Shown here one piece after another: positions 1 through 64,000 of a DNA stretch of 64,000 bases; positions within the stretch are counted from its first letter, which is position 1; every line of letters starts with the position of its first letter. The translations under genes and the position numbers were made by a program. Where the stretch lies: IMG/VR virus record IMGVR_UViG_3300031994_000004; one strand, given 5' to 3'. The notes under the pieces were generated by a model that saw nothing but the letters and a program-made list of their open reading frames with translations, was not told the origin of the DNA and did no database searches. The stretch is from a virus. Taxonomy: Duplodnaviria; Caudoviricetes.

Positions 1-639
1 GAACTCATTGATGCTGGCGTATTGACAAAGATTAAGATTGCGAACATTATCGCAAAATACCCCGCAGAATTTATCAAGAAGAATAAGGGTAGAAGTTATC
101 CTGAAGAAGTGAAAATGGTAGAAGAATACCAGGATAGAAATAAGGTATTGGAACTTATTCTTTCCCACACAGACCCAAAACATAACATTCTAATTCTTAT
201 GAACCACTTGAAACACGTCAAACTAATTCAAGAATGGTTAGAAGAAAAGTATCCTGACAAGAAGGTTTCTGTAATCACCGGTGCTGTAAGTGGTTCGGAA
301 CGTAGCCAAATTCGTACAGGTATTGAAAATGAAGATGGAACTATATTATTGGCTACTTATGCTACTATGAGTACAGGTGTTAATATGCCAAAGCTCCACG
401 ATGTTATTTTGTATGCTAATAGTAAGTCCAAAATCAAGGTTCTTCAGTCTATTGGCCGTGGATTGCGTAAGCACAAGACAAAGAACCAGATTATTTTGTA
501 TGATGTGATTGATGATTTGACCTATCAGACATCTAGAGGTAGATTGGTAGAGAATTATTTGATTAAGCACTGGAAAGAACGAATGAACTATTATAAGGAG
601 CAAGAATTCCCGGTAATCAATACCTCAATTAACATATAG
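1..639 (+). CDS. uvsW: UvsW-like SF2 DNA helicase, C-terminal part (5'-truncated by the window)
   Basis: Frame is open from base 1; helicase-C motifs ATYATMSTGVN, SKSKIKVLQSIGRGLR, LYDVIDDL and NYLIKHWKERMNYY as in T4 UvsW. Confidence 0.9.
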   Translation, partial: ELIDAGVLTKIKIANIIAKYPAEFIKKNKGRSYPEEVKMVEEYQDRNKVLELILSHTDPKHNILILMNHLKHVKLIQEWLEEKYPDKKVSVITGAVSGSERSQIRTGIENEDGTILLATYATMSTGVNMPKLHDVILYANSKSKIKVLQSIGRGLRKHKTKNQIILYDVIDDLTYQTSRGRLVENYLIKHWKERMNYYKEQEFPVINTSINI

Positions 640-643
640 TGGC

Positions 644-651
644 TATAAATA
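644..651 (+). promoter_or_regulatory. T4-type late promoter TATAAATA
   Basis: Exact gp55-type consensus 7 nt before the ATG at 659, heading a structural-looking block. Confidence 0.7.
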
Positions 652-658
652 TATTACT

Positions 659-3600
659 ATGGCTGAAACAAAGTTAACATTAAACCAAAACCATTTTTTA
701 GTTTACGAAGATTTTGACGGTGATAGAGCCGTTGATGAAAGTGAAAGACCATTAACAAACTTAGATTTCGCTAATTCATTACCATTGGATGGCGATACAC
801 AAGTTCGTGAAACTACTAAACACAGATATTATTATCTTAATTTAGATTGGAAAAGAAGACCAGAATATTTAAATCTTGAAGGTGAAAACTTTGGTTTACA
901 TATAATTAACATAGATACTAATGGCACAGCATATAAGAACGAATTTTGTCCTTCTGTTATGCCAAAGAAATTTATTAAGGTCAGATCAACTGATGCAGGT
1001 AAACCTGATTATCTAACACAAGGATTATGTGGTAATACAAATAGCAAAGGTTTAGGTGGTCTTGCTAATTTTAAGTATGATGGTTTTACAATAGCTGGTG
1101 AACTTAAGCTGGATTTTAAGCCTAGTGATAAACAAAGTTGTTTTTATTACTATGACAGTTATAATAAAGATTATTCGCCCCGTTCGGAAATTCTAGTAGA
1201 AGAGACTGCATATCAAGAATATGATTGGTTAAATGACGAAGTATACTATGATGATAAAATAGTATATGATATGCCATTGTTCCCATATAGTGATAATTTT
1301 GACAGTAATGATTATCTTGGTGGTTATGTTAATAGAGTTAAATTTGTTTACAAGCCAATAGAAAAAGATAACAAAGTTATTCACGAATTACACTGTTATA
1401 CAGACGATCAGCACAGTGAACCATATTATTTTGATTATTTTACTGAAGAATATGTGTCAATGAAGAATGATATTTCTCTCGTTACATTTATTCCAATTAA
1501 AGATAAACAAGCTGATATGCCTGGAGAGTTAAAATGGATGCTCTGTGAATTTTGTAGAGGAATTGCTGCATCTACAAACTTTACAGAAGTTAATAGACCT
1601 GATGACCCAGCTAGAGTTAAGTATGAATGGCGTCCTTTAACATTCAAGAACAAACCAAAGCAAGCCATTATATTTACTGACGAAGAATTCAACGAATTTC
1701 TAACTATCTATCAGTACATTCCAAAACAACCACAAGAAGATGTATCACCTACAGATTCTTCAATTCCAGTTGATGCCAATGGTAATTTCAAGTCTATTGA
1801 AGTTAATTCATACAACATAAATCCACAATTTGTTGAATATGAACCAGGTAAGACTGTTCAAGTTTTAATTGATAACAGAGATGACGAAAATGGCGAAGAA
1901 AATAAACATTTGAAAATTCTTAATAGAAATTCAGATGTTTATTATGTTACAGTAGATAAGTATTATAGTGATAGAAATTCGTCAAAATATACATTTAGTG
2001 AAAATGATTATATTTTATTGGACGCAGATGGCTATCCTTTATATTCACCAGATGTTTTAACAAAATTAGGTATTGGTTATTTAAAAGCTTCTTGGGTCAT
2101 TTATGATAATGGTGAACTTAAGGCTTATGTACCATATAGTGATTTAATTACTACTTGGTATAATGGTTTTAATAAAAAAACAAATTATGATGTTTTTGGA
2201 GAAGATGGTAAAGTAAAATCAGGTTATGTTGAAGGGCCAATTTATAGTACAAGATATTTAATGGTTCCTGATAACGGTTCATATAAATGGGCTGAAACAA
2301 ATAAATTAACATGGGATAATGGTTATTATCAAGATAACGAAGAAATCGTTTATATCTATGGTGATTTAATGGGAATAAATCCCGAACAAGTTACAAGTAA
2401 TACAGGTGCTTCTAAATATACAAATGAAGTAGAAAATATATTTAGAAGTAGACAAATTATCTATAAAACTAAGTATAATCAAAATCTTTTGTCAATGGCA
2501 AAAAATGAAGATACAAATACATGGAGTCCACTAGAATATTATGGTGGTAATCGCCCAGCTGAACCTGAATATCCAATTATATTAACTATTTTAAATCCTG
2601 AATCTGATAACCAATTCTTTGAATTTATTACTTGGCAAAAAGAACCATCAGATAGTAATGTATCTTATTCTTATACAGTAAGATACAGAATTTCCGAAAA
2701 TACATTATCCACTATTGATAAAGGTCCACAGTATAAAAACTTCGCATTTTGGACTGTAGATGCTAATAACGAAGAGGTATTGACTACAATAGATAATTAC
2801 AGTGATATTAGTCCTGTAAATGAAATTGTAGATAACGAAACAAAACCAATAATAAGAGAGATACAGTATATTATCACTTACACATTGGCACTTGATAATA
2901 TGCCTACAAATCCTTATATTGGAACATTGTTGCCAAATACTTGGTCTTATGCTCAAACAATGAAACAAGCATATCTACAAGGTCATATAGTTAGTGTAAA
3001 GAGTGTAAGTAAAGACTCTACAATTTCACAAGAAAAATACTTGGAAGAACAAATAAAACAAATTAAATTTATGACACCAAGTGAATACTATGCTGATAAA
3101 ATGCAGTTAATTTATGATGAAGATTCATCACATAATTGGTTCTGGTTAGATACATTAAGTAATTGGTGTAGATACGAACTATATGAAGATGGTACTACAA
3201 TTATGCTTAAACTATGGAATGGTTTAGGCGGCTGGGATGATGTTCAAGATATATTGAAAGAAATTAACCTTGGTGATAATAATAAACTATTGAAGAACTT
3301 TTTATATAATAAGGATTTCTTTGTGTATGGTGTTGAATTTCCAATAAACAATTCTCAAGGACTTTATATACCAGCATACAACCCAGTAGTCCCTAAGAAT
3401 GTTGGTGATGCTCATATACCAATTTTTAATAGAGGTCAGATTCACTATTTCACATTAGTTTTACCAAAAGACACCCGTTCTATTTTGTATAAAACTAATA
3501 TGTCAAACTATAATGAACAATTTAACTATAATGGCGACTATAACGATTACGCAAGAATGTTCTATCCTGAAAATAAAGAAGGAACTACTCCAAAATTACC

Positions 3601-4021
3601 AGATGATACAAGACAGTATGCTATTGGTATTGCTTCACAGTATTGTCCTTGTGTAATGAAAATGAGAACTGATGAATTAGCAATTTGTATTTACTTAACA
3701 GCACAAGTTGCTAATGAATTGGGTTATTATAAGAACATTATAACTCCTGATGAAGCAAACATCCGTTGTAAAAAGATTTTCGGGGATGGTGCTGATAAAA
3801 CCATTGAAAATGACTGGAAACGATACTTCAAAAATAATAGAATTGAAGAAAAGAAATCTGATGTTAGAGATACAAATGATGATACCATATTCAATACCCA
3901 GAGTTCAGTACTTGTAAAAGGTTCCGATACTATAAATACAATTAGAATTTATGCTATGCGACCAAACCCAACAACTAATAATAAAGACATTCAAGATTAC
4001 CTTGAAAGATGGGATAAGTAA
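659..4021 (+). CDS. Large hypothetical protein, probably virion structural (1120 aa)
   Basis: Long N/D/Y-rich ORF behind a late promoter; no family recognised. Confidence 0.55.
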   Translation: MAETKLTLNQNHFLVYEDFDGDRAVDESERPLTNLDFANSLPLDGDTQVRETTKHRYYYLNLDWKRRPEYLNLEGENFGLHIINIDTNGTAYKNEFCPSVMPKKFIKVRSTDAGKPDYLTQGLCGNTNSKGLGGLANFKYDGFTIAGELKLDFKPSDKQSCFYYYDSYNKDYSPRSEILVEETAYQEYDWLNDEVYYDDKIVYDMPLFPYSDNFDSNDYLGGYVNRVKFVYKPIEKDNKVIHELHCYTDDQHSEPYYFDYFTEEYVSMKNDISLVTFIPIKDKQADMPGELKWMLCEFCRGIAASTNFTEVNRPDDPARVKYEWRPLTFKNKPKQAIIFTDEEFNEFLTIYQYIPKQPQEDVSPTDSSIPVDANGNFKSIEVNSYNINPQFVEYEPGKTVQVLIDNRDDENGEENKHLKILNRNSDVYYVTVDKYYSDRNSSKYTFSENDYILLDADGYPLYSPDVLTKLGIGYLKASWVIYDNGELKAYVPYSDLITTWYNGFNKKTNYDVFGEDGKVKSGYVEGPIYSTRYLMVPDNGSYKWAETNKLTWDNGYYQDNEEIVYIYGDLMGINPEQVTSNTGASKYTNEVENIFRSRQIIYKTKYNQNLLSMAKNEDTNTWSPLEYYGGNRPAEPEYPIILTILNPESDNQFFEFITWQKEPSDSNVSYSYTVRYRISENTLSTIDKGPQYKNFAFWTVDANNEEVLTTIDNYSDISPVNEIVDNETKPIIREIQYIITYTLALDNMPTNPYIGTLLPNTWSYAQTMKQAYLQGHIVSVKSVSKDSTISQEKYLEEQIKQIKFMTPSEYYADKMQLIYDEDSSHNWFWLDTLSNWCRYELYEDGTTIMLKLWNGLGGWDDVQDILKEINLGDNNKLLKNFLYNKDFFVYGVEFPINNSQGLYIPAYNPVVPKNVGDAHIPIFNRGQIHYFTLVLPKDTRSILYKTNMSNYNEQFNYNGDYNDYARMFYPENKEGTTPKLPDDTRQYAIGIASQYCPCVMKMRTDELAICIYLTAQVANELGYYKNIITPDEANIRCKKIFGDGADKTIENDWKRYFKNNRIEEKKSDVRDTNDDTIFNTQSSVLVKGSDTINTIRIYAMRPNPTTNNKDIQDYLERWDK

Positions 4022-7000
4022 TGAGTTCATTTGTATTCAATGATTTTAAAGATAGATTTTTAAATGGTGAAGTACCAAGTGCTGATTCTTGGTATTTTAT
4101 TCCAGTATCCGAAGACTTTAAAGATAAATTTGAATTTAGCGGTATTCGTTTAGACCATTATAGAAGTCTAAGTGATTTTAAAGATGTATCTGATAAGAGA
4201 TATAATAAATCATTATTTGATTATCACGGAACAGAAATAGGTACAAATCATAAAGGTAAAGAAAGACTTGTAGATGTATCTGCTGCGGACTTTAAAGTTA
4301 GAGGCGATGCATTAATAAATGGTTGCTGTATTGAACATAAGTGGTCTAAGGTTATTGATGATGAATCATTTACAAATAAACCAATGTTTATTACAAAAGA
4401 AAATTTTGATAAATTTACTGATTTCTATCTAAACGCAATTATAAACAATACTAACATTCATGAATATTTAAATAGTGAAACGGGTGGATTCTATTTCATT
4501 CGTTCTAAAGACGAATTGGAATGGTTCGCAAACAGAAGTTTAAGTAATGACCGCATTATCGGTGTTATCGGCGATAATTTTGAAGGTGTAATTGGTAAAC
4601 CTATTGGTTCGGAAAAAGTTCCTTTCAATGGTATTTTAGATGGTAACTATTTTAATTTTGACATTACTATAAAAGCTGAAGATACAAATAATGGTATTGT
4701 AGCTGTTCTAGGTCAAGAAGGTAAAGTTAGAAACTTTAAACTTATTCATATTGATAGCACAACTAACTCTATTGAATGTAATATGCCTATTAACTTGAAC
4801 TATATCAAGCGAGATGGTAGAGATATTAACTGTGGTTTGCTTGTTGGTAAGAACTATGGTTTGATTGAAAACATTGATGCTTCTAATTTACAGACATTTA
4901 ATTTGTCTGGTTTCGTTCCCAGTGTTTATTCTGTAACAAACAAATCAGATGAATATAAATGGAATGAAAGTGTAAAAATTGTTAGAAAGAAGTTTGACAC
5001 AAATAATGAAAACTATTATTTCTCCAATTCATTTTGTATAAACTCTCCTGGTAACATTTGTCCTTATGTTGGTTATTTCGCAGAAGGTAAATTTGCAGAT
5101 GATGCTAAGTTTGCTTGTCTTGATATAAACTATAACCCACACAACAGTCACGAAGGCGATTTTACTGCTAACAAGCCTGATTATTATGAAAAAGGTGATA
5201 GTTTGAATGAATTTGTTGATAAGGTAAACAAATTATTCAACTATAAGCCACTTGGTTTGTACACAAGAGATTTATCTGGTCATTATGAAAATCATACTTT
5301 CGTTCCAGATACTTCAGGTGATTTGGTGTTTATTTCAAATGGTAGTCCTTCTAGTGTAGATTACTATGTTAAAAGTCCTTTGTATTATGGGCTTGATAGT
5401 TTTGGTAACTATACTACAAGATTAATCGGTCCAATGACTGATTCAAATTTCAGTGCTCAAAGGATGGAAGAAACTGTAATTTGTTATAATAACAACTTAG
5501 TTAAACGAGATTTTTCTTCTAAAAAAGAAAATCCTTGGTATTCTGCTTTCGCACCATCTTATGAAATGACTCGTTGTTCAATGAGAATGCACCCTCAAGC
5601 GAGAGCCGCATATAATGTTGGTATTATTGCTGGAGCAAACTATGGTTCAGCTAAAAATATAACAATTAGTGCTGTAGTAAAAAACACAAGTAACTTCGTG
5701 GGTTTCATTGGTGGATTTGCTGGCTTACAGGCTAATGGTTTTATTCAGGATGTTTCTATTTCTGTTGATAACCAGTTAATTTATGATTTCAGTGGTGTTT
5801 ATTCTGCTGGTGATACTGTTATCTACAAAACTACACCTATTGTTCCTGATTGTGTTAAACAAATTATATCTAATACATCTGCTATTGAAGATGAAACTAA
5901 ATTGTCTTTATTATCTGCATATTGTTCAGCTTGGTATGACGAAGGTTCATTGAATGATGACGATAATCCTGTCAATACAGCAGAAAATGTAACTAATGAT
6001 TGTATTACATATAAGTTACGCCCTATCTTTATTGTGGGTGGTGCTTTTGGTAGATATGTTCCAGTATTTGGTTTTGGTACTGATAGAAATCCAAAGATAT
6101 GTAGTGTTAATAATCTTGAAGTAGTTTATAAAGACAACTACTCAGATACTAATAACATAATCAAACGAATGGAAAACGCATTTGGCACATTCATTGGTAA
6201 AGTTGATTATGATAATATAACTGATTCTACATATTTTGCTACCAATATGTACTGTAGCGCTTGTTATTTCTCTGCTTTATCAAATGTTGGTGAACAGTTT
6301 GAAGTTATTCCATATAAATTTGAAAATAATCAGATTGTTCCTGTAGCAGAACCAATTCCTGGTTCAGAAACATCTTCTATTACACCACTTTCCATTAACA
6401 AGAAGTTAGTAGGTATTTACGAACTAAAATATAATGTATTGCCATCTGTAACATTCAATGCATATAATAGTGCTGTTAGTGTTTCTGGCTCAATGTATTA
6501 CGGTAATCAATTAGGAATTTATAATCGTGGTGATTATCCTATTGATATGTTAAACCATAACTGTGGTATTGAACAGTCACATATTTTGTCAAACTATGTA
6601 GATAAATCAATGCCATATATGTCATATACTGATATTAATAATAAAACATATTCTGGTTATGACCACTGGCACAATTATTTCGTATATCCAACCATTTCTG
6701 CTGGTGTTACTGCGGCTAATAATGGTAATCAAGGTGTTGCTGGTTGGAATAAACGAAATATGGCAAGAGAACTAATTTATATGAATAATTGTTCTTCTAA
6801 TATAAACAACAATTACATTCAGTTGTATGATGACTATGTTAATACTTGGAATATGAATAAAATACCATATTCGTTAAGTTCAAATACATCATTTAATTCA
6901 CAAGATATTTACTTGATTACAAAGTTGTGGAATTATTATAGAACAAACGATAAAAATTGTAAGATACCAACAACGGATGATATTGGTGGATGGGATGAAA

Positions 7001-7836
7001 CCAAAGGTAGTGCTTGGTCATCAGTATCTAGTGAGTTTGCTTGGGGATTGGATTTTAACAGAATTAACATTCATATTCTACAAGGTACTCAAAATACATT
7101 TGATGGATATACTACAGTTGATATTAAGAATAAACAAGCTTGGTATAGAACTAATAGAAAATACACTGATGTATTTAACGCATTTAATGTAACAGAATCT
7201 GCATTGAATGAAAACCAAGTTAACTGTTTGAAATATCTAATTGATTTAACTGCGCTTTCTTCAACAGTGTATTATGATACATATAGAACTTATAAGAAAA
7301 ACATAATGCCTGAAATTAGTGATAAACTATCAACTACAACTATTGACACAGCAGAATTCCATAATATGTTTAATTGGGTTCCAAGTGCTAGAGATGATAC
7401 TGATGTTTATTATTACTATAATTGTGATGACATTGTACACGTAGTAAATAATACACATAACTTCAATACATTGGAAGATGTGTTTACTTTTAAATATGAT
7501 GTTCAGTATCAACCTGTATTTAATAACTTCGGTTATGTTACAGATAAAGAACAATATAATGAAGGTATAAATATCGGACAATACTTAGTTCCTTCTGCTA
7601 TTAGACACGAAATAAGTGAATCAAAAACATTAGACCCTGAAACTAATCAACCATATTATATAACTTCTAGTGTTTCTGCTTCAAATAATTTTGGTGGTGT
7701 ATTAGTAGTAGATAGTTCTGGACATAATGTTATGTTTATTGACAATGATAAAGGTGTACAATTAACAGGTAATGCTGTAACATTCCCAGTTAAAAAGACT
7801 GCTGATGGTGATAAATGTATTTTGCAGGTAGATTAA
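4021..7836 (+). CDS. Large putative tail/virion protein with GLUG-like beta-solenoid segments (1271 aa)
   Basis: TAATG-coupled; segments CGLLVGKNYG, VGIIAGANYG, FVGFIGGFAG, IVGGAFG resemble GLUG repeats. Confidence 0.5.
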   Translation: MSSFVFNDFKDRFLNGEVPSADSWYFIPVSEDFKDKFEFSGIRLDHYRSLSDFKDVSDKRYNKSLFDYHGTEIGTNHKGKERLVDVSAADFKVRGDALINGCCIEHKWSKVIDDESFTNKPMFITKENFDKFTDFYLNAIINNTNIHEYLNSETGGFYFIRSKDELEWFANRSLSNDRIIGVIGDNFEGVIGKPIGSEKVPFNGILDGNYFNFDITIKAEDTNNGIVAVLGQEGKVRNFKLIHIDSTTNSIECNMPINLNYIKRDGRDINCGLLVGKNYGLIENIDASNLQTFNLSGFVPSVYSVTNKSDEYKWNESVKIVRKKFDTNNENYYFSNSFCINSPGNICPYVGYFAEGKFADDAKFACLDINYNPHNSHEGDFTANKPDYYEKGDSLNEFVDKVNKLFNYKPLGLYTRDLSGHYENHTFVPDTSGDLVFISNGSPSSVDYYVKSPLYYGLDSFGNYTTRLIGPMTDSNFSAQRMEETVICYNNNLVKRDFSSKKENPWYSAFAPSYEMTRCSMRMHPQARAAYNVGIIAGANYGSAKNITISAVVKNTSNFVGFIGGFAGLQANGFIQDVSISVDNQLIYDFSGVYSAGDTVIYKTTPIVPDCVKQIISNTSAIEDETKLSLLSAYCSAWYDEGSLNDDDNPVNTAENVTNDCITYKLRPIFIVGGAFGRYVPVFGFGTDRNPKICSVNNLEVVYKDNYSDTNNIIKRMENAFGTFIGKVDYDNITDSTYFATNMYCSACYFSALSNVGEQFEVIPYKFENNQIVPVAEPIPGSETSSITPLSINKKLVGIYELKYNVLPSVTFNAYNSAVSVSGSMYYGNQLGIYNRGDYPIDMLNHNCGIEQSHILSNYVDKSMPYMSYTDINNKTYSGYDHWHNYFVYPTISAGVTAANNGNQGVAGWNKRNMARELIYMNNCSSNINNNYIQLYDDYVNTWNMNKIPYSLSSNTSFNSQDIYLITKLWNYYRTNDKNCKIPTTDDIGGWDETKGSAWSSVSSEFAWGLDFNRINIHILQGTQNTFDGYTTVDIKNKQAWYRTNRKYTDVFNAFNVTESALNENQVNCLKYLIDLTALSSTVYYDTYRTYKKNIMPEISDKLSTTTIDTAEFHNMFNWVPSARDDTDVYYYYNCDDIVHVVNNTHNFNTLEDVFTFKYDVQYQPVFNNFGYVTDKEQYNEGINIGQYLVPSAIRHEISESKTLDPETNQPYYITSSVSASNNFGGVLVVDSSGHNVMFIDNDKGVQLTGNAVTFPVKKTADGDKCILQVD

Positions 7837-8649
7837 ATGTGGTCTGGTAATAAAAATTGTATATTTAATGCTTATAGATATTCACTCGGTATTGGTGAAA
7901 TAAAGGGCAGTAACTATAAAAATATGAAGGTCTATATTACTGACAACAATTTCCTTGCTACTAATTCCGCAAGAATGAAAGGTAAACATTTCTTATCTGC
8001 TACATCAGCTGAAAATGATATGAATTATAATTTACTTCGTTTAGGCGATTTGAAAAAGAGATACGAATGGAGTGCTTTAGATGCTAGAAATAACACAGTA
8101 ATAAAAGGACTAGACACTAAAATCATTCCAACTAATTTAATTTTGGAAAATGCTGGCTTAAATACATTTAATAAAGATACTGGATTTATATCAGAAGAAT
8201 CTTATGAGAAAATGACTGACATAGCAGCATCTTCTAAAATCTTTTCTACTGATCACAATAACAGTTGGGTTACTGGAGATTTGGATTGGGTATCTGCTGA
8301 AAAAGACATTGGTAATTCCGAACAATACTTTGTTAATGAATACAATTTTAGTAAAAATTTCAATAAAACAGAATATCAGTCTTATGGATTGAGTCAAAAT
8401 TTACTTGAAGAAAATGTTGTAAGATTATCTGCTGAATCATTCTTACTTAATTCACAGAAAGCCATTAACACATCGGCTATGGACTATGGGGCAGCTGGTA
8501 TATTGTTGACTTATGTAGATGAAGGTAAAGGATTTAGTGGAGAAAACGAACTACCAGTAGCATACTTTGATTTTGGTAAAACATTACATTCAAATTATAA
8601 CTTCTTACAAATTGACTGGCACGAAGACGGAATTATAAAGGCGGAATAA
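7837..8649 (+). CDS. Putative virion structural protein
   Basis: Late operon; C-terminal AAGILL...LPVAYFDFG...LQIDWHEDGII resembles small phage tail-associated proteins. Confidence 0.45.
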   Translation: MWSGNKNCIFNAYRYSLGIGEIKGSNYKNMKVYITDNNFLATNSARMKGKHFLSATSAENDMNYNLLRLGDLKKRYEWSALDARNNTVIKGLDTKIIPTNLILENAGLNTFNKDTGFISEESYEKMTDIAASSKIFSTDHNNSWVTGDLDWVSAEKDIGNSEQYFVNEYNFSKNFNKTEYQSYGLSQNLLEENVVRLSAESFLLNSQKAINTSAMDYGAAGILLTYVDEGKGFSGENELPVAYFDFGKTLHSNYNFLQIDWHEDGIIKAE

Positions 8650-9440
8650 TGGCAGGCACAGTAAATACAAACATCACAGCATATCCGTGGTTATGTTCAA
8701 CAATGCCCAAAACAAATGACTGGGATTGTTATTCGTCAGCTGGTAACATTGTAACAGAAGACGAAGGTCATCAAGCTGAAGCATACACAACCGAAGCCTA
8801 TGGAACTTATGGCTTACAAGTAGTTTATTATAAAGTATCTGAGAATTTGGAGAGAGATAAAATTTTGGGAGAAGACCAATTACAGGTAGTCCAAAGAGCT
8901 TTCAATATAGTAATGTATACTGAACAACTACCTCCAAATGTTCGCACATACCAATTACAAGGTATTTGGGGTGAAGATGTTATAACCTGTTTCGTGGGAG
9001 TAACAGCATTCAAATACTGGAGTACTTATGGTGGAAAGGACAGAAATACACCAAAGGTTTATGATGATTTCCAACCTAGAATTGGTGATGTTGTGTATTT
9101 GCCACAAAATAAAACTTTTTATGAAATTAGAGATGTTAAATACTACCAGGAAGCATTTGGATTGCAGTCCCATACTTATACATTAACATTGAGAGTTTAT
9201 AAGGACACGAAACTAACGATAGATTTCCGAAATGAAACCATCAGTGATAAGAAAGATCCGATTTACGATGTTGCTACAAGTGATTTCCCTGAACAATATC
9301 AGATAAATGACCCATTGAAAAAGAATGATTTATTGGAGGAAGAAAATCTAGTTAAATCTGACAATGTAAATCACATGGATGTCATTTACCACAAAGAAGA
9401 CGAAGGCCGACCTAGAATAGACCCATTTGACGGTTGGTAA
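8649..9440 (+). CDS. Neck/head-closure protein (T4 gp14-like)
   Basis: YGLQVVYY, DKILGED, PRIGDVVYLP..YEI pattern of the gp14 family. Confidence 0.7.
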   Translation: MAGTVNTNITAYPWLCSTMPKTNDWDCYSSAGNIVTEDEGHQAEAYTTEAYGTYGLQVVYYKVSENLERDKILGEDQLQVVQRAFNIVMYTEQLPPNVRTYQLQGIWGEDVITCFVGVTAFKYWSTYGGKDRNTPKVYDDFQPRIGDVVYLPQNKTFYEIRDVKYYQEAFGLQSHTYTLTLRVYKDTKLTIDFRNETISDKKDPIYDVATSDFPEQYQINDPLKKNDLLEEENLVKSDNVNHMDVIYHKEDEGRPRIDPFDGW

Positions 9441-9524
9441 ACAAAAATTTACACCCATTGTAAACATAATTTTACACAAATCTTCAGTTCGCTCATTGAC
9501 AAAATGGGCGAATTTTTCTATATT
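9437..9524 (+). promoter_or_regulatory. Early promoter cassette with two palindromic boxes
   Basis: GTAAA-N6-TTTAC 9437-9452; TGTAAA-N6-TTTACA 9459-9476; TTGACA 9496; TATATT 9519; hairpin over the -35. Confidence 0.85.
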
Positions 9525-9552
9525 ATAATCAAACAATAAAAGAGGTAACACA

Positions 9553-9810
9553 ATGAAAACTGCTGAATATATCAAATGGTTTAGTGAAAACAAAATTGCT
9601 GGTGAAAATGACCCAGTTCAGGGCATCTATAACTATACTGTTGGCGGTTATTCATTCACTACTAAACGCACGAAATCTGGGCACTTGTCGCTCTATGATG
9701 TGACTAATAGAAAAGTCTGTATTGCTACCCGTATTTACGATGACTATGGGGCAATAGAAGATTCTATCTACATCTACCTCTATAAGAAAATGGGTATTAC
9801 CAGGGACTAA
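9553..9810 (+). CDS. Hypothetical early protein
   Basis: First gene after promoter, GAGGT SD. Confidence 0.75.
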   Translation: MKTAEYIKWFSENKIAGENDPVQGIYNYTVGGYSFTTKRTKSGHLSLYDVTNRKVCIATRIYDDYGAIEDSIYIYLYKKMGITRD

Positions 9811-9833
9811 ATTTAACAACAAAAGAGGTAACA

Positions 9834-10082
9834 ATGGCGAATTCAATTATGTTTACATACTATGCTCTTGAAAGCAAGAATACTTACGATTATCGTTACT
9901 ACTATTTTGCTGGTTATGATGACGCAGGTAATATGTTGATTACTGACGCACCGGGTAATGCAGTCGCATTTCATCATACCAAAGATGCAAAGAAGTTTTT
10001 GAATAGCCATCAGGATTTGACAGAACGATTTGAAGTTCAAACAATTTTCACGAATACTGAGCCGAGATATATGAAGGTCTAA
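9834..10082 (+). CDS. Hypothetical early protein
   Basis: GAGGT SD. Confidence 0.75.
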   Translation: MANSIMFTYYALESKNTYDYRYYYFAGYDDAGNMLITDAPGNAVAFHHTKDAKKFLNSHQDLTERFEVQTIFTNTEPRYMKV

Positions 10083-10084
10083 TT

Positions 10085-10552
10085 ATGAAAATGACTAAAC
10101 GATTTGAAAAGAAGCTCAAAGCTCTAGCGGACAAAATGGGTTTAGACACCAATTTTGACTGGGATTTGGGTTGGTTTGATTTCCTGACAAAGGATTTAAT
10201 CAAGCTCGGCTGTGTTCGTTTTTATGGATATGGAATGAACACCAAGCGGCAGTTACAGATTTATGTAGCAACTGCATACACGAAAATTTGTTATTATGAA
10301 AATGGCTTAAAATGGAATGGTTATGGATGGGGTATACAGAATCGGCTTTTGATTTGGGATCCGGCAATACCTGGATATATTAAAACTGCCGAAGATGGAA
10401 CAACTCACGAAACACTCATTTTCAATGAAGAAAACGAACCAACTGAAGAAATAATTTTAGGATTTCTTGAAGCTAGTTTTACTCATTGTATGCGAGCCAG
10501 GTTTTTGGAAAAAGAAAAAGAAAGACTTAAAGCTATGCGTGAGGATTTCTAA
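10085..10552 (+). CDS. DF-tail family protein
   Basis: Ends RLKAMREDF. Confidence 0.8.
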   Translation: MKMTKRFEKKLKALADKMGLDTNFDWDLGWFDFLTKDLIKLGCVRFYGYGMNTKRQLQIYVATAYTKICYYENGLKWNGYGWGIQNRLLIWDPAIPGYIKTAEDGTTHETLIFNEENEPTEEIILGFLEASFTHCMRARFLEKEKERLKAMREDF

Positions 10553-10905
10553 TGGCATTTATTGAAGTAAACATTTTGGATAAAGTAATTTCTGCTTTTG
10601 AAAAACGCGGTTGTGAACTTGATGGTTGTAAAATGACTGCCAATACTAACAGTGGCAGTTTTGATATGACCTTTCTTAAGTATCATTGTTTCAACATTAC
10701 TGTCTATTCTAACAGTGGAGAAGCTGACCAGTGGGTTTGTTATATTGGCATTGAAAATACTGTGTCTGGTGAAGGTAGTGGTATGGATTGGCGAAATGAA
10801 TATGATGATAAGTACGAAGAAATTGTGGATAAGTTAATGCTGGAAATGAAAAGAATGGAACAAGAAAACAAAATTAACGCAATTAAGAAGGATTTCAATG
10901 ACTAG
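10552..10905 (+). CDS. DF-tail family protein
   Basis: Ends KINAIKKDFND. Confidence 0.8.
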   Translation: MAFIEVNILDKVISAFEKRGCELDGCKMTANTNSGSFDMTFLKYHCFNITVYSNSGEADQWVCYIGIENTVSGEGSGMDWRNEYDDKYEEIVDKLMLEMKRMEQENKINAIKKDFND

Positions 10906-11155
10906 AGAAGAATTTTTTGATATACACGATAAGTACAATTTGCGTCTAACTGGACATCAGATATGGTTTGGCTATTTGTATCATATCGCAAATTTAGAAG
11001 CTATCACAAAGGAAGATTATAGAATTATTTACTTTAATCAGGGCAAAAGAGAACCTAGCAAAGAAGTATTTGAAAAATTTGTACAGAAATATGTACTGAT
11101 AGTTAAAGAGAACGAAGTTACTGAACGAATTAACAAAATGAAAGGAGACTTCTAA
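10898..11155 (+). CDS. DF-tail family protein
   Basis: Starts MTREEF, ends RINKMKGDF. Confidence 0.8.
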   Translation: MTREEFFDIHDKYNLRLTGHQIWFGYLYHIANLEAITKEDYRIIYFNQGKREPSKEVFEKFVQKYVLIVKENEVTERINKMKGDF

Positions 11156-11559
11156 TGACCTTTGAAGAATTTGAACTCAAATTTGCGGAACTTGTAGCCA
11201 AATATGGTTTCGTAAAGGATACTTGGCATTATGGCTGGAAACCAGATAAGGACTATTATGTGAACAGAACTGAATTGCCTGGTAAGCCAGACGCATTTGT
11301 CAGTTATTATTATAACCCAAAGAGCAAGAAGAAGTTGTATGTAGATTTCAATTCTGTGCTATACTATATCGCACCAACTGGTATGGATTCTTTCACTTCT
11401 AAGGACCATAGTTTGAATTATAAAGATTGCGACCAATTCAAGTGGGATAATTTTGAACGCTGGCTCAACTGTCAAAGTGAAACCATTTCAACTGCTCGCA
11501 GATTGAGTAAAGAAAAGAAAGAAAAGAAGAAGCTCAAAGAACTCAAAAAGGATTTCTAA
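11155..11559 (+). CDS. DF-tail family protein
   Basis: Starts MTFEEF, ends KLKELKKDF. Confidence 0.8.
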   Translation: MTFEEFELKFAELVAKYGFVKDTWHYGWKPDKDYYVNRTELPGKPDAFVSYYYNPKSKKKLYVDFNSVLYYIAPTGMDSFTSKDHSLNYKDCDQFKWDNFERWLNCQSETISTARRLSKEKKEKKKLKELKKDF

Positions 11560-11876
11560 TGAATTTTAATGAATTTGCAAGTTGGTTAAATTCGTATTTG
11601 ACTGAAAAAGGATATAAGCTTAATTCCGATAATGAAAATCGTCAATACTATTTAGATGCATTTTCATATTTTTGGATTTCTTATAAAGGCCGTATAATTT
11701 ATTTTCATAGAGAGTATTCGTCTTTTCATTGGTCTTATTTGGATTTTAATACTTGTCCACATCCTGATATAGAAGTTTATATGAATTTGTTTAAGAAACT
11801 TGCAAACGAATTTATGGTTAAAGAAAAACAAAGGATAATGCAAGTAAAACAGAGAAAACTAAACGAGGATTTCTAA
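11559..11876 (+). CDS. DF-tail family protein (paralog of 12253 and 12588)
   Basis: Ends KQRKLNEDF. Confidence 0.8.
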   Translation: MNFNEFASWLNSYLTEKGYKLNSDNENRQYYLDAFSYFWISYKGRIIYFHREYSSFHWSYLDFNTCPHPDIEVYMNLFKKLANEFMVKEKQRIMQVKQRKLNEDF

Positions 11877-12253
11877 TGAATTACCAGGAATTTTATGACA
11901 AAATGAACGAATTTGCTGACCTGATGGGTTTGGGCATTAGGCACACAAAAGAAAATGTGTTTGTCTATGTTAATTTGTTTCCATTGAACATTGAACTTGG
12001 TAAGTTTCCAGGTCGCCCTGAAGATGTTAAGCGTCTTTGGGAATTTGTTAGTGTTCGTTTCACTCAGCCGAATTTTCACGAAATCGGCTATGTGGATAGA
12101 AACCTGGAATGGCATTTTAAGGAATTTAATGACAATGTAATTCCTGAACGAATACTTAATGAGATTAAGAACAATTACGCTGATGCTCTTGTTGCTATTA
12201 AGTCAATTCCACTACAAAAGAAACTAGAAAGTATAAAGAAGGATTTTAAATAA
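11876..12253 (+). CDS. DF-tail family protein
   Basis: Ends KLESIKKDFK. Confidence 0.8.
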   Translation: MNYQEFYDKMNEFADLMGLGIRHTKENVFVYVNLFPLNIELGKFPGRPEDVKRLWEFVSVRFTQPNFHEIGYVDRNLEWHFKEFNDNVIPERILNEIKNNYADALVAIKSIPLQKKLESIKKDFK

Positions 12254-12588
12254 TGGCTGTGAATGATATAACTGATTTTAAAAAGTGTGCCAAAAAATTT
12301 GATACTCTGCTTAAAAATCTTGGTTACAAGACAGAATGTAGAGATGGTGAAGTTAATTACTATCTAGGGCACTATCCTGAGAAGTTCATCATCAGTTATC
12401 ATACAATGGTTATTCATTTTCACAGGTCCTTATTCTCTTGGTGGGAAATGATGGATTTCTATGCTGAACGCCCAGGTTCGTATAAACCTGATTATGAACT
12501 TTTAACTAAATGTGCTGAAAAAGTTTTACAAGATTATAAAAAAGAAATTTTAAAAAATAAAATGAAACAAATTAAAAAGGATTTCTAA
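12253..12588 (+). CDS. DF-tail family protein
   Basis: Ends KMKQIKKDF. Confidence 0.8.
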   Translation: MAVNDITDFKKCAKKFDTLLKNLGYKTECRDGEVNYYLGHYPEKFIISYHTMVIHFHRSLFSWWEMMDFYAERPGSYKPDYELLTKCAEKVLQDYKKEILKNKMKQIKKDF

Positions 12589-12920
12589 TGACAAATGAAG
12601 AACAGAACTGGTATACTTTTGCCAGTAAATTAAATTCATTTTTGATTGACAAAGGGTATAAAATGGAATACTCTAATAATTGTCGGCAGTATTGTTTGGA
12701 TAATGTGCCTCATTTTATAATAAACTATGATGATCAGTTCATCCATTTTACTCAAGATTTATATTCAATGTGGTATAGAATGCGATTTGATAATAATCTG
12801 AGTAATGGAGATTATGCTCCTGATTTTGAATTACTTACTCATTTTGCAGACGAAATGTTAATGCAGTATAAGCAACGAATATATGTAAACAAACTAATAA
12901 GGATTCAAAATGACTTTTGA
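12588..12920 (+). CDS. DF-tail family protein
   Basis: Ends KLIRIQNDF. Confidence 0.8.
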   Translation: MTNEEQNWYTFASKLNSFLIDKGYKMEYSNNCRQYCLDNVPHFIINYDDQFIHFTQDLYSMWYRMRFDNNLSNGDYAPDFELLTHFADEMLMQYKQRIYVNKLIRIQNDF

Positions 12921-13368
12921 AGGATTTATGTTAGAACTTGGTAAAGAATGGCCGACACCTTTGTTATTTTTGGTGTTGTTTTTTGGACTTTGTGTATTTC
13001 TGTTAAGAATGAAAACCAAAATGACAGAGTTTAAAGACGCTGACGGAAAGAAAATTCAGGAACAACTGCGAGAACTGTTAGAAAAATATGGTAACAATGA
13101 TTTTGTTTGTTTTGCTGGTTTAACTCCTTGGATAACGATTGGGCAACAGTTTCTTGTTAGAGTTGAGCCACAGGGGTATTCGTTTTTAACTGAGTATCTG
13201 TTTAGACCTAGGTTCAAATATGTTCTAGGGTATCTTTACAAAAACAGAGGTAAAGCACAGAAAATCGGTGTTTATACAGACCTGGAAAAATTGGTTCACG
13301 ATTATGTAAAAGTCAAGAAGGATTTTCAGGTAAAAGAAAAGTTACAGAAAATGGACGAAGATTTCTAG
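12910..13368 (+). CDS. DF-tail family protein with N-terminal TM helix
   Basis: LLFLVLFFGLCVFLL; ends KLQKMDEDF. Confidence 0.8.
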   Translation: MTFEGFMLELGKEWPTPLLFLVLFFGLCVFLLRMKTKMTEFKDADGKKIQEQLRELLEKYGNNDFVCFAGLTPWITIGQQFLVRVEPQGYSFLTEYLFRPRFKYVLGYLYKNRGKAQKIGVYTDLEKLVHDYVKVKKDFQVKEKLQKMDEDF

Positions 13369-13371
13369 TCT

Positions 13372-13437
13372 TGTAAACATTATTTTACATTATTATGCGG
13401 TTTGTCTATTGACAAACTGCATTTTTATTTCTATATT
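13372..13437 (+). promoter_or_regulatory. Early promoter cassette
   Basis: Box 13372-13389, TTGACA 13409, TATATT 13432, hairpin over the -35. Confidence 0.85.
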
Positions 13438-13465
13438 ATAGTATAGAAAAAAGAGAGGTAACACT

Positions 13466-13801
13466 ATGACTTGTTATGTAGAAGTTTGGGAATCCAAAGA
13501 AGATTACGAATACGCCCGAAATTACAATGGAAACGGTGAAAATCCGAAGGAACCAAAGTTTGTGTTTGCGTATGACAATTTCAAGTGGATGGAAAAGTAC
13601 ATTTCTAACCACCCGAAATTTTGGGAAATTTGGGAATTGTTCCAGATGGCAGCTGATGGTTGCCGAGTGGTTGAAAATGAAAGATGGAAGGGACCGCATC
13701 CTGACCACGATAATTTGAAATTTATGGAAAAGGATTTTTGGAAGCTCACAGAAATTCCGATTGGCAGTAATTACATCGGTGTGTGCTACATTAACAAGTA
13801 G
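13466..13801 (+). CDS. Hypothetical early protein
   Basis: GAGAGGT SD, first gene after promoter. Confidence 0.75.
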   Translation: MTCYVEVWESKEDYEYARNYNGNGENPKEPKFVFAYDNFKWMEKYISNHPKFWEIWELFQMAADGCRVVENERWKGPHPDHDNLKFMEKDFWKLTEIPIGSNYIGVCYINK

Positions 13802-13806
13802 GATTT

Positions 13807-14187
13807 ATGACTAGAGAAGAATTTTTAGATACAGTCGCTAAATTTGGTTTGGGGCATAATGAATATGATGATTTCATTGAAGTCAAAATCAAAAGTCGCT
13901 ATGGTAAAGCTATTACACTAATGGAATACTGTAAGAAGTCTAAGTATTCTGCCCAGTATGCCTGGTTTTGCGAACAAGAAGGTGAAGTTACCATCTATTT
14001 TCCGCAAAGAGTTCTCAGCGTGGATGGTTACCTTGTGGAGATTGAACAGGGCGACCTTATGAAGAACGAACAACATAAACGATTTAGCAAACAAACTAAA
14101 TTGGAACGAACCCTAAAGGAAGTAATAGAACAACTCAAATCCTGGCGTCAGGAAATTAAACTAACAGAAGTGGAGTGGGATTTTTAA
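13807..14187 (+). CDS. DF-tail family protein
   Basis: Starts MTREEF, ends KLTEVEWDF. Confidence 0.8.
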   Translation: MTREEFLDTVAKFGLGHNEYDDFIEVKIKSRYGKAITLMEYCKKSKYSAQYAWFCEQEGEVTIYFPQRVLSVDGYLVEIEQGDLMKNEQHKRFSKQTKLERTLKEVIEQLKSWRQEIKLTEVEWDF

Positions 14188-14534
14188 TGTTTGAAAATTT
14201 TGAAAAATTTTTGCAAGACAAATTTAGAAATTCACCCAACAAGATGGATTTTGACGAAATGAATGCTGTCATCGCAAAATTTGGATTGACTGAGCAGAAG
14301 TTTCTGTCTGGTAAACTGTATTATCTGTATAATCGTGAAGTGGTTTATTGTCCTGAAGACCATAGAATCGGCAGAGCATACTCACTGTATCCTGATGGTG
14401 TAATTGACTTTGAAGACGAATACACCAGTATAGATAAGCTAGAAAAGTTCTTAATGAAGAAAACGAAAGAAATTAAGGACATTAAAGCAGATTTGCGAAT
14501 GATTAAGATGAAGGAAGATTTTGACGAATGTTGA
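14187..14534 (+). CDS. DF-tail family protein
   Basis: TAATG start at 14187; ends RMIKMKEDFDEC. Confidence 0.75.
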   Translation: MFENFEKFLQDKFRNSPNKMDFDEMNAVIAKFGLTEQKFLSGKLYYLYNREVVYCPEDHRIGRAYSLYPDGVIDFEDEYTSIDKLEKFLMKKTKEIKDIKADLRMIKMKEDFDEC

Positions 14535-14893
14535 GCCTTGACGAATTTGTTGCGTTGTGTAAGCAGTATTGTCCTGAGTGGGAACATTATGAAGATTGGG
14601 ATGATGGCGAATACTGGGTCAGTTTCACACATCTCAGTGATTATGCTATTTGTATGTACCAGTATACGGATAATAAAATCTTTATGCCACAAGCAATAAT
14701 TTATGAAAATGGCGAATGTGTTGCTGCCAATGATGATGGAATTCAACCAAAGACCTGGGATGAACATATTATAATAAATGTTGAAGACGCAGACGCAAAG
14801 GACAGATTTATTAAGTGTCTAATCAAATTACATCAGGACTACAAACAAATTCAACAGGACCTTAAACTAACGAAAATTAAAGAGGATTTCTAA
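14528..14893 (+). CDS. DF-tail family protein
   Basis: Ends KLTKIKEDF. Confidence 0.8.
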   Translation: MLSLDEFVALCKQYCPEWEHYEDWDDGEYWVSFTHLSDYAICMYQYTDNKIFMPQAIIYENGECVAANDDGIQPKTWDEHIIINVEDADAKDRFIKCLIKLHQDYKQIQQDLKLTKIKEDF

Positions 14894-15174
14894 TGGAAGA
14901 ACTGATGAAGTCATTTGGTTTATTTCATGACGAAGATTATTATTGGTTTGTTACAGAAGAAGATCATGTGAGAGGCAATTTTCTTGTGATTACTTATCCT
15001 GACCGAATTATTGTACACAAAACAATACAAGTAATTGAAAACAAAATCTATTATAGTAATTTGTTTGAAGTTTTTGGATATGAAAATGCAAAAGAAACTG
15101 TTGCTCGTTTATTGCGAGAAACAAAAGAAAAGTTAACTGAAATGCGTTTGGAAAAGATACAAAGGGATTTCTAA
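14893..15174 (+). CDS. DF-tail family protein
   Basis: Ends RLEKIQRDF. Confidence 0.8.
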   Translation: MEELMKSFGLFHDEDYYWFVTEEDHVRGNFLVITYPDRIIVHKTIQVIENKIYYSNLFEVFGYENAKETVARLLRETKEKLTEMRLEKIQRDF

Positions 15175-15494
15175 TGATTACTTGGGATGAATACAAAGAA
15201 TTGGTAACAAGATACAATTTGGAACCGAATTCTTTCAATACTGGATTTAGACCAAATGGAGAACCTGAACAACATTCACTTCCACATTTGCCAAAATATG
15301 GAAAGTACCAAGGAAAACGATGCGCAGTTTACCACGATAAATTTGGTGCCAGAGTTCGTAAAGATTTGGATTGTTGGTACACATGGTTACTAACAAAAGA
15401 AGAAATGGAAGAAGCACTAAATGAAATGTTTAAATTTTTGAAGGACGAACAAATTAAAGAAAAACTTAATGATGCAAGGAGTGATTTCGTATGA
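15174..15494 (+). CDS. DF-tail family protein
   Basis: Ends KLNDARSDFV. Confidence 0.8.
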   Translation: MITWDEYKELVTRYNLEPNSFNTGFRPNGEPEQHSLPHLPKYGKYQGKRCAVYHDKFGARVRKDLDCWYTWLLTKEEMEEALNEMFKFLKDEQIKEKLNDARSDFV

Positions 15495-15979
15495 GTACAG
15501 ACCTTATTAGATATATTGGGTTAGTTATTGGAGTTCTGACATTCTTTTCAATTTGCCGTAGATTTTATCTTGATTGGCGAACTGATAAGTGGCACGAACT
15601 AACAAGTATCAGTTGGGATGAAACTTATACTACGCTTGAAAATGTTTTGCTTGCTTGGACTGATACAGAAATTGCAAGTCACATTACTGATGGTGATGTT
15701 GAATGCGGACATTTCTTTATTGAAGTAGACAAAATTAAATTTAAGATTACTCTCGGCAAACATCCTATCAAAAGTTGGAAAGAATACAGAAAGTATAAGA
15801 AAGAAAATAATACATTCTACTATCTTAATACAGTTGGAACTTTAAACACTAAATCAAAAATTATTGCCCGTTATGAAACATTGGAAGATTTTATTTCGGA
15901 ATTTCCGAAAATATCTTCTCTCTATGTAAAGCAGGGTAAGACTGAAAAAAGAATAGACAAACTAATGGAGGACTTCTAA
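15491..15979 (+). CDS. DF-tail family protein with N-terminal TM helix
   Basis: YIGLVIGVLTFFSIC; ends RIDKLMEDF. Confidence 0.8.
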   Translation: MSTDLIRYIGLVIGVLTFFSICRRFYLDWRTDKWHELTSISWDETYTTLENVLLAWTDTEIASHITDGDVECGHFFIEVDKIKFKITLGKHPIKSWKEYRKYKKENNTFYYLNTVGTLNTKSKIIARYETLEDFISEFPKISSLYVKQGKTEKRIDKLMEDF

Positions 15980-16350
15980 TGACTAGAAATGAAATTCTAA
16001 CTCACATTCACAACCACCCGAAGATGCATCATTTGCTGGCCAGCATTTACCAGCACGAAGATTATACTTGGGCGAAAGAAAGTGGACTAAATGCATCTGC
16101 GTGTTTGTTTATTGACAATAACGAACACAACGGTGACTTGGTTGTAACAACTGGTGCTGGAGACAGAAGTCCAGACAGTGATTTCTTGAAAACACACAAT
16201 AAGTATTACCATCCTAACGAACTTACTCCTGAAAAGATAGACCAGATCATTGCAGAAGACATTCCTGAGTTGTACAAATTAACAATGAAGGATGTTACAG
16301 ATTATCTTGAAAGTAATAAAATAAAATCTTTGAATAAGGACTTTGAATAA
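15979..16350 (+). CDS. DF-tail family protein
   Basis: Ends KIKSLNKDFE. Confidence 0.8.
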   Translation: MTRNEILTHIHNHPKMHHLLASIYQHEDYTWAKESGLNASACLFIDNNEHNGDLVVTTGAGDRSPDSDFLKTHNKYYHPNELTPEKIDQIIAEDIPELYKLTMKDVTDYLESNKIKSLNKDFE

Positions 16351-16832
16351 TGGATGGGTTTTTCGTTGGAATGCTGTTTATGTTATTCGTGTTATTAGTG
16401 CTGGTAATTTTTGGTGTAATTTTTGCTGCCGCAGTCTATTTTTCAGACATTGGGACTAAGTCAAAACCACCATTTGAACCATACATAACTGAAGACGAAC
16501 AGAATGCATTTGTGGCCCGATTTAAGTCATTTGCTTTTGACGAAATGCCACAGTTTATGTATGGACTTAGAAACATACCGCCTAGAAGCATTCAAATGCA
16601 GTTTTCGCATCAGTCCAGGTGTTATATAAATGTAACGAAAGATATAAACAAAAAATGTTTTAAGTATGAAGTCAAATACAAGAAAACTGTGATAAAAACA
16701 TTTGACGATTGGGGAGAAGTCGGTGATTATTGTTGGAATTTAAATATAAGTTATAGAGATAACCCTGATTTGGTTTTAAAGACATTGGAAGTTGAAAAAC
16801 GAGAAGCTTTAGCAGCAGGAGATTTTGATTGA
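16350..16832 (+). CDS. DF-tail family protein with N-terminal TM helix
   Basis: Long hydrophobic N-terminus; ends REALAAGDFD. Confidence 0.8.
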   Translation: MDGFFVGMLFMLFVLLVLVIFGVIFAAAVYFSDIGTKSKPPFEPYITEDEQNAFVARFKSFAFDEMPQFMYGLRNIPPRSIQMQFSHQSRCYINVTKDINKKCFKYEVKYKKTVIKTFDDWGEVGDYCWNLNISYRDNPDLVLKTLEVEKREALAAGDFD

Positions 16833-17149
16833 GAAAATTTAAAAACTTAGATGGAACTGTATTCCAGAACGAATATGGTTTACTTACATCAAATGCTTTT
16901 GAAGTATTAAATAATACTCTCGGCAAAGAATATGGCAGACTCAAAATTTTCGGTACAGCCGTTGATTTGGTCAGTGAAAATTTTGAAATTATAGAAGATA
17001 ACAAAAGAAAAAGTCATTACAGTTATAATCGTGACTATGTTATTGAGCATTTTAATAAGATAACAAAAATGTATTATGACCTGTTGGAATTGAGAAAGAA
17101 AATAAATTACAAAAAGAAACTTAAAAATATAAAGAACGATTTTAAATAG
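16829..17149 (+). CDS. DF-tail family protein
   Basis: TTG start overlapping previous TGA; ends KLKNIKNDFK. Confidence 0.7.
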   Translation: MRKFKNLDGTVFQNEYGLLTSNAFEVLNNTLGKEYGRLKIFGTAVDLVSENFEIIEDNKRKSHYSYNRDYVIEHFNKITKMYYDLLELRKKINYKKKLKNIKNDFK

Positions 17150-17152
17150 TTT

Positions 17153-17218
17153 TGTAAACATTATTTTACACATTTTTACCATAAATCCATTGACAGAAAC
17201 AGTGGATTTTTCTATATT
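17153..17218 (+). promoter_or_regulatory. Early promoter cassette
   Basis: Box 17153-17170, TTGACA 17190, TATATT 17213, hairpin over the -35. Confidence 0.85.
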
Positions 17219-17245
17219 TTACTTGTAAAGAAAAAGAGGTTAAAT

Positions 17246-18364
17246 ATGAGCAATAAAACACGAATTTCCGAACTTGAAAAAGAAATTAAGAAGAACCAGG
17301 AACTCTATTACAACAATAAGCCGGTCATTTCCGATATGGAATTTGATGCCCTGGTTGATGAACTTTCCAAGCTTGATCCGGAAAATCCGCTGCTCACAAC
17401 TGTGGTTGGTTCTGACCACACAGAAGGTTTCAAGAAAGTTACCCACAACATTGTTATGGGTTCTCAGTCAAAAGCAAATACTGAACCGGAAATGAACGCC
17501 TGGATCCGCACTATTGACCCGTCTATGGTGCTTGGCTCCTTCAAGATGGATGGAAATTCTGTTTGCTTGACTTACAAGAATGGTAAATTGGTGCGAGCTG
17601 CGTCCCGTGGTGATGGTTACACTGGGGATGACATTACAGAAAATGTGAAGAAGATGAATTTCGTCCCGCAGAAGTTGGTGGATGATTTTACTGGTGATGT
17701 TCGTGGTGAAGTGTTGCTCTCTCGCAAAAATAAGAAGAAGTATTTCCCTGAATTTAAGAACTGCCGTAATGGTGCTAGTGGTGTTATGAAGCACCTGGAT
17801 GGTGCTGGTTGTGAACATTTGGATGTTGTTTGCTATGATGCTCAATACTATTCCAAAACTGAAGAATTTGGTACTCAGCAGAATCTCGTTTCTTTCCTTG
17901 AACGCAACGGCTTTAAGGCTGCGGAATACCGCTTTTTCAAGAATCTTACTGGTAAGGCCGCTATGGACTACCTTAAAGAAGTCTTTGACGATTTTGATAA
18001 TCTTGAATATGACATTGACGGTATCGTTTGGAAGCAGAACTCCATTGACATGAACGATATGCGAACAAACGAACGTCCGAAGACCAACATCGCCCTCAAG
18101 CCGGCTAAGGTTTTCAAAGAAACGATTTTGGAAAACATTGAATGGCAGGTCCGAAATGGAACACTCACTCCTGTTGCTGTATTGCGTCCAGTAGAACTTC
18201 AGGGAGCAACGATTAGCCGAGCATCTCTCTGTAACATCGCTTGTTTGGAACAGATGGGAATTGAAATCGGACACAAGGTAATGATTTGCCGCTGTGGTAT
18301 GATTATTCCGAAGATTATCAAGGACATTAACACTGGCAAATATGCCGAAGGTTACGAACTTTAA
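17246..18364 (+). CDS. ligA: NAD-dependent DNA ligase, N-terminal subunit (Ia, adenylation and OB domains)
   Basis: YYNNKPVISDMEFD, KMDG adenylation motif, SRGDGYTGDDIT, DIDGIV, GTLTPVA, RASLCN; stops after the OB fold. Confidence 0.92.
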   Translation: MSNKTRISELEKEIKKNQELYYNNKPVISDMEFDALVDELSKLDPENPLLTTVVGSDHTEGFKKVTHNIVMGSQSKANTEPEMNAWIRTIDPSMVLGSFKMDGNSVCLTYKNGKLVRAASRGDGYTGDDITENVKKMNFVPQKLVDDFTGDVRGEVLLSRKNKKKYFPEFKNCRNGASGVMKHLDGAGCEHLDVVCYDAQYYSKTEEFGTQQNLVSFLERNGFKAAEYRFFKNLTGKAAMDYLKEVFDDFDNLEYDIDGIVWKQNSIDMNDMRTNERPKTNIALKPAKVFKETILENIEWQVRNGTLTPVAVLRPVELQGATISRASLCNIACLEQMGIEIGHKVMICRCGMIIPKIIKDINTGKYAEGYEL

Positions 18365-18379
18365 TTCAGGAGAATTAAA

Positions 18380-18592
18380 ATGAATTGGTCAGATTGGCTT
18401 GACGATGTGTGGGTGGAATTTGTAAAATGCGAAGGTGGTGCAGTTACTATGGCCGACAAACCGATTTATTTTCCACCAAATGTTTACACAAATCCACAGG
18501 ATGATGATTTAGTAGGTCATCTATACGATTGGTATAATGCTGGTATGAGTTCAAAACTAGCTGCTGAACAGATGGGTTATATTGAGACTTAA
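18380..18592 (+). CDS. Hypothetical protein
   Basis: AGGAG SD. Confidence 0.7.
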   Translation: MNWSDWLDDVWVEFVKCEGGAVTMADKPIYFPPNVYTNPQDDDLVGHLYDWYNAGMSSKLAAEQMGYIET

Positions 18593-18594
18593 TT

Positions 18595-18891
18595 ATGGGT
18601 ATTTTTAAACAACTATACAAAACATTTGTGTCTGACCCACAGAAAAAGCAGGAACTGTTAGATTGGTTAGTGGAACACGATACGCCTGAGTATCATAAGA
18701 ATCCGCTACCAGTTGGTTACGAAGCTAACAGATTGTTGTATGAAGAAATGGAATCTGTGGAAAGTTTGGAACAACAGAAGCAACAGATGCTGAATTATTA
18801 CACACGAAATAAACCTTTGGATTTGAACAAGAAGGAAGATAAGGACATTTATTTGCAAAGACGCTTGGAAAAAATCCAGGAGGATTTCTAA
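18595..18891 (+). CDS. DF-tail family protein
   Basis: Ends RLEKIQEDF. Confidence 0.8.
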   Translation: MGIFKQLYKTFVSDPQKKQELLDWLVEHDTPEYHKNPLPVGYEANRLLYEEMESVESLEQQKQQMLNYYTRNKPLDLNKKEDKDIYLQRRLEKIQEDF

Positions 18892-19094
18892 TGTTTGTTG
18901 TTACATTTGCTGCTAAACCTGCAAAAGATTTTCCAACATTAGATGCTGCTGCCCAATTTATGACTACAGTTAGTTATGGATTTATACGCTGCACAGATCC
19001 AAATGGAGATGACTGCTCTATTGCCTTGTGCCAACTTATTGTAAAGAAACTTAAAAATAATAACAGATTAAATGATTTAAAAGAGGACTTCTAA
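18891..19094 (+). CDS. DF-tail family protein
   Basis: Ends RLNDLKEDF. Confidence 0.75.
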   Translation: MFVVTFAAKPAKDFPTLDAAAQFMTTVSYGFIRCTDPNGDDCSIALCQLIVKKLKNNNRLNDLKEDF

Positions 19095-19615
19095 TGAAAG
19101 CAATTTACGCCGGTTCATTTAACCCACTTCACGCTGGACACATTGACATTCTTAAAAGGGCAATCAAGCTCTTTGGTGATGTTACTTTGGTATTAGCAGT
19201 TAACCCAGGAAAGACTTATATTTCGGCAGAAAGGCGTAAAGAAACTTACGAATGGCTTTTCAAAGAAATCGGACTGAATGTAAAGATTGAAATTCTCTCG
19301 GCATATAAGTTGCTCGCAGATTACTGCGATGAAAATGGTGTAACTCACATTGTTAAAGGTCTAAGGAACGGAACTGACCTTGATAGTGAAATGGCACAGG
19401 AATGGTACACGAAGGGACTTAACCCAAATGTAGAAACTGTGTATTTCACCACAAATAACACACATCGTTTTCTGTCTTCGTCCAGCATCAAGGCCTTTGC
19501 CAAAATGGATAAAGAAGGTTTCATTAACTATATGAAGAAAGTAAACAGTATTGAAGGAGCAAAAGCCACAGTTGTTGAAACATATCTTGACTGGGTGTGG
19601 AGGAATGTGCAGTGA
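19094..19615 (+). CDS. coaD: Phosphopantetheine adenylyltransferase
   Basis: AIYAGSFNPLHAGHIDI, AVNPGK, IVKGLRNGTDLDSE, ETVYF, LSSSSIK. Confidence 0.85.
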   Translation: MKAIYAGSFNPLHAGHIDILKRAIKLFGDVTLVLAVNPGKTYISAERRKETYEWLFKEIGLNVKIEILSAYKLLADYCDENGVTHIVKGLRNGTDLDSEMAQEWYTKGLNPNVETVYFTTNNTHRFLSSSSIKAFAKMDKEGFINYMKKVNSIEGAKATVVETYLDWVWRNVQ

Positions 19616-20133
19616 ATTTAACTGATAATGTAAAAAACATAAGAGCTGATTTTGACAAAGCTCGTAAGAATATGGACTATATGGAAAAAGGACTTCAGTT
19701 CGTGGAATCATATTTTACGGACAAGAATTTTCCTGGATGGTGTTGGAGAATTTACACCCGTGGAACATTCCAAAATAGACCTTATTTTGAAATTCAAGGA
19801 AATTCTCACATTCCAAGTATGAACTGTTCACAGTACGCAACTATTTGTTTGAAATATAACTGTTGTAATAAAACTGGTGCAGTTCTAGTCATTCAAGACC
19901 TTGCTCCTGAAATGAATGCTTGGAGTTTGGACTGGGCAGATAAACAAGCATACTGTAATGAAATGGATCCGATTTTTAAATCATTTGAAGGAATGAAGTT
20001 CAAAAATCCTGATCCGTTCATTCCGCAAATTGCGAAAATTCTTACTGACATTAAGAAAAAAGAAGATGTCAATAATGGAGCACTTCAACTTAAATCACTA
20101 ATCAAACAAATTCAACTTAAAAAGGACTTCTAA
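19612..20133 (+). CDS. DF-tail family protein
   Basis: Probable GTG start overlapping the coaD stop; ends QIQLKKDF. Confidence 0.75.
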   Translation: MNLTDNVKNIRADFDKARKNMDYMEKGLQFVESYFTDKNFPGWCWRIYTRGTFQNRPYFEIQGNSHIPSMNCSQYATICLKYNCCNKTGAVLVIQDLAPEMNAWSLDWADKQAYCNEMDPIFKSFEGMKFKNPDPFIPQIAKILTDIKKKEDVNNGALQLKSLIKQIQLKKDF

Positions 20134-20625
20134 ATGGCACACGAAAAAATTTTTAAAACTGTGGAAGAAGCCCAGGCGTTTATTCAACCCTGGATTGACA
20201 AGGTTTCAGCTGATTTGGGCTGTGGTGTAGAACCATACAGTTACAATGATGGCTATTATATGTCTGGTGGGCAAAATGTTGGTGACTGGTTTTATGGTGC
20301 GAATTTAAAGTATCTCGGATATAATTTGGGGACTATAATGATGCAGTACCAGTATGGTTATGATAGGGACACTAAAGAATCGTGGAAATATGACCCGTAT
20401 GTTCAGTTATCATTACAAACAAAAGTAACATTTACAATGAAATCTACATTTACTAAGTCAAATATGCGACACGATATAAACATTAAACTGAATGTTAGCC
20501 GACAGATGTCTACATCAGATAAAGATTACAAGAAGTTCATTGACTGGGCAAAGCTCATTATGAAACAACTAAAGACTGCGGAAGCTAAAAAGCGAAAGTT
20601 CCAGGCCGATGTTGACTTTGAATAA
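20134..20625 (+). CDS. DF-tail family protein
   Basis: Ends RKFQADVDFE. Confidence 0.75.
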   Translation: MAHEKIFKTVEEAQAFIQPWIDKVSADLGCGVEPYSYNDGYYMSGGQNVGDWFYGANLKYLGYNLGTIMMQYQYGYDRDTKESWKYDPYVQLSLQTKVTFTMKSTFTKSNMRHDINIKLNVSRQMSTSDKDYKKFIDWAKLIMKQLKTAEAKKRKFQADVDFE

Positions 20626-20634
20626 GGAGCAACT

Positions 20635-21120
20635 ATGACAAATAAAGAGAAAAAAGAAAAGGTAGAACAAATTAACGAAAAGTTCCGTTCTCTTTTGGAA
20701 CAGTATGCGGATCAACTTAGGAATACTGGACTTATTGTAGATTGGTTCCCTGATGAAGATTACCCAGATTGTTCTTCATTTTCTTGCTGTCTATCTAAAA
20801 ACGATTTGGACGAAGGCGATGAGTTTATCAGTGTTTGTTTAACTGCTCCTGAAATGGATTGGGAACATCCTGAACTATACGATCTGGATAAATACACACC
20901 AATAATTTATTTCAATCTTGAAAGTAAAATTAGTGAAATCAAAGATACTTCAATTACCAAAACTGGTATTAAAATCAAAACAAAGTATAAATTTAGCAAC
21001 AGTAAAGAATACAAAGAAAAGGATTTTAAAACTGTACTTGAATGGGCGAAATATATTGTACAGAAAGTAAAGGACCTTAAGCAACAAGAAAAGATTAACA
21101 AAATGCAGGCGGATTTCTAA
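20635..21120 (+). CDS. DF-tail family protein
   Basis: Ends KINKMQADF. Confidence 0.8.
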   Translation: MTNKEKKEKVEQINEKFRSLLEQYADQLRNTGLIVDWFPDEDYPDCSSFSCCLSKNDLDEGDEFISVCLTAPEMDWEHPELYDLDKYTPIIYFNLESKISEIKDTSITKTGIKIKTKYKFSNSKEYKEKDFKTVLEWAKYIVQKVKDLKQQEKINKMQADF

Positions 21121-21551
21121 TGGCATCTGTTTTCAAAACAAAAGTAGCAATGCTTGACATTATCAAAAAGTTTGCCGAAGAACTTAGTCAAATTGGCTTT
21201 GTTGATGTGCATCGTTTAAATAACGATGAAGGTCGGCATACTTTCTACATTGATAATGAATTTGTTGGTGACATCTACTTTCATTATCAGAAAGAAAACA
21301 GAAGTATGCGTCGCATTGTTACAAGGTTTAATTACGAAGTTAAAATCTATCATAACATCACTTACAACGCAGATAAGGTTGAAGAAGAATATGACATTAA
21401 ACTGCGTGATATTGTATCACGATATGTAACTGAAGATACCATTGACATTTTGTATGACATTAAAAATATGCTAAAAGATGTTTACAGGAACTATAAGAAA
21501 GCTCAAAATAAAATAAAAGAATTGAAAATGAGCGGTGATTTTTCCGAATAG
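21120..21551 (+). CDS. DF-tail family protein
   Basis: Ends ELKMSGDFSE. Confidence 0.75.
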   Translation: MASVFKTKVAMLDIIKKFAEELSQIGFVDVHRLNNDEGRHTFYIDNEFVGDIYFHYQKENRSMRRIVTRFNYEVKIYHNITYNADKVEEEYDIKLRDIVSRYVTEDTIDILYDIKNMLKDVYRNYKKAQNKIKELKMSGDFSE

Positions 21552-21554
21552 AGG

Positions 21555-21583
21555 TTGACAAAATTATAGATTTTTACTATATT
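21555..21583 (+). promoter_or_regulatory. Sigma70-type promoter without the upstream box
   Basis: TTGACA-N17-TATATT. Confidence 0.7.
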
Positions 21584-21593
21584 GTTGACCGCT

Positions 21594-22175
21594 ATGAAAA
21601 AGATAATTCTATTAACAATTCTATTATTCTCGCTCGGGTTTTCTAGTAGAACTGAGAGCAATTTCGCCGACCTTTATTACATTTCTAAGGGTTCGGAAAT
21701 CATCAAATCTGTAAACAAGAACATTACAGAAAAAGAAGCATTTCAGATTAGTACTGTTGCGTATGAAGAATCTGAAAAATACGATATAGATTTTCATTTT
21801 ACATTGGGGATAATGACAACTGAAAGTCGCTTCAATGTAAATGCGAAATCTTATTGTGGTGCAGTCGGTCTGATGCAACTAATGCCGAAAACTGCCAAAT
21901 ATATCGCAGAGAAATACGATATAGATTATAAGAACTTGTATGATATAGAATCAAACATTCAGATTGGTGTTGCGTATCTGTATCATTTGAAAAACAAGTT
22001 TGGCAGTTACGAATTAACAGCAGCTGGTTACAATGGTGGAAGTGGCGGTGCTAAAAAGTATCACGAATATATGATTGGAAAACGCAAAGCAGACGAAATC
22101 CATAATCAAACTTTAAATTACGTTCCGAAAGTAATGGGATATGTTTATGACTACCGAAAACTCACAAAAATCTAA
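21594..22175 (+). CDS. Lytic transglycosylase (SLT domain) with signal peptide
   Basis: MKKIILLTILLFSLGFS; ESRFN, GAVGLMQLMP, NIQIG, AGYNGG, TLNYVPKV. Confidence 0.9.
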   Translation: MKKIILLTILLFSLGFSSRTESNFADLYYISKGSEIIKSVNKNITEKEAFQISTVAYEESEKYDIDFHFTLGIMTTESRFNVNAKSYCGAVGLMQLMPKTAKYIAEKYDIDYKNLYDIESNIQIGVAYLYHLKNKFGSYELTAAGYNGGSGGAKKYHEYMIGKRKADEIHNQTLNYVPKVMGYVYDYRKLTKI

Positions 22176-22419
22176 AAAATATGTTGTTACAAAACTTTTT
22201 CCACCGGATTTTAATGCGGATCCATATTCTAAATGGAAAGAAAAACAACTGTGCCGGTGCGATACATTAAAAGAATGTGCTGAGTTTATCGTGAACAATG
22301 ATGAATACTGGTATAATTGCCGATATGGTAAACAGGACCTGAAACAAGAACTTTGTGATTTGATTATAAAGCTTAAAAATCTACGAAAACGCAGTAATTC
22401 ATTGGAATCCGATTTTTAG
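22141..22419 (+). CDS. DF-tail family protein
   Basis: Ends RSNSLESDF; start uncertain. Confidence 0.7.
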   Translation: MFMTTENSQKSKKYVVTKLFPPDFNADPYSKWKEKQLCRCDTLKECAEFIVNNDEYWYNCRYGKQDLKQELCDLIIKLKNLRKRSNSLESDF

Positions 22420-22483
22420 TAAACAAAATTTTACATATTTATCCACAAAAACCATTGACAAGGTCGGTGGTTTTTTCTATATT
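22418..22483 (+). promoter_or_regulatory. Early promoter cassette
   Basis: Box 22418-22435, TTGACA 22455, TATATT 22478, hairpin with two G.U pairs. Confidence 0.85.
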
Positions 22484-22513
22484 AAACTTAAACAATTAAC
22501 AAAGAGGTACAAA

Positions 22514-22819
22514 ATGTCAACTTTCCTGTTCGTTATGCTAATTCTAGAGGCAATTTTCACTGTGTATGCGATTGTTGCTGCTATGTTATCTGATGAAAAG
22601 GACGCTGCTACTAAATTCGTTGGTAGCATTATCCGACTGGTGTTGGTAATCGTGGCCTGCGTATTTGGTGGAGCTTGGGCAACTGTTATTGGCATCATTT
22701 ATGGTGCTGTTGGTAATGGACTTGGTTTTCTGTATAATGCAGCAAAGAAGAACGAAATCAAAACTATGGTTTGTTTGGTGTTTATGATTTTATTCATTGT
22801 GGCACTCGCAAACAACTAA
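22514..22819 (+). CDS. Small multi-pass membrane protein
   Basis: About 4 hydrophobic segments; GAGGT SD. Confidence 0.75.
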   Translation: MSTFLFVMLILEAIFTVYAIVAAMLSDEKDAATKFVGSIIRLVLVIVACVFGGAWATVIGIIYGAVGNGLGFLYNAAKKNEIKTMVCLVFMILFIVALANN

Positions 22820-22846
22820 TAACAAATTAACAAAGAGAGGTAAAAT

Positions 22847-23215
22847 ATGTCACAGTATTCACACGATGAACAGATGGAATTTCTTTATGAATTTGCGAAG
22901 AACTATCAGCACTATGTTCCTGACGCAAAGGACAATATGAGGGCTAGTGATTGTTTGAAGAAGCCCAACACTCTCCGAGCTGCTCAGGCTCAGTTGAAGT
23001 TGATTCGTGACCGTTCCAAGTTCTATCGCAGGCTGAAGGCATTTCTCCAGCACGGCATTAAGATTTACTCATTTGAAGGAACTCAGTGGGAAGAATTGGA
23101 AAGTGACGAATTGCGTCAGTGGCTCAAGTTGGCGGTAGATGTCTATGCGGGTTCTAATGCTCAGTCTGTTAAGGACCAAGAAATCACGAAGCTCGCCGGT
23201 GCGATTACGATGTAA
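22847..23215 (+). CDS. Hypothetical protein
   Basis: GAGAGGT SD. Confidence 0.75.
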   Translation: MSQYSHDEQMEFLYEFAKNYQHYVPDAKDNMRASDCLKKPNTLRAAQAQLKLIRDRSKFYRRLKAFLQHGIKIYSFEGTQWEELESDELRQWLKLAVDVYAGSNAQSVKDQEITKLAGAITM

Positions 23216-23229
23216 ATTTAAGGAAACAA

Positions 23230-23856
23230 ATGCTCAATCTAAAAGAATACATTGACGGCATTAGGCCGTTATTGAATGTCCCGTTTGACTATACACCAAA
23301 CTGCTATTATGGCGGTTCTTACGATATGAGAGTTAGGTTCCAGATACAAATGGCTCAACTACCTAAATCGTTTGACTTCGCACGTACTGTTATCCACCCG
23401 GACAGTTTTCTTTTTGATTGTTCGTTCACATTAACCGAACATGAAACGGACCCTAGCCACGTTTCCTGTCAAATACTGTATTGGTTTTTGCGTGATTATC
23501 TGATTGGTACTCAGTATCAGTTCCTAGATTTAATGGAACGAATGGAAGAAAACAAATTTTTACCAGATAATCAAAAGAAATTCCTGGATAGAAATATGTT
23601 TATCCAACAGAAGTCCGAAGTTTTCCCATTGACTGAGATTGTAACTAAATTTAAACAATATCTGGAGATTTTGAGAAAGCAGTATTACGGAATTTTACAT
23701 ATTGCTGAAGACCCAATTTATAAGCAGTATTACAAAGAAATTACGGCTTTGGAAAATAAAATTGACGAAATCAACAAACAGAAACGAGAACTGATAGATA
23801 AAATGAGTAAACAAATCCAAAAGGACATTAAAATCTATAAAGAATTTGAGATGTAA
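23230..23856 (+). CDS. Coiled-coil protein, possible DF-tail variant
   Basis: Long C-terminal coiled coil ending DIKIYKEFEM. Confidence 0.65.
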   Translation: MLNLKEYIDGIRPLLNVPFDYTPNCYYGGSYDMRVRFQIQMAQLPKSFDFARTVIHPDSFLFDCSFTLTEHETDPSHVSCQILYWFLRDYLIGTQYQFLDLMERMEENKFLPDNQKKFLDRNMFIQQKSEVFPLTEIVTKFKQYLEILRKQYYGILHIAEDPIYKQYYKEITALENKIDEINKQKRELIDKMSKQIQKDIKIYKEFEM

Positions 23857-23917
23857 AATTCTTTTTACAATTATTTCCTAAATCGTCATTGACAATGTGA
23901 CGATTTTTTGCTATATT
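23852..23917 (+). promoter_or_regulatory. Early promoter cassette
   Basis: Box 23852-23869 overlapping the upstream stop, TTGACA 23889, TATATT 23912, hairpin. Confidence 0.85.
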
Positions 23918-23947
23918 TAACTTGTAAATTAAAAATGAGGTATCTTT

Positions 23948-24787
23948 ATGAACGCAATTAAAACTCTCGCCAAACTTCATAATTGGAATGTTCCGACTGT
24001 TTGCCCGATTTGTGGTAGTGAATTGGAACTGTCCGAAAATCATTGTCAGCTCAAATGTGTAAATGATTTCTGTCAGAGCAAGACTGCCGGTCGCATTAAC
24101 AAATGGACTGGGATTTTGGATGTGAAGGAATTTGGTTTGAGAACGATTAACCTGCTCATTGACAACGGTATTGTTGATTCAATTTCGTCCCTCTACAAAA
24201 TGGACCTGAACAAGATTGCGAAAATTGAAGGAATGGGTAAGCGCTCAGCAGAGAAAATGAAGAAGGAATTGGATGCCCATAAGGAAATGACATTGGCGAA
24301 GTTTATCGCTGGTTACAACATTGAAGGTGTTGGTGAGAAGTTCATTGAGAACATTATCAGTTCCAAGAAGTTCAAGAATTTTAATGATTTCTTCGCTTAT
24401 TCTAAATCTCCGACCCGCTTTACTTGCGACGGTGTGGGTGATGTGATTAGCACGAAGTTGGCGGAAGGTTTGAAGGCCCTGAAGAGTGATATGGAAAAGA
24501 CACTCCAGTTCGTAACGATTAAGAACGCAGCTCCGAAGAAGGTGGTTGCTGGTGGTTCGTTGGGAGGTAAATCTTTCTGTTTCACCGGTGCTGCTAGTAT
24601 GCCGCGAAAGAAGCTCTGGGAACTGGTTGAAAAGAATGGTGGTGTGGTTCACGAAGGCATCAAGAAGGACACTGACTTCTTGGTTCTCGCAGATGTGAAT
24701 AGCACATCGGGTAAGGCCAAAGCGGCTCGTAAGCAGGGCATTACTCTCCTGAGCGAAGCAGATTTTATCAAAATGTGCGTAGTGTAA
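23948..24787 (+). CDS. ligA: NAD-dependent DNA ligase, C-terminal subunit (Zn finger, HhH, BRCT)
   Basis: PTVCPICGS...CVNDFC, IEGMGKRSA, IEGVGE, DGVGDV, GKSFCFTG...KTDFLV-like BRCT. Confidence 0.9.
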   Translation: MNAIKTLAKLHNWNVPTVCPICGSELELSENHCQLKCVNDFCQSKTAGRINKWTGILDVKEFGLRTINLLIDNGIVDSISSLYKMDLNKIAKIEGMGKRSAEKMKKELDAHKEMTLAKFIAGYNIEGVGEKFIENIISSKKFKNFNDFFAYSKSPTRFTCDGVGDVISTKLAEGLKALKSDMEKTLQFVTIKNAAPKKVVAGGSLGGKSFCFTGAASMPRKKLWELVEKNGGVVHEGIKKDTDFLVLADVNSTSGKAKAARKQGITLLSEADFIKMCVV

Positions 24788-25099
24788 ATGGTTGATTTTG
24801 CTTTTTTCACTAGCCAGGCGGAAATATTAAATCTAAATTGTTTGCTTACTGGTGATTGCTATTACATTGGAACAGCTAAACCTGAAACAGAATTGATGCG
24901 ATATAATCTTTATGACAAATCTGTAACAGTATGGCCGAGAGTGTATTATAGTGACCTAATGAAAGAAATTAGAACTGAACATGAGAGTGTTGAAGTTAAT
25001 ACGAATGAAGGACTTGAAGAACTATGTGGTATAATTCAGATGAATTTAAAGAACGTCAAAATGAAACGTCGTTTGTCTAAAATGAATGAGGATTTTTAA
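24788..25099 (+). CDS. DF-tail family protein
   Basis: Ends RLSKMNEDF. Confidence 0.8.
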   Translation: MVDFAFFTSQAEILNLNCLLTGDCYYIGTAKPETELMRYNLYDKSVTVWPRVYYSDLMKEIRTEHESVEVNTNEGLEELCGIIQMNLKNVKMKRRLSKMNEDF

Positions 25100-25809
25100 T
25101 GTTTAAGAAAACAGAAATTGTAAATTTTCAACTGGAAGATGCAGTTCCTGAAACTTCATATCTTCATTCCAAATACTGGACGAAGTATGGTGGGAATTAT
25201 CGTTTGCAGTTGACTGCTCACAATTTTTTAGAAGCGTGTTTTAAAACTCAGACAGAATTTGAAATTGAACAACCAGGTTTTTGTGACCTGTGCGATGAAA
25301 AAGATACAATTTGGGTTAATTTCTACCAATATGTTGAAATAAACGGGTATGAATTTAAAATTCCTGCACCAGTGCTGGATTGGGGAATTCGTCCAAGTCC
25401 ATCTGGTTTAATTACCGAGAATTATTTTAATGTGTTCAATGTAGATAAGCCAAAAAAAGAACGAATTTATGAATATGTTGATTACTATAAGAAGCACAAA
25501 AATCCGCTTCCGTATGGAACTGATTATCACGATTACTGCACAAAAGAAGTACGAACAAACCAAATTTGGATTGAAGATTTAAGTGATTTTGATAAAATAA
25601 TTGAAGTAGTTCGCCCGTATGCCAAACAACAGAAAGAAGAACTTTTCAAATATGCTTCTATGTTTAATGTATTGGAAGAAACACAATATACAGAAAAGAT
25701 GGAAGCATACAAAAAGCAAATCGCAGATTTGAACAAAATGAGAAATGATTTTACTGATAAGACAGTAGATTCCATTTTAAAACAAATTAACTTACAAGGA
25801 GATTTTTAA
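25099..25809 (+). CDS. DF-tail family protein, coiled-coil subtype
   Basis: Ends KQINLQGDF. Confidence 0.8.
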   Translation: MFKKTEIVNFQLEDAVPETSYLHSKYWTKYGGNYRLQLTAHNFLEACFKTQTEFEIEQPGFCDLCDEKDTIWVNFYQYVEINGYEFKIPAPVLDWGIRPSPSGLITENYFNVFNVDKPKKERIYEYVDYYKKHKNPLPYGTDYHDYCTKEVRTNQIWIEDLSDFDKIIEVVRPYAKQQKEELFKYASMFNVLEETQYTEKMEAYKKQIADLNKMRNDFTDKTVDSILKQINLQGDF

Positions 25810-25810
25810 T

Positions 25811-26380
25811 ATGTTTACGCCGGAACAAGTAGCACAAGTACAGAAAGCAAACGAATTTATCAAATCTAATCTACCACAGGTAAAGACAGTTCATCCGACC
25901 TTTGAAAAGAAGCGTTTAGTTTGTCTAATCAAAATGAAGGATTTGGATTGTGAAGTTGCTGAACGAGTGAAAAAAGAAATCCATAAAGACCGGACATTTC
26001 TTTATGTAAAATTCTTGAAGGACTTCAGCATTGAATGTTCTTACAACAAGATTGATTTTGCGAAACTACCAAAGTCAGAACCTTGTGGCAGTTATTTTGT
26101 GACTGACAGTATGTTAAATGTAACTGAAATTGAAGATGAAGAAACTGATGTGGCTACTCTGAAGAAGGGTTTCAACGCAGTTATTCAGCAACTTAATGCT
26201 ATTGACCAGATCATCAATTCTCCTGATTTGGTTCATTTTAAAACTGAAATTGACAATACCTATGAAGAAGAACGCAAACTCAAAGCACAGCTCAAAGCTC
26301 TTGACGAAAAGAGAACACTTCTTTATAGAAAGAAAAAGGATTGTTACAAGAAAATTATCAGTATGGCAGAGGATTTTTAA
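25811..26380 (+). CDS. DF-tail family protein, coiled-coil subtype
   Basis: Ends KIISMAEDF. Confidence 0.8.
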   Translation: MFTPEQVAQVQKANEFIKSNLPQVKTVHPTFEKKRLVCLIKMKDLDCEVAERVKKEIHKDRTFLYVKFLKDFSIECSYNKIDFAKLPKSEPCGSYFVTDSMLNVTEIEDEETDVATLKKGFNAVIQQLNAIDQIINSPDLVHFKTEIDNTYEEERKLKAQLKALDEKRTLLYRKKKDCYKKIISMAEDF

Positions 26381-26649
26381 TGACTTTTGATTCTCTAAAA
26401 CAGGAATGTGATGAGATAAATGTTACCTTTAATGGTAAACTTCTATTCTATCACAAGGAAATTGTTGGAAGATACTATCACAATGATGACAATGAACTTG
26501 TATGTGATGTTATTTCTATTGGTTCACCATACCCAGCTGAAGGACTTAACAATGAAAACGAAATAATGAATTGTCTTGTTAAAGCCATAAAGTATTTTAA
26601 GAAACTAGAAAATGAAAAAAGATTAAGAAGGATAGAAAATGATTTTTAA
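26380..26649 (+). CDS. DF-tail family protein
   Basis: TAATG start at 26380; ends RLRRIENDF. Confidence 0.8.
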   Translation: MTFDSLKQECDEINVTFNGKLLFYHKEIVGRYYHNDDNELVCDVISIGSPYPAEGLNNENEIMNCLVKAIKYFKKLENEKRLRRIENDF

Positions 26650-27178
26650 GGTGTTTGAGAAATTTGGGATTGACCTACAACAGCATTGTTCAGGTGACTT
26701 TGGTGATTTTAAAACATACGATTTAAATCTGGGTGATTTTGATTCACTGAAATATGCTGAAAACATAGACTGGGGCTGTATGAAAGTTATTTACAATAAA
26801 GGTACATATTCCATTATGGGGTATCTGCCGACCATTAACTTTAATGGCATAAAGACAATGCTCATAACTTACACGAATACAAATGTGCTTCGCTACGGCC
26901 AAAATGTTAGGACAGTTAAAATCATTGAAGATAAACAAATTACTGAAAAGAATTTTGACCGCGTTGTTGCCAATGTTAAACATTTCCTGGATAAGTTTGA
27001 CGAACAAGAAATAAAAATTCAACAGTTCTTAGGTACATTAAATCTGGACGATTTTAGGGAGACAGTTGTAACATTGACAAATGAAATAAAAGAAAAAATG
27101 ACTGCGCTTGATGAATACAAAGAAAAATTTTACAAGAATGTTAAATCACAACTTTCTGTAACGAAGGATTTTGAATGA
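26639..27178 (+). CDS. DF-tail family protein, coiled-coil subtype
   Basis: Ends QLSVTKDFE. Confidence 0.75.
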   Translation: MIFKVFEKFGIDLQQHCSGDFGDFKTYDLNLGDFDSLKYAENIDWGCMKVIYNKGTYSIMGYLPTINFNGIKTMLITYTNTNVLRYGQNVRTVKIIEDKQITEKNFDRVVANVKHFLDKFDEQEIKIQQFLGTLNLDDFRETVVTLTNEIKEKMTALDEYKEKFYKNVKSQLSVTKDFE

Positions 27179-27498
27179 CGAGTGAACAAGAACCATCAAT
27201 GTTACCAGAATACAAGAAAGTATTAGATGCATTTGGTTTGAAACACGTTGGTGATGGATGTTATAGCTGGAATGGGCACTGGCTAGTGTCTTACTATGGT
27301 GATAAAGATTTCAGTATGTGGGCAGTTATGCAGGGTATTAGAAAGGAATGGATTAAAAATGACCCGTTTATTTCATTGGGTGGTTGTGAATGTATGAGTC
27401 CTGAAGAACTGGAAGAACGAATTAGTGGCATAATAAAAAAGTACAACCAAGTTAAAGAAGAAATTAAACTGGAAAATTTACAGAAGGATTTCAAATGA
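27175..27498 (+). CDS. DF-tail family protein
   Basis: Ends KLENLQKDFK. Confidence 0.8.
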   Translation: MTSEQEPSMLPEYKKVLDAFGLKHVGDGCYSWNGHWLVSYYGDKDFSMWAVMQGIRKEWIKNDPFISLGGCECMSPEELEERISGIIKKYNQVKEEIKLENLQKDFK

Positions 27499-28082
27499 GA
27501 AAGGACATTAAAGCCTTTTTAGAACAAAATAACTTTGTTTACGAAAACAGAGATTTCACTGAATATGTTCCAGGGAATTCATACTACAACTCACTAGGTT
27601 GCTGGGTTTCGGAATACCATCAGATATTTTACAGACAGTATAAGTATTTCCAAGTTATGTTGTTTGTGGCACCGCATTTTGATAAGCGTTTTCCACCACA
27701 CAAAAAACGAGGTTATATTTTCACTCCATATCTGACTAAACAAGAGCAGATTGATTCTTACATTTATACAGACTGCGTATATTTCAAAATGCGAAACATT
27801 GAAATAGATTATGGAAAACAAGCAAATCAAACTGATGAGTATGCTACTCCATTGAGATGTTTAACTGAAAAAATGAACACTTATCAGGGTATCAGGAAAA
27901 TGCGAAAACTGCATAAAAAACTTTGCCCAACAAAATTTAAGGGCAACTGGAAAAATATGAGTATTCCGCAATTAAAGAAAATGATTACAGAATTTGAAAC
28001 TTACGATTTGGCATTAGAAAAAGCCATAAAAGAAAGAAAAATGTTTAAGAAAGTTAACAAAATCAGTGAAGACTTCGTGTAA
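27495..28082 (+). CDS. DF-tail family protein
   Basis: Ends KVNKISEDFV. Confidence 0.8.
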   Translation: MRKDIKAFLEQNNFVYENRDFTEYVPGNSYYNSLGCWVSEYHQIFYRQYKYFQVMLFVAPHFDKRFPPHKKRGYIFTPYLTKQEQIDSYIYTDCVYFKMRNIEIDYGKQANQTDEYATPLRCLTEKMNTYQGIRKMRKLHKKLCPTKFKGNWKNMSIPQLKKMITEFETYDLALEKAIKERKMFKKVNKISEDFV

Positions 28083-28133
28083 ATTTCTTTTTACATAAAA
28101 TTCATTGACAAACTTCATTTTATTATCTATATT
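28078..28133 (+). promoter_or_regulatory. Early promoter cassette (box 9 bp from the -35)
   Basis: Box 28078-28095, TTGACA 28105, TATATT 28128. Confidence 0.85.
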
Positions 28134-28160
28134 ATTACTACAAAACAACAAGAGGTACAA

Positions 28161-28463
28161 ATGAAAGTTTTTGAAATTCAGCATCCTGGATACAAGGCAT
28201 TGGTTACAGTTAAGAACATTGAAGGTGTTTCTGATGTAACTGAAACTGAAAATGTTGAATATGCTGGTGACATTCATGAAAAAACGGAACAGTCATTTAA
28301 AATTTATATGAAATCTAATGCGGACTACACAATTAAATCTACTGATAAGATTTATTCGCTTTCGGATTCTCATAGAAATGGTAAATGGGAAATTAAAAGA
28401 AACGAAATTCCATTTGACGAATTTTATACTGAAATTGCTATCGCACTAATTCAACAGGACTAA
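28161..28463 (+). CDS. Hypothetical early protein
   Basis: GAGGT SD. Confidence 0.75.
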   Translation: MKVFEIQHPGYKALVTVKNIEGVSDVTETENVEYAGDIHEKTEQSFKIYMKSNADYTIKSTDKIYSLSDSHRNGKWEIKRNEIPFDEFYTEIAIALIQQD

Positions 28464-28478
28464 TAAGGAGACAAACAA

Positions 28479-28802
28479 ATGAGCAAGAAGACTGACTATT
28501 GGACTGAATACGAAAAGCAGGTTGCCGAATGGTTTGCATCTGGTGATTGTAACTGCGTAGAAAAGACCAAGAAGGCCTGTGAAGAACAGAAGAAACTTTG
28601 GAATTCTCAGCATAAGTATGAAATTGTTGGGAATAAGTGGGACCCGTGGAATCAAGCTGGTATTCCTTGGGAAACCTGGAACAATATGTATATGGAAAAT
28701 ATGGACCCGGACAAGCGCAAGAAGTTAATTGACACTATTAACGAGTCCAGGGCTGATGACCAGGAATGGATTTACTTTAAGAATCGTTTGAACAATCTTT
28801 AA
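28479..28802 (+). CDS. Hypothetical protein
   Basis: AAGGAG SD. Confidence 0.75.
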   Translation: MSKKTDYWTEYEKQVAEWFASGDCNCVEKTKKACEEQKKLWNSQHKYEIVGNKWDPWNQAGIPWETWNNMYMENMDPDKRKKLIDTINESRADDQEWIYFKNRLNNL

Positions 28803-28811
28803 GGACAAACT

Positions 28812-29138
28812 ATGTACCAATTTCCGAAATTTACAAAGAATAAAGTAAAACAAGCATTCTTGAATGCTGGTGGATGGCGGGTAATTGAAGAAAATGATGG
28901 TGTGCTTGAACTAATGCCCAATGGGTATAAGGCAAAAGAAGGCTTTCTTTTTCTGTTTGTGGAAACTGAAGAAGAATCAAAAGAAAATGATATGCCGATT
29001 GGTGAAGCCTATCATATTGATGTAAACCCGTGGGTAGCAGTAGACTGGCTTACGGCTGAAGATTATGATAATCTAAATCAAATTGTAGATGCCGCCAATG
29101 CTTGTGTAAAAGATTATGGAAAAAGGTATAAGTATTAA
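28812..29138 (+). CDS. Hypothetical protein
   Basis: AAGGA SD. Confidence 0.75.
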   Translation: MYQFPKFTKNKVKQAFLNAGGWRVIEENDGVLELMPNGYKAKEGFLFLFVETEEESKENDMPIGEAYHIDVNPWVAVDWLTAEDYDNLNQIVDAANACVKDYGKRYKY

Positions 29139-29142
29139 GTAG

Positions 29143-29208
29143 TGTAAACAAATTTTTACACAAAATGTGTGAAAATCCATTGACAAGCACTCTACAATTT
29201 TCTATATT
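29143..29208 (+). promoter_or_regulatory. Early promoter cassette
   Basis: Box 29143-29160, TTGACA 29180, TATATT 29203. Confidence 0.85.
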
Positions 29209-29239
29209 TGTATCAAACTAAAAAAGAGGTATAAAAATT

Positions 29240-30649
29240 ATGGCAAAGAACACAAAGAACACAAAGAAGACCACGAAGAAGACTGTTAAGACCACCGCAA
29301 AGAAGGCAGAAACCACAAAGAAGGTTCCACATCTTAAGGTTCACGATGGCGCTGACTTTTTCGCTCACAAGCACATCATCAATTTCTTAACTGAAACTGA
29401 CCTCTACAAATTCACCCAGCAGCAGTTCTATCTCCACGTTCGTCCGAATGACCGAGCAAAGTGGGAATTTAAGTGCCGCACTAAGGGTGTAAATCTCGCT
29501 CCGCTCTGTAAGCGAATTAACGAGGAATTGGATTGGTTGTGTACTTTGAAGTTCCAACAGTTTGAATTGGACTGGTTTAAGAAGCAGAATTATTTTGCTC
29601 ACGATTATGTTGAATTTTTGGAAGATTTCCAACTGAAGCGTCGCCACATCAAGTGCTATACTGACAAGAAGAATACTACTTTGTTCGTAGAAGCAGAAGG
29701 TTCTCAGAAGAATGTTTCTCCGTTTGAAATTTATGTTCTCCACATCATCCAGGCACTTTGGATGGCAGATGAAGAACTTGATTGGGATAGGGCAAAGACA
29801 AATCTTGACAACGAAATTGCCAAGGTGAACGCAGCAACCAGAGCTGGCATCAAGTTCACGATTTCCGATTTTTCTGTTCGCCGCACTATTTCTAGCGAAT
29901 GGGAAGATTACATGGTCGGTCGTATGCTTGCTATGTGCCCGGCATTTGTTGGAACTAGCAACGTCTATCTCGCCATCAAGCACAACTGCACGGCTATTGG
30001 CACCTTCGCTCACGAATTGGATGCCACCTATCAGGGCCTTTCGGATGTGACGATTGCGAATGCTCAGAAACAGAAGCTCACTGATTGGGCAAATGAATAT
30101 GACGGCAAGTTGGGCATCGCTCTCTCTGACAACTATGGTTTCAAGAGTTTCTTGAATGACTTTGGACTGAAGTTTGCGAAGCTCTTTGATGGTTGCCGTC
30201 ACGATAGCGGCGACCCGATTCGTTGGGGTGAAATGCTGATTGCTCACTATAAGAAGTTGGGCATTGACCCGACCACGAAGGTTGCTTGCTGGTCTGACTC
30301 GCTTGACATTGACAAGGCTCTCGCCATCGCAAAGCACTTCAATGGTCGCATCAAGATTGCGTTCGGCATCGGTACGTATCTCGGCGCAACTGTCTGTGGC
30401 ACAAAGAAGAATCCACTCTCTATGGTTATGAAGGTTGTGGAAGTGAATGGCAAGCCAGCTACTAAACTTAGCGACAGTAAGGGTAAAACTCTCTGTCAGG
30501 ACGAAGCATATAATGAATATGTGCGTAAGGTCCATAACTATAAATCTATTGATGACATGACAGTTGAAGAAATTACAGCAATGTTGCCTGATTTTAAGAA
30601 TGTTCTTTTAACTGATGTTTACAATGGAAATAATATAAATAATGTATAA
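29240..30649 (+). CDS. pncB: Nicotinate phosphoribosyltransferase
   Basis: ETDLYKFT, DFSVRR, GTSNVYLA, GTFAHE, RHDSGDP, SDSLD, FGIGT, KLSDSKGK as in E. coli-type PncB. Confidence 0.92.
   Translation: MAKNTKNTKKTTKKTVKTTAKKAETTKKVPHLKVHDGADFFAHKHIINFLTETDLYKFTQQQFYLHVRPNDRAKWEFKCRTKGVNLAPLCKRINEELDWLCTLKFQQFELDWFKKQNYFAHDYVEFLEDFQLKRRHIKCYTDKKNTTLFVEAEGSQKNVSPFEIYVLHIIQALWMADEELDWDRAKTNLDNEIAKVNAATRAGIKFTISDFSVRRTISSEWEDYMVGRMLAMCPAFVGTSNVYLAIKHNCTAIGTFAHELDATYQGLSDVTIANAQKQKLTDWANEYDGKLGIALSDNYGFKSFLNDFGLKFAKLFDGCRHDSGDPIRWGEMLIAHYKKLGIDPTTKVACWSDSLDIDKALAIAKHFNGRIKIAFGIGTYLGATVCGTKKNPLSMVMKVVEVNGKPATKLSDSKGKTLCQDEAYNEYVRKVHNYKSIDDMTVEEITAMLPDFKNVLLTDVYNGNNINNV
30634..30641 (+). promoter_or_regulatory. 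T4-type late promoter within the pncB 3' end, upstream of the endonuclease
   Basis: Exact TATAAATA. Confidence 0.55.
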
Positions 30650-30652
30650 TTG

Positions 30653-30760
30653 TTTGGAAGGCAATTAACATTATTGAATTTTTTAGAAACCCCAGGTATG
30701 TGAGCCTTCCAAATATAAGCGTACTTTGGGGTTTCTTATTTTCATATATGGAAGGCTAGT
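30653..30760 (+). promoter_or_regulatory. Structured 5' leader with anti-SD element
   Basis: Stem 30685-30694/30727-30736; loop AGCCTTCCAAA is complementary to both TTTGGAAGGC (30653) and the SD region TGGAAGGCT. Confidence 0.6.
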
Positions 30761-31585
30761 ATGAAATTTTACATTTACAAAATAATAAACAAATTAAATG
30801 GTAAATGTTATGTAGGTAAACATAAAACATTTGATGGTGAAACTTTTCGTGCTTATATGGGAAGTGGTATTGCTCTTGTTGAAGCACAAAGAAAATACGG
30901 AATTTCTAATTTTGATAAAGAAATTATTGAAGAAATTGAAGATGATGAAAATGAACTTATTGTTAATGAACGTGAAAGATTTTGGATAAAAGAACTTAAT
31001 ACAATTTCACCTAATGGATATAATATAGCTTATTGTGGTGAAGGTGGTTGTTATCACGTATCGGAAGAAACAAAAAAGAAAATTTCAAAGTCAAGTTCAG
31101 GTAAGCCAAAAAGTAAAGAACATATTAAAAATATGCGAATCGCAGAATTTACAAAACAATATACTTTTGAATATGAAAATGGTAATGTAGAAGTTAAAAA
31201 TATAATTTTATGTGATTACTGTGAAGAAAATAAATTTGATTTAAATGAAATAAAATACTTATCATCTTTTGGCTATTATTATCATGGATTTCGTATAAAA
31301 GAATTTTATAATAAAAATGAATTTTTGAGAAAAATAGATAGAACTTGTAAATGTTTTAAAAACCCAATAACAAATGAATATGTATCATATTGGACTTTAA
31401 ACCAGTTAAAATTTCGTTATCATAAACCGGAATTAGAAAATGTAGAAATAATGGATTTATTGGATAAAACAAAGATGAAAATAAATCCTTGTAGATGGTG
31501 GAATAATGGAATTGAAGAACATTTCTGTATGAATAAACCAGATGAAACTTATAAGCCAGGAAGAATTCCATTTAAAAAACATTGA
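30761..31585 (+). CDS. Free-standing GIY-YIG (Seg-like) homing endonuclease with NUMOD3-like segment
   Basis: FYIYKIINKLNGKCYVGKH, YMGSG, ERFWI, GYNI, HVSEETKKKISKS. Confidence 0.88.
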   Translation: MKFYIYKIINKLNGKCYVGKHKTFDGETFRAYMGSGIALVEAQRKYGISNFDKEIIEEIEDDENELIVNERERFWIKELNTISPNGYNIAYCGEGGCYHVSEETKKKISKSSSGKPKSKEHIKNMRIAEFTKQYTFEYENGNVEVKNIILCDYCEENKFDLNEIKYLSSFGYYYHGFRIKEFYNKNEFLRKIDRTCKCFKNPITNEYVSYWTLNQLKFRYHKPELENVEIMDLLDKTKMKINPCRWWNNGIEEHFCMNKPDETYKPGRIPFKKH

Positions 31586-31610
31586 CAAACAATTAAAATT
31601 TTACTATATT
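31582..31610 (+). promoter_or_regulatory. Sigma70-type promoter
   Basis: TTGACA-N17-TATATT overlapping the endonuclease stop. Confidence 0.75.
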
Positions 31611-31629
31611 TAACTTAGAGGAACAAATT

Positions 31630-32280
31630 ATGGATAGATTAAAAAATGACGCATTGGATAATTTAATTGCTGAACTACGAAAGAAAAGTTTCAAAGGTTC
31701 ACCTATAGATTTTACTGCGAATAAATGTCCTGAACGCGGTTATAGAACTGAACATGTAATTGAAGTTTTATTTAAGCGCCAACCTGCTTTCCGAGATTTG
31801 GACCCGAATTACAAAAGGGAATTAAACGGTCAAATAAAAATTGAAATTGACTGTGATTGCTACACAATTAAATGTGAATACCCGTCATCACTTCTATTAT
31901 CTTCTATTGACGAAGTTCGTAATGCATACTACAGACACGATAGATGGAATGAACCACTTCAGTCGTTCGGGTGTGGTTATAGTGATTACAAACGAATTAC
32001 CAAAACTTTACAGACTGCATCTTCAGTTTTGAAATGGTTTGATAAATTCCTTGACCTCAGTTATAATTCAGTTATTGAAGGCCGAGCTTGGTGGGTTTCC
32101 GAACCAGTTCAAGATGATGTCAAGCAGTATTTGGAAAGTCAAAAAATCCGATCCGAATACAGTTCACAAATTAGTGAATTAGAGAATAAGAAAAGTAAAG
32201 AAGAAACTCGTTTTAATGAATACGATAGAAAGTATCGTGATAACTTTGTAAGAGTAAGAACTGCCAAATCCGATTTCTAA
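31630..32280 (+). CDS. DF-tail family protein, coiled-coil subtype
   Basis: Ends VRVRTAKSDF. Confidence 0.75.
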   Translation: MDRLKNDALDNLIAELRKKSFKGSPIDFTANKCPERGYRTEHVIEVLFKRQPAFRDLDPNYKRELNGQIKIEIDCDCYTIKCEYPSSLLLSSIDEVRNAYYRHDRWNEPLQSFGCGYSDYKRITKTLQTASSVLKWFDKFLDLSYNSVIEGRAWWVSEPVQDDVKQYLESQKIRSEYSSQISELENKKSKEETRFNEYDRKYRDNFVRVRTAKSDF

Positions 32281-32291
32281 AGGAGACAACA

Positions 32292-32528
32292 ATGTTTTTC
32301 AAAAAGAAGCAACCAGTAGAACCACAGTACATCACCAAGGACAATAAACTTGTTGGTGTAAAAATGGGCGAAAAGGAATACAGAATTGCCGCCTATGACT
32401 TAATGATGTCTAACAGTCCAGGACAGAAATCTATTTATCTGTTTGACAAGTTCGGACAGAAAGTAGCCTGGGACATTAAATCATTTGAAGAACTGGACGA
32501 TATGTTGCGAAGTAATTTTCAGGGATAA
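32292..32528 (+). CDS. Hypothetical protein
   Basis: AAGGAG SD. Confidence 0.7.
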   Translation: MFFKKKQPVEPQYITKDNKLVGVKMGEKEYRIAAYDLMMSNSPGQKSIYLFDKFGQKVAWDIKSFEELDDMLRSNFQG

Positions 32529-32592
32529 AATTTTGTCCTGCTGACTCTTTCGTAACTAATTTGTTCATAAATAGACTAAAGGAAATTTGATT

Positions 32593-33042
32593 ATGAAAGA
32601 ATTAAGTTGTGGTTTTATTATTATTAACAGGAAAAATCCAAAACAAATTTTGGCTTGCCAGCCAAATGGTCGCAGACCAAATACTCCTGGTAACTATGAC
32701 ATTCCGAAAGGTCACCGTGAAGCTGGTGAAACAACTTTGGAGACAGCTATCAGAGAGTTAAAAGAAGAAACTGGTTTCACGATTACAGACGAAAAGATTT
32801 TTGACTGTGGTTTGTTCCAGTATCTTAAAAACAAAGATTTGTATGTGTACCTAATGTTTGTGGATTGTGATATACACGAACTGTACTGCGATAGTAAGTT
32901 TGAGTTACACGGCAAAATGGTTAATGAAATTGTTGGTTACAAATGGACTGATGATTTTCGTTTGTTCTATAAGTCGCTCCAACCTATTATTCAGGAATGT
33001 TTAGAACACTATGATGAAGGTTATTATGAAGAAGTTAATTAA
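32593..33042 (+). CDS. Nudix hydrolase (T4 NudE-like)
   Basis: KELSCGFII, DIPKGH and Nudix box GETTLETAIRELKEETG. Confidence 0.85.
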   Translation: MKELSCGFIIINRKNPKQILACQPNGRRPNTPGNYDIPKGHREAGETTLETAIRELKEETGFTITDEKIFDCGLFQYLKNKDLYVYLMFVDCDIHELYCDSKFELHGKMVNEIVGYKWTDDFRLFYKSLQPIIQECLEHYDEGYYEEVN

Positions 33043-33172
33043 AATTACACTAGGTGTATTAGGAATTACTGCCGTTGGTTTTTTCGTCAAACAAGAAAAG
33101 CGCAGATTGAAAAATCTCAGGCGTAACATTGATGAACTGAACCGAAAGCAACCGCCGAAAGCACCCAAATAA
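33026..33172 (+). CDS. Small membrane-anchored protein (48 aa; not in ORF track)
   Basis: MKKLIKITLGVLGITAVGFFVKQEKRRLK... Confidence 0.55.
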   Translation: MKKLIKITLGVLGITAVGFFVKQEKRRLKNLRRNIDELNRKQPPKAPK

Positions 33173-33182
33173 AATTTAACCA

Positions 33183-33220
33183 AAAAATCTATTGACAAGC
33201 TCAATAGATTTTTGTATTTT
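33183..33220 (+). promoter_or_regulatory. Promoter with a perfect 13-bp inverted repeat over the -35
   Basis: AAAAATCTATTGA-caagc-TCAATAGATTTTT; TTGACA 33192, TATTTT 33215. Confidence 0.7.
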
Positions 33221-33227
33221 AATGACT

Positions 33228-33860
33228 ATGAAACTAACAAATATAAATCCTGAAACAATAAATCAAATACAGTTTGAAATCGCTCAAAAAGTCCTGAACG
33301 ATTGGTTAGATGCCAGTGGTTTTGATTTAGTTACAGAACTGTATCTAACAAAATTCAAATCTAATTACATTACCTGGGAAGGTAGAATGAAGTTTTTGAA
33401 AGAACCTTGGCTTAGAAAATTTAAGACTATTCCGCAGTTACAAAATGACAAAGATTTGGATGTGGAATTAGTCCAGATACAATTTGTACGAAATGAAAAA
33501 GGTTGGTATTTTGACTTATCCGGTAGTTGGTTTCATTATTGGGAACTGTCTTGCCAGTGTTATGATTGGTTTAGAACTGGTGAGAAAAATCCGTATAATG
33601 TGTTCAATAACAGAGTTATGAACTGTGAGAAAAAGTCACTTCAAGAATGGTTTATGAAGTTTGATGAATATATGGAAAAATCTTTATTGAATTTCCGTAA
33701 AGGTTTCTCTATTGTGTTCAATAAAGAACTTGAAAAAGATATGGCAGAAATTAAGAAACTGAATGAAAAACTTCAAGAATTGAATGACGAAAAACAGAAA
33801 CTGTACAAGCGTGGAGTAGCAAAAATTGAAAAAATGTTTGCTATGGCTGAAGATTTTTAG
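33228..33860 (+). CDS. DF-tail family protein, coiled-coil subtype
   Basis: Probable start 33228 (possibly leaderless); ends KMFAMAEDF. Confidence 0.75.
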   Translation: MKLTNINPETINQIQFEIAQKVLNDWLDASGFDLVTELYLTKFKSNYITWEGRMKFLKEPWLRKFKTIPQLQNDKDLDVELVQIQFVRNEKGWYFDLSGSWFHYWELSCQCYDWFRTGEKNPYNVFNNRVMNCEKKSLQEWFMKFDEYMEKSLLNFRKGFSIVFNKELEKDMAEIKKLNEKLQELNDEKQKLYKRGVAKIEKMFAMAEDF

Positions 33861-33865
33861 TCCTT

Positions 33866-33930
33866 TGTAAACATTATTTTACATAATTTTACATTTTTCT
33901 ATTGACAAACTGTGTTTATTTTTCTATATT
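33866..33930 (+). promoter_or_regulatory. Early promoter cassette
   Basis: Box 33866-33883, TTGACA 33902, TATATT 33925; closely resembles the 13372 cassette. Confidence 0.85.
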
Positions 33931-33959
33931 ATTGGTATAGAAAAAGAGAGGTAACAACT

Positions 33960-34214
33960 ATGACACAGTTTGAATATCTGCTTGAATGGCAACCAAGAAA
34001 CGCCGATTTTTGGCGGGTTTCAAATGTAACTCACCACATTTGCGAAGATTTCAATGATGTGGATGAGGCATTTGAGCATATTGCCGAACATAAATCTTTG
34101 TGGGATGATGAACGCATTTGGGCTTATCGCTTCGGCGAAGAGGTTGTTTTGCTCCACATGGAAAATGAAACTGAAGAAAAGAAACAAATTCTCAAAATGA
34201 AAGGATGGTGCTAA
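33960..34214 (+). CDS. Hypothetical early protein
   Basis: GAGAGGT SD before ATG 33960. Confidence 0.7.
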   Translation: MTQFEYLLEWQPRNADFWRVSNVTHHICEDFNDVDEAFEHIAEHKSLWDDERIWAYRFGEEVVLLHMENETEEKKQILKMKGWC

Positions 34215-34216
34215 TT

Positions 34217-35287
34217 ATGATTTACTACTATGGCGGCTCTTTTGACCCTGTAACTCTCGCTCACATTGAACTGTTTAAGGCTATTGCTAAGCAGCTGGGA
34301 GAAAATGACACTCTCCTGATTGGTGTTGCTAACAATGACGAAAAGAATTATAAGGCACCGATTGGCGACCGAATGGTTATGGTACAGAAGTTGGTTGATA
34401 CCAAGCTCAAGAATACCCAGGTCCGAATCATCCGTCAGGACACACGAACATACAAGTTCTTGCAGGACTACCAGCAACAGTGTGGCAAAACTGATTTCAC
34501 GATTTGCGTTGGTGAAGATGAATGGAAGTCACTCTGCGATGGAAAATGGGTAAACTGGGATTTGCTTTTAAAGCAGTATGAATTTATCGTTTTCAACCGA
34601 GACGAATCTGACGATATTGTCCTTCCGGCACATATTAACCCGAATGTTTGGTTCCAGTCTGCTGGAGATACCAGTGGTATTTCTTCTTCGGCAACGAGAG
34701 AAATTCTGTTCCGCTACCCGGATTGTCATTATGAACAAGTTAAGAATTTGGTAACTCACCAGACCTTCCGTTACATTAAGGAACACGAACTCTATTTCCA
34801 AAATGGTCCTGACTATGAAAAGAAGGAAAAGCAGTTCCTTGCGGAGTATGCTATCAAGAAGGCCCAGAATGGTTGGGGTGAACCTAGTGTTACCACCGAT
34901 ACAGTTGCGTATAATGGTGAGCAAGTACTGTTGATTAGGCGTGGCAATTTCCCATACAAGAACAGTTGGTGCTTGCCGGGTGGTTTCTTTGAAAAGGATG
35001 ACGAAGATTTGAACTATGGCGCAGCTAGAGAATTGCGTGAAGAAACTGGTTTGGATTTGGATCCGACGAAGTTTGAACAAATTAAGACATACGGACACAA
35101 TTTTGACCCTCGTATGAAGATTGTTGATACGGCATTTTCTGTTCGTGTTCCGAAGGCCAAAATGAGTAAGGCTGCTGGTGCGGACGATGCTGCTGAAGCT
35201 CGTTGGTTTGATTTGAATGATTTGCCGAAGCTCGGTTTCCATCACGAACAAATTATTAAGGATTTTCTCAAAAAGCGAGCTGACTAA
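34217..35287 (+). CDS. nadD: Bifunctional NaMN/NMN adenylyltransferase (NadD-like) plus Nudix (ADP-ribose pyrophosphatase-like)
   Basis: YGGSFDPVTLAH, CVGED, GISSSATR, YIKEHELY; then PSVTTD, LPGGF, AARELREETG, FDPR, AGADDAAEARWF. Confidence 0.85.
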   Translation: MIYYYGGSFDPVTLAHIELFKAIAKQLGENDTLLIGVANNDEKNYKAPIGDRMVMVQKLVDTKLKNTQVRIIRQDTRTYKFLQDYQQQCGKTDFTICVGEDEWKSLCDGKWVNWDLLLKQYEFIVFNRDESDDIVLPAHINPNVWFQSAGDTSGISSSATREILFRYPDCHYEQVKNLVTHQTFRYIKEHELYFQNGPDYEKKEKQFLAEYAIKKAQNGWGEPSVTTDTVAYNGEQVLLIRRGNFPYKNSWCLPGGFFEKDDEDLNYGAARELREETGLDLDPTKFEQIKTYGHNFDPRMKIVDTAFSVRVPKAKMSKAAGADDAAEARWFDLNDLPKLGFHHEQIIKDFLKKRAD

Positions 35288-35592
35288 TGACATTTGATGA
35301 AATCGTTTTAACTGCGGCTGAAATGCAGTGTTTGATTGTTCCTGATAGAGATGGAAGAAATTACACTCTATACTCCGAAATGGAAGGGAATGACAATAAT
35401 TCAGTCTGTTGGATTTACCCAAATGCGTTTAATGGTAAAGGTTCAGTTTCGTCTACTTATGATTTTCCACAGGTAGATAGTTTTGAAAATTTCACCAAAG
35501 AAGAACTGATTGCTAGAATTGGTTATATCCGAAATCTTCACAAAGAACGATACATTGAAAAACGACTTGAAAAGATGCAACAGGATTTCTAA
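35287..35592 (+). CDS. DF-tail family protein
   Basis: Ends RLEKMQQDF. Confidence 0.8.
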   Translation: MTFDEIVLTAAEMQCLIVPDRDGRNYTLYSEMEGNDNNSVCWIYPNAFNGKGSVSSTYDFPQVDSFENFTKEELIARIGYIRNLHKERYIEKRLEKMQQDF

Positions 35593-35996
35593 TGGAAATT
35601 TTTAATGATTTGTTTACAGACGAAGAAAAGGTACTGTTAAAGCAATATGGTGCCTATATGAAGTCAGCTGGGTTTTATTCAGTTGGTGCTGATGTTAATT
35701 GTTGGCGCTTTAAATATGGAGAAAAACCTAAGGATTCATTTTGGGTAGTTGATTTATACTCAGGAGATAAGTTTAGTCCAAGAATCTATCAGTTCAGATG
35801 GGAATTTGATGGAATACATGACCCAACACTTATAACAATAAATGAAGGGATTCATAATGCGTGTTACAAGCCAAAGGACTTTGATGAATTTAAAAAGCGA
35901 ATTGACGAAACAGTATCAAAGTTTGGTGAATACAAAAAGTACAAAAAGCAACTAATTGAAAACAAACGATTACGAAAAATTCAGGCGGATTTCTAA
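35592..35996 (+). CDS. DF-tail family protein (paralog of 35996)
   Basis: Ends RLRKIQADF. Confidence 0.8.
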   Translation: MEIFNDLFTDEEKVLLKQYGAYMKSAGFYSVGADVNCWRFKYGEKPKDSFWVVDLYSGDKFSPRIYQFRWEFDGIHDPTLITINEGIHNACYKPKDFDEFKKRIDETVSKFGEYKKYKKQLIENKRLRKIQADF

Positions 35997-36376
35997 TGGA
36001 TAGAACTGCACACAGATTTAAAATCTATACTGACTTTATGAAGTCTTTGGGTATTGTACAGAAAGACAGTGGAGGTTATAATAACTGGCAATACGAATAT
36101 AAGCCTGGAGAGTTCTTTTGGATTGCCGATTTACAAAATGCTGATTATGAATTTAAAGCGAGAGTATATGATTTTTATTGGAAGTTTGATGGTGAATTAA
36201 CTGCCGAAGATTTGTATGATGAAGAAGGAGAATTATTAGTTGAATATGACACGAAAAATTTTATAGAATTTAAGAAACTCATAAAAGAAAAACTTGCGGA
36301 ACTGAAACAGTATGATTTTATTAGAAAACAACACATTGAAGAGGACCGTTTGAAAAAACTATCAAAGGATTTCTAA
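35996..36376 (+). CDS. DF-tail family protein
   Basis: Ends RLKKLSKDF. Confidence 0.8.
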   Translation: MDRTAHRFKIYTDFMKSLGIVQKDSGGYNNWQYEYKPGEFFWIADLQNADYEFKARVYDFYWKFDGELTAEDLYDEEGELLVEYDTKNFIEFKKLIKEKLAELKQYDFIRKQHIEEDRLKKLSKDF

Positions 36377-36648
36377 TGACTGAACCTGAGATGATTGTAT
36401 TATTTAATAAACTGGACTGCGTTCTAGTTCCAGGACAACATTTGACAGAAGTCTACACAATGGAAGATGAAACTGCGATGTGTGTTATCGCAAGCCGTTT
36501 CAGTATGGTTTGTTTCTATGATGAAAATTTACCTTTTAGTAAAGTAACTCCTGAGATTATAAAACAGAAAGTAGCAAATTTTAAGATTAGAGATAAAATT
36601 GCTGTTATTCAAGAAAGAATTGTAAAAGCACAAGAGGATTTCAACTAA
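36376..36648 (+). CDS. DF-tail family protein
   Basis: Ends RIVKAQEDFN. Confidence 0.8.
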   Translation: MTEPEMIVLFNKLDCVLVPGQHLTEVYTMEDETAMCVIASRFSMVCFYDENLPFSKVTPEIIKQKVANFKIRDKIAVIQERIVKAQEDFN

Positions 36649-36977
36649 TGGAAGAAATTTTTAACAAATTAGTAATAGAATTTGGATTGACAGTTTCTGT
36701 TGATAGAAAAGGCGAAAAGTACGGAAAACTACCTGGATTTGCGGGATTTTTGATTGCGTTGGTGCCGACACACGATTATATTATGGTGGCAAAGGAAGTT
36801 TCAAAAACTGACGAAGGAGATTGTTTTTATTTTGGTGCGAATGGTTATAACGATTATGACACAGCAAAAGTAGCAGTTTCCGAAATGATTTTAAAAGCAA
36901 AAGAAATGAATGTAAACAAAAAGATACAAAACTTGGAAACAGATTTCAAGTGTAAACAAAATTTTACATTAAATTGA
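36648..36977 (+). CDS. DF-tail family protein, extended through the promoter box
   Basis: KIQNLETDFK followed by CKQNFTLN encoded by the box. Confidence 0.75.
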   Translation: MEEIFNKLVIEFGLTVSVDRKGEKYGKLPGFAGFLIALVPTHDYIMVAKEVSKTDEGDCFYFGANGYNDYDTAKVAVSEMILKAKEMNVNKKIQNLETDFKCKQNFTLN

Positions 36978-37016
36978 CGATTTTTTATTGACAACCCTCT
37001 CAATTTTTTCTATATT
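36951..37016 (+). promoter_or_regulatory. Early promoter cassette
   Basis: Box 36951-36968, TTGACA 36988, TATATT 37011. Confidence 0.85.
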
Positions 37017-37041
37017 ATATTGTATAAACGAGAGGTAATAA

Positions 37042-37278
37042 ATGACAAGAGAATTTTTCGTAATCAAGAATCAAAAGGGACAACTGGTTCAAAATTGGAC
37101 CTTCGCTCCAAATGCATTTATTACTTTTTGTAAGAGCCCTGAATGGGCTATGAAATTTGAAACAAAAGAACAGGCCGAAAAGCGACTGGACTATTTCGCA
37201 AAGAATAAGTTCAAGAATGCGTTCGGCTTAAAAATTACCAAAATCCAAGAAAACAAATTCTATAAGGAGATAAGATAA
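37042..37278 (+). CDS. Hypothetical early protein
   Basis: GAGGT SD. Confidence 0.75.
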   Translation: MTREFFVIKNQKGQLVQNWTFAPNAFITFCKSPEWAMKFETKEQAEKRLDYFAKNKFKNAFGLKITKIQENKFYKEIR

Positions 37279-37838
37279 TGGAACTTGAACTTGACGAAAA
37301 CAAAATCCAGTACGTAGTAATTGATGCACAGCCCGACTTTATTGACGGCTCGTTGGGTAACAAGAATTTCAAGGACAAGCTGGGTTATATTGCGAACAAG
37401 ATTCGTGATGCAAAGCGTCCGGTGATTTTCACTCAGGACACGCACGATGAAAATTATGCGAACACTCTTGAAGGTAAGAAGCTCCCAGTTCCGCATTGTA
37501 TCAAGGGAACTCCTGGTCATAAGGTCGCATCTGAATTGACCAGTGTTCTCACAAAGACCCCGATTTTCATTGAAAAGAACACATTTGGTTTCACTGGTTG
37601 GAAGGAAATCCTTGGAACGGCCGATGACATTGATGTGATTTACATTATGGGAACTGTGAACCCGATTTGTCCGGTCGCAAATGCTATCGGTCTCAGAGCA
37701 CTTTATCCGAACAAGCGAATTATCGTTGATTATGCTGGTTGTGGTTTTATGGCCGACGAAAAGGGTGACGAAACCTTCTGCCGCGCAGCTACGAAGTATG
37801 TTCTCAATATGCAGCAGATTGACGTCATCAATGACTAA
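37278..37838 (+). CDS. pncA: Nicotinamidase (isochorismatase family)
   Basis: VVIDAQPDFIDGSLG, FTQDTH, PHCIKGTPG, EKNTFG, GTVNPIC: D-K-C triad plus metal ligands. Confidence 0.85.
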   Translation: MELELDENKIQYVVIDAQPDFIDGSLGNKNFKDKLGYIANKIRDAKRPVIFTQDTHDENYANTLEGKKLPVPHCIKGTPGHKVASELTSVLTKTPIFIEKNTFGFTGWKEILGTADDIDVIYIMGTVNPICPVANAIGLRALYPNKRIIVDYAGCGFMADEKGDETFCRAATKYVLNMQQIDVIND

Positions 37839-37872
37839 CCACTAACAACAAACTAATAAGGAAAAAACAACT

Positions 37873-38685
37873 ATGGAAAATACTGAACTCAACTACAACG
37901 TTATGCCCGGTGGTCTCCTTAATGAAACGCTTCGTAAGCAGGCAGTTGAATGGATCCGACACTATATGAAATCTACTAATGGACGAAAGGCCGTCATTGG
38001 TATTTCGGGTGGTAAGGATTCCACTGTGGCAGCTGCTCTCTGTGTGGAAGCACTCGGGAAAGATAACGTCATTGGTGTTATGATGCCAAATGGTGTTCAG
38101 TCCGACATTAAGGACTCGGAAAAGATTATTGACTTCCTGGGAATTAAGGGTTTGGTTGTAAACATACAGTATGCATATATGAACCTGGTGAACCAGATTA
38201 ACGAAAAGAACATTTCTAGCCAGGCGCAGATCAATATGCCACCGCGTCTTCGTATGACTGTTCTGTATGGTGTTGCCCAGAACATTGGTGGACGTGTTGT
38301 GAACACCTGTAATCTTTCGGAAGATACTGTTGGTTATGCTACTCTTTATGGTGACAGTGCCGGCGACTTCAGCCCTCTCGCTCGTCTGACAACTGAAGAA
38401 ATTGTTGGTATTGGTGATGCCCTTGGCCTTCCGCATGCCCTTGTTCACAAAACCCCGAGTGATGGTCTGTGTGGTTTGACCGACGAAGATAATCTCGGTT
38501 TCACTTATCACGAAATCAACGAACTTGTTCGTAAGGGTGTTAAGGGTCCGCACTATGACGAAATCATCAAGAAGTATAAGGCAAACAAGTTCAAGACTGA
38601 CATGATTCGTGTTCCGGCATTTGAACCAACAAATCCAATTCTTCCTAACCACATTCATGAACTTGAAAACGCAGGAGCAATCTAA
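37873..38685 (+). CDS. nadE: NH3-dependent NAD+ synthetase
   Basis: GISGGKDS, NMPPRLRM, GYATLYGD, KTPSDGL..TDE; no glutaminase domain. Confidence 0.93.
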   Translation: MENTELNYNVMPGGLLNETLRKQAVEWIRHYMKSTNGRKAVIGISGGKDSTVAAALCVEALGKDNVIGVMMPNGVQSDIKDSEKIIDFLGIKGLVVNIQYAYMNLVNQINEKNISSQAQINMPPRLRMTVLYGVAQNIGGRVVNTCNLSEDTVGYATLYGDSAGDFSPLARLTTEEIVGIGDALGLPHALVHKTPSDGLCGLTDEDNLGFTYHEINELVRKGVKGPHYDEIIKKYKANKFKTDMIRVPAFEPTNPILPNHIHELENAGAI

Positions 38686-38969
38686 TGCAATTTAAAGACT
38701 TCATTGACATTTCAACCAAAGCTGGTTGTAAGATTGGAAGTAAAACAGACTTCCTCACTAACAAACCAGTTTATACTGTAGAATACAACGGAAGGACTTA
38801 TGCCACTGCAAAATGGTTTGAGGCAGACAAGAAAATGGCTGTGACATTTAGGGATGAGTATCTCAAGTGGTATCAGACCATCATTTTTACTCAGTATGGT
38901 TGTGTTGAAAAGAAATCTGACTATGCGGAAAAATTGGCAAGGGTCATCAAACAAAATAACAAGGAGTAA
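38685..38969 (+). CDS. Hypothetical protein
   Basis: TAATG-coupled. Confidence 0.7.
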   Translation: MQFKDFIDISTKAGCKIGSKTDFLTNKPVYTVEYNGRTYATAKWFEADKKMAVTFRDEYLKWYQTIIFTQYGCVEKKSDYAEKLARVIKQNNKE

Positions 38970-38973
38970 TAAA

Positions 38974-39276
38974 ATGAAGAAGTCAAAGACTGTTCCATCT
39001 ACTAATGAACGATTTGCAGTTGTATGGAATTGGGAATCTGATATGAAGATTCTTTTTGTAGAAAATACATTTGACGAAGCTCTCGCAAAGTTCAAAAAGA
39101 AGTTGAAGCCATTCCTTAAAGACAATGAAGGTATTGAAGGTAAATTTGATATGGAAACCTACATTAAGGAACATCCAGACCAATGTGACGAAAGTCGCCA
39201 GGGTGGAAACATTCCTTATATATTTGATTACAACTATGGCGAAATGATTACCATCATTCAAAAGATTAAGGTCTAA
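38974..39276 (+). CDS. Hypothetical protein
   Basis: AAGGAG SD before ATG 38974. Confidence 0.7.
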   Translation: MKKSKTVPSTNERFAVVWNWESDMKILFVENTFDEALAKFKKKLKPFLKDNEGIEGKFDMETYIKEHPDQCDESRQGGNIPYIFDYNYGEMITIIQKIKV

Positions 39277-39290
39277 AGGAGAAATAAACT

Positions 39291-39680
39291 ATGGGACTTT
39301 CTTCACTCAGTTGGCTTGTATTAGCGGGTAGTGTGTGCCACAGCATTGGTATCGCATTTATCCTTATGGCAGTTATCGCTTTCATCATTGGTGGTTTGTT
39401 TGTAATAAACTTCTTTGATGCTGGTGATAAAGAAAAACAGCAATTTAGTCATCGTGCTGGTATTATTGCGTGGGTGTTCACTCTCGTTTTCGCCACGATT
39501 GGTGCTTTAATGCCGAGTGAGAAGGCCGTTTATATGGTTGCTGGCATTGAATTGGTGAACCAGTTCAGTAAGACAGAAACTGCTAAGGAACTCGGTGATA
39601 GCGGGATGTCTATCGTTAAAGACATTACTCAGATCATCCACAATTACACGATTGACGATGACCGCGACAGGAGAAGATAA
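39291..39680 (+). CDS. Membrane protein
   Basis: Two TM helices then PSEKAVYMVAG. Confidence 0.75.
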   Translation: MGLSSLSWLVLAGSVCHSIGIAFILMAVIAFIIGGLFVINFFDAGDKEKQQFSHRAGIIAWVFTLVFATIGALMPSEKAVYMVAGIELVNQFSKTETAKELGDSGMSIVKDITQIIHNYTIDDDRDRRR

Positions 39681-39682
39681 TT

Positions 39683-40144
39683 ATGGATAAGAAAACTGCA
39701 ATTAAGCAAATTACCAAAATGGCAAAAAGCGACCCGCAGAAATATGACCTGTCAAAGCTCAATGACGCTATTGAAATGATAAATAACGCAAAGGACGTGG
39801 ATGCTCTTTTGATTTTGGGTAAACCACAGGATGCTATTCTCCGCCCTAATTTGTATGACTTCGCACAGGACGAAGTTGACAAAATGAAAGATGCCATTGA
39901 AAGCGCTGGTTATGCAGTCAAAGAAGTTCAACGAATGACACAGGACGAAAACGGCCGAGACGATTATGCGTTTGTTTTAAAAGACGAAAGTAAGAAGGTT
40001 GTTTGGATTTCCAAAATGCGTCCAATGTGGCATGATGGTGATTATAACCTTCTCGCAGTTGGTTTGAATTTCCCTGCATTGTCATTCCAGACTATGGATG
40101 AACTTATTGAAAAGACAGTTTATATGCTTAAAAGGGATGATTAA
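39683..40144 (+). CDS. Hypothetical protein
   Basis: AGGAG SD. Confidence 0.7.
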   Translation: MDKKTAIKQITKMAKSDPQKYDLSKLNDAIEMINNAKDVDALLILGKPQDAILRPNLYDFAQDEVDKMKDAIESAGYAVKEVQRMTQDENGRDDYAFVLKDESKKVVWISKMRPMWHDGDYNLLAVGLNFPALSFQTMDELIEKTVYMLKRDD

Positions 40145-40145
40145 A

Positions 40146-40379
40146 ATGAAGAAGTTAATGATTAGTTTGGCGATTCTCGCATCAGTCGCATTTGCGTCAG
40201 ATAAGACTGTGTTTGACATTTGTAATGACAAAACTTGTTACACACAAATTCTTGAAAATGTAAAGAGCTGGGAATGGAAAACAGATAATGCTGACAATAA
40301 ATTTGTTCGCATTTATTTCTATGATAAAAAGGTTCTTGACATTACTGGACGAGAACTAACAGTTAAAAAGAGAAAGTAA
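40146..40379 (+). CDS. Small secreted protein
   Basis: Signal peptide MKKLMISLAILASVAFA. Confidence 0.7.
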   Translation: MKKLMISLAILASVAFASDKTVFDICNDKTCYTQILENVKSWEWKTDNADNKFVRIYFYDKKVLDITGRELTVKKRK

Positions 40380-40415
40380 TGATTGACAGAGAAACACTAG
40401 GAGGACGGTACTAAT

Positions 40416-40904
40416 ATGGCTTATCCACGTAAGAAAATGACTATGGACGATGCTATTAAGATAGCAAAGAAGAACGGTTACAAAATTCAGGGCAAAGCAA
40501 AACAGAAGCTACCATCATTGTTGGGACCTGTATATGAACTGTTTGAAAGCAGAGAATCAATGTTCAGGCGTATCATTAAGGACTTGAATTTCAAAGTAAC
40601 AAAGCGCGGTGATTTCACTAGCGGTAATTTCTGTGACGAAGTTCACGATAACAAAGAAATTACTATGATTATGATGAAGACTGAACCGTGTTTCTTCGGC
40701 TTATTAAAGAATACAGAAGTCTATATGCCAGAGGGATTTGAAGTCCGTCAAGGTGAATCTGAATACTACATTCACCACACAAAGAAGGACAACATTAAAA
40801 TTACAACCTTCTCTCAGGGCGAAAAGCAGTTGAAGAAGTTGCTTAAGGACTATAAGAGATGCTTGGACGAACTGAAGATTAAGGAACTACAAGAGGATTT
40901 CTAA
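40416..40904 (+). CDS. DF-tail family protein
   Basis: Ends KIKELQEDF. Confidence 0.8.
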   Translation: MAYPRKKMTMDDAIKIAKKNGYKIQGKAKQKLPSLLGPVYELFESRESMFRRIIKDLNFKVTKRGDFTSGNFCDEVHDNKEITMIMMKTEPCFFGLLKNTEVYMPEGFEVRQGESEYYIHHTKKDNIKITTFSQGEKQLKKLLKDYKRCLDELKIKELQEDF

Positions 40905-40905
40905 A

Positions 40906-41772
40906 ATGGATTTAGTTGATATACTTGGAAATACTTTTGATTATTTGTTAGAAATTCCTAACAGAGTTAAGAAGTGTGTACACGAACAAGCTACACACGA
41001 AGAAAGGAATAATCTAATTGAATACAAACGAAAGAAAGCCATTATAGACAAACTAAAAGAAAAGTATGGATTGACTGGTTCCGGTGATGATGCTGGAGAA
41101 GGGTGGTGTAACATTGAGCTTGAATTACACGATAAAAAATGGAGTGTAATTTTTTGCCAAAATAAAACTATTCATATAAGTAATGAAAGTTATTTCAGTT
41201 ATTTTCCAGATTTTAAATGGAAATGGCCTGAACCAACTGACATGAATTCACGATGGGCATATTTGCCAAAAGATACTCCTGACGATTATTATTTAACTTG
41301 GGATAACCCAGTACCAATTAAAGAAGATGCTACATTTGAAGAAGTAGAAGCAATTTTACTTCGTTTAATTGAACGATTTAAAGAACTTAAATCTGAATAC
41401 AAAGAAAAGAAAGCAGCAGATGATTTTGACACAACTGCCGCTCTGTTTGAAAGTCTTAAATCGCATTATCATTTAATAGAACCTGAAAATTCTATAAATG
41501 CCACCAGATATGCTTACTCACCTGACATTAGGTATTTCGTGATTTCGTATTGTAAAGCACGAAACAAAATTTATGTTCCGTCTGGTTTGGAACAACAAGA
41601 AATAGTTTTGGGTGGACTGGAATCATTTACATTACCAGATTGTTGGGAAATGAAGTGTAATGAACAAACTATAACTGCTACAACATTTGATGAATACAAA
41701 AAGTATCTTGATGGTATTTTGAAACATTACAAGACCATAGAACAAAGTAAATGGGAAAAGTACGATATATGA
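40906..41772 (+). CDS. Apparent fusion of two family modules with an internal DF tag
   Basis: Internal EYKEKKAADDFD followed by a second module. Confidence 0.65.
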   Translation: MDLVDILGNTFDYLLEIPNRVKKCVHEQATHEERNNLIEYKRKKAIIDKLKEKYGLTGSGDDAGEGWCNIELELHDKKWSVIFCQNKTIHISNESYFSYFPDFKWKWPEPTDMNSRWAYLPKDTPDDYYLTWDNPVPIKEDATFEEVEAILLRLIERFKELKSEYKEKKAADDFDTTAALFESLKSHYHLIEPENSINATRYAYSPDIRYFVISYCKARNKIYVPSGLEQQEIVLGGLESFTLPDCWEMKCNEQTITATTFDEYKKYLDGILKHYKTIEQSKWEKYDI

Positions 41773-42341
41773 GAAAAGAACTTACAAAGAAAGAAAAAGA
41801 AAATCTACTCCAAATGAACCATTTATTAGAGCGAGAAATTGCTAAGTGGCCTGAATGGAGAGGTTTGGCAGACCTCACTTTATCTTTTGATTACACTAGA
41901 TTTCAAACTAGAAGAGCAGATAATTATAGTGAGAAATTAGATAAAATTTCGTTAAACCATCATTTAGACAGTACTTATATTTTAAGTGCTATGAACGTGG
42001 ATTTCACTGACAATAGAATACCTAGTAATTATAAAATGACTGTTGATATACATCCTTTTCAATGGCGTCCAAATCCAAGTAAAGGTATTTTACAATTTGA
42101 ATCTGAAATTGCTGCCGCTAATCGTATTTCAAAGAAAGTTGAAGATGATGACCTGTTAGATTGGGTAAGAATTGAAATGAAAAAGAAGGCAACTGAATTT
42201 GACAATGCTTGTAAATTCATTGAAAGTCACGAAGACCAATTTAGACAGTGGGAAGAAATGCAGAGACAAGCAAACATCTTCTATAATAAAATACAAAATA
42301 ACTTTAATGCGGAGTTAAGAGCGAATGGAGATTTTAAGTGA
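41769..42341 (+). CDS. DF-tail family protein, coiled-coil subtype
   Basis: ATGA overlap at 41769; ends ELRANGDFK. Confidence 0.75.
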   Translation: MRKELTKKEKENLLQMNHLLEREIAKWPEWRGLADLTLSFDYTRFQTRRADNYSEKLDKISLNHHLDSTYILSAMNVDFTDNRIPSNYKMTVDIHPFQWRPNPSKGILQFESEIAAANRISKKVEDDDLLDWVRIEMKKKATEFDNACKFIESHEDQFRQWEEMQRQANIFYNKIQNNFNAELRANGDFK

Positions 42342-42765
42342 TATAATAGAATTTTTATTTAACCGTAAGAAAAAACAAAATGATGAAATCAGAACTGCGA
42401 TGGAACTAATTAACCCATACAAGTTTTTTCAAGAATTAGCAGATTATGCTCAGTCATTAGGTTTCGCAGTCGCAGAAGGTATTAGAGATAGTGGTTTTTC
42501 TTTAGAAGAACCAAATTATGCTGCACATGGTATACAGTTTAAAATGTATGGTATGATTGTAGCAGTTGGTTTAAATACTATATTGACTGATCGTTATACT
42601 GCAGGAATCTATTTTACAAGTGGTAAAGAAAGTGGTGGATTTGCAGGACCATTCACACTTACTACTTTAAAAAAGTGTAAAGAAGATTTATATAAATTAG
42701 TAGTAAGACTAAAAGAAAATCATCAACAAATTAAATTAGATAGCATTAACGAAGATTTTGTATGA
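42325..42765 (+). CDS. DF-tail family protein
   Basis: Ends KLDSINEDFV. Confidence 0.8.
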   Translation: MEILSDIIEFLFNRKKKQNDEIRTAMELINPYKFFQELADYAQSLGFAVAEGIRDSGFSLEEPNYAAHGIQFKMYGMIVAVGLNTILTDRYTAGIYFTSGKESGGFAGPFTLTTLKKCKEDLYKLVVRLKENHQQIKLDSINEDFV

Positions 42766-43124
42766 CATTAGAAGATTTTTTCCAACAGTTACACGATTTT
42801 GGTATTTCAATGAATTTGAATGTAGATGAACTGTATGGTGATACTGCACTTCAGTACAAAATAAATCAAAATCAAAATTACAAACCGAATTATGTAAAGA
42901 ACGGAATTGAACTTGATAACAAAGACTGCTATATAATTTTTATTGCCATCTATCAACGAGAAGAAAATCAAGTCCGATATATGAACTGTGAACAACATTT
43001 AAGACTTTGTCAAGTAGACGAAGAAGGATTGGAACTGTGTAAACAGTGTATTTTAGATGGTATAAGAATACGAAAAGAAGAAGATAACCAATTAAGATTA
43101 GATAACATCAATAAAGATTTTTAA
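42762..43124 (+). CDS. DF-tail family protein
   Basis: Starts MTLEDF, ends RLDNINKDF. Confidence 0.8.
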   Translation: MTLEDFFQQLHDFGISMNLNVDELYGDTALQYKINQNQNYKPNYVKNGIELDNKDCYIIFIAIYQREENQVRYMNCEQHLRLCQVDEEGLELCKQCILDGIRIRKEEDNQLRLDNINKDF

Positions 43125-43202
43125 GTTCAACTTGAAACAAAATTGGTAAATGACATATAGCCAAATGAGCTTTAAATTACTATATTAAAATTAAACAAAA
43201 CA

Positions 43203-44567
43203 ATGGAGATTAAAAAACTTATGGAAATTAAAAACTATATTGACTTTCTTTCACAGAACAAGACAGAACGTGAATGTGTAGCATTTGCGGAACGTGAACT
43301 TCGTAATCACGGTTTCAAGTCTCGTAAAGAATTTGCAGATTTGTCTAGCGGCGATAAGGTCTATTACAAGAATAAGGACAAAAACATCGCTGCTTTTATC
43401 ATTGGTAAGCAAGGACTTAGTGGTAAGGGTTTGAATTTGCTCGGTGCTCATATTGACTCCCCACGATTGGATGTAAAGACTCAGCCGCTTTATGAAGATA
43501 CTGGTATGGGTTATTTTGACCTTCAGTATTATGGTGGCATTAAGAAGTACCAGTGGACTGCTCGTCCTCTCGCAATTCACGGTGTAGTTTGTAAGCTTGA
43601 CGGTACAAAGATTCCAGTAAAACTTGGTGATACTGGTAGTGGTTACACATTCTGTATCACAGACCTTCTTCCACATTTGGATAAGACACAAGCTGACCGA
43701 AAGGCTAGCGAAACCATCAAGGGCGAAAAGTTGGATTTGCTTTTGGGAACTGTAAAAATTGAAAAGGGTGAAGACGAAGATGAAGAAAAGGACCCGGTCA
43801 AGGCAAACATTCTCAAAATTCTCAAGGACCAATACAACATTGAAGAAGACGATTTTCTTTCTGCTGAATTTGAAGTAGTTCCAGCTGGTGAAGCATCATT
43901 TGTTGGTATTGACAAGTCTATGGTTGGTGGTTATGGTCAGGATGACCGCGTTTGTGCTTGGACTTCTTTGATGGCTCTCATTGATGTTGCCGACGAAAAT
44001 GAAGTTCCTGCTCGCACAAGTGGTTGTGTTCTAGTGGATAAGGAAGAAGTTGGTTCTATTTGTGCTACTGGTTCCGAATCCCGTTGGTTGGAAGATGTAC
44101 TTTCCGATCTGACCGGTGACTGCGGGCACGTAGAATTTGGTCGCATTTTGGCAAACACTAATATGCTCAGTTCCGATGTGTCTGCCGCTTATGACCCGCT
44201 CTATGGTGAAGTTTCTAACAAGGAAATGACCTGTAAGCTTGGTGGTGGTTTTATGCTTTCCAAGTATAATGGTGGTCGCGGTAAGGGTGGTGGCGCAGAT
44301 GCTAACCCGGAATTTATCGCTGCCGTTCGTAAGACATTGAACGATGCTGGCACCAAGTATCAGTTTGATACTATGGGTAAGGTAGATGTTGGCGGTGGTG
44401 GAACGATTGCTTCTATCGTCTGCCGTTTGAACATCAATGTTATGGACGCAGGTGTTCCAGTGCTCAATATGCACAGTCCAATGGAAATCACACACGTAGA
44501 TGACATTACCAGTACTTACGAAGGTTATAAGGCTTTCTTGAAGTCCGACCTTACGATTTTTGACTAA
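43203..44567 (+). CDS. M18 family aminopeptidase
   Basis: KTEREC, GAHIDSPRLD, YYGGIKKYQW, YGQDDRVC, DKEEVGS, SSDV, GGGGTI, MHSPME; start may be 43221. Confidence 0.92.
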   Translation: MEIKKLMEIKNYIDFLSQNKTERECVAFAERELRNHGFKSRKEFADLSSGDKVYYKNKDKNIAAFIIGKQGLSGKGLNLLGAHIDSPRLDVKTQPLYEDTGMGYFDLQYYGGIKKYQWTARPLAIHGVVCKLDGTKIPVKLGDTGSGYTFCITDLLPHLDKTQADRKASETIKGEKLDLLLGTVKIEKGEDEDEEKDPVKANILKILKDQYNIEEDDFLSAEFEVVPAGEASFVGIDKSMVGGYGQDDRVCAWTSLMALIDVADENEVPARTSGCVLVDKEEVGSICATGSESRWLEDVLSDLTGDCGHVEFGRILANTNMLSSDVSAAYDPLYGEVSNKEMTCKLGGGFMLSKYNGGRGKGGGADANPEFIAAVRKTLNDAGTKYQFDTMGKVDVGGGGTIASIVCRLNINVMDAGVPVLNMHSPMEITHVDDITSTYEGYKAFLKSDLTIFD

Positions 44568-44669
44568 CTGAAAACTCGGCATATACATACCTTATATGAA
44601 ATGGTTATTTTCTTAAGTTTAAAATTTTGAAAATAATTATTTCATTTGATTTAATTTGTTATATTTGGA

Positions 44670-44677
44670 TATAAATA
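44670..44677 (+). promoter_or_regulatory. Possible T4-type late promoter
   Basis: TATAAATA in an AT-rich intergenic region before ATG 44715. Confidence 0.45.
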
Positions 44678-44714
44678 AAACAAAATTGTTAAACCAATAA
44701 ATTGAGGTGAAAAT

Positions 44715-44931
44715 ATGCAAGATTACGAAGTTATTGAAGGTGAAGACATCCTTTCCAATAGTTTGAGAGCCATTAAGCAGTACATTCCACGCAAGTTGGA
44801 TGAAGCTATTAAGCACGCTCCCACACGGAGATAAGTCTACCCCACAATATCAGTTGAACGCCGCATTTAATGAAGGTTATAAGAAGGCCCTTGAGGACCT
44901 CGCAACATTCATTAAAGCTATGGGTGTCTAA
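44715..44931 (+). pseudogene. Small gene interrupted by a +1 frameshift
   Basis: GAGGT SD; 39 codons to TAA 44832; +1 frame continues HGDKSTPQYQLNAAFNEGYKKALEDLATFIKAMGV to TAA 44929. Confidence 0.55.
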
Positions 44932-44939
44932 AAACATTT

Positions 44940-45036
44940 GTTTGACTTAGCCCACTGTCAAACGAGGCATAATACACGAACGTGGTTATGTTTAAATTTT
45001 AGTGGGCATTGTGATACTGAATTCAGATCACAGAGG
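44940..45036 (+). ncRNA. Candidate structured cis-regulatory RNA upstream of hsp20
   Basis: Three hairpins plus loop GCCCACT (44950) complementary to AGTGGGC (45001). Confidence 0.5.
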
Positions 45037-45043
45037 TTAAAAA

Positions 45044-45517
45044 ATGATTAACACAAATAACATTTTTGGAAATCCACTTGAAGCTATGACACAGCTTGAA
45101 CAGGCTATGAACGGAATGTTCGGCGGTACGAAAGAAGCTCCAGTCATTAACACAAAGATTGATTTTCCGATCGACATTTATACTGAAGCAGACGGCACAT
45201 TAGTATTTGAAGTCGCTGTAGTTGGTATGGGTGCTGACGAAGTCAAGGTTACTGTAAAGAAGGAAAATGGTAGAAATACTCTTGCCATTAAGGCTCAACC
45301 AAAAGAATTGAGTGACGAAGACAAGAAGGCCATTGAAACTCGCAATTACGAAGGTGGAATTAAGAAGATTAAGAAGGCCACAAAGCTTGAATTTTCTCGC
45401 TTGATTCCAATGAACTTTGATGTTGAAAAGACAACAAAGACAGTTGAAAATGGTCTTTTGACTATTCGTATTCCTGTTAAGGAAGAAGAAAAGCCAGTTG
45501 AAATTGAAATTCAGTAA
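45044..45517 (+). CDS. Small heat-shock protein (Hsp20/alpha-crystallin)
   Basis: FPIDIY, FEVAVVG, FSRLIP, VENGLLTIRIP, PVEIEIQ. Confidence 0.88.
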   Translation: MINTNNIFGNPLEAMTQLEQAMNGMFGGTKEAPVINTKIDFPIDIYTEADGTLVFEVAVVGMGADEVKVTVKKENGRNTLAIKAQPKELSDEDKKAIETRNYEGGIKKIKKATKLEFSRLIPMNFDVEKTTKTVENGLLTIRIPVKEEEKPVEIEIQ

Positions 45518-45538
45518 TTAAGATTGGAACAAATTAAC

Positions 45539-47262
<1,724 letters not shown>

Positions 47263-47285
47263 TAAATGGAACTAAAGGAGCTTTT

Positions 47286-47645
47286 ATGAAACTAACTGTT
47301 GAAAATGCGGTTGAGATTGCGAAAAAATACAACTTCGCTTATGACGAAGATTTAGGAGAAATTGTTATTCCTAGTAATATCTGGATTGATGATGACGATT
47401 TGGGTTTTATGCGACTTGAAACTGGTATTGATGGTCTTGAATTTAATTGTGCTTATGAATTTGGAATTACAGCATTGAAAAGTGGCAAATTTGGGTTTCA
47501 TACTTCTACATTCAGGAACATTACAACAACAGAAGAATTTGAAGAAAACATTAAAAACTTTTTGTATTTTATTGAATTAGTAAAACCACTTGAAAAGAAA
47601 TATGCTGAACAAGTTAAACTGAATAAGATTGATGGAGATTTCTAA
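47286..47645 (+). CDS. DF-tail family protein
   Basis: Ends KLNKIDGDF. Confidence 0.8.
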   Translation: MKLTVENAVEIAKKYNFAYDEDLGEIVIPSNIWIDDDDLGFMRLETGIDGLEFNCAYEFGITALKSGKFGFHTSTFRNITTTEEFEENIKNFLYFIELVKPLEKKYAEQVKLNKIDGDF

Positions 47646-47938
47646 TGGTTGAAAATCCTTTAGCAGAACAAAGATTACGAACAATGTGTATGAACTGGTG
47701 TTTCTTACATGACCAGGGGTTTTTAACTACTTTGGATTTGGAAGGTTATAAAAGACTGAGATGTAATTTATACAAAAAGGTTAGAAGTCATCCGCAGTTT
47801 GAAACATTAGTTAAACCTGCTTATGAAGAATTTAAAAAGACAAATGGTGGTGAAGACGATTTCAACAAATGCCAAACTTTTGTGTTTAAACTAATGGATT
47901 TGATTAACAGAGAAGATAAAATTCTTGAGGATTTTTAA
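47645..47938 (+). CDS. DF-tail family protein
   Basis: Ends REDKILEDF. Confidence 0.75.
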   Translation: MVENPLAEQRLRTMCMNWCFLHDQGFLTTLDLEGYKRLRCNLYKKVRSHPQFETLVKPAYEEFKKTNGGEDDFNKCQTFVFKLMDLINREDKILEDF

Positions 47939-48312
47939 TGCTCACTCCTTCCGAAGCTATTGAAGTTGTTCGTAAACTATCTGGGTTTATGTATGTGGAT
48001 ATGGATGGGTATCTTCCTCCTGACCATACTTTGTTTGCTATTACTTTACATGACCCAGATTTTTATGCAAGTGCTACTGTAATTGAGTATCAGTTTGATA
48101 AAACAACAAATGATTTAACTCAATGCTACAGCAGAAAAATTTTTAATGTATTCTTTGTTTTACACGATAAAATTTATTCTAGTTTTAATCCCGAAAATAC
48201 TACGATAAATAATAAGGAAGATTTAGAAAAGTTTTTATTAGATGTTAAATATAAATTAAAACTTGCTAAAGAAGAATTGAGATTGTCTAGACTTACAAAG
48301 GATTTTGAATGA
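47938..48312 (+). CDS. DF-tail family protein
   Basis: Ends RLSRLTKDFE. Confidence 0.8.
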   Translation: MLTPSEAIEVVRKLSGFMYVDMDGYLPPDHTLFAITLHDPDFYASATVIEYQFDKTTNDLTQCYSRKIFNVFFVLHDKIYSSFNPENTTINNKEDLEKFLLDVKYKLKLAKEELRLSRLTKDFE

Positions 48313-48740
48313 TTACAGTTGATGAATTTAAACAATTAGCGACTGAAACAGGTTTAATGTTTTGGGAAAATGAAGCATTATTTTATAAGAGAGAAACAAC
48401 TTATTATCTAAGTTATCCAATGCCGATGTTTAGAGAGAACTGCGAAGATGATGAAGATTATAAAATGAAAAGCGCTGTAATCAGTTTAGCCCCATACAAA
48501 GACCCACCTGAAATTTACATTTATGGTAATATACTTTATGATTTTGACCATCTTGATAAACTGGTTGAAGGTAAAGAAATTTATTGTTACAATATGATTT
48601 CTGCTTTGGAATACGATGACGGACTACAATGGAACGATAAAACTTATGAAGAAATTAGGGACGAAGTTCTAAAAGTAAAGAAAATGATTTTTGATAAACA
48701 ACAGGAGATAAATCTTGAAAAAATAAAAGGAGATTTCTAA
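48309..48740 (+). CDS. DF-tail family protein
   Basis: Ends NLEKIKGDF. Confidence 0.8.
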   Translation: MITVDEFKQLATETGLMFWENEALFYKRETTYYLSYPMPMFRENCEDDEDYKMKSAVISLAPYKDPPEIYIYGNILYDFDHLDKLVEGKEIYCYNMISALEYDDGLQWNDKTYEEIRDEVLKVKKMIFDKQQEINLEKIKGDF

Positions 48741-48741
48741 A

Positions 48742-48900
48742 ATGTTAAAATCCCATTTTTGCCACACCAGAGAAGAAGTTGCCCGCTACATTAACGAACA
48801 GAAAATTAAACGAGAACAAATCCAAAGTATTATTTGGATGGATAGTCAAAAAGGTTTCGCTGTATTTTATTGGGAAACTCCCCAATTATTGAACGAATAA
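48742..48900 (+). CDS. Small hypothetical protein (52 aa; not in ORF track)
   Basis: MLKSHFCHTREEVARYINEQKI...; fills the gap exactly. Confidence 0.6.
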   Translation: MLKSHFCHTREEVARYINEQKIKREQIQSIIWMDSQKGFAVFYWETPQLLNE

Positions 48901-48966
48901 TGTAAAGAAAATTTTACAATAATTTCCGCAGTTCCCATTGACAAACAATGGGAATTTTTCTATATT
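48901..48966 (+). promoter_or_regulatory. Early promoter cassette
   Basis: Box 48901-48918, TTGACA 48938, TATATT 48961, perfect hairpin TTCCCATTG/CAATGGGAA. Confidence 0.85.
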
Positions 48967-49001
48967 TACTTATGTAAACGATAAACCAAGAGGTAACAAA
49001 T

Positions 49002-49523
49002 ATGAATCCTTTCTATGTAACTCGCTGCTGGAACAATGAACTCAAGAAATGTGTGTATAAGGTTTTGGAACGTCGTTGGTTCCAGCTTGCTCGTTATCTC
49101 ATTGGGATTGGTTCGGTAACTGACGCAGCAGAAGAAGAATATGAGAAAAATGGTTACAAGTTGGAACGTCTGCCGCGTGAAGAACGAATTGTAAAATCCA
49201 AGCGTGAAGCTATGATGAATAACGCATTTGGTTTGGGTTACGCAGATGGTTTTCTGTCAAAGACCTGGGCTATGTTCCTACACGATGGCCTTATCCAGCC
49301 CCGCGACGGATGGGAACGTTCCTTCTGTTATCGTTGGGATGGTGGTAAAACATATTATGAAAGAGCACTGGGCAAGCATGGCTACGTACTGACCAGGTAT
49401 GGCATTAGCAAGTATATGGAAGTTCTCCCAAAACTGAGTGAATACAGAAAGCAGGCCGAAATTCGCTGTGCTAAAAAGAATGGGATTGAATTTAAGGAAT
49501 CCACTATCTTTTCTGAATGTTAA
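49002..49523 (+). CDS. Hypothetical early protein
   Basis: GAGGT SD. Confidence 0.75.
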   Translation: MNPFYVTRCWNNELKKCVYKVLERRWFQLARYLIGIGSVTDAAEEEYEKNGYKLERLPREERIVKSKREAMMNNAFGLGYADGFLSKTWAMFLHDGLIQPRDGWERSFCYRWDGGKTYYERALGKHGYVLTRYGISKYMEVLPKLSEYRKQAEIRCAKKNGIEFKESTIFSEC

Positions 49524-49545
49524 TAAATTTTTACAAGGAATAAGA

Positions 49546-49884
49546 ATGAAAAACTTCACAAATAAGCAGCTGAAAGTCATTGAAAAAACAGTTCGTGAAC
49601 AATTACTTGCTATTGTAGGCAAAGCTTATGAATTTGGCTGGGGTGATTATCTTTCAGGTGAAGATGGTGAATTGAAAGGAATTTTGCCAAAGAAAATTGA
49701 AACTAAAATTGAATCTATTGATGTTCCTCGCCATCGTGACGGCGAATGGGGTGAAGATATGTATGTAAATTTGGTAACTGGACAAACTATAACAGTTAAA
49801 TTGAGTGATTTGGAACGTGGTATGTGTAAGGCTCATTATGCTTACAAATACATAGAAAATGTTTTTTCGCATCAATGTAACTAA
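49546..49884 (+). CDS. Hypothetical protein
   Basis: AAGGA SD before ATG 49546. Confidence 0.7.
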   Translation: MKNFTNKQLKVIEKTVREQLLAIVGKAYEFGWGDYLSGEDGELKGILPKKIETKIESIDVPRHRDGEWGEDMYVNLVTGQTITVKLSDLERGMCKAHYAYKYIENVFSHQCN

Positions 49885-49941
49885 ATTTTTACACAATTTT
49901 ACAAAATTGTTATTGACGAACTGAAGAAATATAACTATATT
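49876..49941 (+). promoter_or_regulatory. Early promoter cassette
   Basis: Box 49876-49893 (1 mismatch), TTGACG 49913, TATATT 49936. Confidence 0.8.
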
Positions 49942-49975
49942 TTCTTTAGAAACAAACAACAAAAGAGGTTTAAGA

Positions 49976-50806
49976 ATGGTTGATAATTTTGCTCTCATTG
50001 AAGAATATATGGCAAAGCAGGCTATTACTTGGAAAGAAGGCGATTGCTACTATGTGCAGTTGCTCCGTCGCCAGGCGGATGACCCGATGATTGGTGGTGT
50101 GAAGGACAAGAAGTATCACGGCAATATGCACAGCCGCTCTATCAAGGACTATCTCATCAAGTCAGTTGACCATCTTGAAGATGTCAAGCAGCAGATTATT
50201 GAATTTTGTAAGCTTGAAAATGTGAGAGCATACATTCGTCTGAACAAGCGCAACTATAAGAACATTGCACTTCAAATGATGAAACACATCGCTGAACAAG
50301 CTGCTAGTGGTGAAACTTACTCTAGTCCGTTCCATCTCGTTTCATCTGCTTGTGGTGAATGTTGCCAGGCTGGTGACGATAAGACTTGGATTGTGGACCT
50401 GGATAAGGAATACCTTCCGTATGAAAATGAAATCATTGACATGATTTGTCAGTGTATGCCAATTTCCGCAAAACTCCAGGAAATCTATGACTCCACCAAT
50501 GCTGAAATTCATAGCACTGGAAACCCGTGTGGTGTGTCAATGGAAGAAATCAAGCAGAAGTATGTGGCTGAAAATTTCTTCATTGTGCCGACTAAGAGCG
50601 GAAAGCACATCGTGTGTAAACCGTTCAACAGGGATACATTTAGCCATGTGCCTAATGCTGATGCTATCGCAAAGGCAAAGAAAGAAGGCAAAGAACCGAA
50701 AATGGGTCTCTGGGAACAGTTCTGTAAGTCTCGCGGCATTGAACTGAAGTGTATGGACATCCATAAGGACAACCCGACAATCCTGTATGTGCCTGACATG
50801 CAGTAG
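49976..50806 (+). CDS. Hypothetical protein with AEP/PrimPol-like motifs
   Basis: WIVDLD (DxD) and PTKSGKHIV (SxxGxH-like). Confidence 0.5.
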   Translation: MVDNFALIEEYMAKQAITWKEGDCYYVQLLRRQADDPMIGGVKDKKYHGNMHSRSIKDYLIKSVDHLEDVKQQIIEFCKLENVRAYIRLNKRNYKNIALQMMKHIAEQAASGETYSSPFHLVSSACGECCQAGDDKTWIVDLDKEYLPYENEIIDMICQCMPISAKLQEIYDSTNAEIHSTGNPCGVSMEEIKQKYVAENFFIVPTKSGKHIVCKPFNRDTFSHVPNADAIAKAKKEGKEPKMGLWEQFCKSRGIELKCMDIHKDNPTILYVPDMQ

Positions 50807-50822
50807 GGAGGACCTGGTTCTA

Positions 50823-51176
50823 ATGACTGAAGAAGAATTAAAAACATTTTTGCTTGCCGAACTAAAACCATTTGTTAATAAAGTATTCTGGGACTCAGAT
50901 GGTATGTGGGCATCTGGAAAAAACAGTACATATATCGCATATTACAAGCGTGATGTTTCTACTGCTAAACCAGGTCTGTATATCACAAAATTTATAAGTG
51001 ACGATGGAGCAGTTGTTAATGAGAAAGGAGTATTGTATTGGGGTTCCTGGCCTGAAGAATTGAAAGTCAGTCTAAATGATGATGACGAAATTCGCAGGAG
51101 AGTTTACAACATTATCAAACGGATGAAAGAAATTGAGAACAACAAAAGAATGAAGAATATACAGAAGGATTTTTAA
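50823..51176 (+). CDS. DF-tail family protein
   Basis: GGAGG SD, starts MTEEEL; ends RMKNIQKDF. Confidence 0.8.
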   Translation: MTEEELKTFLLAELKPFVNKVFWDSDGMWASGKNSTYIAYYKRDVSTAKPGLYITKFISDDGAVVNEKGVLYWGSWPEELKVSLNDDDEIRRRVYNIIKRMKEIENNKRMKNIQKDF

Positions 51177-51559
51177 TGGGTAAGAAAACCAGTAATGTTT
51201 CGGATAAAGTAATTAGTTTGGGGAAAACTCTAATTGAGTTTGCTAAACAGTGCGATTATGTATATTCCGAAACTAACAACATTTATACTTATGGCCTGGA
51301 CATTGTTGCTAGACAGTTTAATCTTGGGGATAAATATGCTTCAATTTTCAGTTTAGGACAAGTAGGAAAACATAAGTGGGAAATTGGTTACTGGAAATCT
51401 TATAAAGACGAAGATCTATCTTATCATTACTTCAAAGATAACGAAATGGACTACAATAAAGAAGTTTCTATCTGGACAAAATATATTCAAAATTTTAGCA
51501 AAAAGATAAAGAAAAAATCTATATTTGAGCGAGAACAGAAAATTAAGGAGGACTTTTAA
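51176..51559 (+). CDS. DF-tail family protein
   Basis: Ends REQKIKEDF. Confidence 0.8.
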   Translation: MGKKTSNVSDKVISLGKTLIEFAKQCDYVYSETNNIYTYGLDIVARQFNLGDKYASIFSLGQVGKHKWEIGYWKSYKDEDLSYHYFKDNEMDYNKEVSIWTKYIQNFSKKIKKKSIFEREQKIKEDF

Positions 51560-51900
51560 TGACTTATACTTTTACAGAAGACGAAATAAAAATTTTTCTT
51601 GACTGGTCAGTTTATGCTCAGGGCGAAAAGAGCCATTTGGAACCTGAAGAAGAACAAATGATTAGACGATTGAACAAGATTGTTCGCAAAGATTTTGATG
51701 AACTTGATAATGAAGGAAAAGTTTATCGTTTCTGTGAAGAAAATGAATATCCGATTGGTTGGTATAGTCCCGCATATTCTTCGGGAGACCACAACACATA
51801 TTTCCAGATTGAAAAAGAAGGTAAGGAACCTTTGAACATTAACACGAATACTGATTACAAACAAGTTATCAAGCAGATTGTGAATTATTTTGAGGACTAA
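51559..51900 (+). CDS. Hypothetical protein
   Basis: TAATG-coupled. Confidence 0.7.
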   Translation: MTYTFTEDEIKIFLDWSVYAQGEKSHLEPEEEQMIRRLNKIVRKDFDELDNEGKVYRFCEENEYPIGWYSPAYSSGDHNTYFQIEKEGKEPLNINTNTDYKQVIKQIVNYFED

Positions 51901-51901
51901 A

Positions 51902-52360
51902 ATGAAACCAGTTTATCTTTACAGAAAGAACAAGGAAATGAATTGTGTGACAGCTATGATTGGAGCTGAAGTCAGAAATGCTATTCAAAACTGGCGTAAG
52001 GCAAACAAACTTCCACTTGACTTTCATGTTCCGACCTTGTGTGTTTACTACACAAAAGAAATTATGAAAACGGCTTTGATTGAAGGTGTAACTGACGCAA
52101 ATCCAAAGAACCCACATTTGTTTGAACTGTGCTTGGTGGATAATGTGGAATTTGTCAGTCCCAGAGATGAACTTGGTTTTTCAAAAACACAAGAAGAACG
52201 ATGGAAAGATTTTTTGGATTTTGACAAGCACGATTTAATCTTTTGGAGTCCACTTGGCGGGTCCATTGGTGTATGTGATTGTTTGAGTGGAAATGCTCCT
52301 GTCATTCAAAAGCAAGTTGACGAAGCAATTAAGAAAAATTATTTTAACTTGTATGTGTAA
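51902..52360 (+). CDS. Hypothetical protein
   Basis: GAGGA SD before ATG 51902. Confidence 0.7.
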   Translation: MKPVYLYRKNKEMNCVTAMIGAEVRNAIQNWRKANKLPLDFHVPTLCVYYTKEIMKTALIEGVTDANPKNPHLFELCLVDNVEFVSPRDELGFSKTQEERWKDFLDFDKHDLIFWSPLGGSIGVCDCLSGNAPVIQKQVDEAIKKNYFNLYV

Positions 52361-52362
52361 TT

Positions 52363-52731
52363 ATGACAAAAGATGAACTGAAAGATTATTGTTATTCTGT
52401 TGGTTTGATTGACACCAAAAATCCTGCGTGGGCTGAATCTAAATACACTAAGGGATATAGATACGGTGATAAATTTGTAAACTCTATGGATTTTATTGCT
52501 GGATGGGATGAAGATAAACAGTGTGTTGTTGTAGCCAAAAGTTGTGTAATTAACGAAGCATTCGTATATGAAGGACCGATCCGTATGGATGGTGCTGAAG
52601 CTGTTTATAATGATGAAGAAATTAAAGCTCGCATTAGTGAGTTAATCACATCGGTTCAAGAAAACATTAAGTTCCTTAAATGGAAACAAATGAAAAAGAA
52701 AATTAAGAAAATGGAAGGAGATTTTGAATGA
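52363..52731 (+). CDS. DF-tail family protein
   Basis: Ends KIKKMEGDFE. Confidence 0.8.
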   Translation: MTKDELKDYCYSVGLIDTKNPAWAESKYTKGYRYGDKFVNSMDFIAGWDEDKQCVVVAKSCVINEAFVYEGPIRMDGAEAVYNDEEIKARISELITSVQENIKFLKWKQMKKKIKKMEGDFE

Positions 52732-53015
52732 GTTTAGACCAATTTATGCTCTGGCGTTTTAGAATGCTTGAGGGTGTTTTGGACGGAATAAAATCTTGGA
52801 ACCTTAATGAGTGTGTATTCAATGATGGCAGTAAGATTACTTATGACATTAAGAATGAACTAATCACGATTGAAACACCGAAGAAAAGCGACATTATGTT
52901 GTTCGCAAATGTAACGAAAGAAAAGCTTGCCGAATTTGGATTTAAAGAAAGAGGTCCTGAAACCCGACATGCTGCCTCTTACGATAAGGGAACTTATACT
53001 TTCCAATACAAGTAA
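52728..53015 (+). CDS. Hypothetical protein
   Basis: ATGA overlap. Confidence 0.7.
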   Translation: MSLDQFMLWRFRMLEGVLDGIKSWNLNECVFNDGSKITYDIKNELITIETPKKSDIMLFANVTKEKLAEFGFKERGPETRHAASYDKGTYTFQYK

Positions 53016-53027
53016 AGGAGAAAGACT

Positions 53028-53300
53028 ATGACGTACGCAGTTATTTTTACCCGTAACGATGGATGGACTGGTGTAACTACGATTGAAGCTATTAAGCCAA
53101 CCTATGACAAAGCTATGGTTGAAGCAGAAAAGCAAGTAAAAGACATTATGAAAACCCAACATCTTAAGGGCTCAGTTCAAGATAACATTAAGAATGGAAA
53201 GATTGAATTTGAAGATTCCGATTTCTTTGACAGTAGAATTAAGGCAAACTTTGTTTTCACAGAAAGCAAGCTTGAAGTTCTTATTCAGGAGCTTCCATAA
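53028..53300 (+). CDS. Hypothetical protein
   Basis: AAGGAG SD. Confidence 0.7.
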   Translation: MTYAVIFTRNDGWTGVTTIEAIKPTYDKAMVEAEKQVKDIMKTQHLKGSVQDNIKNGKIEFEDSDFFDSRIKANFVFTESKLEVLIQELP

Positions 53301-53521
53301 TGAAACACTATTACGATAAGGATAACAAAGAACTAAACAGATATGTAATCACAGTTCCTATTGATGGTGAATTGTGGTACTTTAAGAGATATGCGAAAAC
53401 AGAAAAGGAAGCAAAAGCAGATTTCATTCCATTTCTTTATATGGCATACAAATTATTTGTTAAACCCGAAGATGTAACTGTAACTGAAGACCCAAGTTTC
53501 CCAATGGCATACAATGGATAG
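53300..53521 (+). CDS. Hypothetical protein
   Basis: TAATG-coupled. Confidence 0.7.
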   Translation: MKHYYDKDNKELNRYVITVPIDGELWYFKRYAKTEKEAKADFIPFLYMAYKLFVKPEDVTVTEDPSFPMAYNG

Positions 53522-54356
53522 TTTTAACAGACCAATTTATATCATAACCGGCTTAATGGGCAGTGGAAAATCTACTGTGGCTAATTTCTTCAAGTTAAGA
53601 CACTTTGAAGTTCTTAATATGGATGAAATTTCTAAGGACATTATGTTAACTGACGCCGATATGAAAGTCGCACTGATTTCCGCATTTGGTAAAAATGCGA
53701 TTAACGAAGATGCTTCCTACAATATAGATTATATCAAAGGTGTTTATTTTGATCCGCTATTTGATACTGAACGAGAACAGTTTGAACACGATTTGGATAT
53801 AAAAATCAGAGACATTTTCTTATCACCAAACAGGTATTTTGATGTTGAAAAAGAAGGTGTGCCACTGATTATGGAAATTCCTTCTTTTAATCTGAAGAGA
53901 TTTGAAAGAATTTATCACTGCTTTTTCACTGAAATTAAATATGTGATAAATGTAAGCGCCAATTATAAGGACAGAATGGATAGAGTACACCAGCGTGGAT
54001 TGTCTGATGAAGAAATTTCTAATCGCAGTAGACTTCAAACTGATTACAGTTATCCACAAAATCAACCTGATATAGTTGGTGATAAATTCTGTAATATAGA
54101 TAATGTTGGCTCGGTAGAAGAACTCTATGACAATGTAACTAAACTGATGGAACATCCAGATTTCTTTGACGAAAAAACCAAAGACAAAATCTTTGACGAT
54201 TATATGAGTAATATGCCGAGTTATGTAAGAGCGAATATGAAATGTTATGTTTATTACAATTCTACTGGTTGTGGCAGTTGCCCATGTCCTTGTAAGAGTT
54301 CGGATAGACATTTTGAAGAAACTGTTAAATCCAAATTGAAGGTAAAAAATGCTTAA
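53514..54356 (+). CDS. coaE: Dephospho-CoA kinase-like protein with Cys-rich C-terminal extension
   Basis: ITGLMGSGKSTVA, NMDEISK, LISAFG, MEIP, RMDRVHQRGLS...RSRLQ, IDNVGSVEEL. Confidence 0.75.
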   Translation: MDSFNRPIYIITGLMGSGKSTVANFFKLRHFEVLNMDEISKDIMLTDADMKVALISAFGKNAINEDASYNIDYIKGVYFDPLFDTEREQFEHDLDIKIRDIFLSPNRYFDVEKEGVPLIMEIPSFNLKRFERIYHCFFTEIKYVINVSANYKDRMDRVHQRGLSDEEISNRSRLQTDYSYPQNQPDIVGDKFCNIDNVGSVEELYDNVTKLMEHPDFFDEKTKDKIFDDYMSNMPSYVRANMKCYVYYNSTGCGSCPCPCKSSDRHFEETVKSKLKVKNA

Positions 54357-54492
54357 TTTCTTGTGTAATTTGTTTATGTTGTTTTTCACAGTTCTAATGA
54401 CCTTGATAATGATTCCAATTTGCTTGGTTATTGCTGCGATTGACTTAATTCCTTTTCCCGACATTTTTAAAAGTTCGGATGATGATGAGTAA
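54349..54492 (+). CDS. Small membrane protein (47 aa; not in ORF track)
   Basis: MLNFLCNLFMLFFTVLMTLIMIPICLVIAAI... Confidence 0.5.
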   Translation: MLNFLCNLFMLFFTVLMTLIMIPICLVIAAIDLIPFPDIFKSSDDDE

Positions 54493-54542
54493 ATAAAAAT
54501 TTACAAAAAATCTATTGTTTTTCTCTAAAAATTTGCTATATT
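54488..54542 (+). promoter_or_regulatory. Variant promoter cassette
   Basis: Box 54488-54505, TTGTTT 9 bp downstream, TATATT 54537. Confidence 0.6.
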
Positions 54543-54565
54543 AAATAGAAAAGAAAGGAACTTAT

Positions 54566-54949
54566 ATGGAAGATTTACTAGGCAGAGAAAATGTAAATTT
54601 CTCGCTCGTTAAGCCTGAAGAAAATGACGAACGTGCGAAGAAATTTAAAGAACAGAGAATGACAAGGGGTTTTGATGATTCCGAAACTTGGAGTTTGGAT
54701 ATAACGATTGCCAAATTTCTTGTCCCTCGTTTGAAGGCTTTTAAGGAATGTGATAATGGTTATCCATCCCGTCTAACAGAAAAGAAGTGGAACAAAATCC
54801 TTGATGAAATGATTGAAGGATTTGAACTGCACTGCACTAAAGACGAATGGGAATTTGAACCGGACCTTAACGCACGAAATGAAAAGTTTGCAAAGGTCAA
54901 TAAGGCACTAAAACTATTCTCAAAACACTTTTACGATTTATGGTGGTAA
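54566..54949 (+). CDS. Conserved-looking phage hypothetical protein
   Basis: ETWSLDITIAKFLVPRLKAFK...GYP...WNKILDEMIEGF pattern familiar from large phages. Confidence 0.75.
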   Translation: MEDLLGRENVNFSLVKPEENDERAKKFKEQRMTRGFDDSETWSLDITIAKFLVPRLKAFKECDNGYPSRLTEKKWNKILDEMIEGFELHCTKDEWEFEPDLNARNEKFAKVNKALKLFSKHFYDLWW

Positions 54950-54950
54950 T

Positions 54951-55154
54951 ATGGAAGAACTTAAAAAGATAGTAACTGACATTTTTAAAGGTTCACTCAA
55001 ATACTTTGTACCAACAATAGCTGTAGCACTAGCAGTTTGTGTTCCATTTGCGACTGCATATTATTTAGGTGCTTTAGCTTGTATAATTTCATTGGTTATT
55101 CTTGTGCCACTTTTGATTAGCACAATTAACTATTGTATTGAAAATCACATTTAA
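54951..55154 (+). CDS. Small membrane protein
   Basis: Two hydrophobic segments. Confidence 0.65.
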   Translation: MEELKKIVTDIFKGSLKYFVPTIAVALAVCVPFATAYYLGALACIISLVILVPLLISTINYCIENHI

Positions 55155-55172
55155 ACTAATAAGGAGATAAAT

Positions 55173-55331
55173 ATGACTCAAGATGATTTGGAATTGATGC
55201 TCGGTAAGGACGAAAAGGTCGCAGAACAGATTAAGGACTATCTGCGTAAACATCTTTCGGACCTCTCAAAGGACACCGGGATGACCAAAGCAGAACTGGA
55301 TGATTACATTGAAAGATTGATGGTGGCATAA
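55173..55331 (+). CDS. Small hypothetical protein (52 aa; not in ORF track)
   Basis: AAGGAG SD; MTQDDLELMLGKDEK... Confidence 0.65.
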   Translation: MTQDDLELMLGKDEKVAEQIKDYLRKHLSDLSKDTGMTKAELDDYIERLMVA

Positions 55332-55332
55332 T

Positions 55333-55503
55333 ATGAATGTGGATAAAGTAGCAAAAATTATCAGTGAGTATTTAACCTGTGTATTGAGCTTAGCTTTATT
55401 CACCTTTTTGTTTAGCCTTCCTTTGGAATGGTGGAGTTTTCTAATTTACTCCGTCATTTTATTTGGATTTGTTAAACTTTCTGTATGGGCAAGTGAACGA
55501 TGA
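55333..55503 (+). CDS. Small membrane protein (56 aa; not in ORF track)
   Basis: Two hydrophobic segments; ATGA overlap with next gene. Confidence 0.6.
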   Translation: MNVDKVAKIISEYLTCVLSLALFTFLFSLPLEWWSFLIYSVILFGFVKLSVWASER

Positions 55504-55697
55504 AATACACGATTAAATTTGATTTTCCAACAGGTCCAGCATATCCGAGAGTGGGCGGTGGTTTTGATAACGAAATTTCAAAAGACACTCGCACTTGGGA
55601 TGACGCAGTTATTGCGGCTAGATTTGCTGAAGATATGTGCGGAAAATATGGATATACAGTATTACCGGTAGAAGATAATGATAGTTCTAGAAGTTAA
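55500..55697 (+). CDS. Hypothetical protein
   Basis: Coupled ORF. Confidence 0.65.
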   Translation: MKYTIKFDFPTGPAYPRVGGGFDNEISKDTRTWDDAVIAARFAEDMCGKYGYTVLPVEDNDSSRS

Positions 55698-56040
55698 ATT
55701 TGTTTCAAATGAAAATGATTTTGTTAGTATGAGCGCAGATGTTCTTGGTAAAACGAGAGATATGCAAGCTCTTGCTGAAGAAAAAGAATTTGAAGATACA
55801 ATTATCCCAGTTGCTATGAACCAAATTAACGAACTGTATAATAATGTTAGTCTGGTGAACAATGAAAACCTATGTATAGATATGATGAATGTTTTGGTTG
55901 CCAGAGCCAAAAAATTTAATTATATTTTAAAGAGATTAGGTCAAAACGATAAATACCCTGGTGTTTATCAGTTAGAATTTGGGAAAGCAAATGATAGCAG
56001 ATTTATGGGAAACAATAAAACAATCGGCAAAAAAGTATAA
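55678..56040 (+). CDS. Hypothetical protein
   Basis: ORF in operon. Confidence 0.65.
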   Translation: MIVLEVKFVSNENDFVSMSADVLGKTRDMQALAEEKEFEDTIIPVAMNQINELYNNVSLVNNENLCIDMMNVLVARAKKFNYILKRLGQNDKYPGVYQLEFGKANDSRFMGNNKTIGKKV

Positions 56041-56239
56041 GGAGAATGGTGCTTATTTAGCTTACGATGTGAACGCAAATGAAGTTTCTGTCTGGAAAGA
56101 AGGATATGAAGAAATTTGTTATTACAAAGTAAATCTAAATCAGCTCATTGACCTTGGATTTGATTACGATGTCTTGGCGAACCTGGTATTTTTGAACTTT
56201 ATGAATAGTAAGGACTTATATGAAAAAGCAGACCATTGA
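55991..56239 (+). CDS. Hypothetical protein
   Basis: ORF in operon; start uncertain. Confidence 0.6.
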   Translation: MIADLWETIKQSAKKYKENGAYLAYDVNANEVSVWKEGYEEICYYKVNLNQLIDLGFDYDVLANLVFLNFMNSKDLYEKADH

Positions 56240-56474
56240 GTTTATGGCGAAAATGAAGAACTTTGAAATCAAGCGTAAGCTTGAAGAATCCGAAGAAGAT
56301 ACTCTGAAAAGATACCATAAAACCAAGTTGAATATGTGTTACGATTACTTGAAGTTGTTAATTAGTATGAACAACGGCAGCGACAATTTGAAGGAAGATT
56401 ACATAGAAATTAAGAAACTCACAACTGAATTTGAAAAAGATTTTTTGAGGTGGAAAGATGCGAAAACTCATTGA
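56220..56474 (+). CDS. Hypothetical protein
   Basis: AAGGA SD. Confidence 0.65.
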   Translation: MKKQTIEFMAKMKNFEIKRKLEESEEDTLKRYHKTKLNMCYDYLKLLISMNNGSDNLKEDYIEIKKLTTEFEKDFLRWKDAKTH

Positions 56475-56889
56475 CATTTTTAAAGGCCTACTTAATTATT
56501 TAAATCCATTCAATGCGAAATTTTTACAGTCCGATTGGTTAAAAGAAAAAGAACTGTTTGACCGCAATTATCATCATTATGTGTTGACTGAACATTGTAG
56601 AACACGAATGAAAGAAAGACGAATAATTTACAGAGATTTGAATCTGGCTTTTAAGTATGGTAAACTCATTGGAAATCAAATCCTGTTAGACATTAGCCAT
56701 ATTCCAGATGAATGCTTTCAGGGACTAACGAACCAACAGATTAAACATATTTTGGGTCATTTGCCGCTTGTCATTACGATTAAGCCAGGCACGAAGATTA
56801 TTACAACTGTGTATAAGGGTAATAATACTTTGCGTGATAAAGATGACATTAAAATGTTAAACGAAATTTACAAATCTATGGAGAAATAG
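56458..56889 (+). CDS. DUF4258-like (BrnT/RelE-fold) protein
   Basis: YVLTEHCRTRMKERRI...IITTVY. Confidence 0.55.
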   Translation: MRKLIDIFKGLLNYLNPFNAKFLQSDWLKEKELFDRNYHHYVLTEHCRTRMKERRIIYRDLNLAFKYGKLIGNQILLDISHIPDECFQGLTNQQIKHILGHLPLVITIKPGTKIITTVYKGNNTLRDKDDIKMLNEIYKSMEK

Positions 56890-56890
56890 G

Positions 56891-57049
56891 ATGTCAGTAC
56901 TTGTCAGGACTTTGCTCATAAGCGTGTTTTTACTTATGTTGATTGGTTGTAATGATAATACTACAACTGCCCCAGAGTGTTCAAGTACTGGCACTTATAC
57001 GATTATTTCTAGTGATGGTGAATACAATACTGACTATTGTATAAAGTGA
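56891..57049 (+). CDS. Small lipoprotein (52 aa; not in ORF track)
   Basis: Hydrophobic stretch and lipobox LIGC. Confidence 0.55.
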   Translation: MSVLVRTLLISVFLLMLIGCNDNTTTAPECSSTGTYTIISSDGEYNTDYCIK

Positions 57050-57055
57050 GGGACT

Positions 57056-57526
57056 ATGAAAAAGATACAGATTCTCCCGAAATATAAGTTTGATTATTTT
57101 ATGCAGCAGAACGGCTGGAATGATTTGAACATTCCGTCTGACACAGCATTCATTTCTATTTGTTGTAAGAAGAACATAAAAGAAAATTATTTGAGAGATT
57201 TCAAACACAGAGAAGACTTTCATTGGTTTAAACGAAACCACCCGAATGTTCTAAATGTGGATTTTGACGATGTAATTCAACCCGAAATTGAAACCAGATG
57301 GGGTATGGCTTACGGGATTGACGATTACACAGCTAAAGAGATTGTTCAGTTTGCCTTAGACAATATGGAAAAGGACACACTAATGATTCACTGTATGGCA
57401 GGTAAAAGCAGAAGTGTAGCTGTCGGAAAAGCATTGAGTGAATTATTGGATTGTAAGTTCACTTGTTTTTATGGAACTGACAATATGAATGAATTTGTTT
57501 ACAAGAAAATAAAGGACAATATATGA
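57056..57526 (+). CDS. Protein-tyrosine/dual-specificity phosphatase-like protein
   Basis: FDDV loop and HCMAGKSRS (CX5R). Confidence 0.85.
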   Translation: MKKIQILPKYKFDYFMQQNGWNDLNIPSDTAFISICCKKNIKENYLRDFKHREDFHWFKRNHPNVLNVDFDDVIQPEIETRWGMAYGIDDYTAKEIVQFALDNMEKDTLMIHCMAGKSRSVAVGKALSELLDCKFTCFYGTDNMNEFVYKKIKDNI

Positions 57527-57732
57527 TTTGTATGGAAGAACTAACTGCGACAATTAAAAGACTTCAACTGTTGAAAGATAATACAGATAGTCCTGAAGAA
57601 ATTGTGGCAACCGATTTAATGATTACTAACCTTACCAATTTGGCTAGACAGTTCGGTATGTTGCTAGATTCTCCTGAATTTAAACAAATGGTAGAAGAAT
57701 ACAAAATAAATTCAAAAATAAAGGATGATTAA
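57523..57732 (+). CDS. Hypothetical protein
   Basis: ATGA overlap. Confidence 0.65.
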   Translation: MICMEELTATIKRLQLLKDNTDSPEEIVATDLMITNLTNLARQFGMLLDSPEFKQMVEEYKINSKIKDD

Positions 57733-58036
57733 GATTATAGACAACATAACAGTTATTCTTTGGCGATGGACTCACAGAATTAAAAAGACTAATTGGATTC
57801 ACGGTCATCAGTTGACAACTAAAATTTACGCACCTCAATGGTGGTTTATTTGGTGGCATTATTACTGGTATGACATTGGTTATCAGGCAGTTGCTCCTGA
57901 AACATTTGACACAATGGCAGCCGCTTATGATTTCGTAACTCCATATTGGATGCCGGAAAAAGAATGTAAACTAGAATTTTACAAAAAGCAGGACGAAATT
58001 GACAAAAAGTTAGACGAAGCTAATAAAGATTTCTAA
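57725..58036 (+). CDS. DF-tail family protein (Trp-rich)
   Basis: Ends KLDEANKDF. Confidence 0.75.
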   Translation: MIKIIDNITVILWRWTHRIKKTNWIHGHQLTTKIYAPQWWFIWWHYYWYDIGYQAVAPETFDTMAAAYDFVTPYWMPEKECKLEFYKKQDEIDKKLDEANKDF

Positions 58037-58038
58037 TT

Positions 58039-58104
58039 TGTAAATTTAATTTTACAAAACTTCTCTAAAATCTCATTGACAAACAATGAGATTTTTTCTA
58101 TATT
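58039..58104 (+). promoter_or_regulatory. Early promoter cassette
   Basis: Box 58039-58056, TTGACA 58076, TATATT 58099, perfect 12-bp hairpin. Confidence 0.85.
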
Positions 58105-58129
58105 ATAATCATACAAAAGAGGTAACATT

Positions 58130-58456
58130 ATGGATTTAAATACATTTCTTCCAATCGCAAAGAAGTTTGGCTTGCTTATAAACAAATGCCATAACGGAAA
58201 TGTGGAGTTTTATATTGACAAAAACAAATTTAATACTCCATATAACGGTTGGGTTTGTACTTATTACAAGCAGACAAATAAAATGGGAAATCCCAGAATG
58301 AAAGTTTGGAAATTGGGAAATGATGTAGATGGTTTTGATTTATGCTGGGGTTCAAATATAAATCTGAGAGATGATTTGATTTTTGAAAAGCCCAAATTTG
58401 TAGAACGGGCCCTGACAGAAATGTTTAAGAGATTGGAAAAATTCAAAAGGAGATAA
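58130..58456 (+). CDS. Hypothetical early protein (family-like body, no DF tail)
   Basis: FLPIAKKFGL N-terminus; GAGGT SD. Confidence 0.7.
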   Translation: MDLNTFLPIAKKFGLLINKCHNGNVEFYIDKNKFNTPYNGWVCTYYKQTNKMGNPRMKVWKLGNDVDGFDLCWGSNINLRDDLIFEKPKFVERALTEMFKRLEKFKRR

Positions 58457-58460
58457 CAAA

Positions 58461-58643
58461 ATGGATTGGCTTAAAGCTCAACAAATTAGAACAGGTATTC
58501 CACAAAACGCAACTGTCGCAGATTTGATTGCGATTTTACAGAAACTCCCGCAAAATTGGCCTGTAGTAAACGCAGACGAAGGACCATTGTGTGAAATTGT
58601 AGTCGCAACTGACGGACGGGATAAACAGGTACAAGTTTACTAA
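58461..58643 (+). CDS. Small hypothetical protein
   Basis: TVADLIAILQKLPQNWPV, a common small phage protein pattern. Confidence 0.7.
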   Translation: MDWLKAQQIRTGIPQNATVADLIAILQKLPQNWPVVNADEGPLCEIVVATDGRDKQVQVY

Positions 58644-58652
58644 GGACAGAAA

Positions 58653-59039
58653 ATGACATATACTTTATATCTGGCTCTAATAGTTCCAATTTTCTTAGGT
58701 GCGATTATTAGTTTAATTTGTGCTATTATATCGGTAGCTTGGGATGATGATGAAAGAAATGTCTGTGTTTATGGTTATGTTGGGATTGGTCTTGCCGTAA
58801 CTGGGTTTATGATTGTTATTCTTTCACCTGACCGACCTACAATAATTGAAAACAGTTACTACAAAATTCTTAATTCTCGCCCGGAATGTGTGAAGGATGT
58901 AGTGGATAACGATTTTACAACTGTTTCATTGGATTGTGCTGAAAAATACATTGACTACAGGACAGATTCTTTGAAAGCAGCAAAAGATTATTTTGAAATC
59001 AAAGAACAGATTTTGAAAAAGTTGAAGGAGACAAAGTGA
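58653..59039 (+). CDS. Membrane protein
   Basis: Two N-terminal TM helices. Confidence 0.7.
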   Translation: MTYTLYLALIVPIFLGAIISLICAIISVAWDDDERNVCVYGYVGIGLAVTGFMIVILSPDRPTIIENSYYKILNSRPECVKDVVDNDFTTVSLDCAEKYIDYRTDSLKAAKDYFEIKEQILKKLKETK

Positions 59040-59293
59040 ATAAAATAATTTTGGCAACGGCAGTTGCTCTCATTGGGTGTAGTGGTGGTGAAACTACATC
59101 ATCGCCAAAGTGCGAATCAGTTGACTTGACATTTGAAGATATATCGTGTGTTCCAGGTCCGAACTGTAAATACGGAACATACGCAACTGATTGGTTGAAT
59201 GGGGCTTGTGTGAAAGCAAAACTTGGTAGCGGTCATGATTGCGACAGTTATCGTTCAAATTACATATTAACTATTAACGAATGCGAGGAATAA
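59036..59293 (+). CDS. Cys-rich lipoprotein
   Basis: Lipobox ALIGC and six further Cys. Confidence 0.7.
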   Translation: MNKIILATAVALIGCSGGETTSSPKCESVDLTFEDISCVPGPNCKYGTYATDWLNGACVKAKLGSGHDCDSYRSNYILTINECEE

Positions 59294-59295
59294 AA

Positions 59296-59487
59296 ATGCA
59301 AAATGCTATTAAGAAGTATTTCTTTTTGACCCTCCCCATTTGCCTTATTGGGTGTTTCTTAATGATTTTACTTGAGAAGATGTGGGAAACTAACTTCGGC
59401 CTTATCCCATTCTTCATTTGGGGTTTTCTCAGTGCTTACATTTCCGAAGGTGTAAACAACAAGCTTAATTTGTTCCCAAATGAATAA
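59296..59487 (+). CDS. Small membrane protein
   Basis: GAGGA SD; two TM segments. Confidence 0.65.
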   Translation: MQNAIKKYFFLTLPICLIGCFLMILLEKMWETNFGLIPFFIWGFLSAYISEGVNNKLNLFPNE

Positions 59488-59815
59488 AACGATTTTTACA
59501 GAAATTTGCACTAAATACGGGTTTCGTGTTGAAAAAGAAATTGCCCCGTGGAATGATGGCGGTGATTGGTATGTTGCTTATATGCCAAGCGACAAATTCA
59601 ATGTAGCAGTTGCGGCTTATGACCCTGAAGATGAAGATGTTGCCACAATTTGTATTTCATTGAAAAAGAAAAATCTTCCAGTCAAAATTAAAGTTGCTAA
59701 CACAAAAGATGTAAGAACTGTGGAAGATTTGGAACGAGCTTGTATGGAATTAAATGTAAAATTCAAAGAAATGTTAGAACAAATTAAACTAGAACAAATT
59801 AACTCAGATTTCTAA
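59480..59815 (+). CDS. DF-tail family protein (paralog of 60653)
   Basis: Ends KLEQINSDF. Confidence 0.8.
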   Translation: MNKTIFTEICTKYGFRVEKEIAPWNDGGDWYVAYMPSDKFNVAVAAYDPEDEDVATICISLKKKNLPVKIKVANTKDVRTVEDLERACMELNVKFKEMLEQIKLEQINSDF

Positions 59816-59827
59816 AGGAGAATAAAA

Positions 59828-60166
59828 ATGCTTACAACATCTACTATTGACTATATGCCAAAAATCCTGAAGTCATTTAGAAAGTACATTGAGAAATACG
59901 ATTGTACTTATACGATTTCAAAGAGTGAGTCATTTCCTGGCGAAATATGTTATACTCTAATTTTCTATCACGCAGGTAGTAATATGCCATATCTGTTGGT
60001 AACTCAACACGATTCTAGCAAGCACGCAACTATCTATGTGAACAAGTACGCAGATAACTGGTCTAAGAGCGATTGTAAGCTTCGTGAAGAATGTGTCATT
60101 TCAAATAACATAACAGAATTTATTAAGGCCATTCGTGAATGTTCCATTTCAGGAGAACAAAAATGA
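59828..60166 (+). CDS. Hypothetical protein
   Basis: AAGGAG SD. Confidence 0.7.
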   Translation: MLTTSTIDYMPKILKSFRKYIEKYDCTYTISKSESFPGEICYTLIFYHAGSNMPYLLVTQHDSSKHATIYVNKYADNWSKSDCKLREECVISNNITEFIKAIRECSISGEQK

Positions 60167-60390
60167 TTGACAATTACGATTACCCACTTCACGATGAAGA
60201 ACACGAAATCTTACCGAGTGGAATAAAACTTAAGAAGTCATGTCCTGTATGTGAAAAAGGAGCTTCACTGATAAGTCAGTTCGGTTATCGTGTTTATATC
60301 TTAAATAATAAGCTCTGTTTGGAAGGACCAGATGGAATTTGTTGTTCTGATACATTAACAACTTGTCCAAAATGCGGGAGAAGTCTATGA
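60163..60390 (+). CDS. Small zinc-ribbon protein
   Basis: CPVC ... CPKCGRSL. Confidence 0.7.
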   Translation: MIDNYDYPLHDEEHEILPSGIKLKKSCPVCEKGASLISQFGYRVYILNNKLCLEGPDGICCSDTLTTCPKCGRSL

Positions 60391-60653
60391 AAGAATACTT
60401 ATGGGAAGTAGTAAAGAATACGGGAATGATTGTTGTCGGCGTTTCTGTTTTAGCACTGTATTTTATAGGATTGATTTTCTCAGTTTGTATTGCGTTACTA
60501 CCAATGTTCGTAGGAATTTATCTGAACGATTGTTTAGGATTTGATAAGTTGACTGTTGGAATTCCTTCGTTTATTATTACTATCCCGTGGGCCGTTGCGT
60601 GGTTTACGCTTCTCTCAAAAATTGACGATAAATTTAAACTGGGAATTTTCTAA
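60387..60653 (+). CDS. Membrane protein
   Basis: 2-3 TM segments. Confidence 0.7.
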   Translation: MKEYLWEVVKNTGMIVVGVSVLALYFIGLIFSVCIALLPMFVGIYLNDCLGFDKLTVGIPSFIITIPWAVAWFTLLSKIDDKFKLGIF

Positions 60654-61003
60654 TGGCAAAACAGGACATTTCAAAAGAACAATTTATTCAAATCTGTACT
60701 GAGTATGGATTTGAAATAAGAGAACTTTCCGAACCTTGGAGAACTAATGGTGTTTGGTATGTTGCTTTCATTCCTCATTATGACGCAGCTATTGCCGGTC
60801 ATGTACCTGAAGACCACGAAACAAATGTTTGTGTTAAATTAGATTGTTTGTATGATGGTCCTGTACATTTTCAAACTAGAACAACTTGCCAACCTAGAAC
60901 TGTAGAAAAATTTAAATTCTTTTTGGGAGAAGTAAATAAGACAGTTAAAAATCATATTGTAAATATGAAACTCAGCAAAATGCAAGAGGAGGACTTTCAA
61001 TGA
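60653..61003 (+). CDS. DF-tail family protein
   Basis: Ends KLSKMQEEDFQ. Confidence 0.8.
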   Translation: MAKQDISKEQFIQICTEYGFEIRELSEPWRTNGVWYVAFIPHYDAAIAGHVPEDHETNVCVKLDCLYDGPVHFQTRTTCQPRTVEKFKFFLGEVNKTVKNHIVNMKLSKMQEEDFQ

Positions 61004-61407
61004 GATGGTTAGACGATAAAATCTATACTAATGATATGCTTGAAACGATTGACAAAGAAAAGTTTCCTTTGACATACAAAATGTGTAGTAAGAACAAGTT
61101 TGATACTGGTTCTATTATCGTCCGTAAACTGATTGACCAGGAGATTGACCATCCCATCTGGATTGCGATTTATGAAGAAAGAAAGCCGCAACAATTCCAT
61201 ATTTACTCATTGGAAGTTTATAAAAGTTATCAGTTACAAGATTATGGAAGAAGGGCATTGACAAAGTTCAAAGAAAATGCTAATTTAATAACACTATGTA
61301 GTCTACCGGAAACAAAGGTATTCTACGAAAAACTTGGTTTCAAAGAAGCAGACGAAAGCGGACTTCGTTTTATTTGGAGAAAAAACTTCGGGAGAAAAAA
61401 CAAATGA
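61000..61407 (+). CDS. GNAT-family acetyltransferase
   Basis: LEVYKSYQLQDYGRRAL and FYEKLGF. Confidence 0.75.
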   Translation: MRWLDDKIYTNDMLETIDKEKFPLTYKMCSKNKFDTGSIIVRKLIDQEIDHPIWIAIYEERKPQQFHIYSLEVYKSYQLQDYGRRALTKFKENANLITLCSLPETKVFYEKLGFKEADESGLRFIWRKNFGRKNK

Positions 61408-61766
61408 AAACAACAATTCAAAAGGCAACTTATACTGGAAAGAAAACTGGCGTTCTATTGGAAGTAGAATCTGCTAGTTATTTCAATGATGGTATTAACA
61501 ACCCGAACATTACAGTTGAGGGTACGGCACCGTGTCGGAACAAACGCAGAATTACTTTAACATTAAATGCACCACTTCAACAGTCACAAAGAAGAAGTGA
61601 TTTGTCAAATTTTTTATCTTCTAATTGTGGTGCTTTTGGTATGAGTTTCGCAAAATTTCTTAATGAAGATAAATTTAAGAAGTATGGTGTTTACATTGAC
61701 GGCAATTTTTACAAAGTAGCAACTTTGGATGATTTGCTTGAAGTCAAAAAGGCTATGGGTATCTAA
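61404..61766 (+). CDS. Hypothetical protein
   Basis: GGAG SD, ATGA overlap. Confidence 0.7.
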   Translation: MKTTIQKATYTGKKTGVLLEVESASYFNDGINNPNITVEGTAPCRNKRRITLTLNAPLQQSQRRSDLSNFLSSNCGAFGMSFAKFLNEDKFKKYGVYIDGNFYKVATLDDLLEVKKAMGI

Positions 61767-61975
61767 TGGAAATCGTAATTATAACTGTAGCAGCATTTGC
61801 TTTGATTGGTTTTATCGTTGGTAAAATTATAGACCACTGTTGTAAGCATGAATGGGAAACAGACGAGGTAGTTCATGTCTGCGACCACAATGATTTCTTT
61901 GGTGATTCAAATTATGACAGATACTACTTGCGCTGTAAGAAATGTGGAAAAGTTAAAATAAAGAATATGAAATGA
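61766..61975 (+). CDS. Membrane-anchored small Zn-binding protein
   Basis: TM helix, CKHEW...CKKCGK. Confidence 0.7.
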   Translation: MEIVIITVAAFALIGFIVGKIIDHCCKHEWETDEVVHVCDHNDFFGDSNYDRYYLRCKKCGKVKIKNMK

Positions 61976-62442
61976 TACGTTGGGTTATTACAAAGCACAA
62001 ATATAACGATTATATGTATATGTTTGACCTTAGAGATTTTTGTGTCAAGCAGATGCGAGATATGGAAACAAATATAGCTTATCTTACAACAACACTAACG
62101 CCCTCAAAGGCGTTTTTCAAAGATGTAAAAAAGAAAGTAAAAGAAAAAGGAATTAAGTTCAAAGACAGATGGGTCCGTTATTTTACAACAGAAAATGGAA
62201 GTCATTTCGTTTACGGGTCTTATAGAGGACATTCAATTTTACGCGGTAGAACAAACAACATTGTTATACTGAATGATTTTAATTGTTGTCCTGAACAAAT
62301 ACAAGTAGAAATGGCAAAATGTTATATACCTATGTGGGCGAGTGTATTGTGTACTACAGTTATTATTACAGTAGACGAATCAAAACCAAACGGAAAAATT
62401 ATTGACGATTTAATAAAACAATATGGCTGTTCACACACCTAA
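61972..62442 (+). CDS. Hypothetical protein resembling a fragment of a terminase-type ATPase
   Basis: TENGSHF...LRGRTNNIVILNDF...PNG. Confidence 0.4.
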   Translation: MIRWVITKHKYNDYMYMFDLRDFCVKQMRDMETNIAYLTTTLTPSKAFFKDVKKKVKEKGIKFKDRWVRYFTTENGSHFVYGSYRGHSILRGRTNNIVILNDFNCCPEQIQVEMAKCYIPMWASVLCTTVIITVDESKPNGKIIDDLIKQYGCSHT

Positions 62443-62761
62443 TACAATAGAAAGTTTAAGGATTGCTTGTGCTGAAAAAGGTTGGGATGGATATGATGCC
62501 GAACCAATGCCAGAGATTGTTTTTAAAAGAGCTGAAACAATTCAACCTTATATACCAAAGTATTTTGAACTGTTTCCTGGTGCTGATGGTTCACTACAGT
62601 GGGAATGGCACGAACACAGAAAGAACGGTCACTGGGATATAATAGAAGTTTATCCATCGGAATTTTATTTTACAGACAATGAAGATATAGATAAAGAATT
62701 TAACACACCAGAAGAAATTATAACTTATTTAAAGGAGAAATACAAATGTTTGGCTGGTTAA
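62423..62761 (+). CDS. Hypothetical protein
   Basis: GWDGYDAEP...PGADGSLQWEW motif. Confidence 0.7.
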   Translation: MAVHTPNTIESLRIACAEKGWDGYDAEPMPEIVFKRAETIQPYIPKYFELFPGADGSLQWEWHEHRKNGHWDIIEVYPSEFYFTDNEDIDKEFNTPEEIITYLKEKYKCLAG

Positions 62762-63537
62762 AGAAAGCAAAAGAAACAATAAATCCACCTGATATGCTTG
62801 ATAGAGTTAAAGCATATCTAACTGAGAATGCTCCTGATATTCTTGAAAAATATGAACTCCATTATTATCCTTCGGATTTTCTAAATTCCGGTGTAGAATT
62901 TGAAAATAAGTTCTATCGTAAGGAAAAGCATTGGGAAAAGGACAATACATTCGGTTTCCGTCTGCGTGATTTATGTGGCGGTTGCGTTAATGAATATGAA
63001 ACTATAAATGGTATGGGTTCATTCAGTTCTGTTATTGAAAGTCTTACTATTTTCAAGTCTGACATTAAAAATGATTGGTCTGCTCTTGACAAAAAGATTG
63101 AAATTATGCGAAAGACCGACAAAGAATTTAAAGAATGTTTTGCCGAAGCAAGAAAGTATTTTGATTTGCTAGATGACAATGGTTTGAATGGAATGAACTT
63201 CTCAATTAACTGTATGGATGGAAAGGTTTATAGCATTTCAGTTGTTCCTGGAAATTTCAAGAAGTTCTTTGAGTATGTTAAGCCACAGTTACATTCGGAT
63301 AAAGAAATTGAAGCATACGAAGAATACTGTTATAAGCAATTTAAATTGAATACTGATAAGTGTAATTTAGATGCTTATGGTCCTTCTGTTGCTTTGGATT
63401 TACCATTTGCCTGGCGTCAAGAATTGACAGAACAAGAAAAAATTGACAATGACCCAGATTATGTTTCGGCTAATGCAAGTTGTCAGGATGTGCTTGACAG
63501 AATTAAGAAAACTACTATTGACGAAGAAGACGAATAA
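62746..63537 (+). CDS. Hypothetical protein
   Basis: AAGGAG SD. Confidence 0.7.
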   Translation: MFGWLKKAKETINPPDMLDRVKAYLTENAPDILEKYELHYYPSDFLNSGVEFENKFYRKEKHWEKDNTFGFRLRDLCGGCVNEYETINGMGSFSSVIESLTIFKSDIKNDWSALDKKIEIMRKTDKEFKECFAEARKYFDLLDDNGLNGMNFSINCMDGKVYSISVVPGNFKKFFEYVKPQLHSDKEIEAYEEYCYKQFKLNTDKCNLDAYGPSVALDLPFAWRQELTEQEKIDNDPDYVSANASCQDVLDRIKKTTIDEEDE

Positions 63538-63546
63538 ATCTATATT
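63518..63546 (+). promoter_or_regulatory. Promoter embedded in the upstream gene end
   Basis: TTGACG-N17-TATATT, ATG 6 nt downstream. Confidence 0.65.
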
Positions 63547-63552
63547 AGAACT

Positions 63553-64000
63553 ATGAACTACTTTATTGAACAACTAGAAGAAGAAATTGTGGCACTGAAG
63601 ACATTCGGCGCCACCATTGACAAGTTATGTGAACTGGCTAAAATGAAAGGTCCACATAACACGATTGATGAATGGGAGAAACCAGAACTCTTTGACTGGA
63701 CTAGACACGATACTTTGTTCAGTCAACATTACAAAGATGACACACTTCCTTGTTTGAAGTGGACATCAGTCAATGATTATTGTATGTTCCATACTTTCAC
63801 AGATGGAAAGAATTACTTTAATTTGAATTTGGCAGTTGGTCAGGGCTCGGAAGTATGTTTCTACATTCTTGATGAAGGTCAAGTTACAGATGACATTAAA
63901 GCAAATTGTTCTCAGATTGTAGCTGTTAAGCAATTAGCAGAAGACAAAGTAAAATTTTTGGAACAGAAACTTGCTGAAATGAAGGTAAAAGACCAGTCTA
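63553..64000 (+). CDS. Hypothetical protein, 3'-truncated by the window
   Basis: MNYFIEQLEEEIVALK... open to the end of the window. Confidence 0.65.
   Translation, partial: MNYFIEQLEEEIVALKTFGATIDKLCELAKMKGPHNTIDEWEKPELFDWTRHDTLFSQHYKDDTLPCLKWTSVNDYCMFHTFTDGKNYFNLNLAVGQGSEVCFYILDEGQVTDDIKANCSQIVAVKQLAEDKVKFLEQKLAEMKVKDQS

Follow-up and report, generated by a model that had tools for sequence, protein, structure and literature searches.

About one third of the genes of an uncultured rumen jumbo phage encode small early proteins that share one C-terminal tail, an amphipathic helix closing in Asp-Phe (DF), and the analysis supports that this tail is a modular element, selected at the peptide level and carried by bodies that are mostly unalignable. 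In the window, i.e., the whole stretch of 64,000 nucleotides analysed, a greedily chosen set of 127 plus-strand ORFs covers 95% of the sequence; 34 of them end exactly in D-F-stop and 18 more in D-F plus one to three residues, precisely the figures that an earlier sequence-only reading of this DNA had counted by hand. Residue frequencies would give 1.9 DF-ending ORFs against the 52 seen (binomial P = 1.7e-59); over 2000 rounds of shuffling within proteins, the count averaged 2.0 and never exceeded 9. DF genes make up 41% of all genes in the window. In the 210-kb record, which is only ~56% complete, 131 of ~425 ORFs end in DF or DF plus one to three residues, and the expanded family has at least about 125 members there, 52 of them in the window. 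The same DF arrays are present on contigs of related uncultured phages. No Pfam domain was found in any of the 52 window ORFs, the DF proteins have no homolog in Pfam, PHROG or PDB and no named one, and no description of a phage family with a common DF-ending helix was found.

The tail, its genes and their operons

The conserved unit reads K(-15)-x6-[KR](-8)-L(-7)-x2-[ILM](-4)-x2-D-F, with a hydrophobic helix N-terminal to it. Among the 131 genome members, K is found at -15 in 113, [KR] at -8 in 118 and [ILM] at -4 in 107; positions -16, -20 and -23/-24 are also hydrophobic, -11 is so in about half of the members, -14 is polar, and -10 and -3 show no conservation. The net charge of the tail is ~ +1. 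In eight related loci, 88 of the 96 ORFs with a DF end have K(-15) as well. The [KR]-L-x-x-[ILM]-x-x-D-F helix of the sequence-only reading is therefore confirmed, but the constant part is not a 9-residue tag: it extends over 16 to ~35 residues, with K(-15) almost invariant. The profile check suggested at that time gave a concordant result, since a tail HMM trained on the 77 members outside the window only recovered, at >= 6 bits, 38 of the window's DF-ending ORFs versus 3 ORFs without a DF end. The start MTxEEF..K[YF]G[FL] is real too, but limited to about a third of the members (30-36%, versus 12-18% of other small ORFs). One to three residues after the Phe are common (one relative has them in 12 of its 13 members), so a free C-terminal carboxylate is not what is read.

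The carriers lie on the plus strand, and four of the runs originally described hold as such: nine consecutive genes at 10085-13368 (starts 10085, 10552, 10898, 11155, 11559, 11876, 12253, 12588 and 12910), nine at 13807-17149 (13807, 14175, 14528, 14893, 15174, 15491, 15979, 16350 and 16829, those at 15491 and 16350 with an N-terminal transmembrane segment), seven at 24788-28082 (24788, 25099, 25811, 26341, 26639, 27175 and 27495) and four at 47286-48740, immediately 3' of the phage GroEL; both nine-gene runs close on an operon-final gene. The run given as 35287-36977 contains four DF genes (35287, 35592, 35996 and 36376) up to 36648, but its last gene (36648-36977), a family member with the best tail score among the non-DF-ending ORFs (16.3 bits), continues for 9 residues beyond its motif, ..NLETDF. 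Similarly, DF genes are present across 40416-43124 (one of 162 aa at 40416-40904 and three at 41751-43124, starting at 41751, 42325 and 42762, the last operon-final), but one non-DF gene breaks the run. Smaller groups comprise two genes at 18595-19094 (18595-18891 and 18891-19094), two at 50787-51559, and four at 19597-21551 (19597, 20134, 20635 and 21120), the two longer of which have atypical, low-scoring helices with the DF conserved. Single carriers are found at 22141-22419, 33192-33860 (222 aa) and 57725-58036, all three operon-final; at 31630-32280 (216 aa) and, canonical, at 59480-59815, both followed by a gene with its own Shine-Dalgarno sequence; and, also canonical, at 52363-52731 (122 aa, ending in DFE), whose protein has 21 metagenomic ortholog clusters, all with the same D and F, and at 60653-61003 (ending in EEDFQ).

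The operon boundary at 13395-13437 (+) consists of a terminator-like hairpin with a TTGACA -35 box in its 3' arm, then a T-run and TATATT, and equivalent sites occur at 9486-9524, 17183-17218, 22447-22483, 23880-23917, 28105-28133 and 29180-29208. The DF genes sit in sigma70-type early operons. The tail persists, as had been claimed, in operon-final genes, where it is seen ahead of terminator and promoter.

Conservation of the peptide and drift of the bodies

Both Asp codons and both Phe codons are in use at the tail end, in agreement with the initial observation, and the codons for D, F and K are chosen as in the genome at large. Across 30 homolog pairs, K(-15) has undergone 10 synonymous versus 2 amino-acid changes, and 7 and 8 synonymous changes were counted at D and F, respectively, while position -9 shows 2 synonymous versus 20 amino-acid changes. 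Together with the retention of the tail in operon-final genes and orthologs, this synonymous variation bears out the proposal that selection acts on the peptide. A nucleotide or translational artefact, in which GAGGAT-TTC-TAATG would provide the Shine-Dalgarno sequence, spacer and start of the next gene, or the nascent tail would modulate termination/reinitiation, is largely refuted and retains next to no probability. It is true that the tail is present in 46% of coupled genes versus 20% of uncoupled ones, that TAATG comes after DF in 21 of the window's 34 exact cases, and that the codon ahead of GAT is AAG or GAG in 85% of coupled genes (genome-wide, AAG is 39% of Lys and GAG 10% of Glu codons). 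Nonetheless, the share of genes with G as the last base of the pre-Asp codon drops from 85% when coupled to 25% when operon-final, where the DF is still there; about 25 genes without any gene within 30 nt downstream retain it; genes with an intergenic leader show no excess of GATTTY upstream (9/124); conservation reaches 45 nt upstream, up to K(-15), with synonymous variation free; and shifted (by one to three residues) or internal tails are common, which a register-dependent arrest peptide would not tolerate. The Shine-Dalgarno overlay concerns the codon before Asp only, and coupled genes only: coupling through Shine-Dalgarno and TAATG, which the sequence-only reading had itself raised against the motif, explains the AAG/GAG bias of that codon and nothing else.

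The stalk is conserved as a peptide in paralogs and orthologs, and it is separable from the body. In related phages, where conservation of D and F was the comparison originally proposed, 28 of 32 orthologs keep the DF tail despite bodies that have drifted to 23-44% identity; three have lost it with the body kept, so the tail is apparently dispensable at least sometimes, or these genes are decaying. DF homologs in L001 and L002 mostly show 23-44% identity (ligase, 75-82%), and the median identity overall is 0.58 for DF versus 0.74 for non-DF proteins. HMM iteration from one seed recruited 94 proteins with the tails kept and 0 with the tails removed, and a body-only hhalign comparison of the core profile with 91 other members reached only 2-3. 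A body HMM links 38 members, and it also recruited, body-only, a tail-less relative at 58130-58456 (+) with a canonical N-terminal body and an end in ..RLEKFKRR without DF. Other proteins have a duplicated or internal tail, such as the 236-aa product of 25099-25809, with a second motif copy at residues 211-218, and tandem near-duplicates exist among the DF genes. About a third of the bodies can be shown to belong to one family, the remainder being undetectable by profile.

Two members were modelled with AlphaFold, the canonical 122-aa protein (52363-52731) and the non-canonical 236-aa one (25099-25809), and both are predicted to have an alpha/beta body whose last helix continues as a protruding stalk with the DF end. 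The 122-aa model (pLDDT 91) has a helix at its N-terminus, five strands and a single C-terminal helix of 38 residues spanning residues 84-121, with domain-level structural matches stopping at ~100-110; residues 194-236 of the larger model match free coiled-coil helices only. The best structural neighbour of both is Mediator Med17C (Z 5.4 and 6.3), and weak neighbours include an immunity protein (TriTu, 7zhm_D, Z 5.0) and YjbR (2fki, Z 5.1), with Z values in the range of chance arrangements. Thus, of the earlier idea of dozens of different recognition domains on one tail, the modular tail on mostly unalignable bodies stands, but the dozens of domains are not established, since one family accounts for at least a third of the bodies and both models have the same build: a single scaffold that has hyper-diverged is just as possible.

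A docking helix and its competitors

What would such a stalk be for? Our tentative answer, which we regard as a good possibility short of a probable one, is that the phage has diversified an early-protein arsenal joined via one docking helix to a common partner, either of the phage or of the host. The DF genes would be a lineage-specific, massively expanded set with fast-evolving alpha/beta bodies, whose last helix would extend past the body into a stalk of ~16 residues, exposed and amphipathic, K-x6-[KR]-L-x2-[ILM]-x2-D-F. L(-7), [ILM](-4) and F(0) would form one hydrophobic stripe, flanked by three conserved charges at the same heptad position, K(-15), K/R(-8) and D(-1); stripe and charges together may plug all the bodies into that shared partner, and the whole set could then act as a host-takeover or counter-defence arsenal through a common hub. 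A precedent for docking tails exists, given that an acid followed by a terminal aromatic anchors T4 gp43, gp33 and gp55 on gp45 (Geiduschek and Kassavetis 2010, PMC2988020). Several points speak against docking: the tail is perhaps just the best-conserved element of a single fold, in view of the architecture shared by the two models and the third of the bodies that are one family; K(-15) lies where the helix exits the body and may be structural; three orthologs keep their bodies but not the tail; and the predicted free stalk may in reality be part of a coiled coil.

Somewhat unlikely, in our estimation, is that the DF proteins are one hyper-diverged paralog family whose intrinsic C-terminal helix is a short coiled coil, making homo- or mixed oligomers with no outside partner and conserved for mutual compatibility. 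Helices that really form coiled coils often look like free stalks in AlphaFold monomer models, so the same conservation could come from members associating with themselves or with one another. The alpha/beta-plus-long-helix build and the Med17C neighbourhood of both models, the 38 members linked by their bodies, the tandem near-duplicates, the coiled-coil matches of residues 194-236 and the a/d spacing of the hydrophobics at -11 (in about half of the members), -7, -4 and 0 all agree with it. However, there are only three well-conserved core layers, -14 is polar, the e/g positions (-10 and -3) that would pair with charges are not conserved, and two thirds of the bodies have no profile similarity to the core; moreover, coiled coils tolerate wide variation, and a near-invariant K(-15), K/R(-8), D(-1) and terminal Phe in more than 200 proteins would be unexpected.

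It is quite unlikely that the tail works as a degron or timer, read as an exposed helix by a host or phage protease/unfoldase that clears the early proteins together, or that the proteins are SspB-like adaptors delivering host proteins to a protease. The predicted exposed C-terminal helix with its hydrophobic end would suit this, as would the exclusively early DF genes and the proteostasis cluster (M18 aminopeptidase, Hsp20 and GroEL) embedded among the arrays at 43203-47197, but with DF genes at 41% of the gene count in the window that proximity is not significant, and no Clp protease was found in the ~56% complete record. To our knowledge, the DF motif is also unlike the ssrA, MuA or SspB tails. 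Binding of the tail to the phage sliding clamp, in the manner of the C-termini of T4 gp43, gp33 and gp55, would tether ~130 early proteins to DNA, and we consider it very unlikely. The phage is T4-like, the clamp tails already known sit at the C-terminus, combine hydrophobic with acidic residues and can replace one another (PMC2988020), and the D-F dipeptide recurs in the polymerase and DNA enzymes of this phage, whose tails read [DE]-F-[FL]. Yet L-x-[DE]-F-F-x, found at the end of its polymerase (..GLDDFFV), of two DNA methyltransferases and of one phosphoesterase, is another motif, with a pair of aromatics and no basic helix, K(-15) or K/R(-8), which argues against simple clamp binding; the gp55 epitope of T4 sits on a flexible linker (PMC2988020), unlike the modelled DF tail, a rigid helix continuation, and no gp45 C-domain match was found in the incomplete record.

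Comparison with known systems

The RB69 polymerase peptide on gp45 is reportedly a clamp-tail system. The tails of T4 gp43, gp33 and gp55 resemble the DF tail as a short, portable C-terminal motif with an acidic and aromatic anchor, found on otherwise unrelated T4-like phage proteins; they serve one hub (PMC2988020), as the DF tail may do. They belong, however, to 3-4 replication/transcription proteins versus ~130 small early proteins in the DF phage, and in T4 the epitope combines an acidic character with two or three hydrophobics (on a flexible linker in gp55), whereas the DF tail is a rigid amphipathic helix, 16 residues long, in which Lys/Arg are conserved. In T7, gp2.5 and gp4 have acidic tails ending in Phe that dock on the T7 DNA polymerase, and the tip of E. 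coli SSB is ..DDDIPF. These share with the DF tail an Asp and then a terminal Phe, their anchor and the putative anchor of the DF tail, and one tail type is present on several proteins or read by many partners, but they are disordered, strongly acidic and need a free C-terminus, whereas the DF tail is ~ +1, helical and tolerant of residues after the Phe.

Tandem arrays of diverging small paralogs are also known from the MGF 110/360/505 families of ASFV, the poxvirus Bcl-2-like family and the bacterial SUKH/Imm poly-immunity loci. Their fast divergence and presumed host-interface role are those of the DF family, but they are not known to have a common terminal tag, and no Pfam SUKH or Imm match to the DF proteins was obtained at E <= 0.01. 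As for linking modules, the XB tail of SspB acts on ClpX, and the poxvirus ANK/PRANC (F-box-like) proteins are a virus-encoded multigene family. There is no relation in sequence or fold, and PRANC is a folded domain whereas the DF tail is a single helix; the likeness lies in the layout, with many binding bodies and one C-terminal module linking them to a cellular machine, as the DF tail may do.

The DF tail as a conserved peptide

Of the window's 127 ORFs, 34 have D-F as their last two residues and another 18 have one to three residues after D-F, exactly as counted in the sequence-only reading. Composition would lead one to expect 1.9 such ends instead of 52 (binomial P = 1.7e-59), 2000 shuffles of the window proteins gave at most 9, and no other C-terminal dipeptide of the window ORFs comes near DF in frequency. 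Genome-wide, 131 of ~425 ORFs end in DF, with or without up to three further residues, including one array on the opposite strand, and 6 of these 131 belong to a different tail class. When the members are aligned on Phe (position 0), Lys occupies position -15 in 113 of 131 and Lys or Arg position -8 in 118, followed by Leu, Ile or Met at -7, by Ile, Leu or Met at -4 (107 members) and by the final Asp-Phe, with additional hydrophobic positions upstream (-16, -20 and -23/-24). The basic helix motif previously proposed before DF is thus present, but the conserved unit is longer and reaches K(-15); the net charge of its last 16 residues is +1.15. A tail profile trained solely on members outside the window recognised 38 window members versus 3 other ORFs, and one built from the 40 C-terminal residues matches 84 places in the record as well as 14 and 8 in relatives of 61 kb and 72 kb, respectively. 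One to three residues follow the Phe in 59 of 131 members and in 12 of the 13 members of L002, a related phage locus, and the residue directly after it (E, K, V, Q or T) corresponds to the NNA codon of the ATGA start/stop overlap. The distance from Phe to the stop varies (0, 1, 2, 3, 7 or 9 residues) and an internal tail copy is also seen; this absence of a fixed register to the stop argues against a nascent peptide that arrests the ribosome or modulates termination.

The conserved gene end is a peptide signal and a nucleotide signal at the same time, and these layers are separable. Of the translationally coupled genes, 85% have AAG or GAG as the codon before Asp (the genome-wide share of AAG among Lys codons is 39% and that of GAG among Glu codons 10%), and the gene ends read (A/G)AGGAT-TTY-TAATG, which supplies a Shine-Dalgarno (SD) sequence, a spacer and the start of the following gene. 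Where no neighbour lies within 30 nt this bias drops to 25%, the Asp-Phe and the helix being kept in about 25 such genes, and no enrichment of GATTTY is found upstream of genes with an intergenic leader. The SD/TAATG coupling therefore explains just the AAG/GAG bias of the pre-Asp codon in coupled genes, and the tail is not reducible to it, which bears out the earlier proposal that selection acts on the peptide. The K(-15), D and F codons match genome usage and, when homologs on related contigs are compared (30 pairs), K(-15) has accumulated 10 synonymous versus 2 replacement changes, D and F 7 and 8 synonymous changes, respectively, and position -9 2 synonymous versus 20 replacement changes. 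Since the conserved codons vary freely among synonyms, a DNA-level repeat or recombination handle is ruled out. This clean separation of peptide-level coding from the overlaid SD is also a caution for the reading of conserved ends in coupled arrays.

Eight related loci, comprising IMG/VR contigs (32-35% G+C where computed) and a Logan rumen-type assembly, add another 96 ORFs that end in DF, and K(-15) is present in 88 of these. D and F are conserved in the orthologs of related phages, since 28 of the 32 best homologs of window members retain DF; in 3 of the 32 the tail is lost or altered and the body, i.e., the protein minus its tail, is kept. The DF proteins evolve faster than the surrounding housekeeping genes, many of their homologs being 23-44% identical versus 75-82% for the ligase, and some of the longer members are well conserved (63-98%). 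Searches for named relatives were negative: Pfam returned no family at or above cut-off for the 52 window members, PHROGs no match for 10 DF members, PDB sequence profiles only E values of at least 0.035, and neither the ESM Atlas feature search with the 236-aa member nor tblastn of DF proteins against 50,697 phage records found a named relative. The profile from the 52-member alignment carries about 40 bits, which is why it found only 7 matches among 1.84 billion representatives, all of them unnamed members of the DF family. With the tail profile, the long proteins of a 5.8-billion-protein set yielded small unnamed proteins only, with no tagged enzyme or host protein, and three Clostridia genomes, picked via the M18 peptidase and possibly not the host's, gave a weak negative for a host-encoded tail. 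Scanning IMG/VR with a degenerate DNA pattern returned 89 loci; just 5 of them are true arrays and the others chance matches. Full-text literature searches found no description of a DF-tail family.

Bodies and predicted structures

By BLAST, 92 of the 131 members are singletons, and HMM iteration from one subfamily recruits 94 members with the last 14 residues versus none without them. A tail-stripped iteration from the members starting with MTxEEF..K[YF]G[FL] links 38 of 131 (the core family), together with a few tail-less relatives, e.g., 58130-58456. This start, which had been noticed in many of the genes, is indeed enriched (about a third of members versus 12-18% of other small ORFs), but it is not general. 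Body-only profile-profile comparison (hhalign) with the core profile adds 2-3 of the other 91 members, 2 of them at a probability of at least 50%, and 0 of 131 controls, and the alignment between the groups of 52363-52728 and 25099-25809 is confined to the tail. Six DF members have an N-terminal transmembrane segment.

Two members were modelled. The AlphaFold2 model of 52363-52728, obtained with an alignment of 21 ortholog clusters (pLDDT 91), comprises a helix at 3-12, five strands and a single helix of 38 residues (84-121) that terminates at DF, an order of elements that would also suit a putative YjbR/frataxin (CyaY)-like or Med17 C-domain-like sandwich, in which helices at both ends enclose an antiparallel sheet and the C-terminal one packs on one face of it. 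Its structural neighbours are weak: Med17C (4h62_Q; VIA Z 5.4, rmsd 3.8, 85 aligned), YjbR (2fki; VIA Z 5.1, rmsd 3.8, 86 aligned), an immunity protein (Z 5.0) and frataxin (4hs5_A; Z 4.5). They align only to about residues 100-110, which would place K(-15), residue 106, at the point where the helix exits the body. The 236-aa member 25099-25809, with no sequence link to the core family, shows the same order of elements in its model (pLDDT 73), ending in a terminal helix of 73 residues; its best neighbour is again Med17 (7emf_Q; Z 6.3, rmsd 3.1, 96 aligned), which covers residues 32-176, and residues 194-236 match isolated coiled-coil helices only. Foldseek returned E values of at least 1 against the PDB and of at least 0.36 against BFVD for the DF models. 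A HicA/dsRBD-like fold, suggested by the 'helix-G-aromatic-strand' start, is absent among the structural neighbours and was dropped. The two modelled members share the same architecture, and the picture drawn by the models is that of an alpha/beta body from which the terminal helix protrudes. Such a body is certainly common to a third of the members and possibly to more, and the tail behaves as a module that is separable from it.

Some variants of this layout were also observed. The tail motif is tandemly duplicated inside the 25099-25809 protein (residues 203-236, ..LNKMRNDF-TDKTVDSILKQINLQGDF) and inside that of 12910-13368 (..KKDFQVKEKLQKMDEDF), and the metagenomic member P0003 (186 aa) has an internal tail followed by an extra domain of ~70 residues. 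Outside the window, at 29432-41394 of the reverse-complemented genome, a four-member paralog family has no DF tail, starts with M-x-LDEAKEILKNNGY-I/L-VE and shows the 'helix-G-aromatic' opening of the DF bodies.

Operon arrays and the phage that carries them

The intergenic gaps of the window contain a repeated unit with the order GTAAACATTATTTTACA, hairpin, T-run, TATATT, AAGAGGTAACA and ATG, in which TTGACA lies within the 3' arm of the hairpin and TATATT follows at 17 nt. Eight perfect TTGACA-17-TATATT sites lie in the region from 9.3 to 29.2 kb, and at five of these a terminator-like hairpin overlaps the site. Composites of the GTAAACATTATTTTACA box and the hairpin/promoter are found at the operon boundaries 9486-9524, 13395-13437, 17183-17218, 22447-22483, 23880-23917, 28105-28133, 29180-29208 and 58037-58129. 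As the -35 element is part of the 3' arm of the hairpin, the putative terminator and early promoter would overlap, and the DF arrays appear, from these sequence elements, to fill sigma70-type early operons, usually up to the terminator. Words sampled from 10000-19100 recur in metatranscriptome runs, with a maximum of 23% in the best case, which is not taken as evidence of expression. A GIY-YIG homing-endonuclease-like gene (30761-31585), with NAPRTase on one side and a DF gene on the other, has a flanking intergenic structure that differs from the usual promoter box.

The window corresponds to positions 81654-145653, read on the reverse strand, of a 210,185-bp IMG/VR virus record (34% G+C, about 56% complete as estimated by CheckV), and + strand ORFs span 95% of it. 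By its DNA polymerase, UvsX-like recombinase, DnaB-like helicase and gp32-like SSB, the virus is a T4-like phage, the polymerase being only 27-31% identical to that of any cultured phage, and metagenome contigs of up to 375 kb contain relatives. The NAD-dependent DNA ligase is split into one gene with the adenylation and OB domains and another with HhH and BRCT (17246-18364 and 23948-24787), the second lying 5.5 kb downstream with DF genes in between; the related loci L001, L002 and L004 have the identical split. A proteostasis cluster (43203-47197) encodes an M18 aspartyl aminopeptidase, Hsp20 and GroEL, with Hsp20 in the usual groES position. The nearest cellular homologs of the M18 gene are from Clostridia (Lachnospiraceae 49%, Oscillospiraceae 43-44%), a hint that the host belongs to this class. 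In addition, JAGCEE010000157.1 (L096/G003, 'Clostridia bacterium RGIG9710', a yak omasum MAG) shows 37 DF-tail matches on many small contigs; this MAG is a 1.7-Mb GTDB species representative, its M18 gene is 86% identical to that of the phage, and the bin seems to be largely composed of, or contaminated by, fragments of a phage of the DF lineage.

Possible roles of the tail and known docking tails

About 30% of the genes devoted to one tagged early set is a large investment, unexplained by current phage biology. In the tail, L(-7), [ILM](-4) and F(0) (i, i+3, i+7) fall on a single helix face, and K(-15), K/R(-8) and D(-1) are exactly seven residues apart, so that the charges would flank this hydrophobic face on one side. 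This arrangement is the one expected of a short amphipathic helix that docks on a surface with fixed geometry, and we tentatively favour, at somewhat less than even odds, that the DF tails dock onto one common partner. The members might instead assemble with themselves or with each other through the tail, which would make them the first combinatorial oligomer family described in phage. A coiled coil, however, would need more core layers (position -14 is polar and -11 is hydrophobic in just about half of the members) and would not demand such a degree of invariance, and the positions expected to pair with the conserved charges are variable, for which reasons docking is preferred and assembly is considered less likely. 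Binding of membrane or DNA by a basic helix is not favoured either, given a net charge of about +1 and three hydrophobic positions. A role as degron or adaptor would be a special case of docking, and so would sliding-clamp binding, which is weakened because the phage's own polymerase, two DNA methyltransferases and a phosphoesterase end in another motif, L-x-[DE]-F-F-x, which is close to T4-type tails. Neither a gp45 C-domain nor ClpP was found in the record, which is about 56% complete.

If the tail is a docking helix, a peptide of 16-25 residues could serve as bait for the hub, and many candidate anti-defence or host-takeover specificities would be available together, along with a natural modular scaffold. 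If the hub were found, more than 100 ORFans would share a mechanistic frame, each as binder of a different target. In its most ambitious and rather improbable form, the DF helix would be a universal handle joining more than 130 rapidly diversifying binder domains (and probably over 200 if the genome were complete) to a single hub, such as a chaperonin, an unfoldase/protease, RNA polymerase or the clamp, and many host defence or housekeeping proteins would be relocalised, neutralised or destroyed via that one effector.

Poxviruses have adaptor families that combine a variable body with a constant module, and the DF set would be the prokaryotic-virus counterpart of ANK/PRANC and BTB-Kelch adaptors if such a handle existed. 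Shared C-terminal docking tails are also found in T7 gp2.5/gp4 and in bacterial SSB; SSB-Ct and T7 gp2.5 have a disordered acidic run and a terminal Phe whose free carboxylate is important, whereas the DF tail is helical and mildly basic, with residues after the Phe. The second tail class of this same genome, L-x-[DE]-F-[FL]-x, is carried outside the window (L003:13734-16490, 13052-13747, 10937-11671, 355-951 and 7347-7736, all on the minus strand) by DNA enzymes and a 130-aa protein: the polymerase ends in ..SSGLDDFFV, two DNA methyltransferases in ..GLNDFFE and ..PLTEFFE, the phosphoesterase in ..NEFFI and the 130-aa protein in ..ILDFLN. By analogy, these look like T4-type clamp-binding tails, and the tethering of DNA methyltransferases to the clamp would be notable. 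The gp32-like SSB and a DHH protein end in [DE]-F-[FM]-x-K-L-x-x-M. In T4, three proteins share C-terminal docking tails on gp45, and the clamp epitope of gp55 is a short hydrophobic and acidic peptide on a variable flexible linker (PMC2988020). Unlike the end of the phage's own polymerase, the DF tail has a single aromatic residue and basic heptad positions and, in contrast to the flexibly linked, acidic gp55 epitope, its charge is +1.15 and it is predicted to form the last part of an uninterrupted helix (38 or 73 residues). What is new with respect to the known docking tails is the scale, about 30% of genes, together with a helical, mildly basic tag that tolerates extra residues after the Phe and that is restricted to fast-evolving early ORFans.
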